Source: Kiritimatiellia bacterium
GTDB lineage: Bacteria > Verrucomicrobiota > Kiritimatiellia > RFP12 > DVOR01
NCBI GenBank assembly: GCA_051892815.1
Contig: JBJFGP010000160.1
Span: 1-46,119, forward strand
DNA length: 46,119 nucleotides
Direction: 5' to 3'
The notes beneath the pieces are model-generated. The model saw nothing but the letters and a program-made list of their open reading frames with translations, made no database searches and was not told where the DNA came from. Positions 1 through 46,119 of this stretch are shown one piece after another; the first letter of the stretch is position 1; each line of letters opens with the position of its first letter. The position numbers and the translations under genes were made by a program.

Positions 1-2
1 AG

Positions 3-911
3 CAAGAGCGCGACTTCCTGTCGAGGGCGAGAAGGACCCTCAAGGAGCGGCTGGGATGGGTGGTGCCGATAACCGATTTGAATGCGACTGGGGCGGAAGG
101 AAGGGGGGCGGATCCTGTGCACCTGGCGCGCGATGCGATGGACTATGTCGACTACCATCTCTACATCGACCATCCTTCGGGGATGGGTTCGAACAGTTTT
201 GCCTGTCCCAGCCGAACGGCCCATGAGGTGCCCGGCGGCGAGACGCTTTCCCGCACGCTCCGGCAGGTCAATCGAATCCGTCTTGCGGGCAAGCCCTTTG
301 TGCTGAGCGAGTTCAACTGGTGCGCACCAAACGCCCGCCGCGCCGAGGGTCTTGCGCTCTTGGCCGAACACGCGGACGGGGCCGATTGGAGCGGGCTCTG
401 GCGCTTCTCGTGGGCCAACCGCCTGGCCGATTTGGAAGGCGGGGATGCGACGAGGTTCTTCTTTCTCGCGACCGATCCGCTCGGGCGCGCGGCGGAGCGG
501 CTCGCGCTTGCGATCTTCCTGCGGCGCGGGCGGCATTTCGAACTGCGCCGTGGCGGGAAAGCCCTGGTTGGCATCCAAAGTCTCGACGGCCGGCCCATCC
601 GCCAATCCGCCCGCATCCTAGTCAGCCACCTCACCGAGCAGCAGAATGACGGGGCGACTTGGCTTGACGAGACGCGCCGCGAATACCTCTCGTGGGGCAC
701 CCTCCCCCATCTCATCCGAGACGCCCGAACCCCAGTCTCTATTGACCTCGACGAGCCCAGCCGATACCACGTCTGGGCGCTCGCGCCCGACGGCGCCCGA
801 CTCTGCCCCGTCCCCACGACCCATGCCCAAGGCCGCCTCCGGTTCCTCGCCGAGACACCCTTCAAAGGCCGCGCCGTCCTCGAATACGAAGTCGCCCGAG
901 TCCCCGACTGA
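3..911 (+). CDS. 3' part of a gene entering from upstream of the window; hypothetical protein, possibly the C-terminal part of a glycoside-hydrolase-like enzyme
   Basis: Frame 3 is open from base 3, with no stop before the listed GTG at 60. Stop TGA is at 909-911. Codon usage matches neighbouring genes. The FVLSEFNW segment resembles a TIM-barrel nucleophile strand, but this is weak. Confidence 0.5.
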   Translation, partial: QERDFLSRARRTLKERLGWVVPITDLNATGAEGRGADPVHLARDAMDYVDYHLYIDHPSGMGSNSFACPSRTAHEVPGGETLSRTLRQVNRIRLAGKPFVLSEFNWCAPNARRAEGLALLAEHADGADWSGLWRFSWANRLADLEGGDATRFFFLATDPLGRAAERLALAIFLRRGRHFELRRGGKALVGIQSLDGRPIRQSARILVSHLTEQQNDGATWLDETRREYLSWGTLPHLIRDARTPVSIDLDEPSRYHVWALAPDGARLCPVPTTHAQGRLRFLAETPFKGRAVLEYEVARVPD

Positions 912-1040
912 CTCCTGTCTACCTTCCGCCCCCAAAGGTACCTACCTCCGACACCCCATCCTGCCTACCAGCCGCACCATAAGGTGCCTACCCACCGCCC
1001 CCCTTGACCCCAAAAGCGAAACTTCCGGCCAACCTGCCAC
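912..1040. repeat. 23-bp-phased repeat array R1 (4 regular units plus 1 displaced degenerate unit)
   Basis: TACC cores have their A at 921, 944, 967 and 990, exactly 23 bp apart. The units are ctcctgtcTACCTtccgccccca, aaggtaccTACCTccgacacccc, atcctgccTACCAgccgcaccat and aaggtgccTACCCaccgcccccc. A further ggccAACCTgcc lies at 1027-1038. The array starts 1 nt after stop 909-911. Confidence 0.85.
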
Positions 1041-1046
1041 TTTTGA

Positions 1047-1075
1047 TTGAAAAAACCGCAGAGTTTTGCTATCTT
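1047..1075 (+). promoter_or_regulatory. Sigma70-like promoter for the CBM48 gene
   Basis: -35 TTGAAA is at 1047-1052. After a 17-nt spacer comes the TG-extended -10 TGcTATCTT, hexamer at 1070-1075. Confidence 0.5.
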
Positions 1076-1122
1076 GAGCCCTGCACCAGCGAGGCAGATG
1101 CCTCCCAACACTCCAATAAGGA

Positions 1123-1494
1123 ATGGTGACCATGAAAATCAAAAAAGCCTCAAAAGCCGCCGCCGAAAAGCCCGTGACCGACAAAGTCGCCAAGCCCGCC
1201 GCAGCTAGAAAGTCCGCAAAGCCCCGCGAAAAAGGCGTCCGCGTGACCTTCTCCGTCCGCGCAGAGACCGGCAGCGAAGTCTGGCTGGCAGGCTCCTTCA
1301 ACAACTGGGACCCCACCGCCAAGAAAATGGCCGACAAGGCCGGCGACGGATTCTACACCGCCACCCTCACCCTCCCCAAGGGCACCTACGAATACAAGTT
1401 CGTCATCAACGGCACCTGGTGCGCAGACCCCGAGTGCGCCGAGTGGGTCCAAAACGACATGGGCACGCTCAACTCCGTCCGCCACATCCAGTAG
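1123..1494 (+). CDS. Small CBM48 / AMPK-beta-like glycogen-binding domain protein with a Lys/Ala-rich N-terminal tail
   Basis: VRVTFSV..EVWLAGSFNNWDP...GFYTATLTLPKGTYEYKFVINGTW is the classic CBM48/E-set glycogen-binding signature. ATG at 1123 (alternative 1132) follows AAGGAA. A promoter lies at 1047-1075. Confidence 0.85.
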   Translation: MVTMKIKKASKAAAEKPVTDKVAKPAAARKSAKPREKGVRVTFSVRAETGSEVWLAGSFNNWDPTAKKMADKAGDGFYTATLTLPKGTYEYKFVINGTWCADPECAEWVQNDMGTLNSVRHIQ

Positions 1495-1579
1495 AGATAC
1501 ACCACCACAGACCGCAACGAGCCGGTTCCGCCTGCCCCCAGCAGACGAATCGGCTCTTGCCGTCCAAAAAACACACCAG

Positions 1580-2254
1580 ATGAACAGCAAGCGGATCGGC
1601 ATCATCGGCGCAGGACGCTTCGGAGAAGCACTCGCCCAAAGCTTCGCAGAGAAAGGAGTCGAGATCCTCCTCATCGACGAAAACCGCGAGAAGATTCGCG
1701 AGCTCGCGCAGTACGTCACCAAAGCAGTCGAAGGCGACGCTACCAACACCCGCCTGCTGGAGGAATCCGGCTTCGCCACCTGCGACACCGTAGTCGTCGC
1801 CATCGGAGATAACATCGAAGGCAGCATCATGGCGACCGCCGCCTGCAAGGAAATAGGCGTACCCAATGTCGTCGCCAAAGCCATCAGCGAGATCCACGGG
1901 AAAGTACTCAAACGCGTCGGCGCTGATGTAGTCGTGCACCCCAATCGTGACCGCGCCCAGCGCCTGGCGAGGGCACTTCTGGCAGCCACTCCTATCGAGC
2001 TCTTCGAGGTGGCGGATGGCTTGAGCATGGCCGAAGTGGTGGTACCCAGGCCTCTGGTCGGTAAGAACCTTGCGGAGTCGGCGGTGCGCACGGCTTTCGG
2101 CATTACGGTGCTAGCCATTCGACGTCTTGCTGACGACCCGGCGGCCCCGCGGCAAGTTGTGATGGCGACTCCGGAAGAGGTATTCCAGGAGGATGATCGT
2201 CTGCTGGTTTTCGGCGCGGACCGTAAAATCGACGCCTTTGCTTCGCAGGAGTGA
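1580..2254 (+). CDS. ktrA: Trk/Ktr potassium-uptake system NAD-binding RCK subunit (TrkA-N plus TrkA-C domains)
   Basis: The IGIIGAGRFG Rossmann motif is followed by a C-terminal TrkA-C-like segment (MAEVVVPRPLVGKNL...VLAIRR). At 224 aa it is typical of KtrA/TrkA short forms. Confidence 0.88.
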   Translation: MNSKRIGIIGAGRFGEALAQSFAEKGVEILLIDENREKIRELAQYVTKAVEGDATNTRLLEESGFATCDTVVVAIGDNIEGSIMATAACKEIGVPNVVAKAISEIHGKVLKRVGADVVVHPNRDRAQRLARALLAATPIELFEVADGLSMAEVVVPRPLVGKNLAESAVRTAFGITVLAIRRLADDPAAPRQVVMATPEEVFQEDDRLLVFGADRKIDAFASQE

Positions 2255-2264
2255 GTGGCTGTCT

Positions 2265-3362
2265 ATGATGCCTTGTCTGGTTCCCCGTTGGTGCCGCCGA
2301 GTTCTCATTCTTTCTGTCTTGGGGGTCATGGGATTCCTGCTGGCGCGAGCGTGGAATCGGTTGGAGCGAGCGGACTTGGATGGTGCCGCGCCGGCGTCGC
2401 TCTGTTGGGTATCGATGGGGACTTCTGCGGGGTTGACGCTACCGGGTTTCCAGGCCGAGCGTCTGCACGGGCTCAAGCACTCTGTCCAGGAGGTTTATGC
2501 CCGCATCGAGGGGGAACTCTCGCCCTACACGCCTGGGGATTGGCTCCGTCTGGTGCACACGGAGAGGGCTATTCCAATCCCTGCCGATCTCCAACCTCTC
2601 GTCGCCGAATCAATCCGTCTTTCGCGCCAGAGCCAAGGCGTTTTCAGTCCGGCAATCGAGCCGTTGATGAGGCTCTGGGGTTTCCGAGGCGCGCCCCCGA
2701 AGGAGCCCCCTTCCGAGGCGGAAACCCTGGCGCTGGCGAAGGCCATTCGAGCAGACCTCTCGCTCTCGCTGGAGGGTAATCGCCTGCTCGTCTCGAAAGC
2801 GGCCCGGGAGGCGGTTCATGCGACGGGTTCGAGGCTGTTGCTTGATTTTGGCGCCATCGCCAAGGGCTATGCCGTCGACCTCGCCGCCAAGCAGATTCCG
2901 CCGGATGTGCCGGATATTCTAATCGACCTTGGCGGCACGCTCTACGCCAAGGGACATTCCCCCGCTCGCGCCGACGGCTGGCGCGTGGCCATCCGCAATC
3001 CCTACCAACCTAAGGGGGCGATTGGTTGGTTCGTCCTGCCCCCGGAGATGGCAACCTCCACCAGCGGGAGCTACGAACGATTCGTCCCCATCGGTACCAA
3101 CCTCTTCGGGCACCTCCTGGACCCCAGAACCGGCCGCCCCGTCAAACCTTGCGCCGCCGTCACCGTCATCGCCCCGACCGCCACACTGGCCGACGCCCTC
3201 TCCACCACACTCTACATCCTCGGACCCGGACAAGGTCGAGACTGGCTCCAAAAGCACCACCCCGAAGCCCACGCCGTCTGGTACCCGCCAACCCCCCAAG
3301 AGCCCCCCGCCACGACCCCGGGATTCCCGCCAATCCACCCCTTCGCAACCCGCCCCCGCTAG
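2265..3362 (+). CDS. apbE: FAD:protein FMN transferase (ApbE family)
   Basis: Motifs FSPAIEPLMRLWGF, DFGAIAKGYAVD, TSGSYERF and HLLDPRTGRP are ApbE hallmarks. I start at ATG 2265, where a hydrophobic signal-like N-terminus begins, rather than the track start 2193, which overlaps ktrA. Confidence 0.88.
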   Translation: MMPCLVPRWCRRVLILSVLGVMGFLLARAWNRLERADLDGAAPASLCWVSMGTSAGLTLPGFQAERLHGLKHSVQEVYARIEGELSPYTPGDWLRLVHTERAIPIPADLQPLVAESIRLSRQSQGVFSPAIEPLMRLWGFRGAPPKEPPSEAETLALAKAIRADLSLSLEGNRLLVSKAAREAVHATGSRLLLDFGAIAKGYAVDLAAKQIPPDVPDILIDLGGTLYAKGHSPARADGWRVAIRNPYQPKGAIGWFVLPPEMATSTSGSYERFVPIGTNLFGHLLDPRTGRPVKPCAAVTVIAPTATLADALSTTLYILGPGQGRDWLQKHHPEAHAVWYPPTPQEPPATTPGFPPIHPFATRPR

Positions 3363-3365
3363 ACC

Positions 3366-4652
3366 ATGCCGAGCAACCTTCAGATCGCCGTCATAGCGGA
3401 AAAGACCCGAGCCTACTCCCGAGAACTCTGCCGCGGCATTGCCTCCGTCGGCCAAGACCACAAAGAGTGGGCCCTCCACCTCCTGAGCGACATCCCCCCC
3501 AATCCCGATACACTCGCCCGCTACGACGCCTTCATCGTCCGCGCCTACGACCAGCCCTTCGCCGACCGCCTCCTCGCCACGGGAAAACCCATCGTCGACG
3601 TCTACGGAGGAGCCGCCAGATGCCAAGGACTCCGCCTCGTCGACGCCGACCACCGCGCCATAGGCGTACTCGCCGCCCGCTACTTTGCTGCCCGCTGCTA
3701 CAACCACTTCGCATTCTGCGGCTACCAGGGAATCTTCTTTTCCGACCGCCGCGAGCAAGCCTTCTTCGAGACCCTTTCCCGCACAGGCGCAGCCTCCTTC
3801 CAAGCCTACCCGACACCCAAAAAGGACCTCGACAACTTCAATGTCCTGAACCTCAGAAGAGAGGAGATAGAATCGAACTACTGCGAGCGCCACCTGGCCA
3901 GGTGGGTCTCCCAACTGCCCAAACCAGTAGCCATCCTTTGTAGCCACGATGCCCGGGCGCTGCAACTTCTGAGGGCCTGCAGAGGTGCGGGCATCGGGGT
4001 GCCGAGCGAAGTCGCAATCATGGGCGTCGACAACGATACTTTGATCTGCGGTTTCTGCACTCCGCCGCTCTCAAGCATTGACCCGAACGCCTTCGCGATT
4101 GGGCAATCGGCGGCGGGGATTCTGGCCAAGGTGCTCGCCGGGGAGGAGCCTTCCGGCGGGGTCGAGGCAACGCTGATTCGCCCCAAGGGGATTGTCGAGC
4201 GGGGAACTTCGGCCTACTATCCAACGGCGCCGGAGTGGCTGCCTTCTGCGGTCGGGTTCATTCGCAGGGAGTTCGGCAAGGGCATCTCGGCGACGGATGT
4301 CTTTCGCACGGTGGGGTTCTCGCACACGGTTGTCGAGCAGGCCTTCCGCCGCCACCTGCGCACGACGGTCCAGCAGGAGATTATGCGGCACCGGCTCAAC
4401 GGCGCGATTGAGCTGCTGTGCACGACATCGCTGACGAGTGCGGAAATCAGCCGCCGGACGGGATTCTCGTCGCCCCAATACTTCGCGCGCTTCTTCCTTG
4501 AGCAAACCCGGTGCACTCCCGGCGCCTTCCGCGAGCGCAACAGCGGTCCCGCGTGGGAACGCCACGCCGTCCCCAGCGCCGTGGAACGGGGCCTCCTCGA
4601 TGCTGCCGACCCGGCCGGCCGAGTGATAGGCACCAGCCGGGGCCGCGGCTAG
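3366..4652 (+). CDS. XylR-like hybrid regulator: periplasmic-binding-protein-like sugar sensor domain fused to a C-terminal AraC-type HTH
   Basis: The N-terminal LacI/PBP type-1-like fold (IAVIAEKTRAYSRE..., VAIMGVDND) is joined to a C-terminal AraC HTH (SAEISRRTGFSSPQYFARFF). Confidence 0.85.
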   Translation: MPSNLQIAVIAEKTRAYSRELCRGIASVGQDHKEWALHLLSDIPPNPDTLARYDAFIVRAYDQPFADRLLATGKPIVDVYGGAARCQGLRLVDADHRAIGVLAARYFAARCYNHFAFCGYQGIFFSDRREQAFFETLSRTGAASFQAYPTPKKDLDNFNVLNLRREEIESNYCERHLARWVSQLPKPVAILCSHDARALQLLRACRGAGIGVPSEVAIMGVDNDTLICGFCTPPLSSIDPNAFAIGQSAAGILAKVLAGEEPSGGVEATLIRPKGIVERGTSAYYPTAPEWLPSAVGFIRREFGKGISATDVFRTVGFSHTVVEQAFRRHLRTTVQQEIMRHRLNGAIELLCTTSLTSAEISRRTGFSSPQYFARFFLEQTRCTPGAFRERNSGPAWERHAVPSAVERGLLDAADPAGRVIGTSRGRG

Positions 4653-4737
4653 CAACCTCCGCCAGCCGGTCGTGCCTACCTCCCGGATCCGGACCTGCCT
4701 ATCTCCTACTCGCCGAGGTGCCTACCTTCCGCGCCCG
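4646..4737. repeat. 23-bp-phased repeat array R2 (4 units)
   Basis: Core A positions are 4655, 4678, 4701 and 4724. The units are cggctagcAACCTccgccagccg, gtcgtgccTACCTcccggatccg, gacctgccTATCTcctactcgcc and gaggtgccTACCTtccgcgcccg. The first unit spans the TAG stop at 4650-4652. Confidence 0.85.
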
Positions 4738-4787
4738 CCGGCAAAGACGCTCCAGACGATTTCCTTTCCGCATTCCAAACAATTTGC

Positions 4788-4816
4788 TTGCCAAACCCCG
4801 CCGGTTGTGGTAAATT
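4788..4816 (+). promoter_or_regulatory. Sigma70-like promoter for tRNA-His
   Basis: -35 TTGCCA is at 4788-4793. After a 17-nt spacer comes the TG-extended -10 TGgTAAATT, hexamer at 4811-4816. This places the start about 10 nt upstream of the tRNA. Confidence 0.55.
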
Positions 4817-4833
4817 GATTGCTCATCCGAGAT

Positions 4834-4910
4834 GGCGAAAGTAGCTCAGTCGGTAGAGCTCCAGATTGTGGATCTGGCTGTCGCGGGTTCGAGTCCCGTC
4901 TTTCGCCCCA
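4834..4910 (+). tRNA. tRNA-His (anticodon GTG) with genome-encoded G-1 and 3' CCA
   Basis: Hand-folded cloverleaf. Acceptor GCGAAAG pairs with CTTTCGC. D arm is GCTC/GAGC. Anticodon stem CCAGA/TCTGG carries loop TTGTGGA (GTG). T arm is GCGGG-TTCGAGT-CCCGT. The extra 5' G at 4834 pairs with discriminator C4907, and CCA is at 4908-4910. Confidence 0.93.
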
Positions 4911-4923
4911 TCCCCCTTCCAAA

Positions 4924-4953
4924 CCCCGAACGCGCCGTGCATCGGGGTTTTTT
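4924..4953 (+). terminator. Rho-independent terminator after tRNA-His
   Basis: Stem CCCCGA (4924-4929) pairs with TCGGGG (4942-4947) and is followed by TTTTTT at 4948-4953. Confidence 0.75.
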
Positions 4954-4992
4954 AGTAAAACACGCGGCCACTGACCAACGGGAGGACCAACC

Positions 4993-6360
4993 ATGGCACG
5001 AGAGCGAACCCCTCGACTAACCGAAAAACTGCTCGGCCACTATACATCCCGGCTGCGCCAGAACGGTAAGATCGACACCGAACTCTACCAGAAATACAAC
5101 GTCAAGCGCGGCCTCCGAAACGCCGACGGCACTGGCGTCCTCGTCGGCCTGACACGCATCGGAAGCGTCCACGGATACATCATCGACGAGAACGAAAAAC
5201 AGAGCGTCGAAGGCAAACAACTCTACCGCGGAATCGACGTCCAGGAACTCGTCTCCGGCTTCCAGGCTGAGCACCGACCGGGCTTCGAGGAATGCGCCTA
5301 CCTGCTCATGTTCGGCCTACTCCCGGACGAAAAGGAACTCGCCGAATGGCGCGGCGTATTGGACTCCTTCAGATGCCTTCCCGACGGCCTCAAAGGCGCC
5401 ATCCTGCTCTACCCGGGCAAAGACATTATGAACAACCTGGCCCGGGCCGTGCTCAACAAATACAACCTCGACCCAGTACCAGACTCCCTCAGGCTTGACG
5501 ACACCATCCGCCAGTGCATCGAACTCATCGCCCAACTTCCCGCCATCGTCGCCTACTCGTTCCTGGCCAAGCACAACCGCTTTGAATCGCAAGATCTCTA
5601 CCTAGTCGATCCAAAGCCCGGCCTCTCAACTGCCGAGAATTTCCTCCGGATGCTGCACCACGACCGGGACGCAACGCCCCTAGAAGCCGAACTGCTGGAT
5701 TTGCTTCTGGTGCTCCATGCGGAGCACGGGGGCGGGAACAATTCGGCCTTTACAACGCATGTGGTCACTTCCGCCTTTACGGACACTTATTCGGCAATCG
5801 CGTCGGCGATTCTCTCCTTGAAAGGCTATCGGCACGGGGGTGCGAATCTCCGGGTTATGGCGCAGATGGCGCAGATGAAGGAGAAGGTGAAGGACTGGAA
5901 GGATGACGATGAGATTGCGGCGTATCTGCGCAAGGTGTTGAAGAAGGAGGAGGGCGACGGGACGGGTCTGATCTATGGTTTGGGGCATGCGGTCTATACG
6001 CTTTCGGATCCCCGGGCGGTGCTGCTCTCCAAGAAGGCGTGCGAGCTAGCGGCGGAGAAAGGTCGTTCGGACGAGTTCGACTTTTACGAACGCATCAGCC
6101 GGGTCGGTCCTCAGGTTTTCAACGAGGGCCGGGAGAAGAAGCGTCCGCTCTGCGCGAATGTGGACTTCTACTCGGGTTTTGTCTACGACATGATTGGGGT
6201 TCCGCAGGAACTTTTCACGCCGCTCTTTGCGGTCTCGCGCATTGTGGGGTGGTCGGCGCACCACCTCGAAGAGTTGCTCAACGGCGGCCCGATCATACGC
6301 CCCTCCTACAAAGCGGTCGGGGGCAAGCGCCCCTACCAGACTCTGCACGAGCGCTCCTAA
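4993..6360 (+). CDS. gltA: Citrate synthase
   Basis: LHAEHGGGNNSAFTTHVV, GLGHAVY and NVDFYSG are citrate synthase active-site motifs. GGGAGGA lies 7 nt upstream of ATG 4993. Confidence 0.93.
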   Translation: MARERTPRLTEKLLGHYTSRLRQNGKIDTELYQKYNVKRGLRNADGTGVLVGLTRIGSVHGYIIDENEKQSVEGKQLYRGIDVQELVSGFQAEHRPGFEECAYLLMFGLLPDEKELAEWRGVLDSFRCLPDGLKGAILLYPGKDIMNNLARAVLNKYNLDPVPDSLRLDDTIRQCIELIAQLPAIVAYSFLAKHNRFESQDLYLVDPKPGLSTAENFLRMLHHDRDATPLEAELLDLLLVLHAEHGGGNNSAFTTHVVTSAFTDTYSAIASAILSLKGYRHGGANLRVMAQMAQMKEKVKDWKDDDEIAAYLRKVLKKEEGDGTGLIYGLGHAVYTLSDPRAVLLSKKACELAAEKGRSDEFDFYERISRVGPQVFNEGREKKRPLCANVDFYSGFVYDMIGVPQELFTPLFAVSRIVGWSAHHLEELLNGGPIIRPSYKAVGGKRPYQTLHERS

Positions 6361-6384
6361 TCTGCCGCGCTTCCCGCTCCAAGG

Positions 6385-6414
6385 CCTCGCAACGGCTTCG
6401 TTGCGGGGACTTTT
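6385..6414 (+). terminator. Candidate intrinsic terminator after citrate synthase
   Basis: Stem CCTCGCAAC (6385-6393) pairs with GTTGCGGGG (6400-6408) with one G-U pair and loop GGCTTC. It is followed by ACTTTT. Confidence 0.55.
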
Positions 6415-6450
6415 GCCATTCAAACTCCATCCCGGTCAGGAATGGGTTCC

Positions 6451-6566
6451 GCGGATAGGCACGACCTGAACGCAGAGGTTGCCACGACCGGGATGCGAAG
6501 GTTGCCACCCATTCCCCCTAAAGGTGCTAACCTCCCGCCCGGCATCATTTGCACCTCCGAATGCGA
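6451..6566. repeat. 23-bp-phased repeat array R3 (1 inverted copy plus 4 phased units)
   Basis: The inverted copy gcggATAGGCACgacc is at 6451-6466. Phased cores are at 6484 (gccACGAC), 6507 (gccACCCA), 6530 (gctaACCTCC) and 6553 (gcACCTCC). Confidence 0.75.
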
Positions 6567-6594
6567 AAAAAAACTACACATCCGCCCGGTAGTT

Positions 6595-6603
6595 TGGTAC
6601 ATT
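6595..6603 (+). promoter_or_regulatory. Extended -10 promoter element (TGgTACATT) immediately upstream of the GntR-like gene
   Basis: TGgTACATT is at 6595-6603. The expected start 6-8 nt downstream falls on or next to GTG 6605 / ATG 6611, which implies a leaderless or near-leaderless mRNA. No good -35 is present. Confidence 0.4.
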
Positions 6604-6604
6604 A

Positions 6605-7765
6605 GTGCGTATGGACACGCACGACTCTCCCCGGACCAATGCCCCGACCACCTCCCCCCGCTCCCTGGAAAGACGCCGACACCGAAGCGCCGACGACCTC
6701 CCCTTCAAAGTCGACCGCGCCCACCACGGCGGCTTGACAGACCAGTTGGCCGCGGGCTTGAGGCAGGCCATTCTATCCGGCTTCTACCGCCCTGGCGACG
6801 TCCTCCCCACCCTCGAAGAGTTGGCGCGCGCGACCGGCACCTCCATGCGCGTACCGCGCGAAGCGATGGACCGCCTCCGGGCCGAAGGACTCGTTCAGCC
6901 CAGACGCTCCGTAGGCTCCATCGTCATCGGCTCCCGCCAACAAGCCTGGCGGGGACATGTCCTCTTCATCCTCTCCGACGCGGACGGCTCCTACTACGCC
7001 AATGTCTATGCCGCACGCGTCCAGCAAGGCCTCATCGAAGCCGGATACCTCTTTTCCAGAGTCTCCGTCGTCGGGCGCGAAGGGGTCGCCAACTCGGGCG
7101 CCCTCGAGTCCGCGCTCGCGCAGAATGTGACCCTGGGGATAATCTTCTGTCCGCGCGACGGGCGCATAGCCAAGCGGCTCGAAGGTAGAGGCATTCCCTA
7201 TGTGGTGGTGGGCGAGCACGAACCCGTCGGGAAGCTTTGCCGCGGCTGGATTCGTTTCAACCGCGCGGCCGCGGTGCAAGGCTTCGTCGACCGCTGCCGG
7301 AAGGTAGGGGCCAGGCGCATTCTCGCGGTGGAATTCGAGGGAGAGGGTGGCGTCGACATAGCCCCTGCGCTGAAAGGAAGCGGTCTCGAACTCAGGCGCG
7401 AACGCTTCCGTGCGCCGCCCGGGGCAGGGAGGCTTGAGCACATTCAAAGGGAGGTGATGGAGCGCTTGCTCAAGGGGGATGGATGGGCAGCGGATGTGCT
7501 CTTTTTCGCCGATGATTTCCTTGCAATGGGTGGTTTGACGGCTCTGCTGGCAAGGCAGGTGCGGATTCCGGAGGAACTCAGGGTCGCCACCTTCGCGAAC
7601 GACGGGTTCGGCCCTGTTTTTCCGATTGAGTTGACGCGGCTCTCGATGGACCCTGTGGCGCACGCGGTGCAGACAATCGGGTGGCTGCTGGCTATTCTGC
7701 GGCGCGAGCCCCTGCCCGCCGAGCCGTCCCTGAGGTCTGTCTACCGGCAGGGCCAATCGCTCTAG
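6605..7765 (+). CDS. Hybrid regulator: GntR-type winged-helix DNA-binding domain fused to a LacI/PBP-type sugar-binding domain
   Basis: The N-terminal GDVLPTLEELARATGTSMRVPREAMDRLRAEGLVQPRRSVGSIV is a GntR wHTH. The rest resembles a PBP type-1 effector domain. The start could be GTG 6605 or ATG 6611. Confidence 0.8.
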   Translation: MRMDTHDSPRTNAPTTSPRSLERRRHRSADDLPFKVDRAHHGGLTDQLAAGLRQAILSGFYRPGDVLPTLEELARATGTSMRVPREAMDRLRAEGLVQPRRSVGSIVIGSRQQAWRGHVLFILSDADGSYYANVYAARVQQGLIEAGYLFSRVSVVGREGVANSGALESALAQNVTLGIIFCPRDGRIAKRLEGRGIPYVVVGEHEPVGKLCRGWIRFNRAAAVQGFVDRCRKVGARRILAVEFEGEGGVDIAPALKGSGLELRRERFRAPPGAGRLEHIQREVMERLLKGDGWAADVLFFADDFLAMGGLTALLARQVRIPEELRVATFANDGFGPVFPIELTRLSMDPVAHAVQTIGWLLAILRREPLPAEPSLRSVYRQGQSL

Positions 7766-7794
7766 CAGCCGTCTGAGAGGCCGGATTCGACGCG

Positions 7795-7833
7795 CCCCCG
7801 GATGCGGGTACCCGCCCGCGCCGGGGGTTTGTT
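7795..7833 (+). terminator. Candidate intrinsic terminator after the GntR-like gene
   Basis: Outer stem CCCCCGG (7795-7801) pairs with CCGGGGG (7821-7827). It encloses the perfect palindrome GCGGGTACCCGC (7804-7815) and is followed by TTTGTT. Confidence 0.5.
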
Positions 7834-7846
7834 GCACCGGGATGAA

Positions 7847-7915
7847 AAGATAGGCACCTTTTGTTCCTGTTGGTTGCCACTTTAGGCTTGCAAAGGTTGC
7901 TAGGATGGGGTATTA
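7847..7915. repeat. 23-bp-phased repeat array R4 (3 degenerate units)
   Basis: The anchors are 7856 (gataggcACCTttt), 7879 (ggttgccACTTt) and 7902 (ggttgcTAGGAtgggg). This is the most degenerate array and overlaps the -35 of the downstream promoter. Confidence 0.55.
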
Positions 7916-7925
7916 TTAGTACATA
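7897..7925 (+). promoter_or_regulatory. Sigma70-like promoter for the LRR protein / GH10 cluster
   Basis: -35 TTGCTA is at 7897-7902, the spacer is 17 nt, and -10 TACATA is at 7920-7925. Confidence 0.45.
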
Positions 7926-7986
7926 AGATTCCGCCCCATTCCTTGCTACCAATCGGAGGGCGGCGTTCCAATCAAGGAGGTTCCCG

Positions 7987-9054
7987 ATGTCCCGACTGTT
8001 CCACCTTGCAAAGCTCGCGTCCGCGACCGCCCTCTTGGCCGCCAACGCCTCCGCCGCCTGGCGCTATGTCCCCGAGGGTGGGGACGCCTATGAGGGCGTG
8101 GCCTACATCACCGACGGCAACTGGGTCTTCCAGGTCAGCGCCTACAACACCGACACCAAGAAGTTCACCACCGTGCCGAAAGCCGCCGGCTGTCTCGCCG
8201 GCGAAGGGGCGCTCGACCTTGACCTGGCCGAGCGCGAACTGGCGGAATCCTCAGGGGTCGACGCAATGACCTGGACGCTCCAGGCCTCGCAATTCAACGG
8301 GCTGACGAACTTGACCGATATCGCCCTCTCCTCCAAGCAGACCTGGGTTCCTCAGTTCCTGTGCAACGGTTGCACCGCACTTACCAATGCCAACTGCAGA
8401 GGCCTTCTGACTCTGAACAATTATGCCTTCAAAGACTGCAAAAGCCTAGCCTCCTTCTCCCCCGACTTCTGGACGCAGGACGAACCCTATCCCTTCAAAG
8501 AAGAGTGCTTCGCCGGGTGCTCCTCCCTCCCCTTCGATACCCTGAGACTCCACCCCAACAGTTCCATGGGATGGAGGTGCTTCCGCAGCGCGACCGGCAT
8601 CCGGACGGTCGACTATTCCCGCCGGACAGGTGCCGTCGACCTGGGCTTCGTCATGGGCACCGGCGTGCGCAAAGTAATCCTTCCGCCGGCCCAAAGCGCA
8701 CTCAGCTGCGAGAACTATTTCAACAATATAGAAGAACTCTACGCTACCAGCAACCTGATCACTTCGGTTAGTTGGGCAATCACGGGAACTACCAGTTACC
8801 ACTGCCGATTCTTTGTCGACCCCGTGCTCGAAAAAGGCTATTTGGAGCCGACGCTTGCGGGGTATGATGTGGACTCGCCGTCGGACGAGCAGATTGCCCT
8901 CTACTGCGAGAAATACGGGGTGGCGGAAGAGCAGGCGCGGCGGGATTTGATTGGTCTATGGAACTTCAAAAGGGGCGCACAGGGACTGGTCTGGATTGTG
9001 CGCTATGTGAGCCCGTTCCGGCCGAAGAATGGGACGATGTTGTTCATTCAATAG
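7987..9054 (+). CDS. Secreted BspA-type leucine-rich-repeat protein
   Basis: A signal-like N-terminus (LAKLASATALLAANASAAW) is followed by repeats of the FxxCxxLxxI type (FLCNGCTALTNA, YAFKDCKSLASF, ECFAGCSSLPF, WRCFRSATGIRTV). AAGGAGG lies upstream of ATG 7987. Confidence 0.7.
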   Translation: MSRLFHLAKLASATALLAANASAAWRYVPEGGDAYEGVAYITDGNWVFQVSAYNTDTKKFTTVPKAAGCLAGEGALDLDLAERELAESSGVDAMTWTLQASQFNGLTNLTDIALSSKQTWVPQFLCNGCTALTNANCRGLLTLNNYAFKDCKSLASFSPDFWTQDEPYPFKEECFAGCSSLPFDTLRLHPNSSMGWRCFRSATGIRTVDYSRRTGAVDLGFVMGTGVRKVILPPAQSALSCENYFNNIEELYATSNLITSVSWAITGTTSYHCRFFVDPVLEKGYLEPTLAGYDVDSPSDEQIALYCEKYGVAEEQARRDLIGLWNFKRGAQGLVWIVRYVSPFRPKNGTMLFIQ

Positions 9055-9079
9055 GTTCTGAAAGGTGGGTATTTCTCTT

Positions 9080-10642
9080 ATGTCTAGTTTGCTTGCCCGT
9101 TCTGCATTGGTTGGGTTTCTGGCGGTCTCGTCGCTATCTGTCTTCGCGGGCGGCGGGTTCCATTATCCGCGTGGGATCATGCCCGAGACTTACTGGCTGG
9201 CCTGGAGCGACGAGGAGCAGGGCCGTATCGAGGAGGACATCGAGAGGTACCGCAAGGCGGACGCTCGGATTGGGCATCTTGGGATTCCGGGGAATACCGT
9301 GGTCGAGGTCGAGCAGTTGACGCACGCGTTCTATTTCGGCGCCCACGCGTTCAATCTGGGGCAGCTTGCGACGCCGGAGTTGAACCGCCAATTCCGAACC
9401 TACTGGGGAACCTTTTTCAACTCGGCGACGGTGGCTTTCTACTGGGACACTTTGGAGCCGGTACGCGGTCGCCCCCGCTACCGCCCGGGGCCCGAGGATT
9501 CGGAGGCATTCTGGAGCCGTTGCCAGGATCCGGCGGGGCAGCCTCATTGGCGGCGGCCGCCTCCGGACCCGATAGTCGACTTCTGCAACTCCCGGGGGAT
9601 TCGCGTCCACGGCCATCCCATCGTCTGGGCCTCGTCCGCGTCCTACCCGCGCTGGCTGGAGGCGGCTGCGACCAATGAGTTCGACTTCATCGCGCGGGGC
9701 TTCTGCAAGACCGACCCCAAGACCAAAAGGTGCGTACCAGACGTCCCCAGAGGTATCTGCGAATTGACCCCGGAGGAACTAACCAATGCCCTCCCGAGGT
9801 TCCTATCTCTGGTGGAAGAGGTTCATACCAACCGCATCGCGGAGTTGGCCTCGCGCTACGGCACGCGCGTCCAGAGTTGGGATGTGGTCAACGAATCGTG
9901 CACCGACTTTTTCCGGTGGAAACTCCGCCCCGACCTGCCCGTCTGCCGCAGCTGCCACGAGCGAGCAATGCCCTCCGACTATGTCTACAAAGCCTTCCGG
10001 ATGGCCGGCGAATACTTCCCCCAAGAGGTCAAACTCAACATCAACGACTATATCACCGATCGCCGCTATGCCGCCCAGATAGACGACCTCCTCGCAAGAG
10101 GCGCCCGCATCGACACCATAGGCGTCCAGCGGCACATTATGACCCGCTGGATTTGGCGCGATGTCATCTCCGGAGCCGACCCCTTCTCCCCCGAATACGA
10201 ACGCCACCAAATCCTCCAGCTTGGCGCACGCGCCCCCATCCACATCAGTGAAATCACCGTTCCCGCCTGGTGCGAGGAAGAAGCCGTTTACCCCAGTCTC
10301 GACAACCGCCAGACCGCAGAGATGCGTCAGGCCATCGTCGCCAGAAACCTGTACCGACTCTGGTTTAGTCTCAAGCCGGTGGAGGGCGTGACCTGGTGGA
10401 ACAGCATCGACGGCTGCGCCTACAAAGGCGAGTCCGCTACCTCCGGATTCTTCCGCCAGGACCTTACCCCAAAACCCGTCTACTACGCCATCGCAGACCT
10501 CATCAATAACGAATGGAAGACCCGGCTGAAAGCGCGAACCGACGCCGCCGGAACCCTCCAGTTCAGAGGATTCAAAGGCCGCTACCGCCTCAGCTGGAGC
10601 CAGGACGGAACGCAAAAGAGTGCCGAGATCGAACTCCGCTGA
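9080..10642 (+). CDS. Glycoside hydrolase family 10 (endo-1,4-beta-xylanase-like)
   Basis: The GH10 acid/base motif is WDVVNES and the nucleophile region is IHISEITV, plus HGHPIVWAS and LNINDY. The signal peptide starts at ATG 9080; the track start GTG 9065 is also possible. Confidence 0.85.
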   Translation: MSSLLARSALVGFLAVSSLSVFAGGGFHYPRGIMPETYWLAWSDEEQGRIEEDIERYRKADARIGHLGIPGNTVVEVEQLTHAFYFGAHAFNLGQLATPELNRQFRTYWGTFFNSATVAFYWDTLEPVRGRPRYRPGPEDSEAFWSRCQDPAGQPHWRRPPPDPIVDFCNSRGIRVHGHPIVWASSASYPRWLEAAATNEFDFIARGFCKTDPKTKRCVPDVPRGICELTPEELTNALPRFLSLVEEVHTNRIAELASRYGTRVQSWDVVNESCTDFFRWKLRPDLPVCRSCHERAMPSDYVYKAFRMAGEYFPQEVKLNINDYITDRRYAAQIDDLLARGARIDTIGVQRHIMTRWIWRDVISGADPFSPEYERHQILQLGARAPIHISEITVPAWCEEEAVYPSLDNRQTAEMRQAIVARNLYRLWFSLKPVEGVTWWNSIDGCAYKGESATSGFFRQDLTPKPVYYAIADLINNEWKTRLKARTDAAGTLQFRGFKGRYRLSWSQDGTQKSAEIELR

Positions 10643-10660
10643 AACCAACCGGAAGGAACC

Positions 10661-12829
10661 ATGAAGGGGAACATCCTGCTCGCAAGCCTGGCCTTCGCCA
10701 GCCTCGCCTGGGCGGCACAACCGCGCCTCGCCGTCTTGAGCAAATCGGGGGCGCACCATGACGAGTGGGACTCCGGTCTGGACGAACTCAAGTGGACCGC
10801 GGATGCCATCGACACGGAGGAGAAACTAGCCGCCCTGGAGAGCCGCCTGGAGCAATACGACATCCTCCTGGTCGCGCCCCTCTTCGGGGGAAAGGTGGGC
10901 AGCCCCGAGGCCTATCGTACCTTCCTCCGCGACGGTGGGATGATAGTCGTCACCGACGGCAGATACCAATCGGTCCGGGACTGGATGCGGAACATTTCGG
11001 AGGACTTCTCGGGCGTGGCGATTCCCAATGGCGACTGCAATTCGTCCCAATGGTTTGTCAACGGCTATGTGCAGGACGCCGTACCGGCCACCCCGCATCC
11101 TTTGCGCACCTTCCCCAAGCAGATTCGCGAGCCGAACCACTGGGGGCACTTTGGAGAGAGTTCGAATCCCAAGTGGGAATTGCTCGCAAGGTGTAGCGAA
11201 GGGCGCCCGGTCGTCTGGCTCCAGCGGGTGGGCAAGGGGCATATCATCTACTCCGCCTTGCGGCAATACACGGCGGCTCACCTGCTCAACTGGGCGGCGT
11301 GGCAGAGGCTATCGAGGGCAGGGATTGAACTGAAGCGGTTTGAGATGTCGCCGCGCGTGCCGGGGAACGGGAGGATGATGCTTTCGTACGCGAAACTTGC
11401 CGCTCCGGTGCCCATCGAGTTGTCCGTCAATCCGGGGCGGACGTTCAAGGGAACGCTGGGCGGAAGTACGGGTTCTCTGGCCTACCGGCTGGATAGGCGC
11501 GGGGAGCAGAGGTTGACGCTCAAGGTCGGCGGGCAAACCATCTTCGAGGAGGTGGTGCGGCTACCTTTCGAGCTGGAGGTTCAGCCGCCGATGGGCAGGA
11601 GGTGCCTATCCACGGAGACAAGAGGTAAGCAGATTTGGTTCCCGGTCGACCTTGCGCCGCTGGAGGAGTCGTTCACGGGAAGGTGGCTGGAACTTGCCAT
11701 TTTCGACTCGAAGGGGAAGGCGCTCGGGGAGGGGCAAATCAGCCGTGTCGGGAAGGATTTGCATCCTGTGATTCCGTTTCGGTCCGAGCGACCTTTGGCT
11801 CCGGGGCGTTATCAGGTGGTGGCCAAAATGCCGCGCCGGGCTGGGCGGGGCGAGCCGTATGCGGCGACGAACCGGTTTGAAGTCTTGCCGCCGCGAAGGG
11901 CTCAGACGATTGTCGACCAGGACGGGACTTTTCTGGTAGACGGGAAGCCTTTCTTTCCGCTCGGGTTCTACCATGTGGGGAACGAGGATTTGGCTCAGGT
12001 GGCGGAGTTGGGGGCCAACACCGTTCAGTTCTGGGCGTGGCAAGGTCGCGCGGGGATGGATCGGGTGAAGGAGCTTGGTTTGAAGGCTCTTTTCGAGAAC
12101 AACCACGGTTCGCTCGCGGCCTATTCGCACCGTCTGGCGGACTATAAGGACCACGAGGCGCTGCTGATGTGGTACATTGCCGACGAGCCGACGGATTGCA
12201 ATGCGCTCGCCTGCCGGACGCGCAACGACTTTCTTTTGGCGAACGATTGGCAGCATCCGACTTATATCCTCTCCTGCCGTCCCGATCTCTTCAACTGGGC
12301 GAGCCGTTTCGGGGAAGTCCTCGCCTTCGACAGCTACGGCAAAATCCCCGAAACCGCCGCGCGCGCCACGCAGGCCGCCGAAGCCACCCGCGACCGCGTC
12401 CCCGTCATAGCCGTGCTCCCCAGTTGGGGCAACCCCAACGGGCAAAAGACCAATCCCGAACTCCTCCGCCAAAGAGCCTTTCTCGCCCTCGCCTCAGGCG
12501 TCCGCGGCATCCTCTGGTACCCTTGGAAGCAGGCCGGAGGCGGACCTCTCGGAGAGGGACTCGTCCAAGCCCCGCAGGACTGGCCGGCCTATCAAACCCT
12601 CATCGACGAAATCAAATCCCTGACGCCCGAGCTGACCGCCTTCTTCCGCCAAAGGCTCCAGTACGGCGACATCTACGCGCTCCACTGCCGGCTCGCCGAC
12701 GGGCGCAACGCCTTGATTTACGCCAACGCCTCCGACAACCCCGCCTCGGCTGATCTCCGACTCCCCGGCAAAAACGCCCCGCGCCGCCTCACCCTCAAAC
12801 CCCGCGCTTGCGGCGTCCTGCGCTGGTAG
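10661..12829 (+). CDS. Secreted uncharacterised multidomain protein; N-terminal glutamine-amidotransferase-like/ThuA-like region and C-terminal TIM-barrel glycoside-hydrolase-like region
   Basis: The signal peptide is MKGNILLASLAFASLAWAAQP. The C-terminal segment GKPFFPLGFYHV...GANTVQFWAW...LLMWYIADEP looks like beta-strands 1-4 of a clan GH-A barrel, but I cannot assign a family. Confidence 0.65.
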   Translation: MKGNILLASLAFASLAWAAQPRLAVLSKSGAHHDEWDSGLDELKWTADAIDTEEKLAALESRLEQYDILLVAPLFGGKVGSPEAYRTFLRDGGMIVVTDGRYQSVRDWMRNISEDFSGVAIPNGDCNSSQWFVNGYVQDAVPATPHPLRTFPKQIREPNHWGHFGESSNPKWELLARCSEGRPVVWLQRVGKGHIIYSALRQYTAAHLLNWAAWQRLSRAGIELKRFEMSPRVPGNGRMMLSYAKLAAPVPIELSVNPGRTFKGTLGGSTGSLAYRLDRRGEQRLTLKVGGQTIFEEVVRLPFELEVQPPMGRRCLSTETRGKQIWFPVDLAPLEESFTGRWLELAIFDSKGKALGEGQISRVGKDLHPVIPFRSERPLAPGRYQVVAKMPRRAGRGEPYAATNRFEVLPPRRAQTIVDQDGTFLVDGKPFFPLGFYHVGNEDLAQVAELGANTVQFWAWQGRAGMDRVKELGLKALFENNHGSLAAYSHRLADYKDHEALLMWYIADEPTDCNALACRTRNDFLLANDWQHPTYILSCRPDLFNWASRFGEVLAFDSYGKIPETAARATQAAEATRDRVPVIAVLPSWGNPNGQKTNPELLRQRAFLALASGVRGILWYPWKQAGGGPLGEGLVQAPQDWPAYQTLIDEIKSLTPELTAFFRQRLQYGDIYALHCRLADGRNALIYANASDNPASADLRLPGKNAPRRLTLKPRACGVLRW

Positions 12830-12835
12830 CCTCAA

Positions 12836-12904
12836 AAGGTACCAACCTCCGCAGCACAATCCTGCCTATCGGCTCCCCCAAAAGATACCAACCTCCCCCA
12901 CCCA
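12836..12904. repeat. 23-bp-phased repeat array R5 (3 units, a possible fourth merges with the rimO promoter)
   Basis: Core A positions are 12845, 12868 and 12891. The units are aaggtaccAACCTccgcagcaca, atcctgccTATCggctcccccaa and aagataccAACCTcccccaccca. The array starts 7 nt after stop 12827-12829. Confidence 0.85.
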
Positions 12905-12914
12905 GTCTTTACTA

Positions 12915-12943
12915 TTGACCAGCCCCCGCGATTGTCCTATCAT
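12915..12943 (+). promoter_or_regulatory. Sigma70-like promoter for rimO
   Basis: -35 TTGACC is at 12915-12920, the spacer is 17 nt, and -10 TATCAT is at 12938-12943. Confidence 0.55.
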
Positions 12944-12973
12944 ACACCCCAGCACACACACCAAGGACACCCT

Positions 12974-14302
12974 ATGGACTGGCAAGTCGGCTTCATCTCA
13001 CTCGGCTGCGCGAAAAACCTCGTCGACAGCCAAATCATGGCAGGATACCTGCACCAGGCACACATTCCCCTCGCCCCAAACGTCGACCAGGCAGACATCA
13101 TCATCGTCAACACCTGCGCCTTCATCGACTCCGCCCGCGAAGAAGCCGCAGAGGCCATCCTAGGCGCCTGCGAGCGCAAACGGCTCAACCAATGCCGCGC
13201 CGTCATCGTCACCGGATGCCTCCCCCAACGCTACAAATCCCGAGCCCAAAAAGCCTTCCCCGATGTCGACACCTTCCTTGGCACCGACCAGCTCGAAGAC
13301 ATCGTTCCCGCCGTCCAAGCCCTACAAAACGGACACCCCTACCACAACCAGATCCCCCCAAACGCCCCCTGCAAACTCTACAATCCAACCTACCCGACCC
13401 TCCTCTTCAGCGGCGGCCCCTTCGCCTACATCAAGCTGGGAGAAGGCTGCTCCCATAGGTGCGCCTACTGCGCCATCCCGCAAATCCGCGGCGCCGCACG
13501 CTTCCGCCCGGTCAAAGACATTCTCGCCGAAGCCAAAAGCCTGATCCAGGCAGGCGTCCGGGAACTCAACCTCATAGCCCAGGATGTCCTCTCCTACCAC
13601 CACCGGAACCTGCGGATACTCGACCTGCTCAAGCAAATCTGCGCACTCCCCGGAGACTTCCGCGTCCGCCTCCTCTACGGCTACCCAGGCAGCATCACCC
13701 CCCAGTTGCTCCAATTCATCGCCGACGAACCCAAGTGCTGCCGGTACCTCGACCTGCCCGTCCAGCACGCCTCCCCCAAAGTACTCGCCGCCATGAATCG
13801 TGCCGACATCGCCGACCAGGTGCGGACACTTCCCGAGCGCATTCGCGCCATCATTCCGGACGCGACGTTGCGCACCACCTGCCTACTCGGCTTCCCGGGA
13901 GAGACTGAGGACGATTTCAACCTCCTGCGCCAATTCATACGCACCTCCCGCTTCGACCATTTGGGCTGTTTCGCCTTCTCTCCCGAGGAGGGAACGCCTG
14001 CGTTCGCACTGCCCCGGCGCCCCGGGAAAGCGGTAGCCAAGCGCCGTTGCGAGCGGTTGATGTTGGACCAAAAATCGATTGTCAAAGAGCTCAATTCCCA
14101 CCGCGTCGGGCAAGCGGGCCGTGCCTTGCTCATCCGTCCGATGCGGGGCGGGAAATGGGTCGCAAGGCTCGACCACCAGGCCCCTGAGGTTGACGGCCAT
14201 ACGGTCATCAAGGGGCTTTCCCGTGAGGCTCGGGCGGGGGCATTCGCGCGGGTCGTGATTACGGGTTTCCGGGGGTACAACCTGTTTGCGGAGCCGTGCT
14301 GA
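12974..14302 (+). CDS. rimO: Ribosomal protein S12 methylthiotransferase RimO (radical SAM MTTase)
   Basis: The N-terminal UPF0004 cysteines are ISLGCAKN...VNTCAF. The radical-SAM box is GCSHRCAYCAIP, and a C-terminal TRAM-like domain is present. Start is ATG 12974; the track start TTG 12932 is less likely. Confidence 0.9.
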   Translation: MDWQVGFISLGCAKNLVDSQIMAGYLHQAHIPLAPNVDQADIIIVNTCAFIDSAREEAAEAILGACERKRLNQCRAVIVTGCLPQRYKSRAQKAFPDVDTFLGTDQLEDIVPAVQALQNGHPYHNQIPPNAPCKLYNPTYPTLLFSGGPFAYIKLGEGCSHRCAYCAIPQIRGAARFRPVKDILAEAKSLIQAGVRELNLIAQDVLSYHHRNLRILDLLKQICALPGDFRVRLLYGYPGSITPQLLQFIADEPKCCRYLDLPVQHASPKVLAAMNRADIADQVRTLPERIRAIIPDATLRTTCLLGFPGETEDDFNLLRQFIRTSRFDHLGCFAFSPEEGTPAFALPRRPGKAVAKRRCERLMLDQKSIVKELNSHRVGQAGRALLIRPMRGGKWVARLDHQAPEVDGHTVIKGLSREARAGAFARVVITGFRGYNLFAEPC

Positions 14303-14306
14303 AGGT

Positions 14307-15911
14307 ATGCGGCGGGTTGACCAGGCGATTGTCCTTGCGCTGTTGCCGACCTTGGCATTTGCCGTCTCGGCGTGCGGCAACCTGTTGGGGTTTTCGACGA
14401 CTGCCTGGGGGCTGGCGGGCGCTTTGGCGGGGGCGTGCGGCTACGCGGCGTGGCGGCGGTGCGGTTGGCGTCTGCCGATGGTGTTCGTGGCTTGCGCGCT
14501 GCTCTGGGGAACCTTCAAACTGGCCGATTCCGAGTGGGACGGGAAGGCGATCCATAAGCCTGGGGCGATTGCTTTGGCGGGCGGGTGGAATCCCGTATGG
14601 AAGGCTCTTGCGCATCGGGCTGAAGGCGACGCGGGGTGGGCGTGGTGCGAATATTACCCCAAAGCGGCCTGGCATGTCAATGCCGAATTGCTGCGGGCGA
14701 CGGGGAATGTGGATTTGGGTGATGGGGTGCCGTTGATTTGGGCTGGGGTGGTCTTTTGCCTGGGGCTGGGGGTGTTGCCGTGGCTGTACGGTTTGGGGTC
14801 GAAGGGTACCTATCTTTTCTCGGGGCTGTTGGCGTGCAATCCGGTGCTGCTGCGTGAACTGTGCAGCGGATATGTGGATGGTCAACTGGGCTGTTCGCTG
14901 GTTGCGGGGCTGCTGGCGTTCAGCGCTTACGCGCGGCGGCCACGCGGGCGTCTGCTGTTGCTGGCGGGGCTTTGCTGCGTCTACGGGGCGAACTTGAAGT
15001 TTACGGGGCTGGTCTACTTCGGAGCGGGCTACGCGCTGCTGGGGGGGATGGCGCTTTGGCGGCATTTCAGCCCGTCGCGCCTGGCTTGGATGGCGGCGAT
15101 TGCGCTCTCGACTCTGCTCTGCGGAACCGCGCCTTATCTGACCAACTGGGTACGCTACGGTTCGCCCTTCTACCCGCTCCACTCCTTCTCAAAGGATGCC
15201 GCCTTGCGGAACGATGAGGTGTTGCACCAGTGGCTGACGCCGGAAGGCATCGAGGCCTCAAGGTGGCGCCTGGCGGGCGAATCAATCCTCAACCCCGCGC
15301 CCAATCTGGACCGCTTCTTCCCGCGCCGGGACATCGCGCTCGTGCCGCCGATCCCCTTCAAACTCGCCCTCGCGCTGACGCTCGCGGCACTGCTCATACG
15401 GCGCAAAGGCGACCTCTTCTCCGGCTCCATCCTCCTGACCGTCCTCATTCAACCCGCCCTCTGGCACTTCCGCTATATTCCCCAACTCTGGGCACTGCCC
15501 CTCGCCCTTGCCGCGCCTGAACGCCACCTGCGCCTGCCCGTCGCCCTGCTCGCCGCCTGCGCCCTCATCACCCCCGCCATCGAACTCGCCCAACCGCTTT
15601 GGACGATGACGCTCCGGGCCCGTGAACTCGAACGCACCTTCGGGGGCGACTCCTACCAATGGCACGCATCCACTCGTGCCTATGGCCACGAGCAAGAGTT
15701 TGATACCTACTGGCTCAACTGGTTGGCATCTGCCGGCATCCCCCTCTCCGACCGCCTCGACGCCATCCCGTCCGACCGCCCGGCCGACTTCTGGTGCATC
15801 GACCTGCGCCTCTACTCCAAGCCACCGGCCAAACTCCCGCCGCCCGCCCCCCCCCTCTCCGCCCTCCTCCGACTCCGCGCCCGACAGTTGAATTGGGCAT
15901 GGAGCCGCTGA
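14307..15911 (+). CDS. Polytopic integral membrane protein of unknown function (GT-C/ArnT-like topology is possible)
   Basis: There are many hydrophobic segments. ATG 14307 lies 5 nt after the rimO stop, and the stop overlaps the comEC start (ATGGAGCCGCTGA). Confidence 0.6.
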   Translation: MRRVDQAIVLALLPTLAFAVSACGNLLGFSTTAWGLAGALAGACGYAAWRRCGWRLPMVFVACALLWGTFKLADSEWDGKAIHKPGAIALAGGWNPVWKALAHRAEGDAGWAWCEYYPKAAWHVNAELLRATGNVDLGDGVPLIWAGVVFCLGLGVLPWLYGLGSKGTYLFSGLLACNPVLLRELCSGYVDGQLGCSLVAGLLAFSAYARRPRGRLLLLAGLCCVYGANLKFTGLVYFGAGYALLGGMALWRHFSPSRLAWMAAIALSTLLCGTAPYLTNWVRYGSPFYPLHSFSKDAALRNDEVLHQWLTPEGIEASRWRLAGESILNPAPNLDRFFPRRDIALVPPIPFKLALALTLAALLIRRKGDLFSGSILLTVLIQPALWHFRYIPQLWALPLALAAPERHLRLPVALLAACALITPAIELAQPLWTMTLRARELERTFGGDSYQWHASTRAYGHEQEFDTYWLNWLASAGIPLSDRLDAIPSDRPADFWCIDLRLYSKPPAKLPPPAPPLSALLRLRARQLNWAWSR

Positions 15912-17530
15912 CCCCATCCCGCTGGAGCCGACGCTTCCTCGCCCTGATGGCCGGCGCCCTCGCGGGGAACTCCGGCGCCATCTGGATTCCCCTCCTGCTG
16001 AGCGTCGCCGCCCTCCTCCGCCCCCGCCTCCGGCAAGGCTGCCACCTTTGGATTGGTCTGCTCGCCGGCCTCCTCTGGCACGCCCGGATTCAATCCGAAC
16101 AAGCCTGGCTCGCCAGCCTTGACGGCATCGAAGTCGACTTCTCCTGCTGGTGCCTGAGCGACTCCGTCTGCCGCGAATACAGGCCCGGACGCCACGCCTG
16201 GGAGTTCGAGCCCCACGACCTGCGCATCGGACCCGAACGCCGCCGTCTCATCCTCCCCGCCAAGACATCCTGGCGCGCCGGCCCAGACCAGAAACACTAC
16301 GCCCCCAAGTGCGGAGACTACTGGCGAGGCAGCGCCAAAATCCGCATCTGGAACGGCCAAACCGTCTTCCTCTCCATCCCCCGAACAGGCGCCTACCCGA
16401 CCCTTCCCCAAACACGCCCCGCCCACATTCCCCTCAAAGTCCGAGCCGCCCTCCTCAGCGCCAAACTCCGCCAACACCTCGCACGCGGACACGAGACAGA
16501 TGCCACCGAACCCCTCGTCGCCGCAATCGTCCTCGGCGCCCGCGGCAACATCCCCAAAGCCACCTACGACACCTTCCGAAAGACCGGCATGGTCCATGTT
16601 TTGGCCGTCTCCGGGCTCCATGTCGGCATCGTCGCCGCACTCCTCTATTGGCTGCTCACACGCCTTCGGACAACCCCGCGAACAGCCAGCCTCCTGAGCA
16701 TCCCGTGCGTCATCGCCTACACCATTCTGACCGGCATCCAGCCCAGCGCCCTGCGCGCCTGCCTGATGGCCTCAATCTACCTCGCCGCCCGCGCCATACG
16801 CCGCCAATGCCGCCTTCCGGACGCACTCCTGATGACCGGAGCAACCGTCTGGATCCTCTGCTGGCCGCTCGCCTGGATACCCGGCTGGCTCCTCTCCTTC
16901 ACCGTCATGGCCGCCCTCTGCTGGCTCTTCCCCCTGCTCCGCAAAGCCTTCGAAACCTGGATCTCAAGAGACCGCCGCTATACCCTCCCGCCACACCTCG
17001 AACTACTGCGCCACTGGTTCAGTTCAGACGAACTCAGAACCGACGAAAATATCCTCCGCGCCCTCGCCCCCAATGCCACCCTCCGCTTCCGCCTGGAACT
17101 AGCCATTCGCCGCATCAGCGCCCGATGGTTCTTCAACGGACTGCTCGTCTCCGTGACCGCCTGGCTCGCCGCGTTCCCCCTCGGGCTGCACTACTTCGGG
17201 CAACTCACCTTCGCAGGAATCCTCGGCAACATAGCCATCGTCACCCTCGCCTCCTGCGTGCTCGCCAGTGGAATCGCAAGCCTCTCCATCGGCTGGATCT
17301 GCCCCCCAATCGGACTCCTTCTAGGCCACCTCGCCAACCACTTCGCAGGGCTGATGCTCACCCTCGCGCAAGCCTGCGAAACAACCGGGCTCTACTTCCA
17401 ACTGACCAAAATCCCCGTTTGGACTACGGTTCTTCTCTACCTTGCCCTTCTGGTCGGTTATTGGCTTCTCTCGCGCTGGACGAAGCAACATGCCGCACCC
17501 GGAGACGGAAACGACGCCAGAGCGCCCTAA
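15899..17530 (+). CDS. comEC: ComEC/Rec2-family DNA internalisation channel, short form without a C-terminal metallo-beta-lactamase domain
   Basis: MVHVLAVSGLHVGIVAALL is the signature of the ComEC competence domain. An N-terminal OB/DUF4131-like region is present. The protein ends after the membrane domain, at about 543 aa. Confidence 0.82.
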   Translation: MEPLTPSRWSRRFLALMAGALAGNSGAIWIPLLLSVAALLRPRLRQGCHLWIGLLAGLLWHARIQSEQAWLASLDGIEVDFSCWCLSDSVCREYRPGRHAWEFEPHDLRIGPERRRLILPAKTSWRAGPDQKHYAPKCGDYWRGSAKIRIWNGQTVFLSIPRTGAYPTLPQTRPAHIPLKVRAALLSAKLRQHLARGHETDATEPLVAAIVLGARGNIPKATYDTFRKTGMVHVLAVSGLHVGIVAALLYWLLTRLRTTPRTASLLSIPCVIAYTILTGIQPSALRACLMASIYLAARAIRRQCRLPDALLMTGATVWILCWPLAWIPGWLLSFTVMAALCWLFPLLRKAFETWISRDRRYTLPPHLELLRHWFSSDELRTDENILRALAPNATLRFRLELAIRRISARWFFNGLLVSVTAWLAAFPLGLHYFGQLTFAGILGNIAIVTLASCVLASGIASLSIGWICPPIGLLLGHLANHFAGLMLTLAQACETTGLYFQLTKIPVWTTVLLYLALLVGYWLLSRWTKQHAAPGDGNDARAP

Positions 17531-19058
17531 GCTTCCTTCCTGCCCCATTGTCGCCCGGCCGATCCCAATCCGGCTCCGCCCCCAACCGTGCCGCCGTCAG
17601 CCGTAAAGCCTCGTCATTCCCCATAACCATTAAACTGTCTCCTGGCAACAACTCCGTATCCCCGTGCGGCACCACAAAGTCCGCCCCGCGCCTGACCAGC
17701 AGCACCAAAGCACCCTTCGGAAGATTCAAAGAGCAAATCGTCCGCGCCCCCGCTGCCTGCCCACCATCGACCTCCGGCAGTACGAACTCCCGCATCTCGT
17801 CCGCCTGCAACTGTCCCGTGTAGTCGAACTCCAGCGGGATGCGAACCTTAGGCTTGAGCGGCAGGTCCAGGTGGAGCCTCCGCGCCAAGGGCATAAGCGT
17901 CTTCCCCTGCAAAATGACCGAAAGCACGACAATCGTGAATACCGTCGTGAAGATCCCCTGCATTTCCGGCCGCGAGTCCCCAAAAGCCACAAGAGGAATC
18001 GTCGCCAGCATAATGGGAGCCCCGCCGCGCAAGCCCACCCATGAGACGAACAGGCGCTCGCGCCAGGTGTAGCTCCTGCCCAACAGGCAGAGATGCACCG
18101 CGGCAGGTCTTGAGACAAACATCAGGAAGAGTGCGATGGGCAAAGCGATATGCCAAGTCTCCAGCAGCTGCTTAGGCGTGACGAGCGCGCCAAGCACCGT
18201 AAAGAGCAGCACCTGCATCAGCCAGGCCATCGCGTCGTGGAACCTCCCGAAGCTGTTCTTGTAGATGAACCGCGAGTTTCCCATCACCAGACCGGCCACA
18301 TAGACGGCCATGAAGCCGTTTCCTCCAAAGGCTTCCGCCGCCGCGTAGATGAGCAGCACCGTGCCGATTCCGGTGACATAGTAGAGCCCGTCGTAGTCGT
18401 AGTCGATGCGGTTGACGACCCAAATAGCCGCGGCCGCAAGCAAGGCACCCACCGCCGTGCCGACGCCCATGGCCAGGCAGAAGGAGGGGAGTATCTCCCA
18501 GTAGCCCGAAGCGGCAGGTGCGCGTAGCATTCCGACCAGGAATAGGGTCAGGAAGGCGGCCATCGGGTCGTTCGAGCCGGACTCAAATTCGAGGAGGTTT
18601 TTCAGGCGGCTTTTGATGCTGACGCCAGAACCTCTGAGGATTGAGAATACGGCTGCGGCGTCGGTGGAGGAGACTATGGCGCCGACGAGAAAGCAGTCGG
18701 CGAAGGAGTCGTTCCGCTTGAGCGACCAGACGAAGAGGCCGGTAAAGAGGGCGGTCAGGAGCACGCCGACGGAGGAGAGGTAGAGTCCTCTTCCCAGGAC
18801 CGGCAGAATGGAACGCCACCGTGAATCGAAGCCTCCCGAAAAGAGGATGAAGGCCATCGCGACGGTGCCGAGGATGTTAGCAAATCCGCTTGTCAGAATC
18901 AAGGGGGAATTGCCGGGCAGGCTGCGCGCGAGCATGCCGACTCCGAGGAAGAGGAGCAGGACGGGGAGATTCAACCAGCCGGCCAGTTTGCTGGAGAAGG
19001 CGGCGACGAGGACAATGCCACCGAAGGCGGCGAGGGTAATCAGAAATACGGGGGACAT
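17424..19058 (-). CDS. nhaP2: K+/H+ antiporter of the NhaP2/CvrA (CPA1) family with a C-terminal TrkA-C domain
   Basis: GAIVSSTDAAAVFSILRG...LEFESGSNDPMAAFLT closely matches the CvrA/NhaP2 core. Start ATG 19058 lies 4 nt after the upstream stop. The 3' tail overlaps the comEC 3' end by 107 bp. Confidence 0.88.
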   Translation of the reverse strand: MSPVFLITLAAFGGIVLVAAFSSKLAGWLNLPVLLLFLGVGMLARSLPGNSPLILTSGFANILGTVAMAFILFSGGFDSRWRSILPVLGRGLYLSSVGVLLTALFTGLFVWSLKRNDSFADCFLVGAIVSSTDAAAVFSILRGSGVSIKSRLKNLLEFESGSNDPMAAFLTLFLVGMLRAPAASGYWEILPSFCLAMGVGTAVGALLAAAAIWVVNRIDYDYDGLYYVTGIGTVLLIYAAAEAFGGNGFMAVYVAGLVMGNSRFIYKNSFGRFHDAMAWLMQVLLFTVLGALVTPKQLLETWHIALPIALFLMFVSRPAAVHLCLLGRSYTWRERLFVSWVGLRGGAPIMLATIPLVAFGDSRPEMQGIFTTVFTIVVLSVILQGKTLMPLARRLHLDLPLKPKVRIPLEFDYTGQLQADEMREFVLPEVDGGQAAGARTICSLNLPKGALVLLVRRGADFVVPHGDTELLPGDSLMVMGNDEALRLTAARLGAEPDWDRPGDNGAGRKLRALWRRFRLRVRHVASSSAREANNRPEGQGREEP

Positions 19059-19062
19059 TTGG

Positions 19063-20466
19063 CTAGAGGTTGCGGAAGATTTGACCGGGGGCCGGGGCGA
19101 AGGGATTGGCTGCACCGTGGCGTCTGAGCAGGTCGACCATGGCGGCGGTCTTGTCCGGTTCGCCATGGATGGCGAAGGCGTGGCGGAGGGCGGGGCCGTT
19201 CAATTTGTCGAACCAGTTCATCAGGGCTGTTCGGTCGGCATGTGCGGAAAGGGCGTTGATGGTGTGTACGCGGGCTTCGAGGGGATAGGCGTCGCCGAGG
19301 ATGTTGACGGGTGTCTTGTGCTCGACGAGGCGGCGGCCTAGGGTGTTCTCGGCCTGGTAGCCGACGATGAGGACGATGTTTCTGGGGTTGGTGATGTTGT
19401 TGATGAGGTGATGGAGGATGCGTCCGCCTTCGCACATGCCGGAGGCGGAAATGATGATGAGGGGCCCTGGGCGCTTGGCGAGGGCTTTGGAGTCTTCGAC
19501 GCTTTCGGTGAATTCGAGGCCCGGGAGGCGGAAGGGGTCGTAGCCTTGGCGGAGGATGTCGGAGGCCGCTTCGTCGTAGCATTCGCGGTGATGGGCGTAG
19601 ATTCGGGTTGCCGCGAGGGAGAGTGGGCTGTCGACGACGACGGGGGTCAGCGGTATGCGTTTTTCGCGGAGGAGTTCGCCAAGGTAGTAGAGGATTTGCT
19701 GGGTTCTGCCGACGCTGAAGGCGGGGATGACGAGGCGGGAGCGCTGCTGGTGAATGTCTTCGACGAAGCCTTTGAGGCGGCCTTTGACATCGGCGAGCGG
19801 GGGGTGGTCCCGGTCGGCGTAGGTGCTCTCGATGAGGAGCACGTCGGGGGTGTCGGGAATGTCGTAGTCGCGGAGGATGGGCTGGTTGGGCTGGCCGAGG
19901 TCGCCGGTGAAGACGAGGCGGCGGTCGCGGGTTCCGGGGGTGGTGGCGATGAGTTCGGTGATGGCGGATCCGAGGATATGTCCGGCGTTGTGGAAGAGTC
20001 CGACGAGGCCGTCTGCGAGTTCGAAGGCGCGCTGTTTGGGTACGGGTTCGAAGAGGGAGAGGGTGCGGGCGACATCCTCTTCGGTGTAGAGCGGTTCGAA
20101 GAGGTTTTTGCCCTGGGCCTGGCGTTTGCGGTTGACGATTTCGAGTTCGGCGAGCTGGAGGTGGGCGGAGTCTCGGAGCATCACTTTGCAGAGGTCTGCG
20201 GTGGCTTCGGTGGTGTAGATTCGTCCGCGGAATCCGCCGCGCACGAGGGAGGGAATGTTGCCGCTGTGGTCGATGTGGGCGTGGGAGAGGATGACGGCGT
20301 CGATGGTCTTGGGGTCGAGGCCCAGGCGGCGGTTGCGCTCGAAGGCTTCCTTGCGGTGTCCCTGGAAGAGGCCGCAGTCCAGAAGTATCCGTTTGCCTTT
20401 GACTTCGACCAGATGCATCGATCCGGTGGTGGTCTGGGCGGCTCCGAGAAAGGTCAGATTGAACAT
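19063..20466 (-). CDS. MBL-fold beta-CASP family RNA-metabolising hydrolase
   Basis: HAHIDHSG is the MBL motif, followed by beta-CASP-like downstream regions. ATG 20466 is preceded by AAGGAGGAAATT. The 115-codon upstream extension in the track runs through the repeat array and is rejected. Confidence 0.85.
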   Translation of the reverse strand: MFNLTFLGAAQTTTGSMHLVEVKGKRILLDCGLFQGHRKEAFERNRRLGLDPKTIDAVILSHAHIDHSGNIPSLVRGGFRGRIYTTEATADLCKVMLRDSAHLQLAELEIVNRKRQAQGKNLFEPLYTEEDVARTLSLFEPVPKQRAFELADGLVGLFHNAGHILGSAITELIATTPGTRDRRLVFTGDLGQPNQPILRDYDIPDTPDVLLIESTYADRDHPPLADVKGRLKGFVEDIHQQRSRLVIPAFSVGRTQQILYYLGELLREKRIPLTPVVVDSPLSLAATRIYAHHRECYDEAASDILRQGYDPFRLPGLEFTESVEDSKALAKRPGPLIIISASGMCEGGRILHHLINNITNPRNIVLIVGYQAENTLGRRLVEHKTPVNILGDAYPLEARVHTINALSAHADRTALMNWFDKLNGPALRHAFAIHGEPDKTAAMVDLLRRHGAANPFAPAPGQIFRNL

Positions 20467-20514
20467 AATTTCCTCCTTCGGTCTGGTGGCGGGACGATTC
20501 CTTCCACTGCCCGA

Positions 20515-20543
20515 AGTGTAGCAGTTTTCGCGCCCGAAATCAA
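20515..20543 (-). promoter_or_regulatory. Sigma70-like promoter for the MBL/beta-CASP and antiporter genes
   Basis: On the minus strand, -35 TTGATT is at 20543-20538, the spacer is 17 nt, and -10 TACACT is at 20520-20515. Confidence 0.5.
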
Positions 20544-20584
20544 CCCCGATGTGCCCGCGCGGGGGGAGGAAGATCGGACGCGGA

Positions 20585-20699
20585 AAGGTTGGCACGAATG
20601 GGGACGGAAGGTTGCCACCTCCGGGGGCGTCTGGTAGGCAGGGAGGGATGCCAAAGGTGCCTACCTGCCGAGGCGGCGGGTAGGCAGGTTTTCGTTGCG
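20585..20699. repeat. 23-bp-phased repeat array R6 (5 units, mixed core orientation)
   Basis: The anchors are 20594 (ggttggcACGA), 20617 (ggttgccACCTCC), 20640 (ggtaggcAGGG), 20663 (ggtgccTACCTgcc) and 20686 (ggtaggcAGGT). The array lies between divergent -35 boxes at 20543 and 20695. Confidence 0.85.
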
Positions 20700-20723
20700 C
20701 CGGCGCGGCGGAAGTGGTAGACT
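20695..20723 (+). promoter_or_regulatory. Sigma70-like promoter for the GH106-like gene
   Basis: -35 TTGCGC is at 20695-20700. After a 17-nt spacer comes the TG-extended -10 TGgTAGACT, hexamer at 20718-20723. Confidence 0.5.
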
Positions 20724-20765
20724 GGCAAAGTCCGTTTCCTGCCGCGCCCTCGCTGGAGCCGTCCG

Positions 20766-23177
20766 ATGAAAAACCTCTTGCTCGCCCTGATTCCCCTCTC
20801 CCTCCTGGCATCCCCCGAACCGACCCCGGCCGACCGATTCCGCCATCCGCCGAGCGAGGCGCACGCGGGCGTTTGGTGGCATTGGATGGGGGCGAACGTG
20901 ACCCGGGAAGGCATCGAAAAGGATCTCGAATATTTCCGCCAGATGGGCATCACCAGCGCCACCATTTTCGGACTTTCCGACTCCTGCACCCCATGGGCGT
21001 ACGACATACCCAATCCGCCCGGCGGGCCCTTGACCGCCTACACCCCCAAGTGGTGGGAGTTCGTCCGCCTCGCCGCCGAAAAAGGCCGCGCCCTGGGCAT
21101 CGACATCGGCGTGCACAACTGCCCCGGCTACACCACCGCAGGCGGTCCCTGGGTCACCCCGCAAGAGGCGATGCGCGAACTCTGCTTCTCGAAAACCGCC
21201 TTCGCCTCTACCGGCGGCCTCGCCCGCGTCCCGCTCCCCCTCCCGCGCCCATCCTCCGCGCCGCGCGCCCCCTATCCCGTCCACAACCCCGAGACCGGAC
21301 GCATCGAGAAACCCGCCTGCCCCAGCCGCACCAACGACCTCCAATTCGTCACCCTCCTCGCCTTTCCCGCACGCAACCCGACCCCGCAGAGCGTCCAGGC
21401 AATCCCACACGCCTACGACCTCCAAACCCAACACGCCACGGTTGCACTTCCCCCCGGAGATTGGAACCTTCTGCTGGTCCTGCATATCCCCACCGGCTCC
21501 TTCACCCAGCCAAACCAATGGCGCGCCTTCGGACTCGAATGCGACAAAATGAGCCAATCCGCCGTCCTCCACCATCTCGACCACCTCCTGCGCAGTATGA
21601 AGGCCGCACTCGGCAATCTCGTCGGCGACGGACTCAACCACATCCTTATCGACAGCTACGAGGCAGGCCCTCAAAACTGGACGCCCCTCATGCCCGAAGA
21701 ATTCCGCCGCCTGCGCGGCTACGACCTCATCCCCTGGCTGCCCGCCCTCGCCGGATTCGACCTCGGCACAAAAGAAGAGATGGCAACCTTCCACCGCGAC
21801 TTCGACCGCACCATCCGAGACCTCTTCAGAGACCGATTCTACCGGACCGTCGCCGAGAAACTCCACCAGGAAGGCCTTCAACTCGCCTGCGAACCCTACA
21901 CCGGACCATTCCAGACCGAAGAACTCATCCCCTTCATCGATAGGCCCATGACCGAGTTCTGGAGCCATACCAATGCCCTCACGAGAGCCCCAGGAAAACT
22001 CAACTGGAATACCGCCAAAACCATCGAAGCCGAAGCCTTCACCGCCGCCCCCGAAAACGCCCGCTGGGACGAAACCCCTTGGAGCCTCAAGGCCTCTGGA
22101 GATGCACAATTCGCCCGCGGAGTCTCCCGCCTCATACTCCATTCCAACCCACTCCAGCCCTGGCCCGAACACATCCTTCCGGGCATTTCCATGGGACGAT
22201 GGGGCACCCACTTCGGACGCACCCAGACCTGGTCCAAGCACGCCAAAGCCTGGTTCGATTACCTCGCCCGCTGCCAATCCCTGCTCCAATGGGGCGCCGA
22301 AGCCGACAACCCGCCCTGCTCCTCCCAACCGTGGAATACCCCCCTTGGAATCCGCACGCGGACCAACTCGCTCTACACCGTCTGCTTCCTTTCCAACGGC
22401 TCCGACAAGCCCCTCCAAACCACCCTCAAGATTCCCTCCAACCAAGCAGTCGACTGGTTCGAGCCCGTCGGCGGCACCATTCGCAAAGCACGCCCCGCCC
22501 CTGACGGTTGGCTGACCATAAGCCTCTTCCCGCGCCAGAGCGGCTTCATCGTCTACGGCCCCGACAGCCACGCCGATGCGAACCTCTCGCCCCTTGGCGC
22601 GGAAACCAGCCGCCCCCCGATTGACGTGAGAGGGCCCTGGCAAATCACCTTCCAAAGCCCCCTCCACGAGCCCACCTCCCGCAGCGGCGGGCTCTTTGAC
22701 TGGACTACCTCAGAAAGCCCCGAAATCCGCTACTTCAGCGGCACCGCCCGTTACCAGACTGCCTTCGACTACCCCGAAGAGCCGGATGCCAGCGAACACT
22801 GGATCAGCCTTGGAAACATCTCCGGACATACCGCCGCCGTCACCCTCAACGGCACCTTCTGCGGCATCGTCTGGTGTGCTCCTTGGCGCGTCGCAATCCC
22901 CAACGGCGCACTCAAGAAGGGGGGCAACAAACTCGTCGTTGAATACGCCAATGTCTGGGCGAACCGGCTTATCGGCGACACGCTCGAACCCGAAGATTGC
23001 CAGTGGATTCAAGCGCCCTATTCCGGCGGATTCTATCTAGCCCGCTTCCCCGACTGGTTCGTCAACGGCACCCCGCGTCCTTCGCAGGGTCGGCGCTGTT
23101 TCACGACCTGGAACTACTTCACTTCCAAGAGCCCGCTCGTGCCGTCTGGTCTCATTGGTCCGGTCCGGATCGAGTGA
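20766..23177 (+). CDS. Secreted glycoside hydrolase, GH106-like (alpha-L-rhamnosidase-like family with a C-terminal jelly-roll sugar-binding domain)
   Basis: After a signal peptide, the N-terminal VWWHWMGANVTREGIEKDLEYFRQMGI and the C-terminal LNGTFCGIVWCAPWRV...GGNKLVVEYANVWANRLIGD resemble that family. Family assignment is from memory and has not been searched. Confidence 0.7.
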   Translation: MKNLLLALIPLSLLASPEPTPADRFRHPPSEAHAGVWWHWMGANVTREGIEKDLEYFRQMGITSATIFGLSDSCTPWAYDIPNPPGGPLTAYTPKWWEFVRLAAEKGRALGIDIGVHNCPGYTTAGGPWVTPQEAMRELCFSKTAFASTGGLARVPLPLPRPSSAPRAPYPVHNPETGRIEKPACPSRTNDLQFVTLLAFPARNPTPQSVQAIPHAYDLQTQHATVALPPGDWNLLLVLHIPTGSFTQPNQWRAFGLECDKMSQSAVLHHLDHLLRSMKAALGNLVGDGLNHILIDSYEAGPQNWTPLMPEEFRRLRGYDLIPWLPALAGFDLGTKEEMATFHRDFDRTIRDLFRDRFYRTVAEKLHQEGLQLACEPYTGPFQTEELIPFIDRPMTEFWSHTNALTRAPGKLNWNTAKTIEAEAFTAAPENARWDETPWSLKASGDAQFARGVSRLILHSNPLQPWPEHILPGISMGRWGTHFGRTQTWSKHAKAWFDYLARCQSLLQWGAEADNPPCSSQPWNTPLGIRTRTNSLYTVCFLSNGSDKPLQTTLKIPSNQAVDWFEPVGGTIRKARPAPDGWLTISLFPRQSGFIVYGPDSHADANLSPLGAETSRPPIDVRGPWQITFQSPLHEPTSRSGGLFDWTTSESPEIRYFSGTARYQTAFDYPEEPDASEHWISLGNISGHTAAVTLNGTFCGIVWCAPWRVAIPNGALKKGGNKLVVEYANVWANRLIGDTLEPEDCQWIQAPYSGGFYLARFPDWFVNGTPRPSQGRRCFTTWNYFTSKSPLVPSGLIGPVRIE

Positions 23178-23220
23178 ACCCGCCGGGGAAGAATCTGCGC
23201 TTTCCCCCTTTCCGGAAATA

Positions 23221-23229
23221 TGGTAGAAT
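23221..23229 (+). promoter_or_regulatory. Extended -10 promoter element (TGgTAGAAT) for nadD
   Basis: TGgTAGAAT ends 9 nt before ATG 23239, so the leader would be only about 2-3 nt. The same TATGGTAGAATG 12-mer recurs at 33043-33054. Confidence 0.45.
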
Positions 23230-23238
23230 GGCTCGCAA

Positions 23239-23757
23239 ATGAACATTGGACTACTAGGAGGTTCTTTCGACCCGGCGCACCGAGGGCATCTGCTGATGGC
23301 GGAGGAGTCCTTGCTTCGTTGCGGGCTGGACGAGGTTTGGTTTGTCCCCTGCGCCCACCAACCGCTCAAGCCGAATGGTCCACACCATACGCCCGAAAGC
23401 CGCCTGGAAAGCATCCGCAAACTCATCAAGGGCAATCCCAAACTCAAACTCAGTCTCATCGACTGGAACCGCCAAGGCCCGTGCTACACGGTCGACTGGC
23501 TTTCGGAGCTGGTGCAAAGCCGCCCCGGCGACCGGTTCTACTTTATTCTCGGGATGGATTCCGTGCGCGATTTGCCCAAATGGAAAGACCCCGGGCGCAT
23601 CTTCTCGCTTGCACGCCCCATCCTCTTTGAGCGCCCAGGTTTTGAGCATCCGGAGTCAATGCCCTACTTCACTCATTCCCCCATCATCCTGCCGGCGGTG
23701 TCCAGCCTCAGTTCCACGCAAATCCGCCGGCAGGCCCAACAGGAGACAACCCAATGA
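23239..23757 (+). CDS. nadD: Nicotinate-nucleotide adenylyltransferase
   Basis: GLLGGSFDPAHRGHL is the (H/T)xGH nucleotidyltransferase motif, and SSTQIR lies near the C-terminus. Confidence 0.9.
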   Translation: MNIGLLGGSFDPAHRGHLLMAEESLLRCGLDEVWFVPCAHQPLKPNGPHHTPESRLESIRKLIKGNPKLKLSLIDWNRQGPCYTVDWLSELVQSRPGDRFYFILGMDSVRDLPKWKDPGRIFSLARPILFERPGFEHPESMPYFTHSPIILPAVSSLSSTQIRRQAQQETTQ

Positions 23758-24311
23758 CAGCCGAAGAACTAGCCCGCGCCATCGCCTCCGCCCTTGAAGA
23801 GAAGGGCGGGGTGGACATCAAGGTCATCGATTTGCGCGGCGCCTCGCCCATCACCGACTACTGTGTCATCGCCACCGGCACTTCCGCCCCGAACCTCAAG
23901 GCGCTCGCGACGCAGACCGCCAACACCGTCCGCCAGTGCGGCAGCCAGATTCACCGCACCAACGGCGATTCCGAGAGCGGATGGCTGGTCATCGACTGCT
24001 TCGATGTCATCGTCCACGTCTTCACCGCCGAGGCCCGGACCTACTACGCCATCGAACGCCTCTGGGACAAGGCGCGCCAACTGGCCGCCGCACCGCTCGA
24101 AGACGCCCCCGGCAAACCCGCCGCCCCGGCGCCGGCCGCGACCGAACCCGAAAGCCCCACGGCGCGCGCCGACCTTCTTATCAACCTCCAGATCTCAGGC
24201 GTTGCTTTGTCCGAGACCGATCGCAAGCTAATCACAGAGGGCATTCCTGTCAACCAGTGGCCCGAAGAGCTGCGTACCAAAGCCCGCCCCTTTTTGCACA
24301 CCATCCGCTGA
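23754..24311 (+). CDS. rsfS: Ribosome silencing factor RsfS (iojap) with a C-terminal extension of about 70 aa
   Basis: DIKVIDLRGASPITDYCVIATGTS...WLVIDCFDVIVHVFTAEARTYYAIERLW is the RsfS core. The start overlaps the nadD stop as ATGA and is preceded by AGGAGA. Confidence 0.88.
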   Translation: MTAEELARAIASALEEKGGVDIKVIDLRGASPITDYCVIATGTSAPNLKALATQTANTVRQCGSQIHRTNGDSESGWLVIDCFDVIVHVFTAEARTYYAIERLWDKARQLAAAPLEDAPGKPAAPAPAATEPESPTARADLLINLQISGVALSETDRKLITEGIPVNQWPEELRTKARPFLHTIR

Positions 24312-24316
24312 GCCCC

Positions 24317-25174
24317 ATGGCATCCATCCGAGTCGCCCAGCCGCACGGATTCTGCGCGGGGGTTGCCAGGGCCCTGAGGATTGCCGACGAAGCCCTGCGC
24401 GCAAACGCCGCCGTCTGGTGCCTCCACGCCATCGTCCACAACACCCATGTCGTCGATCAGCTCACGGCGCGGGGCATGCGCTTCGTCGAGACCCTCGGCG
24501 AGGTTCCAGACGGAGCCGTCGTGCTCTTCTCGGCACATGGCGTGCCGCCGGCCATCCGGCTCGAAGCCGCCCGCAAACACCTCCAGGTCATCGACGCCAC
24601 CTGCCCCTTTGTCGACAAAGTCCACCGCGAAGTCGCAGCCTTCGCCCAAAACGGTTCGACCGTACTCTGCATCGGGAATCCCGCCCATGCCGAAGTCGTC
24701 GGAGTCGCAGGAGAAGCCCCCGGATCTTTCCACGCCATCGCCACCGAAAAGGAAGCCCTGAGCGTACCGGTCACCAACCCCGAACGCGTCGCCGTTGTCA
24801 CCCAAACCACCATTTCCGCCCAACTCGCCGACCGACTGCTGACCATCCTCCGCCGCCGTTTTCCCCACCTCCAGGAGCCCCGACAAGCCGACATATGCAC
24901 CGCCACGAGGGAACGCCAAGAGGCCGTCGCACGCTTGGCCGCAGAGACAGATCTGGTCATCGTCCTGGGCAGTCCTGCCAGTTCTAACAGCCGACGCCTG
25001 GCCGAATGCGCCCAGTCAAAAGGCACACCCGCCGTGCTCGTCGATTCCCTGGACCAACTGGATCAAATGCCTTTGCCAGAACGGATTGGGTTGACCTCCG
25101 GCGCCTCGACTCCTGAGGACTTCCTGCTGGCGGCAAAGGCACGCCTGGAGACGATTGGAGGGCAGGTTCAATGA
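24317..25174 (+). CDS. ispH: 4-hydroxy-3-methylbut-2-enyl diphosphate reductase
   Basis: GFCAGVARAL, ATCPFV and SSNS motifs are present. ATG 24317 gives a typical 285-aa IspH; the upstream part of the track ORF is rejected. Confidence 0.9.
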   Translation: MASIRVAQPHGFCAGVARALRIADEALRANAAVWCLHAIVHNTHVVDQLTARGMRFVETLGEVPDGAVVLFSAHGVPPAIRLEAARKHLQVIDATCPFVDKVHREVAAFAQNGSTVLCIGNPAHAEVVGVAGEAPGSFHAIATEKEALSVPVTNPERVAVVTQTTISAQLADRLLTILRRRFPHLQEPRQADICTATRERQEAVARLAAETDLVIVLGSPASSNSRRLAECAQSKGTPAVLVDSLDQLDQMPLPERIGLTSGASTPEDFLLAAKARLETIGGQVQ

Positions 25175-26406
25175 CACCGCAATGGACGATCGAGCGCAAA
25201 AGAGACGGATTCGAACTCTCCGAAGGTGAACTCCGGGACTTCGTCAAAGGCATAACCGACGGAACCGTTTCGGACGCCCAGACGGCAGCCTTCGCTATGG
25301 CCGTCTTCATCCGGGGAATGTCCGACCGCGAGACGGCAACATTGACAGACGCCATGATGCATTCAGGGCAGGTTCTAGACCTCTCCCAATGCCCCCGCCC
25401 GACAGTGGACAAGCATTCGACAGGAGGTATCGGCGACAAAATCTCCATCCCCTTGGCGCCCTTGTGCGCCGCCTGCGGATTGGCTGTCCCGATGGTGGCA
25501 GGCAGAGGTCTCGGACTGACAGGGGGGACTATCGACAAGCTCGAATCCATCCAAGGTTTCCGGACAAACCTGCCTTTGACGGAGTTCCGGAGATTGGTAT
25601 CAAACGTCCCCTTTTGCGCCATTATCGCGCAGACACCGGAACTTGCTCCGGCGGACGGTCGTCTCTATGCCATACGGGACACGACGGGTTCGGTTCAGAG
25701 CATTCCGTTGATTACGGCGAGCATTCTCTCTAAGAAGCTGGCGGAGGGGGCAGAGTCTATCGTTTTCGACGTGAAGTACGGTCGAGGGGCGTTCATGCCG
25801 ACTTTGGATCGGGGGCGGGAGTTGGGCGAATCGCTCCGGCGGATTGCGGAGGAATTGGGGCGAAAGGTGGACATCCGCCTGACGCCAATGGATGTTCCGC
25901 ACGGGCGAACGGTCGGCAATGCGCCGGAGGTTCGGGAGGCTATCGAGGTGCTCAAAGGTGGCGGTCCGGCGGATGTGCGGGAACTAACCTTGGACTTGGC
26001 GCGAAGGATGCTGCGCCTATCGGGGATGGGCGGGATCGAGCCGGAAAGGTTCCTTGACGACGGGCGGGCGTATGAGACTTTCGAGCGGCTTTGCCGGGCG
26101 CAAGGTGGGGTGTGGCCTATCCACCTTCCGGAGGCAAGGTTCGTATCTCCGCTGCCGGCGGAGGCGAGCGGCAGGGTCGAGGAGGTGGATGCGGCGGCGA
26201 TTGGCCGAGGGGTTCTTCTGCTGGGGGCGGGGCGCAGGAAGCCGGGGGATTCGGTGGATCTTTCGGCGGGGATTTCTGGGTTGGTGCGGCCGGGCGAACG
26301 GGTTGAAAAGGGGCAGGCGCTGTTGATGGTCGAGACGGCTTGCGAGGCGCGATTCCGGGAAGCGGAGGGGTATCTGCGCGGGGCGTTCAAGGTGGTTCCG
26401 GAGTGA
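25171..26406 (+). CDS. deoA: Thymidine / pyrimidine-nucleoside phosphorylase
   Basis: VDKHSTGGIGDK and GRGLGLTGGTIDKLESI motifs are present. The start overlaps the ispH stop as ATGA, with GGAGGG upstream. Confidence 0.9.
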   Translation: MTPQWTIERKRDGFELSEGELRDFVKGITDGTVSDAQTAAFAMAVFIRGMSDRETATLTDAMMHSGQVLDLSQCPRPTVDKHSTGGIGDKISIPLAPLCAACGLAVPMVAGRGLGLTGGTIDKLESIQGFRTNLPLTEFRRLVSNVPFCAIIAQTPELAPADGRLYAIRDTTGSVQSIPLITASILSKKLAEGAESIVFDVKYGRGAFMPTLDRGRELGESLRRIAEELGRKVDIRLTPMDVPHGRTVGNAPEVREAIEVLKGGGPADVRELTLDLARRMLRLSGMGGIEPERFLDDGRAYETFERLCRAQGGVWPIHLPEARFVSPLPAEASGRVEEVDAAAIGRGVLLLGAGRRKPGDSVDLSAGISGLVRPGERVEKGQALLMVETACEARFREAEGYLRGAFKVVPE

Positions 26407-27098
26407 TGAAGCGGCTTGAGGTGCGGTTGGGGTATGGGTTTCGGCGACCTGAATTGTTGGAGTTGGCGCTGACGCATCCGTCGTGCCGGCACGAGTGTGT
26501 GGAGCTTACGGGGGACAATCAGCGGCTGGAGTTTTTGGGGGATGCGGTCTTTGGTCTTTTGGCCGGGGAGGCGCTTTTCTTGACGCACGGGGAGGCGCAG
26601 GAGGGGGCGTTGACGGAGATGCGCAGTCGACTGGCTTCGGCGGTATCGATGGCTGGGGTGGCGCGTGGGCTGGGGTTGGGGGAGTATCTGCGGCTGGGGC
26701 GCGGGGAGGCGCGCAATCGGGGGGGGATGAAGCAGAACAATCTCTGCGATGTATTGGAGGCGGTGTTCGGGGCGGTCTATTTGGATGGGGGGCTTGAGGC
26801 GGCTCGGGGGCTCTTCAATCGGCTCTTTCCGGATGTGGGGAAGATGGCCGTTCAGGGGGGGGATTCGAACCCGCGCGGGAGGCTGCAGGAGTATGCGCGG
26901 CATCGTTTCGCGAGGGAGCCGATGTATCGTCTGGCCGGTCAGGGCGGACCAAGGCACGAACCGTTCTTCCGGACGGTTGCGTGGATTCCCGGAACGGGCT
27001 TTGCGGCCGAGGGCGAGGGCGGCTCCAAGAAGGTTTCGGCGGCGGTGGCGGCGGCGAATCTGCTGCGCGTGCTGCCCACCGATGCGGGAGATTGCTAG
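26406..27098 (+). CDS. rnc: Ribonuclease III
   Basis: NQRLEFLGDAV is the RNase III signature, and a C-terminal dsRBD is present. ATG 26406 overlaps the deoA stop by 1 nt. Confidence 0.9.
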   Translation: MKRLEVRLGYGFRRPELLELALTHPSCRHECVELTGDNQRLEFLGDAVFGLLAGEALFLTHGEAQEGALTEMRSRLASAVSMAGVARGLGLGEYLRLGRGEARNRGGMKQNNLCDVLEAVFGAVYLDGGLEAARGLFNRLFPDVGKMAVQGGDSNPRGRLQEYARHRFAREPMYRLAGQGGPRHEPFFRTVAWIPGTGFAAEGEGGSKKVSAAVAAANLLRVLPTDAGDC

Positions 27099-27183
27099 CC
27101 ACCTTCGGGGGTGATTCGTTGCCACCTGTCGGGGGCGGTGGTGCCTACCTTCGGGGGCGGCGGGTTGGTACCTTTCGGGCGCA
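27092..27183. repeat. 23-bp-phased repeat array R7 (4 units, G-rich flanks on the plus strand)
   Basis: Core A positions are 27101, 27124, 27147 and 27170. The units are gctagccACCTtcggggg, cgttgccACCTgtcggggg, ggtgccTACCTtcggggg and gttggTACCTttcgggcg. The first unit spans the rnc stop at 27096-27098. Confidence 0.85.
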
Positions 27184-27210
27184 TATTTGCGGGCGGCGTG
27201 CGGTTTTTCC

Positions 27211-27239
27211 TTGCGTGGGCGGGTGAAAAAGGCTATCCT
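27211..27239 (+). promoter_or_regulatory. Sigma70-like promoter for infA
   Basis: -35 TTGCGT is at 27211-27216, the spacer is 17 nt, and -10 TATCCT is at 27234-27239. Confidence 0.5.
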
Positions 27240-27275
27240 AGGAGCGTTCGTGGTTTAATCAAGGATAACGAGAGC

Positions 27276-27497
27276 ATGGCGAGTGATGATGCGATTGAAG
27301 TGACTGGTGTAGTCGTCAAGGTGTTGCCTGCGACGATGTACCGTGTCCGGCTTGAGAATGGGCACGAGGTGTTGGCCCACATCTCCGGCAAGATGAGAAA
27401 GTTCTTCATCAAGATTGCAACGGGCGACAAGGTGACGCTTGAGATTTCCCCTTACGATTTGACCAAGGGGCGCATCATCTTCCGCCACAAGGTCTGA
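27276..27497 (+). CDS. infA: Translation initiation factor IF-1
   Basis: The 73-aa S1-like protein reads [63 protein letters not shown]. Confidence 0.93.
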
Positions 27498-27527
27498 GCC
27501 TCCAGGATTCCCCCATCTATTGCAAAG

Positions 27528-27547
27528 TCCCGGCTAATTTGCCGGGG
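27528..27547. terminator. Candidate bidirectional terminator hairpin between convergent infA and the SEDS gene
   Basis: Stem CCCGGC (27529-27534) pairs with GCCGGG (27541-27546), loop TAATTT. The plus strand then has CTTTCGTCGTTT and the minus strand has ACTTTGCAAT. The U-tracts are weak. Confidence 0.4.
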
Positions 27548-27605
27548 CTTTCGTCGTTTCAAAAGGGTGTGTTGCCGGAGCAGGACGCGGGGCGCTCAAG
27601 AGGCA

Positions 27606-28757
27606 TCAGCCGAGCGTGTGGACGGCGTCTTTCACCCGCGTGCGCTCATTGGCGTCGGCGACGCTGACAATACGACCGCCGACATTGAATAGCAGCCCCA
27701 GCGCCATGCAGTCGGCCAAGATGCTCGACCCCCCGTAGCTCACAAAGGGAAGCGCCAAACCCTTCGTCGGCAGCAATCCCGTCACGACCCCCATGTTCGC
27801 CCCCGCTTGCGCCGCCAGCAGAACCGTAGCGCCCAGGGCGATGTAGCGGCCCAAAGGATCGGTCGCCTTCAGCGAGATGGTCAGGCCGCATCCAAGGATA
27901 ACCCCGAAGAAGATGACTAGGCTCGCCGTCCCCGCAAAGCCGAGTTCCTCGCCGACGATGGCGAAGATGAAGTCCGTGTGCGCCTCAGGCAAGTAGTTGT
28001 GCTTCTGGATGCTCTGCCCGAGGCCCACCCCCTTGAGCCCGCCCGAACGGATGGCCAGGAGCGACTGCTTGAGCTGGTAGGCCACCTCCTTGGGCGCGTC
28101 CGAGGTGGCAAACTGCGCCGCCAAACGCGCCCGCCGGTTCTCATTGTTGTAGAGCAGCACCCCCACGCCCAGCAACCCGACAAGCGCGACACTGGCCAGG
28201 TACGGCACCGGCATTCGGGCAGCCAGCATAATCGAACCAGCCAAGATCATCAGCACCATCGCGCACCCGAAGTCGGGCTGCAGCACCACGGGACCGACGA
28301 ACAATAGTAGGATCAGGCAGGTCGGCACCACGCCCTTCCAGAAGAGCCGGACGCGGTCGCGCAACCACACCATCCAAAAAGAGGTCACCACCACCGTCAC
28401 AACCTTCGCAATCTCGCTCGGCTGGATATTGAACAGCGGCGAGCGAATCCACCTCCGGCTCCCGTTGATAGTTCGCCCAACCCCCGGCACGAAGACGCAC
28501 AGGAGCGCCGCAATCGTCAACAGAAAGAGGCAGAGCACGAACTTCGGATTGTTGTAGAGCCGATAGTAGTCGAACCGCCTGATAAGCCACACCAGCCCCG
28601 CACCAATGGCGAAATAGACCAGTTGCCGCGTCCAGAAATGGTTCGCGTTCCCGTAGGTCATCTGCCCGCAGACATCGCTTCCCGAGACCAGCACCAGAAA
28701 GCCCTCAAGCGAGAGCAAGACAACCGCGAAGGCCAGTATGGAGAGGACTTTCCTCAT
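27606..28757 (-). CDS. SEDS-family peptidoglycan glycosyltransferase (RodA/FtsW/SpoVE)
   Basis: The protein is multi-pass with the conserved C-terminal [17 protein letters not shown] motif. Confidence 0.88.
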
Positions 28758-29980
28758 GCCTCCAGACGCGAAGCAATCCCCTTGATGCGCTTGAGCGCCT
28801 CGCGGACATTCTCGCGCGAATTGAAGGCGCTCACGCGGATATAGCCCTCTCCCGAACGCCCGAATCCAGCCCCCGGCGTCGTCACCACCTGAGCCTCCTT
28901 GAGCAACCGGTCGAAGAACGCCCAGGAATCGCCCTTCACATTGATCCAGACATAAGGACTATTCTCCCCGCCCACGCACGAATACCCCAGTTTCGAGAAC
29001 GCCTCGCGGATGAGTTTGGCGTTGGCAAGGTAGTAGTCAATCTGCTTGCGGGTCTGACTCGCCCCGCTCTTCGAAAAGACCGCCTCCGCCGCACGCTGCA
29101 CCGGATAGGATACGCCATTGAACTTGGTGGTGTGGCGGCGGTTCCAAAGCGGATGCAAAGCAACCGGCTTGCCCTTCGCCGTGTACGCCACAACCTCCTT
29201 CGGCACAACCGTAAAGGCGCAGCGAACCCCAGTGAACCCGGCCGTTTTCGAGAAACTGCGAAACTCGATGGCGACCTCCTTCGCCCCCTCGATTTCGTAG
29301 ATGCTGCGGGGAATCCCAGGTGTGCGGATGAAGGCCTCGTAAGCGGCATCGAAGAGAATCAGAGCCTTGTTGCGACGGGCATAGTCGACCCACGCCTGGA
29401 GTTGTTCGCGCGTGGCGGTCGCACCGGTAGGATTGTTCGGGAAGCAGAGGTAGATAAGATCGACCGGCTCCTTCGGAAGCCCGGGGACAAAACCGTTGGC
29501 CGCATTGGACTCAAGGTAGACCAACCCGGAATAGCGCCCGTTCTTTGCCGCCCCCGTGCGCCCGGCCATCACATTCGTGTCGACATAAACAGGATAGACC
29601 GGATCGGGAACGGCTATGGTCAACTGGCGGGCGAAAAGCTCTTGGATGTTCGCCGTGTCGCACTTGGCGCCGTCGGAGACAAAGATTTCGTCCGGGGCGA
29701 TATTGGTATAGGAGTTCTTCGCAATGGCTTCCCGGAGGAAGGAGTAGCCCTGCTCAGGCCCGTAGCCGCGGAAAGTCTCGGCATGGGCGAGTTCCTCGAC
29801 AGCCTTGGTCATGGCTTTTACGCAGGCGGGCACCAGAGGCAAAGTCACATCGCCGATGCCTAGGCGGATGACGGCGCGACCGTCTGGATTGGCTTCGGTG
29901 TAGGCCTTGACGCGACGGGCGATTTCGGAAAACAGGTAGGAGGACTGGAGTTTGGCGTAGTTTTCGTTGACTTTGATCAT
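28754..29980 (-). CDS. dapL: LL-diaminopimelate aminotransferase
   Basis: The N-terminal [24 protein letters not shown] and the [13 protein letters not shown]-lysine region are characteristic of DapL. Confidence 0.9.
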
Positions 29981-29986
29981 GGTTGG

Positions 29987-30892
29987 CTACTCTTTGGGGG
30001 ACGAGAGAATCCACCGTTTGTTGAACCAGAACCATTGGCCGGGGTCTGCGCGTATAGCGCGGTCGAAGCCTGCCATGACGGCCGCGACTAGGCGGCGCGT
30101 ATCGGTTTCGGGCTCTGCGGCGGGGTCGGGATAAAGGGTGTCGAGGACTTCGAAGTGGAATTGGGTCCAGCCCACGCGGTGGGGTGCGGCGACGAGGATG
30201 GGTACATTGGCGTTGTGGGCGAAGCGGCCCACGCCTTCGCCGACATTGGCGGTTCCTCCGAGGAAGGGGACTTGTATGGCCTGGTGTTTGAGGCTGATAT
30301 CGGCGAGAATGGCGAGTGCGCCTCGGTTGGCGAGAACTTCGGCCACTTGGCGGAGGGAGGCGCGGCTTTGGCGTTCGACGATTTGCGTGCCGTGCGTGCG
30401 GGTACGGTTGATCCAGTTGTTGAGGAGGGGGTTTTTCTGTTTGGAGGCGATGGCTATCATGCGGATGCCGTAGATGCGGCAGGCGATGGCGGCGAGGTCC
30501 CAGTTGCCGTAGTGGGGGACGGTGATGACGATTCCGCCGTATTGGTCGATGAGTTTTTTGACGGGGCCTATCTGCGGACCGAAGTCTGGCATGTGCCGGT
30601 CGACCCAGGTTTTGTCGAAGCGATCGGCGCGCATCATTTCGATGGTATTGAAGACCATGTTGCGCAGGGTGAGCCAGGCGATGCGGTCGATGGTGCGTCT
30701 CGGGGTCTGGTCTCCGAAGACTTGGCGGACGCGTTTGGCGACTTGGGCGCGTTTGGGCCTGAGGGTATGGAAGACGAGGCGCAGGAGGAGCCAGGCGAGG
30801 GCGAAGGCGAGGCGCAGGGGAAGGAGTCCCAACAGGAGTTGGAAGGCGCGGACGAGGGCGTATTCGAGGTAGTGGCGGGGTGTGGGCTTCAC
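29987..30892 (-). CDS. Lipid A biosynthesis (Kdo)2-lipid IVA acyltransferase family protein (LpxL/HtrB-like LPLAT)
   Basis: It has an N-terminal membrane anchor and the PHYGNWD HX4D acyltransferase motif. Confidence 0.8.
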   Translation of the reverse strand: MKPTPRHYLEYALVRAFQLLLGLLPLRLAFALAWLLLRLVFHTLRPKRAQVAKRVRQVFGDQTPRRTIDRIAWLTLRNMVFNTIEMMRADRFDKTWVDRHMPDFGPQIGPVKKLIDQYGGIVITVPHYGNWDLAAIACRIYGIRMIAIASKQKNPLLNNWINRTRTHGTQIVERQSRASLRQVAEVLANRGALAILADISLKHQAIQVPFLGGTANVGEGVGRFAHNANVPILVAAPHRVGWTQFHFEVLDTLYPDPAAEPETDTRRLVAAVMAGFDRAIRADPGQWFWFNKRWILSSPKE

Positions 30893-30920
30893 GCGGGCTG
30901 GGGCTGTGGGCGGGGGTGGT

Positions 30921-31382
30921 CTAGAGGCCGGGTTGAGCCCTGTTTTTGGCGCGAAGGGTGTCGGCGAGGGTGGCGAGGAGGTTGTTTTGGCTGGCCTGGA
31001 GGGTTTGGAGGGAGTCGAGGAGTTCGGCGGTTTGGGTATCGTCGGCTTCGCGGTCTCGGGTGAGGTCGGTCAGTTGGCGGATTTGGGCCTCTTGCTCGGC
31101 TATTTTGGCTTCGGCTTTGAGGAGCATGCGGCGGGTGGCGAAGAGTTGGCGGAGGAGTTCGCCGGGCTCAAGGTCGAGGTCGGAGATGCGCATGCCTTCG
31201 GGGATTGGGGTCTGTACGGTGTTGCCGCAATCGGGGCAGGGCACATGGAGTCCGGCGCCTTTGTAGTCGATGACGAGGGTGTGGCCGCAGACGGGGCAGT
31301 CGAAGACGATGTCGGTGGCGCGGATGTCGTCTTCGTCGGGGGTGGTGGTGGAGGCGTTCTCGGGGTTTTCGTGCGAATCCAT
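30921..31382 (-). CDS. Hypothetical zinc-ribbon plus coiled-coil protein
   Basis: CPVCGH...18 aa...CPDCGN is a four-Cys ribbon. It is followed by a heptad-like Gln/Leu/Ala-rich helix. AGGAGA lies upstream of the ATG. Confidence 0.6.
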   Translation of the reverse strand: MDSHENPENASTTTPDEDDIRATDIVFDCPVCGHTLVIDYKGAGLHVPCPDCGNTVQTPIPEGMRISDLDLEPGELLRQLFATRRMLLKAEAKIAEQEAQIRQLTDLTRDREADDTQTAELLDSLQTLQASQNNLLATLADTLRAKNRAQPGL

Positions 31383-31503
31383 GGCGTTTCTCCTATCGAG
31401 TGTTCGGGTTGTTCGGGTTCGATGGTCTTTGCCAAAGGCACGGAAAGGCGACGCCGCGTGTGGTGCGTGCGCCGCCTTCCGCCGGAACGGTCTCGCCGAC
31501 CGT

Positions 31504-31731
31504 TTAGGCTTTGACGATGTTGGCCGACTTGAGGCAGGCGGCGCAAACGGTGATGCGGCGGGTGTTGGTGCCGTCTTTGACGCGGACGGAACGCAGGTTG
31601 GGCATAAAGCGGCGGCGGGTGATGCCGGTGGTGTGCAGGCCGATGCCGCCTTTGGCTTTGGCCAAGCCGTGGCGAACGATTCGATTGCCGGTCATGGGGC
31701 TTTTTCCGCAAATTTCACAAACTCTGGACAT
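31504..31731 (-). CDS. rpmB: 50S ribosomal protein L28
   Basis: The sequence is MSRVCEICGKSPMTGNRIVRHGLAKAKGGIGLHTTGITRRRFMPNLRSVRV. Confidence 0.92.
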   Translation of the reverse strand: MSRVCEICGKSPMTGNRIVRHGLAKAKGGIGLHTTGITRRRFMPNLRSVRVKDGTNTRRITVCAACLKSANIVKA

Positions 31732-31754
31732 GTCTATCTCCTCAAAAGGCGGTC

Positions 31755-31783
31755 AGAATAGCATATTCGGGGGGGAGTGTCAA
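31755..31783 (-). promoter_or_regulatory. Near-consensus sigma70 promoter for rpmB
   Basis: On the minus strand, -35 TTGACA is at 31783-31778, the spacer is 17 nt, and -10 TATTCT is at 31760-31755. Confidence 0.6.
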
Positions 31784-31825
31784 TCTTTTTCCGCGGGTCG
31801 GGCGGATGGGTTCGAAGGGCAGCGG

Positions 31826-31917
31826 CGGGTAGGCAGGAATGGGGGCTAGTGGTGGGTATCTTCGGGGGGCGTTGGTGGCTACCTGGTGGGGTAATGGGTA
31901 GGTTGGAATGGGGCTAG
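31826..31917. repeat. 23-bp-phased repeat array R8 (4 units)
   Basis: The anchors are 31835 (gggtaggcAGGAatggggg), 31858 (ggtgggTATCTtcgggggg), 31881 (ggtggcTACCTggtgggg) and 31904 (gggtaggtTGGAatgggg). The last unit reaches the stop (31914-31916) of the minus-strand regulator. Confidence 0.8.
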
Positions 31918-32984
31918 GGGTGGCGATGGGAGCCGGGGGTGCCGAGCCCGGCGCGTTTGAAGGCGGTTATCAGGTGGGAGGCGCCGGAGAAGCCGGTCTG
32001 GTCGGCGATTTGGTCGAGGGATCGGGTGGTGGTCTGGAGCAGTTGGACGGCCAATCGAATCTGGTGGAGGCGCCAGAGGGCTGCGGGGGAGGTGTGGAAG
32101 GTGGCGCGAAAGTGGAGTTCGAGGGCGCGGCGGGATAGGCAGGCGTGGCGGGCTAGGCGCGGGATGTCGGGCGGGGCGTCAAGGTGGCGATGGATATAGT
32201 TGATGGCGCGCGCGAGGGCGGGATTGGACGGGTGGCGCCAGCCGGTTGATTCGCGCATCACGGGCGGCAGGGGGGCAAGCGGCTGGGGGGAGGCGTCGGA
32301 GCCGGAAAGGAGGTGTTCGACGGCCAGGCGGCCGAGTTGCTCTTCGGGCAGCGGGATGGTGCTCAAGGGGATGGGGGAAAGGAGGCTCGCCGCCGCTTCG
32401 TCGCCCGTCCCGAGAATGGCAATATCGTCGGGAACCGGGCGGCCGAGTTCCAGACAGGCGGTCGCCACGCGGCAAGCCAAACGATCCGTGGTACAGTAGA
32501 CGCCTGCCCCCTCCGGAAGCGTCCGAATCCACGCGCGGAGCGTATCCCCGTGGCGCCAATCGCCAAAGGTCTCGGGCGGCGGCAAGGTAGCCTGGAAGCC
32601 CTCGGAACGAAGCCGTGCACCATAATGGGCGGGGTTCGCCAGACACGCCGTAGCCACCAGCCCCATCGTCTCAAAGTGCTGCCGCGCCAGCTGCCCAACC
32701 GCCAACTCGTCCACCACAACCGAAGGAATCGAACGGATTCGCGAGACTGTCGAAATGTTCACCCTACGCACCTTCGCATCCGATTCCAACGCACGATCGC
32801 TGACATAAGGCGCAATCACCCCGTCCACCTGACCGCGTTGCACCAGCGTCCGGAGAATCGGCGCCTGCTCCTGCTCCAAAGGCAGAAGTTCAACCCCAGA
32901 GTGCGCCAAAACCGCACCCCGCGCACCCTCCAAAAGGGGCAAAGTAGACCCGAAATCGGGTGCCAATACTACCGCGATACGCAT
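31914..32984 (-). CDS. Second XylR-like hybrid regulator (PBP-like sensor domain plus AraC-type HTH)
   Basis: The C-terminal LDQIADQTGFSGASHLITAFKR is an AraC HTH, and the N-terminal domain is PBP-like. Start is ATG 32984 (MRIAVVLAP); the longer track ORF is rejected. Confidence 0.8.
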   Translation of the reverse strand: MRIAVVLAPDFGSTLPLLEGARGAVLAHSGVELLPLEQEQAPILRTLVQRGQVDGVIAPYVSDRALESDAKVRRVNISTVSRIRSIPSVVVDELAVGQLARQHFETMGLVATACLANPAHYGARLRSEGFQATLPPPETFGDWRHGDTLRAWIRTLPEGAGVYCTTDRLACRVATACLELGRPVPDDIAILGTGDEAAASLLSPIPLSTIPLPEEQLGRLAVEHLLSGSDASPQPLAPLPPVMRESTGWRHPSNPALARAINYIHRHLDAPPDIPRLARHACLSRRALELHFRATFHTSPAALWRLHQIRLAVQLLQTTTRSLDQIADQTGFSGASHLITAFKRAGLGTPGSHRHP

Positions 32985-32996
32985 AATTGCGCAATC

Positions 32997-33025
32997 AGTA
33001 AACCATATTCGACGCATAAGCGCAA
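32997..33025 (-). promoter_or_regulatory. Candidate promoter for the second XylR-like regulator
   Basis: On the minus strand, -35 TTGCGC is at 33025-33020. After a 17-nt spacer comes the TG-extended -10 TGgTTTACT, hexamer at 33002-32997. Confidence 0.4.
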
Positions 33026-33044
33026 TGAAAAACCCGCCCAAGTA

Positions 33045-33053
33045 TGGTAGAAT
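33045..33053 (+). promoter_or_regulatory. Extended -10 promoter element (TGgTAGAAT) for gmd-fcl
   Basis: The 9-mer is identical to the one upstream of nadD. It lies 38 nt upstream of ATG 33092. Confidence 0.45.
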
Positions 33054-33091
33054 GTCACCTTGACTAACCTCAATCACCCGACAGCGAACAG

Positions 33092-34123
33092 ATGAAAAAG
33101 GCACTCATTACCGGCATCACCGGCCAAGACGGCTCTTATTTGACCGAACTTCTGCTCAATAAAGGCTACGAAGTCCACGGCATCATCCGCCGCAGTTCCA
33201 GCTTCAACACTGGACGCATCGACCACCTCTACCAAGACCCGCACATTATCGGCGTGCGCCTCCACCTGCACTTTGGAGACCTCTCCGACTCCGGCAACCT
33301 CACCCGCCTGGTCTATGAAATCCAGCCGGACGAAATCTACCATCTCGCCGCCCAAAGTCACGTGCGCGTCTCCTTCGATATGCCGGAATACACCGGCGAT
33401 GTCGACGCCCTAGGCGTGATGCGCCTCCTTGAGGCCGTCCGGGCCGCAGGACTGGCCACCAAAACCCGCTTCTACCAGGCATCCACCTCGGAACTTTTCG
33501 GTAAAGTCCAGGAGGTGCCCCAGCGCGAGACGACCCCCTTTTATCCCAGAAGTCCCTACGCGGTTGCCAAGCTCTACGGCTTCTGGGCGGTTAAAAACTA
33601 CCGCGAGGCCTACAACCTATTCGCCTCCAACGGGATTCTCTTCAATCACGAGTCGCCTCGCCGTGGACCGACCTTCGTGACACGCAAGATTACGCTGGCG
33701 GCGGCGCGTATCAAGATGGGCATCCAGAAGGAACTTTACCTGGGTAATGTCGAGGCGCTGCGCGACTGGGGGTTTGCCGGGGATTATGTCGAGGGGATGT
33801 GGCGAATTCTCCAGCATGATAGGCCCGACGACTTCGTTTTGGCTACCGGGGAGATGCACAGCGTGCGGGAGTTCTGCGAGGAGGCTTTCGCTTTGGTCGA
33901 CTTGGACTGGAAGGAATATGTCCGGCACGATGATCGGTACAACCGGCCCTCGGAGGTGGAGCAGTTGCTGGGTGATCCGAGCAAGGCGCGGCAGGCGCTG
34001 GGTTGGGAGCCGAAGGTGACTTTCAAGGGCTTGGTCAAGCTGATGATGGAGGCGGATTTGCAGGTGGCTCGGCGTGAACTTGCGGTCCTGAATGCGGGCG
34101 GGACGCTCTCGAACGCGGAGTAA
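33092..34123 (+). CDS. gmd: GDP-mannose 4,6-dehydratase
   Basis: The sequence [47 protein letters not shown] and the following region are highly characteristic. Confidence 0.94.
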
Positions 34124-35085
34124 TGGCGATGGTGGATCTCAAGTCGAAAAGGATCTATGTGGCGGGGCACAAGGGGATGGTCGGGGCGGCCATCTGCCGG
34201 GAACTTAGGCGCATTGGGGCGGAGCGTCTGATTACCGCGAGCCACGCGGAGTTGAACTTGATTGACCAGGCGGCGGTCAACGCTTTTTTCGCCAGGGAGA
34301 AGCCCGAGGTGGTGGTTTTGGCGGCGGCGAAAGTGGGGGGGATTGAGGCGAACCGGCAGGCGAAGGGGACTTTCCTCTACGAGAACATTCTGATTGCGGC
34401 AAATGTCATCGAAGCGGCGCGGCAAAGCGGTTGCCAGAGGCTGCTCTTTCTGGGCAGTTCCTGCATCTATCCGCGCCTGGCGCCTCAGCCGATGAGGGAG
34501 GATTGTCTCTTGACTTCGGCGCTGGAGCAGACGAACGAGGGGTATGCGCTGGCGAAAATCTCGGGGTTGAAGTTGTGCGAATACTACCGCAAGCAGTATG
34601 GGCTCTGCTACCACTCGGCGATGCCCACGAATCTCTATGGAACGGGCGACAATTACCACCTGACGCACGCGCATGTCCTGCCCACGCTCATACGCAAGTT
34701 TGACGAGGCCAAGGAGCGCGGAGACGCCACGGTTCCGCTTTGGGGGACGGGCAAACCGTTGCGCGAATTCCTCCATGTCGACGACCTTGCCTCGGCCTGC
34801 CGCCTGTTGCTCGAACTGGACAATCCGCCTGATTTGGTGAATGTCGGAAGCGGCCGGGAGTTGACCATTCGCGAACTTGCCGAGAAGGTCCGCCAGGCCG
34901 TTGGATGCACCGCCGAACCGGTCTTCGATCCGACCATGCCCGATGGCACCCCGCGCAAACTTTTGGACATATCCCTGCTCAAAAGCCTTGGCTGGGAGCC
35001 CCGGATTTCGCTCGAAGAGGGCATTGCCCGGACCGTCCGCGAATACCGCGAAGAGAAGGCCAAGGGCAACCTCCGGATGCGCTAA
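34123..35085 (+). CDS. fcl: GDP-L-fucose synthase (GDP-4-keto-6-deoxymannose 3,5-epimerase/4-reductase)
   Basis: It has VAGHKGMVG, the YALAK catalytic motif, and PLWGTGKPLREFLHVDD. The start overlaps the gmd stop as TAATG. Confidence 0.92.
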   Translation: MAMVDLKSKRIYVAGHKGMVGAAICRELRRIGAERLITASHAELNLIDQAAVNAFFAREKPEVVVLAAAKVGGIEANRQAKGTFLYENILIAANVIEAARQSGCQRLLFLGSSCIYPRLAPQPMREDCLLTSALEQTNEGYALAKISGLKLCEYYRKQYGLCYHSAMPTNLYGTGDNYHLTHAHVLPTLIRKFDEAKERGDATVPLWGTGKPLREFLHVDDLASACRLLLELDNPPDLVNVGSGRELTIRELAEKVRQAVGCTAEPVFDPTMPDGTPRKLLDISLLKSLGWEPRISLEEGIARTVREYREEKAKGNLRMR

Positions 35086-35114
35086 TCCACCGCCCCGGAA
35101 GCCCTCGCCAAACC

Positions 35115-35144
35115 AATTGGCCGGCGCAAATGCGCCGGCCAATT
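35115..35144. terminator. Bidirectional terminator hairpin between convergent fcl and argH
   Basis: A perfect 13-bp stem pairs AATTGGCCGGCGC (35115-35127) with GCGCCGGCCAATT (35132-35144), loop AAAT. Confidence 0.6.
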
Positions 35145-35165
35145 TCATTGCAAGGCCAAGCCCGA

Positions 35166-35280
35166 AAGGTACCCATCAGTCCCCCCGGCTGGTACGCACC
35201 TTTGCCCCCCGCACCTGCCAACCAACCGCCCCCAAAAGTGCCCACCTTCCACCCCGGAGGCAACGCACCTTATTCCCGCC
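35166..35280. repeat. 23-bp-phased repeat array R9 (5 units)
   Basis: The anchors are 35175 (ggtacccATCag), 35198 (tacgcACCTttgcccccc), 35221 (tgccaACCAaccgccccc), 35244 (gtgcccACCTtccacccc) and 35267 (caacgcACCTtattcccgcc). Confidence 0.8.
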
Positions 35281-35345
35281 ATTCCGCCCGGGCACGCCCC
35301 ACCCCCATGCCACCACACGCAGGCGAGCGGTTGACGAGTGGGCAC

Positions 35346-36719
35346 CTACCGGAGCGGCTTCAACAGCGCCCCGACCATCCGCTCAATCGCCTTCGCCGCC
35401 GACTTCGCCTCGCGCTTCGCCTCGGCAGCCCGCGCCGCCAAAGCCGCATAGTCCACCCCGTACCCCGCGCCCAAGTGACGCTTGCGCGCCAACACCGCAT
35501 CCGGATCCATCCCACGCAAATCCTCCAGATGATCCCTGATTTGATGGTACGCATCCCGAAACGGCATCCCCCCCGCCACCAACTCAAGCGCCGCATCCGT
35601 CGCAAACACCCCCGGCTCCGCAAAAGCCGCACGCAAACGCCCCTCGTCAATCGCCAGACGCCCCGCCAAAAGCGTCATGATACGGACCGAAGCACGCGTC
35701 ACCCGCAGCCCCTCCATATACAACTCCTTCGTGTCCTGCAAATCCCGGTTGTACCCCCCCGGCATCGCCTTGATCACCGCCGAAGCAGCCGTCGAATACC
35801 CCAGCAGCAAAGCCGCCTTCGCGCGAATCAGCTCCAAAAGATCCGGATTGTACTTCTGCGGCATAATGCTGCTCCCCGTGCACAACTCCCGAGGCAGACG
35901 GAAATAGCCAAACTCCGGCATCGAAAAGAGAATCAAATCCTCCGCCATACGCGAGAGCGTCAGCATCACCTGCTTGAGCGCATCCAGCAAAACAGCCTCA
36001 TCCTTCCCCCGCGCATTGGAAGCGTGGAACACATTTTGAAGCGGCGCATCAAACCCCAGCAAACGCGTCGTCAGCCCCCGATCCAACGGCAGCGGCACCC
36101 CATATCCAGCCGCCGACCCCAGCGGATTGCGGTTATTGAACCGCCGCGCACCTTCCAAGACAATCAAGTCATCCAAAAGCGTCTCCCCCCATCCACTTGC
36201 CCAACAACCCACCGTCGTCGGCATCGCCGGTTGAAGATGCGTCCTGCCCACCATCGGCACCCTCGCATGCCGCTTTCCGAATGCAATCAGAGCCCCCGAA
36301 AGCGTCGCAATCTCCTCCGAGAGCGCGACCAATTCGCTACGCACATGCAGGCGGATGTCTACCGCCACCTGATCGTTCCGGCTACGCCCCGTATGGACCC
36401 TTCGGCCCAATTCCCCGAGCTTGGCGGTAAGCCTCCGTTCCACCGCCAGGTGCACATCCTGGTCCTCGGCGGTAATGCAGAAGCGGCCCTCTTTGGCGTC
36501 TTGGATTGTCTCGCGAAGTTCGGCGACGACGGCATTGCGTTCTTCTCGGGAAAAGATGGGGGGGGTGACTGCCATACGGGACAACATGGTCACATGTGCG
36601 GCGGTGCCGATACAGTCCCACTGGGCGAGGGCGAGGTCGAGAATGGGGTCTTTTCCTTCGGTGAATGCCAACACGTCGGGGTCAATGGCGCCGACGACTG
36701 TCTTTCTATTTGTGGCCAT
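35346..36719 (-). CDS. argH: Argininosuccinate lyase
   Basis: GSSIMPQKYNPD is the fumarate-lyase signature, and overall similarity to ArgH is clear. Confidence 0.93.
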   Translation of the reverse strand: MATNRKTVVGAIDPDVLAFTEGKDPILDLALAQWDCIGTAAHVTMLSRMAVTPPIFSREERNAVVAELRETIQDAKEGRFCITAEDQDVHLAVERRLTAKLGELGRRVHTGRSRNDQVAVDIRLHVRSELVALSEEIATLSGALIAFGKRHARVPMVGRTHLQPAMPTTVGCWASGWGETLLDDLIVLEGARRFNNRNPLGSAAGYGVPLPLDRGLTTRLLGFDAPLQNVFHASNARGKDEAVLLDALKQVMLTLSRMAEDLILFSMPEFGYFRLPRELCTGSSIMPQKYNPDLLELIRAKAALLLGYSTAASAVIKAMPGGYNRDLQDTKELYMEGLRVTRASVRIMTLLAGRLAIDEGRLRAAFAEPGVFATDAALELVAGGMPFRDAYHQIRDHLEDLRGMDPDAVLARKRHLGAGYGVDYAALAARAAEAKREAKSAAKAIERMVGALLKPLR

Positions 36720-36728
36720 TTTTCTGCC

Positions 36729-37850
36729 TCATCTTTGAATCAAGGGTGTGTGTTCGAGTTGGGCCGCAAGCGTGCGCCGCCGGGCCTCTAAGGTGCGCAA
36801 TTCCGCGGCGAGTTCGCGGGTATTGGTTCCGTCTGAGAGTGCGTTGAGCCAGGCGGCGTAGTCGGCTGCGAGGTGGTCGAGTTCTTTGCCTCTGCCGATG
36901 GCTGGGATTCGCACGGCGAGGGCTTTTTGCTTGGCTTCGCGGCGGACGGCGGGTGCTTGCGCGCGGGGTAGGAGCCAGGCAAGGGTGCGGGGTGTCCAGG
37001 GGTTTGGGCAGGGGAAGTTGGCGTCTGCGGGCCAGACGAGGAGGCTCATTGCCCAGCGTTGGAGGGCTTCTTTGGTGGCGACGCCGGGGTCGAATACGGA
37101 GGCGGCGGTCTGAAGGAGCCAGGAGTCCCAAAGGGTGTCGAGTTCGTCTGGCGGGAGTTGGGGCGTTTGGCCTTTGATGTAGGCTTCGAGTGTGCTTAGG
37201 GGGTGTTTGCCGGTGAGGAGCCAGCGGGCGAGGACGGCGGCGAGGGGTTGGTCGAGGGTGGGGGTGTCGAGGAGTTCCCGGGCGGGGGGGAGTCGGGCTT
37301 CGGTCCAGCGGCTCCATACGGTTTCGAAGTCTGGGGTGGCGTAAATGAGGGTCTCGCGTTCGCCGTTGACTTGGGAGCGTGCGATGGCTCTTCCGAGGCC
37401 GGCGGCGCGCGCTGGGGTGAAGGTGTCGGTCTGGGCGGCGATGGAGCAGAGGCCGCGTATCAGGGCGTCGCGGAAGGCGTCGAGGTCGCAGGTCTCGGGT
37501 GCGGGGAGGTCGATGCGGGTCTTGCCGCCGGGTTCGACGCGGCAGTGGACGTTGGTGGCTCCGTTGGTTTCGCTTCCGAGGACGATGATCAGGGGGTTCT
37601 CGGGGGTGGAGAAGCGTCTGTGGAAGGCGCGCTGGAGTTCTTGCTCGACGCGGTTGGCGAAGACCAGCACGGGGGGACGCATCTGGCTGAAGCGCTCGTC
37701 TTTGGTATATACCAGCAGGGCCCCGTCGTGCGAACGAACGGGGGCGAGTCCTGCGTATCTCCGGGAGGCGGCCGTAGCAAGGAATGCCCCCAAGAGGAAT
37801 ACAGCAATGAGTTTCGCGGTCGGGGCGGGAATCACGCCGGAGGTTTCCAT
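36729..37850 (-). CDS. Hypothetical membrane-anchored protein
   Basis: ATG 37850 is followed by a TM/signal segment (LIAVFLLGAFLATAA). I recognise no domain. The start overlaps the upstream gene's end by 19 nt. Confidence 0.55.
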   Translation of the reverse strand: METSGVIPAPTAKLIAVFLLGAFLATAASRRYAGLAPVRSHDGALLVYTKDERFSQMRPPVLVFANRVEQELQRAFHRRFSTPENPLIIVLGSETNGATNVHCRVEPGGKTRIDLPAPETCDLDAFRDALIRGLCSIAAQTDTFTPARAAGLGRAIARSQVNGERETLIYATPDFETVWSRWTEARLPPARELLDTPTLDQPLAAVLARWLLTGKHPLSTLEAYIKGQTPQLPPDELDTLWDSWLLQTAASVFDPGVATKEALQRWAMSLLVWPADANFPCPNPWTPRTLAWLLPRAQAPAVRREAKQKALAVRIPAIGRGKELDHLAADYAAWLNALSDGTNTRELAAELRTLEARRRTLAAQLEHTPLIQR

Positions 37851-38293
37851 TGGCGGCAGGCGACGCCTGCCTCGTCCAGCAGCCGCCGAGTCTGGTCGCT
37901 GAAGGCGTACTCGCCGCCGTAGACGACCTCGCGGATGCCGGCGTTGATGATCAGTTTCGCGCAAGTCAGGCAGGGACTGAGCGTCACATAGATGGTCGCG
38001 CCGCTCAAGCGGATGCCGTAGTAGGCGGCCTGGCAAATGGCGTTCTGCTCGGCATGGACGCAGAGGCACTCTTCCAGCGACGCCCCCGACGGCGCGGTAC
38101 CGCTGCAGCGTGGACATCCCCCATCAAAACAGTTGCGCACACCCCTGGGCGTCCCGTTGTAGCCCGTGGAAACGATGCGCCTGTCGGCCACCACCACCGC
38201 CGCCACCTGCCGGCGCGAACAGTTCGAACGCGTCGCCACAACCTGCGCGATGTTCATAAAATAAGTGTCCCAATCCGGCCTCGAATCGCTCAT
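37832..38293 (-). CDS. dCMP deaminase (ComEB/cytidine-deoxycytidylate deaminase family)
   Basis: It has PDWDTYFMNIAQVVATRSNC, the CVHAEQNAI zinc motif and PCLTCAK. AAGGAG lies upstream of ATG 38293. Confidence 0.88.
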   Translation of the reverse strand: MSDSRPDWDTYFMNIAQVVATRSNCSRRQVAAVVVADRRIVSTGYNGTPRGVRNCFDGGCPRCSGTAPSGASLEECLCVHAEQNAICQAAYYGIRLSGATIYVTLSPCLTCAKLIINAGIREVVYGGEYAFSDQTRRLLDEAGVACRQWKPPA

Positions 38294-38295
38294 TT

Positions 38296-39465
38296 TCACT
38301 CCTTGGTGCAGACAATGACCGTATACCCGCGCCGCCCCACCTCCGACACGACCCGCAGATGCCGCGCGGCAACCTCCCGGAGCCGATCCCCACGCTTCGC
38401 CACCAGCCACGCTTTGCCCCCCGGACGCAACACCTTGGCGGCCGTCTCCGCAAAAAGTTCCGCAATCCGCCACTCCCCGAAATAAGGCGGATTCCCCACA
38501 AAACAGTCTGCAATTCCCCCGCAACCCTCGTCCGAAAGAACATATTCCGCCCCCACAATCCCGCACCCTTCCGCGTTCCGCCGCGTCACCTCAATGGCAC
38601 GCGCATTCGAGTCCACAAAGCAGCAACGCACTCCCTTGACCGCTTGCGCGATGAGCACCCCAACCATACCGCAACCGCACCCCATATCAACCAAACGATC
38701 CCCTTCCCGCACACCCTGAACCGCAATCTCGGCCAGCGCCAGCCCCCCCATGTCCGCACGACGATGGCAGAAAACACCCGGGATTGTCACCAGTTCCAAC
38801 GGCTCATGCCCCGGCAGAGAAGCCTTGAACCGAGCCTCGAAATTGCGCACCCGCCGGGGACTTTCCGCCTTCCACCCCCACGCCACGCAACCCTTGCAGC
38901 CGCACCGGACCAACATCCCGCGCATCTGCTTGAGTAGCGGCCCCAAAGGCAATTCGCTGGCAAGAATTACCAGCGCACCTGCCGCCGAAAGCCGCACCGA
39001 CTCGTCCAGCACCGAGAGGGCAAGTTCCCCGGAAATCCCCCCCGCAGAAAGGCAGATAGCGACCAATGTCGGCGGCAGGTTCCCGGGCACGAACGGGTAA
39101 GGAACGCAACGGAGATCAACCTTTTCCCGGAGGGCATTGGCGTCCAGGTTCTGCTCGATGGCGCGCCTATGATGGACATCGAAAACCCAGCACCCGACGC
39201 GGTGTTCCGGAAACATCAAAGTGGCGGCAATAGGCGCAGCACCCGTCCGCCCCCCCGCAAACAAAGCATCCCCAGGCTGGATACGAGTGCGGAAATCGGA
39301 AAGCACCTCCAGGAGGCTGCGCTCGGTAGGATGGAGGCCGGAGCGTGTGATGAAGTCGCACTGAATCTGGGGAACGGGTTCGTGGCGCTGGTGGGCACCG
39401 TCGCGACGGGTGAGCCAAATGGGTTTGAGGGCTTTGGCGGGCATCTTTGGGGGCAATGGCTTCAT
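38296..39465 (-). CDS. Two-domain class I SAM-dependent methyltransferase, RsmC/RlmG-like (rRNA guanine-N2 type)
   Basis: VDMGCGCGMVG is the SAM motif and VGNPPYF is the catalytic motif. An N-terminal non-catalytic duplicate domain is present. The start overlaps the ybaK stop as ATGA. Confidence 0.75.
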   Translation of the reverse strand: MKPLPPKMPAKALKPIWLTRRDGAHQRHEPVPQIQCDFITRSGLHPTERSLLEVLSDFRTRIQPGDALFAGGRTGAAPIAATLMFPEHRVGCWVFDVHHRRAIEQNLDANALREKVDLRCVPYPFVPGNLPPTLVAICLSAGGISGELALSVLDESVRLSAAGALVILASELPLGPLLKQMRGMLVRCGCKGCVAWGWKAESPRRVRNFEARFKASLPGHEPLELVTIPGVFCHRRADMGGLALAEIAVQGVREGDRLVDMGCGCGMVGVLIAQAVKGVRCCFVDSNARAIEVTRRNAEGCGIVGAEYVLSDEGCGGIADCFVGNPPYFGEWRIAELFAETAAKVLRPGGKAWLVAKRGDRLREVAARHLRVVSEVGRRGYTVIVCTKE

Positions 39466-39947
39466 TGCATGGCGTCGACTGGTGTGGCTTTGAGGGTGTC
39501 GGTCAAGGCTTGCGAGGGGATGGCGACAAGGAGTCCGCGGCGGCCGCCGTTGATATAGATGGCGGGGTGCTCGAGGATGGTTTTCTGGACGAAGATGGGC
39601 AGGTTTTTGCGTGTTCCGAAGGGGCTTGTGCCGCCGCAGAAGTAGCCTGTATGGCGCTGGGCGGTGTCGGTGGTGCAGGGGGTGATGTTCTTGACTCCGA
39701 GGGTGCGGGCTAGGTTTTTGAGGGAGATTTCGCGGTCGCCGTGCATGAGGCAGATGAGGGGTTTTCGGGTGTCGGTCTCAAGTACGATGGTCTTGATGCA
39801 AAGGTGTTCGTCGAGGCCGAGGGAGGTTGCGGCGAGGCGGGTTCCGCCGTGTTCTTCGAAGGTGTAGAGGTGCGGGGTGTAGGGGACTTTGTGGGCTTCG
39901 AGCCAGCGGAGTGCTTGGGTGTGGGGGATGTCGTCACTGTGCGCCAT
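39462..39947 (-). CDS. ybaK: Cys-tRNA(Pro)/Cys-tRNA(Cys) deacylase, YbaK/EbsC family
   Basis: It reads ALRWLEAHKVPYTPHLY...IKTIVLE...GYFCGGTSPFG. Confidence 0.85.
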   Translation of the reverse strand: MAHSDDIPHTQALRWLEAHKVPYTPHLYTFEEHGGTRLAATSLGLDEHLCIKTIVLETDTRKPLICLMHGDREISLKNLARTLGVKNITPCTTDTAQRHTGYFCGGTSPFGTRKNLPIFVQKTILEHPAIYINGGRRGLLVAIPSQALTDTLKATPVDAMQ

Positions 39948-41241
39948 GGGGTCGCTTCCGGTCGTAGGATTCGGTGGAGAGGAGTTGGTAGATCCAGGGG
40001 TAGACGCCGTGCCCCATGCCCAGGCCGTGGACTATGCGCTTGTCGGTCGTGCGCAAGGCGTTGTAGGCGCCGTAAACGGCATTGGGGGCGCAGGTCTGGT
40101 CGACGAATCCGACGGCCATGTCGATGGGACAGCGGATGCGTTTGGCGAAGTTGACGCCGTCGTAGTAGGCCATGACTTTGCGGACGGCGCGGGTGCGCTC
40201 GGGGGCGTAGCGGCGGGCGTTTTCGATGGGTTGGGGCCAACCGGCCTGCATGCCGGATTGCCGCTCGTAGAGTCCGGTCATGGCGGGAACGAAGATGGAG
40301 GCGCGGGTGAAGTGGGGGAAGAGGGCGCAGAGGATTAGGCCGAAGCCGCCGCCTTGGCTGGTGCCTTCGTAGTAGAAGCGGGTCTGGTCGACTTCGGGCT
40401 GGGCGTAGAGCCAGTCGACGGCTCGGACGATGCCCAGCACGGAGCGGTAGTAGAAGTATCCCTCGCGGCTGTCCGCCCCGGCGTTGCAGTAGCGCCCGTT
40501 GGACAAAGGTTCGCACCACTTGAGCTGTTTGCTCCATACCTCTCCCGTCCGGAGGTAGGTATCAAATCCCCCCGAAAGTGGCAACCTTAGCACACTCATG
40601 AAAAGTACGATTCCCCCGCGATCCGCCAAATCCAACTTTGGCTCGAACGACCACCACCCGAATCCAGCCCCCGGAACCTGCACGAAAACCGGAGCCTTAC
40701 CCTTGAGCCCCTTCGGCTTGACCAGCCACCCGTAGACCCGCTGACCACCCGGCACCCCAAAAGAGATTTCAAACGCCTCGCGCGAACCATTCGTCCACGG
40801 CGCATACGGCCGAATCGCAACATCCAGCGGCACCTCCCGGTAATACCGCTTCAGCGACTTCTCCCAAAACAGATCAAAGTCCGCCGGCTCAGGCGTCTGC
40901 GAGACAATCCGCTCCGGAGAGACCGCCACCCCCCACTGCGCCGAAAACACCAGATTCGTATCCACCGGAACAACCGTACAATGCAAAAACCCCGGCTTGT
41001 CCCCCACCACCGAAAGCGACAACCGATCCGCACCATTCGTCTCCGCCAACACCTCCCCGCCAAACCGGCAGACCCTCATCCTCAACTCCGCCCCCCTCTC
41101 CTCAGGCCCGTCCGCCACCGCCGAAAAAACAATCCGTTCCCCCACCGCATAGACCGCATTCGTCCGGTCGCAGACCACCTTCACATCCGCCCGCAACCCG
41201 ACCGCCGCCAATACCGCAACACCAATCCAACGCAACCTCAT
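39934..41241 (-). CDS. Acetyl xylan esterase / cephalosporin-C deacetylase-like (CE7, AXE1 family) with an N-terminal Ig-like domain
   Basis: YEGTSQGGGFGL is the nucleophile elbow, and GMGHG lies near the C-terminus. A signal peptide follows ATG 41241, which is preceded by GGAGG. Confidence 0.8.
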   Translation of the reverse strand: MRLRWIGVAVLAAVGLRADVKVVCDRTNAVYAVGERIVFSAVADGPEERGAELRMRVCRFGGEVLAETNGADRLSLSVVGDKPGFLHCTVVPVDTNLVFSAQWGVAVSPERIVSQTPEPADFDLFWEKSLKRYYREVPLDVAIRPYAPWTNGSREAFEISFGVPGGQRVYGWLVKPKGLKGKAPVFVQVPGAGFGWWSFEPKLDLADRGGIVLFMSVLRLPLSGGFDTYLRTGEVWSKQLKWCEPLSNGRYCNAGADSREGYFYYRSVLGIVRAVDWLYAQPEVDQTRFYYEGTSQGGGFGLILCALFPHFTRASIFVPAMTGLYERQSGMQAGWPQPIENARRYAPERTRAVRKVMAYYDGVNFAKRIRCPIDMAVGFVDQTCAPNAVYGAYNALRTTDKRIVHGLGMGHGVYPWIYQLLSTESYDRKRPHGAQ

Positions 41242-41252
41242 AGCAACCTCCA

Positions 41253-41843
41253 TCACAAACAACCTACCTGCACCGGTCCCTCACGCAACACCCGCACCGA
41301 ACCATCCCCGCACACCTGCGCCACCGTACTGGCCACACCCCCCCGGCACGGACCATCGTCCGCCAACACATCCGCCTGCAAACCCAACGACGCCAAAGCC
41401 TCCCCCACATCCAACGCCGGCTTCCCACCACTCAGATTCGCGCTCGTCACCCGAAGCACCCCCCCGCAAGCCGCCAAAAGCCCCCGCGTCCAACTATGAG
41501 CCGGCACCCGCAAACCCTCCAAAACCTCCGCCCCATTCCCGCCGACACACGGCACCACAAGCGTCAAAGCCCCCGGCCAATGCGCCTCCGCCAACCCCCT
41601 CGCAACCGGAGAAAGCCCCCCCGCAAAAGCCTCCGCAGCCCCCACATCAGACGCCAAAAGCGCAATCGGCTTCGACCGAGACCGTCCCTTGATCGAAGCC
41701 AGCCGCGCCACCGCATCCAAACACCCCGGATGCGCCGCCAAACCATAGACCGTATCCGTCGGAATAACCGCAACCCCCCCACGAAGCAACACATCCGCCA
41801 CCCGAGAAACACTCCCCGAATCGGCGCAGGAAAGCGCAATCAT
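41253..41843 (-). CDS. tsaC: L-threonylcarbamoyladenylate synthase (TsaC/YrdC)
   Basis: GGVAVIPTDTVYGLAA and SANLSG motifs are present. Confidence 0.88.
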   Translation of the reverse strand: MIALSCADSGSVSRVADVLLRGGVAVIPTDTVYGLAAHPGCLDAVARLASIKGRSRSKPIALLASDVGAAEAFAGGLSPVARGLAEAHWPGALTLVVPCVGGNGAEVLEGLRVPAHSWTRGLLAACGGVLRVTSANLSGGKPALDVGEALASLGLQADVLADDGPCRGGVASTVAQVCGDGSVRVLREGPVQVGCL

Positions 41844-41849
41844 CGCACA

Positions 41850-42422
41850 TCAGGCCCGGGAAACAAACGCCCCGTCTTCCGTATTGACCACCACATCCGT
41901 CCCTGCTTCCAGATACTCCGGAACCATCACCACCAGCCCCGTCGCGGTCTTCGCAGGCTTCGGTCGAGAGGTGACCGTCGCCCCCTTCATTGGTGGGTCG
42001 CACTCCGCAATGCGCACAACAACCTTCGCCGGCACGCCAACCGCCAGGACCTTTCCGTCCGAAACGAGGGCATACAGTCCTTCCAAATCCTCCGACAGGA
42101 AGTGGACTTTATCTCCCAGCGCCTCTGCGTCCATCTCGAACTGGGAGAAGTCCTCGGCATCCATAAAGGTATAGCGACCATTGTTGTCGGAATAGAGGAA
42201 TTGAATGTCCCGTTTCTCAAGGTCGCAATCCTGGAAGAGGTCGTCGCCCTTGCAGGTCTTGTCTACCTTTGCCTTCGAGACGAGGTTCCTGAAGCGGAAG
42301 CGGTAGAGTGTGGCGGCTCCTCTCGCACTCGGATTCGTCACGGTCAGCTGTTCAAGGGCGTGCGGGAGGCCGTCGATGGACACCAGCGCGCCGCGATGCA
42401 GGTCACAAGCTCTTGTGGGCAT
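41850..42422 (-). CDS. yeiP: Elongation factor P-like protein (YeiP/EfpL subfamily)
   Basis: NPSARGAATLYRFRF, CKGDD and LVVMVPEYL match E. coli YeiP (SPTARGAATLYKMRF, FKGDD, LVIQVPEYL) rather than canonical EF-P (KPGKGQAF). ATG 42422 is preceded by GGAGA. Confidence 0.85.
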   Translation of the reverse strand: MPTRACDLHRGALVSIDGLPHALEQLTVTNPSARGAATLYRFRFRNLVSKAKVDKTCKGDDLFQDCDLEKRDIQFLYSDNNGRYTFMDAEDFSQFEMDAEALGDKVHFLSEDLEGLYALVSDGKVLAVGVPAKVVVRIAECDPPMKGATVTSRPKPAKTATGLVVMVPEYLEAGTDVVVNTEDGAFVSRA

Positions 42423-43104
42423 TTTCAATCTCCAGGCGAATTGCTTCCGCAGCCGCGCGGGGGTCGGCGGCCTGCACGATGGGGCGGCCAATTACTAGGT
42501 GGGAGGCGCCGTCCCGGATTGCCGAGGCGGGGGTTGCTACTCGTTTTTGGTCGCCGATGTCTGCCCCCGCGGGGCGAACTCCGGGGGTGACGAGGAGTGC
42601 ATCTGGGCCCAATGTTTCGCGCAGGCGGCGGACTTCTTTGGGGGAGCAGACCAACCCGTCCGCGCCGTGTCCGATTGCCAATCGCCCCAGTGCTTCGACT
42701 TGTTCCGCCGGGTTGCGTCCGACGCCGATGTCCGCCAGGTCTGAGGCATCCAGCGAGGTCAACACGGTCACGGCGAGGATGCGGGGGCGTTCGTTGCCGA
42801 AGGCTTTTGCGGCGGAAGCGGCCGCTTCGATCATGGCTTTGCCGCCGCAGGCGTGGATGGTCAGCAGGTCGACGCCCATCTTGCCGGCGGAGGTGACGGC
42901 GCGTTCCACGGTCCGGGGGATGTCGTGGAACTTCAAATCGAGGAAGACTTTCTTGCCTTTGGCCTTGACGGCTTTGACGACATCGGGGCCTTCGGCGGTA
43001 AAGAGTTCCATGCCGATTTTGTAGAATTCGACGGCGTGGCCAATGCGGTCGACGACGGCGATGGCTTCAGCGGTGGTCTGGACATCCAGCGCGGCGATAA
43101 TCAT
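42403..43104 (-). CDS. pyrF: Orotidine 5'-phosphate decarboxylase
   Basis: It has IIAALDV..., FLDLKFHDIPRTV and LTIHACGG. Confidence 0.9.
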   Translation of the reverse strand: MIIAALDVQTTAEAIAVVDRIGHAVEFYKIGMELFTAEGPDVVKAVKAKGKKVFLDLKFHDIPRTVERAVTSAGKMGVDLLTIHACGGKAMIEAAASAAKAFGNERPRILAVTVLTSLDASDLADIGVGRNPAEQVEALGRLAIGHGADGLVCSPKEVRRLRETLGPDALLVTPGVRPAGADIGDQKRVATPASAIRDGASHLVIGRPIVQAADPRAAAEAIRLEIENAHKSL

Positions 43105-43127
43105 CGTTCAATCCTTTCGGCGCGGCG

Positions 43128-44765
43128 CTACTCTTCGTCCTCGCCGGACGCCGTCTCGGCAGACTGGAGTTGGGGCATCTGCATGGCGTTGTCGGTCAAT
43201 CCAACCTGCTCAAGGTTCCACTCCAGCCACGCGGCGGAGAGGCGTGCGGCGGCGGGGCGGGAGACTTCTTGCTGAATGCGCCCGCGCTGCATCTCGGCGG
43301 AGACGGCATCCCCTTCGCGGCGGTCGGCGACATAGACCAGCAGGGAGGAGGGCCCGCCGTAGACGGGTGTCGCATCGGAGAGTTCGCCCTTTTGGAGGCC
43401 CATCACGGCGCGCATGACGCTGTAGAGGTTGGGGACTTTCTGGGGGGCGGTCATCGAGAAGGTGAAGTTGGTCGCGCCGGAAACCTTGACCTTGGCGGCG
43501 GCCAAGGCGTTGCTGAAGGAGGTGCCTTTGGCGAGGGCGGCGCGGATAGCCACGACCGTGTTCGACGCATAGGCACCATAGGCATCGTTTCGTGCCTTCT
43601 CCGAGGCCAAAGGCTTTACTTTGTGCAGGACCTCTTCGTAGGTAGGATTGTGCGCGGGGGACTCTTTGTCGACGGTCAGAAGGTAGAAATGGCGGGCGCC
43701 TTTGGCTACGCCGTAGGAGGTGTCGGCCCGGCTCATATCGAGTTCGAACGCAACCTCAGCAATGGCGGCGCCGTCGGCACGGATGGCGGGCGGCTCCTTG
43801 GCGGAGAAGAGGGCCGTATTGGTGATGGAGCAGCCGAGTTTCTTGGCAACCGCCTCGAAGGAGGTGTCCATAATGTCGGGGACAACGGACTGGTTGAGAT
43901 TGGTCTCCGCAATGTAGGCAGCCTCGATCATTCCAAGGTGGCGGAGGATCTGGGGCTTGACCTTCTCAAGAGGCGTGACAGTGGTGCCATTGGTGGTCTG
44001 ATAGGTGTACTTCTCGGTGTTGCCGTCGTAGTACTCCTGGATGTCCTCGTCCGTGACAAGCGCCTGCCCGGCGGCAAGCCAGTTGGTGACAGGAAGGACA
44101 AAGTAGCGGATGCTCCGGCGGTCGGGAAACGCAAGCTTCTCGCTATTCTCGGCGAAGTACTTCTTCCAATCGGCCTCCTTGAGACCCATATCCTTTCCGG
44201 CAAAAGTGTTGTCCAGCAAAACGGTCTGGAGTTCGAACTCGTCGGTGAAATTGGCGACCGCGGTGTCGACCTCCATATTGGAAGGAAGCGCCGCCGTGGC
44301 AAGCACGGTTGTGAGCTTGGCAAGGGCAAGTTCGTCGCGCATCAAACGTTCGTAAAGGGGCACGGTCAAGCCAGCCTGACGAAGGGTTTCCTCGTAGGTC
44401 TGGTAGCGGAAGGAACCGTCAGGGGCAGCGAATTGTTCGCGTATGGCGGATGCAATCTCGTCATCGCCGATGCGGATTCCAAGGTTCCTCGCCGTGTGAA
44501 GCGCAGCCAGGCGTTCCCACGCACGGCGGTTGACTTGGGCAGCGGGAAGTGTAGAACGATTGCGCCCGAAGCCGCGTATGGCATTGGCCGCCTCCTCGAA
44601 ACGCTCGTAGGTGATTGCTTTGCCCGCAAGCTTGCCGGCGATACGGCTCTGCGGGGCGGGAGTTGAGCAGGAATCGACGGCGACGAAGGTAAAGGAAATC
44701 AGGATGGCGAAGGCGCCCCAGAAGATTTTGTTGCGAATGATTCGGTTGAAATGGTAGATGAACAT
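43128..44765 (-). CDS. PpiD/SurA-like periplasmic chaperone (membrane-anchored, SurA N-terminal-like domain)
   Basis: It has an N-terminal TM anchor (IFWGAFAILISFTFVAV). Size and architecture resemble PpiD. I could not confirm a parvulin motif by eye. Confidence 0.65.
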   Translation of the reverse strand: MFIYHFNRIIRNKIFWGAFAILISFTFVAVDSCSTPAPQSRIAGKLAGKAITYERFEEAANAIRGFGRNRSTLPAAQVNRRAWERLAALHTARNLGIRIGDDEIASAIREQFAAPDGSFRYQTYEETLRQAGLTVPLYERLMRDELALAKLTTVLATAALPSNMEVDTAVANFTDEFELQTVLLDNTFAGKDMGLKEADWKKYFAENSEKLAFPDRRSIRYFVLPVTNWLAAGQALVTDEDIQEYYDGNTEKYTYQTTNGTTVTPLEKVKPQILRHLGMIEAAYIAETNLNQSVVPDIMDTSFEAVAKKLGCSITNTALFSAKEPPAIRADGAAIAEVAFELDMSRADTSYGVAKGARHFYLLTVDKESPAHNPTYEEVLHKVKPLASEKARNDAYGAYASNTVVAIRAALAKGTSFSNALAAAKVKVSGATNFTFSMTAPQKVPNLYSVMRAVMGLQKGELSDATPVYGGPSSLLVYVADRREGDAVSAEMQRGRIQQEVSRPAAARLSAAWLEWNLEQVGLTDNAMQMPQLQSAETASGEDEE

Positions 44766-44814
44766 AGGGGTGGAATTGGGGGTTGTTTATGGGAAGATGG
44801 TTGGCGTGGGGCGG

Positions 44815-45816
44815 TTATTGGGCTGTTTTGGAATCCTTGTTTTCGGTTTGTTCCTCTTCGGCCGGGACGGTCTCGCCAGTGCGGATGTTTTCCGGGCCTT
44901 CGGAACTGACGAAGTTGCCATTCGGGTCGAGTTCGCCTTTGGTAAGCGTTTCAGGAGAGGTTCCTTCGGCAACGAAGGAGAAGTTGTTTTTGGTCTTGCC
45001 GCTGGGGTTGATGGCTAGGGTAGTGACGGCTATATGACCGGTGGGCTGGGCATTCTTGCGCCAGATCTTGACTTGTGCCTTTGGGGTGAGGGTGAAGATG
45101 GTAGGTTCTGGGGTGCCGTTCTGGAGTTCGATGGCGTAGTCGCCTGCCAGGCTGGTGAGGCGGGTGTAGCTGTGATTGAGGGCGTGGTGGAGTTGGAGTT
45201 GGTTCTGGGCGCGGATGAGCGGGACGGTGTAGTTGGGGCCTTGAATGGAGGTTCTGCCGGTAATGCCGTGGACGAGGAGGATGGCGTCGACGGAGCCTTT
45301 TGATTTGATTTCGAAGGCGGCGCGGCCGCACATCTTTCGGGCGGAGAGTTCGAGGCAGTCGACGCCGAGGGCGTCCAGGTCTTTGAGGTCGTCTGGGGTG
45401 GAAGTTTCGACGCGTCCTTCAATCAAGCGGACGCGGAGGGCGCGCGGGAGGTCGGCGGCGGGGGCGACAGTGGCGGAGGAGTTGGGTGCGAGTCGGAAGC
45501 TGATGCGGTCGGCTAGGCGGACTTCGAGGTTGCCGTTGGGACCGGTCTGGAAGACGGTGCCGAAGGGGTAGGCGCGGTTGAGTTCGGCGGCTCGGAAGGA
45601 GCCGTCTGCCAGGCGGACTTGGCAGGCGCCTTGGGAGGTGATGACTTGCGCCAAAGGCTCGAAGCGGACATAGTCTTTGGGGTCAAGGGGTTGGGCAGCG
45701 GGGGCTTGGGCCTGTTCGGACTGTCCGTCCGCGGCGGGGGCATCCTCCGTCTCTTGGGCGCGCAATCCGACGGCGAGGGTGGCAGCCAAGGCGGCCAGCG
45801 CAAAGGTATAACGCAT
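44815..45816 (-). CDS. Secreted hypothetical protein (possible FecR-like beta-sandwich domain)
   Basis: The signal peptide is MRYTFALAALAATLAVGLRAQ. The family call is weak. Confidence 0.55.
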   Translation of the reverse strand: MRYTFALAALAATLAVGLRAQETEDAPAADGQSEQAQAPAAQPLDPKDYVRFEPLAQVITSQGACQVRLADGSFRAAELNRAYPFGTVFQTGPNGNLEVRLADRISFRLAPNSSATVAPAADLPRALRVRLIEGRVETSTPDDLKDLDALGVDCLELSARKMCGRAAFEIKSKGSVDAILLVHGITGRTSIQGPNYTVPLIRAQNQLQLHHALNHSYTRLTSLAGDYAIELQNGTPEPTIFTLTPKAQVKIWRKNAQPTGHIAVTTLAINPSGKTKNNFSFVAEGTSPETLTKGELDPNGNFVSSEGPENIRTGETVPAEEEQTENKDSKTAQ

Positions 45817-45851
45817 AAATCATCCTTTCAAAGCGTCCAAAATGAGCCTCT

Positions 45852-45880
45852 ATGTTAGCGCATTGGCCCGTGAAAGTCAA
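45852..45880 (-). promoter_or_regulatory. Sigma70-like promoter for the 44815-45816 gene
   Basis: On the minus strand, -35 TTGACT is at 45880-45875, the spacer is 17 nt, and -10 TAACAT is at 45857-45852. Confidence 0.5.
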
Positions 45881-45940
45881 AAGGATTCAACGCGCTATGG
45901 GAAATTGTCGCTCCCGCGCGGGCTCTTTCCGCCGAATCGG

Positions 45941-46055
45941 AAGGTGGGCAGGAACGGAAGCTGGAGGTGGCAATCTCCCGGTGCGGCTCGTAGGCAGGAA
46001 CGGGGAACATTGGTGGCAACCCGCCGAGGGATGAGGTTGGCACCTTTTGGACTCG
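45941..46055. repeat. 23-bp-phased repeat array R10 (5 units)
   Basis: The anchors are 45950 (aaggtgggcAGGAacgg), 45973 (gaggtggcaATCTcccgg), 45996 (tcgtaggcAGGAacgggg), 46019 (ttggtggcaACCcgccgaggg) and 46042 (gaggttggcACCTtttgg). Confidence 0.8.
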
Positions 46056-46119
46056 GGGCTTGGGCGTCACGGGCGCCGGTGAAGGTTTGTATTTGAGCCG
46101 CCCCGCGAACACTCTTGCC

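Follow-up and report, generated by a model that had tools for sequence, protein, structure and literature searches.

Degenerate 23-bp phased arrays in the spacers and genes of a Kiritimatiellia contig: putative tandem sites for a DNA-binding protein

Introduction

What are the short, degenerate, tandem repeats that recur in nearly every long intergenic spacer of one Kiritimatiellia contig? The stretch of DNA considered here, the window, is the whole 46,119-nt contig JBJFGP010000160.1 from the assembly of an uncultured Kiritimatiellia bacterium (GCA_051892815.1). An original prediction, made from the sequence, described ten intergenic arrays (R1 to R10) of an unrecognised 23-bp family and proposed that a protein binds them cooperatively along one face of the DNA, with an RNA signal as the alternative. 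Here, we report a computational analysis of the period, location, conservation and unit structure of these arrays, and weigh the explanations that have been or can be offered for them.

Period, register and number of the arrays

The exact 23-bp phase was borne out by autocorrelation. All ten arrays are sharply self-similar at lags 23, 46 and 69 (mean self-identity 0.48, 0.51 and 0.44, respectively; approximately 0.25–0.35 at other lags), and a model-free window scan found 10 windows whose lag-23 identity is 0.5 or higher, compared with 0–2 at lags 22, 25 and 26. Alternation of two unit types, A and B, raises lag 46 above lag 23 in some arrays; overall it is not significant. Every hand-aligned anchor series was reproduced by stacking the sequence at 23 bp, each anchor marking the invariant A at column 12 of its unit. 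When a position weight matrix (PWM) was trained on nine arrays and tested on the tenth, each left-out array was recovered at 34.6–58.5 bits per three units; Markov shuffles scored with the same matrix, the control that had been called for, never reached 12 bits.

The first inventory proved correct as far as it went. All ten arrays stand, with approximately 47 units on recounting instead of the roughly 41 originally given, and six further arrays (X1 to X6) had been missed (Table 1). Beyond R1 to R10, three-unit PWM matches of at least 15 bits form six clusters at spacing 23 and none at all other spacings from 15 to 33. The 46-kb window thus holds 16 or more arrays, about one per 3 kb. Their edges are sharp: units score between +6 and +24 bits within an array, and the adjoining sequence typically falls to between −5 and −25. 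Uninterrupted runs span two to five units, five (115 bp) being both the mode and the maximum. Tandem Repeats Finder detects R7 alone, because the units are very degenerate. The family is one that standard tandem-repeat finders miss.

Table 1. Phased 23-bp arrays in the window. L numbers denote relatives with which the window was compared.
Array	Position	Strand	Units	Context
R1	909..1000	+	4	Starts at stop codon of ORF 60..911; sigma-70-like −35 at 1047, 47 bp past array end
R2	4620..4734	+	5	Overlaps final 33 bp of AraC-type gene; 54 bp upstream of −35 of tRNA-His promoter (4788-4816); conserved in L120/L121
R3	6449..6540	+	4 strong, plus weaker in-phase units to ~6563	Between citrate synthase terminator hairpin and GntR-type gene; L131 and L132/L120 orthologues in same register
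R4	7821..7958	-	4 (7821-7912), plus one in-phase unit (7936-7958)	Inverted relative to flanking + genes; 3′ of GntR gene terminator hairpin; overlaps promoter-like site 7888-7916
R5	12833..12924	+	3 strong, one weak	Weak unit contains −35 TTGACC (12915); exactly one extra 23-bp unit in L131 and L132
R6	20582..20696	-	5	Divergent spacer between RNase J-like gene (-) and GH106 (+)
R7	27066..27180	-	5	Overlaps 3′ end of RNase III (+); upstream of infA (+) promoter; inverted relative to transcription
R8	31800..31914	-	5	Begins at stop of AraC-type gene (-); TTGACA-N17-TATTCT 13 bp past end
R9	35163..35277	+	5	Convergent spacer, after terminator hairpin 35117-35150; no promoter nearby
R10	45938..46052	-	5	Upstream of FecR-like gene (-)
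X1	2996..3110	+	5	Within ApbE conserved core; no insertion relative to PDB homologues; conserved in L121
X2	9724..9815	+	4	Within GH10 xylanase gene; conserved in L131, weaker in L132
X3	15624..15738	.	5 weaker, mixed orientation	3′ part of hypothetical ORF 14286..15911, ~160-270 bp upstream of ComEC start; present in L131
X4	24241..24286	+	2, in weak phased signal 24218-24309	Borderline call; C-terminal extension of RsfS ORF, directly upstream of IspH
X5	37722..37790	-	3, in phased signal 37696-37813	Probably intergenic, directly after stop (37832) of tadA-like deaminase gene masked by ORF 36729..38117
X6	40503..40617	+	Five unit lengths, one weak	Inside AXE1 esterase fold (residues ~215-254); no insertion relative to PDB homologues

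Arrays in spacers and in coding sequence

An array is present in each of the 11 spacers measuring 141 bp or more and missing from all six shorter ones; the array-free spacers 27498–27605, 31383–31503 and 32985–33091 are those listed originally. Most arrays lie after the end of the upstream gene and before the next promoter. R3, R4 and R9 are downstream of good intrinsic terminators, while R1, R2, R5, R8 and X5 start at the upstream gene's stop codon region or inside it, with no hairpin terminator there. Promoter-like −35/−10 pairs follow seven arrays, 13–54 bp past the array end, and inspection of the flanks revealed no common register between the two.

The family is not purely intergenic, however: five of the six additional arrays lie in called coding sequence, some of which is conserved. 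The arrays in ApbE (X1) and AXE1 (X6) are seen at spacing 23 only and add no length to the proteins. In each of three genes, X1 and X6 included, none of 2000 synonymous-codon shuffles reached the observed array score. Arrays that are written into conserved coding sequence by codon choice, without insertion, speak for a selected signal in the DNA itself over an inserted mobile element. The C-rich arrays contain no stop codons; ORF callers run on across them and predict genes that are too long, as in the RsfS tail and ORF 36729..38117.

Conservation among relatives

In relatives at 25% divergence at four-fold (synonymous) sites, the arrays persist in register and have no indels within them. Across orthologous units, columns 5, 7, 12, 13, 14 and 19 changed in 0–13%, whereas columns 6, 8, 9, 11 and 16–18, including the dyad centre, changed in 40–60%; these fast columns diverge more than four-fold sites do. 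Purifying selection acts on specific columns of the unit. The sole length change among orthologous arrays is of one whole unit, at the R5 locus. L122 has an orthologous spacer shorter by about 120 bp. Outside the window clade, one array with the same size pattern was found in the metagenome-assembled genome (MAG) L074, and arrays were absent from the other, more distant Kiritimatiellia loci sampled. Further afield, 23-bp arrays of a similar kind occur in Bacteroidales MAGs, and phage contigs carry three GGT-N4-ACC dyads spaced 23 bp.

Unit consensus and dyad symmetry

About six of the 23 positions are common to the units, and mean column identity is 59%. In a logo of 47 units from the ten arrays, A occupies column 12 in 47/47 and T column 7 in 44/47, with C at columns 0, 10, 13 and 14 in 38–41/47 units. 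Each unit has one dyad axis, at column sum 19 (0.45, compared with 0.15–0.32 elsewhere), that is, between columns 9 and 10. The exact dyad AGGT-N4-ACCT matches at precisely the seven sites noted beforehand (936–947, 4716–4727, 6522–6533, 12837–12848, 20609–20620, 20655–20666 and 46034–46045), whereas shuffled sequences average 0.32 matches and never exceed 2. Approximately a third of units (15/44), here called type B, have CCT replacing GGT and retain one good half-site each. Unit cores in both orientations can occur inside one array. As isolated sites, GGT-N4-ACC is not enriched; the confinement of the motif to arrays fits cooperative binding.

No base-pair covariation was found between the unit halves: 55.6% of cells are paired, compared with 57.3% after shuffling, and 421 of 500 column shuffles pair as well or better. 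The halves vary independently, which is the pattern expected of protein half-sites and not of hairpins. Predicted RNA folding agrees for the most part, with ten of twelve folds at z between −2.0 and +0.35 relative to shuffles; R6 folds better than its shuffles (z = −2.9 and −3.4). In Rfam, the sole match in the window at gathering score is tRNA-His, a search with array R6 reached no E-value better than 0.45, and related loci give no match. The arrays encode no peptide of their own, as had been supposed.

Proposed protein-binding explanation

We propose, from the sequence pattern, that the arrays are putative tandem dyad operators for an abundant, cooperatively binding dsDNA-binding protein, a reading to which we give about an even chance of being right. 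Each 23-bp unit would be occupied by a single copy, probably dimeric, of a sequence-specific protein that reads the half-sites (A)GGT and ACC(T) about the dyad axis and leaves the three to four central bases unread. Up to five copies would bind adjacently at the fixed 23-bp pitch. The cooperative binding to phased sites put forward originally is favoured by the dyad axis, the independent halves, the conserved half-sites and the sharp, capped array edges; the phased sites are observed, and from them we infer the binding itself. Also in its favour are the exact period, the arrays written into genes by codon choice, the occurrence of both orientations relative to transcription (R4 and R7 being inverted), the occupancy of all the longer spacers and the nearby promoter-like sites.

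The geometry has to be revised, however. The pitch was taken to be about two helical turns, placing all sites on one face, but 23 bp is approximately 2.2 turns, so that neighbouring sites would be rotated by about 70–72 degrees, off one face. Five units (115 bp, 11 turns) would then close one revolution, which would suggest a discrete wrapped or helical nucleoprotein particle, not an open-ended filament. For the present, this five-unit, 72-degree geometry is numerology. Most such particles would occupy the interval from a transcription-unit end to the promoter that follows, with a minority inside genes, and their role there would likely be architectural, as a boundary or insulator or as a promoter-upstream module.

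Several observations count against an operator reading. The type B units offer only one good half-site, and the C-rich flank lends the units a polarity, mostly in line with transcription, for which a symmetric dimer has no need. A role as roadblock or insulator would be hard to square with arrays inside genes, and the patchy distribution among lineages is equally expected of a selfish repeat.

Comparison with known systems

Cooperatively bound arrays are exemplified by the lambda operators OR1 to OR3 (23–24 bp between centres), the ori-lambda iterons in gene O, and the plasmid sopC and parC arrays. Operator, iteron and centromere arrays of this type number one or few per replicon and lie beside the gene of the binding protein. 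The Kiritimatiellia arrays share with them a strict phase of about 23 bp between dyad sites, half-sites that are conserved around a centre free to vary, a small and fixed complement of sites and the capacity to sit in coding sequence. Unlike them, they are many, stand beside unrelated housekeeping genes and are accompanied by no rep, par or repressor gene.

The REP/BIME elements of enterobacteria and pseudomonads are imperfect palindromes of 20–40 nt that form hairpins, have high copy identity, alternating orientation and variable linkers, and are maintained by RAYT (IS200/IS605-like) transposases; they probably bind architectural proteins (gyrase, IHF) and influence termination or the stability of mRNA. 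Like them, the arrays are very abundant, mostly extragenic, clustered after gene ends and lineage-specific, but the arrays have a fixed 23-bp pitch, low unit identity and no hairpin constraint. No transposase-like family is among the Pfam matches of the ORFs scanned in the window.

The genome-wide uptake or architectural motifs USS/DUS, Chi, KOPS, matS and Noc/SlmA act as single sites or inverted pairs. The arrays resemble them as short words under selection chromosome-wide, accommodated in genes via codon choice, and differ in occurring only as phased arrays of three to five.

A CRISPR array, which needs near-identical repeats of 23–55 bp and unique spacers of similar length, was rejected: the units are contiguous and degenerate, with about six conserved positions and no spacers. 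Nor are the arrays a MITE, as they have no shared flanks and no terminal inverted repeats; within 70 nt of R1 to R10, no 8-mer is common to three or more arrays, bar one GC-rich word, and there are no inverted ends, leader or tail. With these exclusions, the family remains unrecognised, as first reported. The literature search gave no described match, and the nearest relative in kind, BrickBuilt, differs in sequence and architecture.

Alternative explanations

BrickBuilt provides the precedent for a selfish or neutral dispersed minisatellite, spread through spacers and decaying without host function, which we consider unlikely here. It is a 23-nt minisatellite MITE of Porphyromonas gingivalis (Klein et al., 2015; PMC4596501). 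Its units, of sequence AGACCATAGTATCCTCTCATATG, share about 95% identity; they occur in 1–22.8 copies per array and 19 copies per 2.3-Mb genome, always intergenic, with leader and tail segments bearing IS5-like terminal inverted repeats (PMC4596501). Both families consist of contiguous 23-nt units without spacers, dispersed over many spacers among unrelated housekeeping genes, often near terminators or promoters, and both change copy number by whole units and have no Rfam match. The whole-unit difference between close relatives, the shorter L122 spacer, the patchy occurrence in Kiritimatiellia and the comparable arrays in Bacteroidales all suit a minisatellite. The Kiritimatiellia units are far less alike, however, and no alignment of their logo to AGACCATAGTATCCTCTCATATG keeps both T7 and A12. 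Their arrays stop at five units, have no leader, tail or terminal inverted repeat, are far denser, and lie in part within coding sequence, where those in conserved protein cores add no length. A decaying repeat also fits poorly with arrays free of internal indels, in which some six positions are fixed among orthologues while others outpace four-fold sites.

A strand-specific signal in RNA, for which a C-rich, unstructured transcript would act as a Rho-loading (rut-like) site or another 3′/5′ UTR element, is more doubtful still. The C-rich strand is the sense strand in most arrays; the C-rich strands have little predicted structure (for R8, −6.9 kcal/mol across 121 nt; z near 0), the logo suggests two C-rich patches about 10–13 nt apart per unit, and five arrays start at an upstream stop region without a hairpin terminator. 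Most arrays would thereby present, downstream of a gene, the C-rich, G-poor, unstructured transcript of some 70 nt or more that typifies rut regions, R4 and R7 being exceptions. Against this, R4 and R7 run counter to transcription yet score as well as the others, R3, R4 and R9 already follow intrinsic terminators, both core orientations occur within one array, and the strongest constraint falls on a T and an A symmetric about the dyad, not on YC dinucleotides. We know of no sequence-phased rut site. The broader RNA alternative of the original prediction is likewise disfavoured by the absence of covariation and the near-zero fold z-scores.

As a −35 hexamer and a 17-bp spacer together span 23 bp, the arrays could also be stacked sigma-factor or RNA polymerase sites, as in promoter islands or polymerase reservoirs, although we hold this to be highly improbable. 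The invariant T-N4-A corresponds to the first and last bases of TTGACA, TTGCCA can be read in some units, the real −35 elements at R5 (TTGACC) and R8 (TTGACA) fall in register, at column 13 of what would be the following unit, and BrickBuilt segments show promoter activity (PMC4596501). TTG itself is not conserved, however, with T at column 8 in 6/47 units and G at column 9 in 17/47, and no −10-like hexamer was found within units. The variable distance from array end to promoter-like site and the arrays in mid-gene and in a convergent spacer also speak against it.

An AAGGT/ACCTT hairpin or DNA cruciform in each unit, suggested by the seven perfect dyads, many near-dyads and the R6 folds, is already largely refuted by the lack of covariation, the stem broken in all type B units, the unremarkable remaining folds and the lack of an Rfam match.

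Implications

If the arrays are protein-loading sites, this lineage would mark almost all the gaps that separate its transcription units with fixed-size particles and tolerate the same signal in conserved genes through codon choice. More speculatively, and in our judgement with the chances against it, they may be loading sites of a new bacterial chromatin-like system, in which a lineage-specific protein forms five-subunit particles (115 bp, 11 turns) at nearly every transcription-unit boundary and at selected intragenic positions. The genome would then carry its own phased positioning code, written partly via synonymous codon choice, of a sort used by no bacterial nucleoid protein known to us. 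To our knowledge, a layer of this kind is undescribed in bacteria, REP/BIME, USS and matS being the nearest precedents and none of them a phased array. If true, the arrays would constitute a sequence-encoded, genome-wide layer of chromosome or transcription-unit organisation.

Phasing and extent of the arrays

The original prediction held that ten intergenic regions of the window (R1–R10) carry degenerate units recurring at exactly 23 bp, and stacking each region at that period shows the pattern directly. Mean self-identity over the ten regions peaks at 0.48, 0.51 and 0.44 at lags of 23, 46 and 69, other lags giving about 0.25–0.35, and a model-free scan returned 10 windows at lag 23 versus 0–2 at lags 22, 25 and 26. 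A leave-one-array-out matrix retrieves every array at 35–58 bits per three units, whereas Markov shuffles of the window stay below 12 bits. The seven AGGT-N4-ACCT dyads lie exactly where they had been placed (0.3 expected), and GGT-N4-ACC is not enriched outside the arrays. Tandem Repeats Finder, run on the window, detected R7 alone. The unit consensus in the C-rich orientation is CCaaAGGTgCCtACCtcCgCCCC, with T at column 7 in 44 of 47 units, A at column 12 in all 47, and C at columns 0, 10, 13 and 14 in 38–41 of them.

All ten listed arrays stood, but the list was not complete: a matrix of the leave-one-out type adds six more (X1–X6; see table). In the window outside the ten, sums over three units that reach 15 bits or more form six clusters at spacing 23 and none at each other spacing from 15 to 33, and synonymous-codon shuffles matched the observed score in 0/2000 trials each for the ApbE, GH10 and AXE1 genes. 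X1–X6 are neither chance nor codon effects. The conserved catalytic cores that contain X1 and X6 align with solved homologues and show no added length; judged from these alignments, both arrays are written into the coding sequence rather than inserted. X5 is probably intergenic, since a tadA-like gene is now recognised there. The predicted intergenic enrichment was borne out, at about 30-fold (11 arrays in the 3.1 kb of non-coding DNA, five in the 42.9 kb that is coding); on the corrected map, an array occupies 11/11 spacers of at least 141 bp and 0/6 spacers of 61–121 bp.

Coordinates of the added arrays, genes and promoters in the window
Feature	Position	Strand	Remark
X1	2996-3110		matrix match, ApbE gene
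X2	9724-9815		matrix match, GH10 gene
X3	15624-15738		matrix match
X4	24241-24286		matrix match, RsfS ORF tail
X5	37722-37790		matrix match
X6	40503-40617		matrix match, AXE1 gene
tRNA-His	4835-4910		sole known RNA in the window
RNase III	26403..27098	+	
infA	about 27285..27497	+	
tadA-like deaminase	37832..38290	-	
Sigma-70-type promoter, near-consensus	4788-4816		TTGCCA-17-TAAATT
Sigma-70-type promoter, near-consensus	12915-12943		TTGACC-17-TATCAT
Sigma-70-type promoter, near-consensus	about 31750-31784		TTGACA-17-TATTCT

Genomic setting

The window is chromosomal DNA of 62% GC from an uncultured Kiritimatiellia bacterium. For the citrate synthase and GH10 xylanase encoded here, the best matches that carry a name are Kiritimatiellia MAGs, and an exact-protein look-up of the citrate synthase returned no record. 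Pfam scans indicate an ordinary set of genes for housekeeping and glycan degradation. Two gene calls were revised: the ORF at 25695..27125(-) is spurious, because the real genes for thymidine phosphorylase and RNase III lie on the opposite strand, and the 462-aa ORF at 36729..38117(-) is over-called at its 5′-end, where it overlaps the tadA-like gene. The RsfS ORF (23754-24311) has a C-terminal extension of ~80 aa past the Pfam domain, which crosses the stop-free array X4 and continues as far as the start of IspH; rather than genuine protein, this extension may be an artefact of reading through the C-rich array.

Array anatomy

The arrays have sharp edges, in-phase units scoring +6 to +24 bits inside them and the next unit out typically −5 to −25 bits. 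Of the 16 arrays, eight consist of exactly five units (115 bp), and five is also the longest uninterrupted run, although R4 has an extra in-phase unit beyond a one-unit gap. A single dyad axis per unit falls between columns 9 and 10, and CCT replaces the GGT half-site in 15/44 units (type B). Alternation of the two unit types, including a 46-bp super-unit and a rule that B units are never adjacent, is not significant (P = 0.18), and three consecutive B units occur in Kiritimatiellia MAG L074, whose five-unit array lies upstream of a tRNA-Leu gene.

A hairpin or cruciform reading of the dyads was rejected: arm covariation is absent (55.6% paired cells versus 57.3% in column shuffles), and folding z-scores for six arrays on both strands are mostly near 0 (−1.3 to +0.35), R6 being an exception because its neighbouring units are mutually inverted.

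Placement relative to genes and promoters

Typically an array begins at or right after the upstream stop codon, as do R1, R2, R5, R8 and X5, or past an intrinsic terminator hairpin, as do R3, R4 and R9. The lineage appears to use classical −35/−10 promoters, since three near-consensus examples were found and are fully conserved in the relatives wherever checkable. Stacked promoter-like sites are one rival explanation of the arrays. Seven arrays (R1, R2, R5, R6, R7, R8 and R10) end 13–54 bp ahead of a sigma-70-like −35 hexamer; inspection of the flanks revealed no constant register to that hexamer, and R9 occupies a convergent-gene spacer with no promoter nearby.

Another rival is a rut-like or UTR signal acting in RNA. 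The C-rich strand is the sense strand in most arrays, while the inverted R4 and R7 contradict a rule that it always is. In the window-wide composition profile, several stretches with + strand genes show a C>G skew of the sense strand, to about −0.3, stretches with − strand genes show the reverse, and in the RNase III region the sign is opposite. The polarity of the arrays tends to agree with the local skew.

Evolution and distribution

Syntenic contigs were retrieved from a close relative (L131; GH10 identity 97%, four-fold-site divergence 0.08) and a more distant one (L132, L120 and L121; 85% and 0.25). R2, R3, R4, R5, X1 and X2 recur among these relatives in the same places and with the register unchanged, and X3 in L131 only. 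The sole length difference is that R5 of the window has lost exactly one 23-bp unit. A third rival holds that the arrays are a functionless, decaying minisatellite. Among 15 pairs of orthologous units, the share that differs is 0–13% at columns 5, 7, 12, 13, 14 and 19, and 40–60%, above four-fold sites, at columns 6, 8, 9, 11 and 16–18; in this small sample, the pattern is one of constrained half-sites with a free centre. L120/L121 also lack ~228 bp of an AraC-type regulator gene (window 3911-4122), and gene calls there are fragmented, which suggests that the regulator is decaying in that relative.

No 23-bp arrays were found at more distant Kiritimatiellia loci (L122/L134, 51–52% GC; L123, L124, L125–L128 and L155), and in L122 the spacer downstream of citrate synthase is ~120 bp shorter, roughly one array. 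For these reasons the family is, as judged from the loci compared, lineage-restricted and patchy. A weak matrix match in the GH10 gene of L134 (51% GC) is not orthologous to X2 and is probably a composition effect. When genome contigs were scanned with four units of TNNCNACC, the matches listed were mostly unrelated near-perfect 23-bp VNTRs, and among them only L074 belongs to the family. An A-B-A pattern gave two matches in metagenome contigs, neither in the family, and the viral scan gave unrelated operator-like or VNTR arrays only.

Comparison with known repeat families

Rfam has no match to the arrays, either for the window and related loci at gathering score or for R6 at an E-value threshold. 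Literature on Kiritimatiellia repeats, 23-bp repeats and GGTNNNNACC yielded no relevant description. The arrays have no common flanking sequence and no inverted ends, which rules out a MITE; REP/BIME, CRISPR and Rfam families are likewise ruled out by the tested features. Among described elements, the nearest is the 23-nt minisatellite BrickBuilt, which is dispersed between genes in Porphyromonas gingivalis (PMC4596501). It shares the period and dispersed intergenic habit but differs in the identity among units, their sequence, the leader/tail/TIR structure, the range of copy number and a strict intergenic location that the window arrays do not keep. In mechanistic terms the window arrays are similar to lambda-type tandem operators, iterons and plasmid centromere arrays; unlike these, they have no tie to a cognate gene and number at least 16 in 46 kb. 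We file them with dispersed repeats or operator arrays.

Other 23-bp arrays were also observed. Bacteroidales/Bacteroidetes MAGs carry 4–7 tandem units with the perfect palindromic core GGTAGCTACC (L039, L077, L088, L093, L095, L110, L113 and L115; also L006, L037 and L067), flanked by unrelated housekeeping genes (TldD/7TM-HD, MatE, cytochrome bd, Ffh/FolD). These have no Rfam match and equal BrickBuilt in period but not in sequence. A conserved 4 × 23-bp array (CGATTGATCGCGACCACC...) adjoins a conserved ORF start (ATGCCGATTCGAAGATCACC, opposite strand) in many Alphaproteobacteria and other MAGs (L005, L020, L025, L029–L031, L033, L040, L046, L048, L058, L069, L070, L072, L079, L094, L103 and L116), is multi-copy in at least three, and looks like a mobile-element end with multiple putative transposase-binding sites. 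Three IMG/VR phage contigs (L146, L148 and L153) have three dyad-symmetric GGT-N4-ACC sites at exact 23-bp spacing with divergent flanks, an architecture similar to phage repressor operators.

Proposed function

On this evidence, the arrays are best read as tandem double-stranded DNA operators of a putative cooperatively binding protein, which must be abundant because there is about one array per 3 kb. As a pitch of 23 bp corresponds to 2.2 turns of B-DNA, neighbouring sites would be rotated by ~72 degrees and five units would span 11 turns; a closed or one-turn helical protein assembly would account for the five-unit cap. Since the arrays stand between transcription units, their position makes an architectural function, as a boundary/insulator or promoter-upstream module, most likely. 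There is a substantial chance that the arrays mark a new genome-wide nucleoprotein system.
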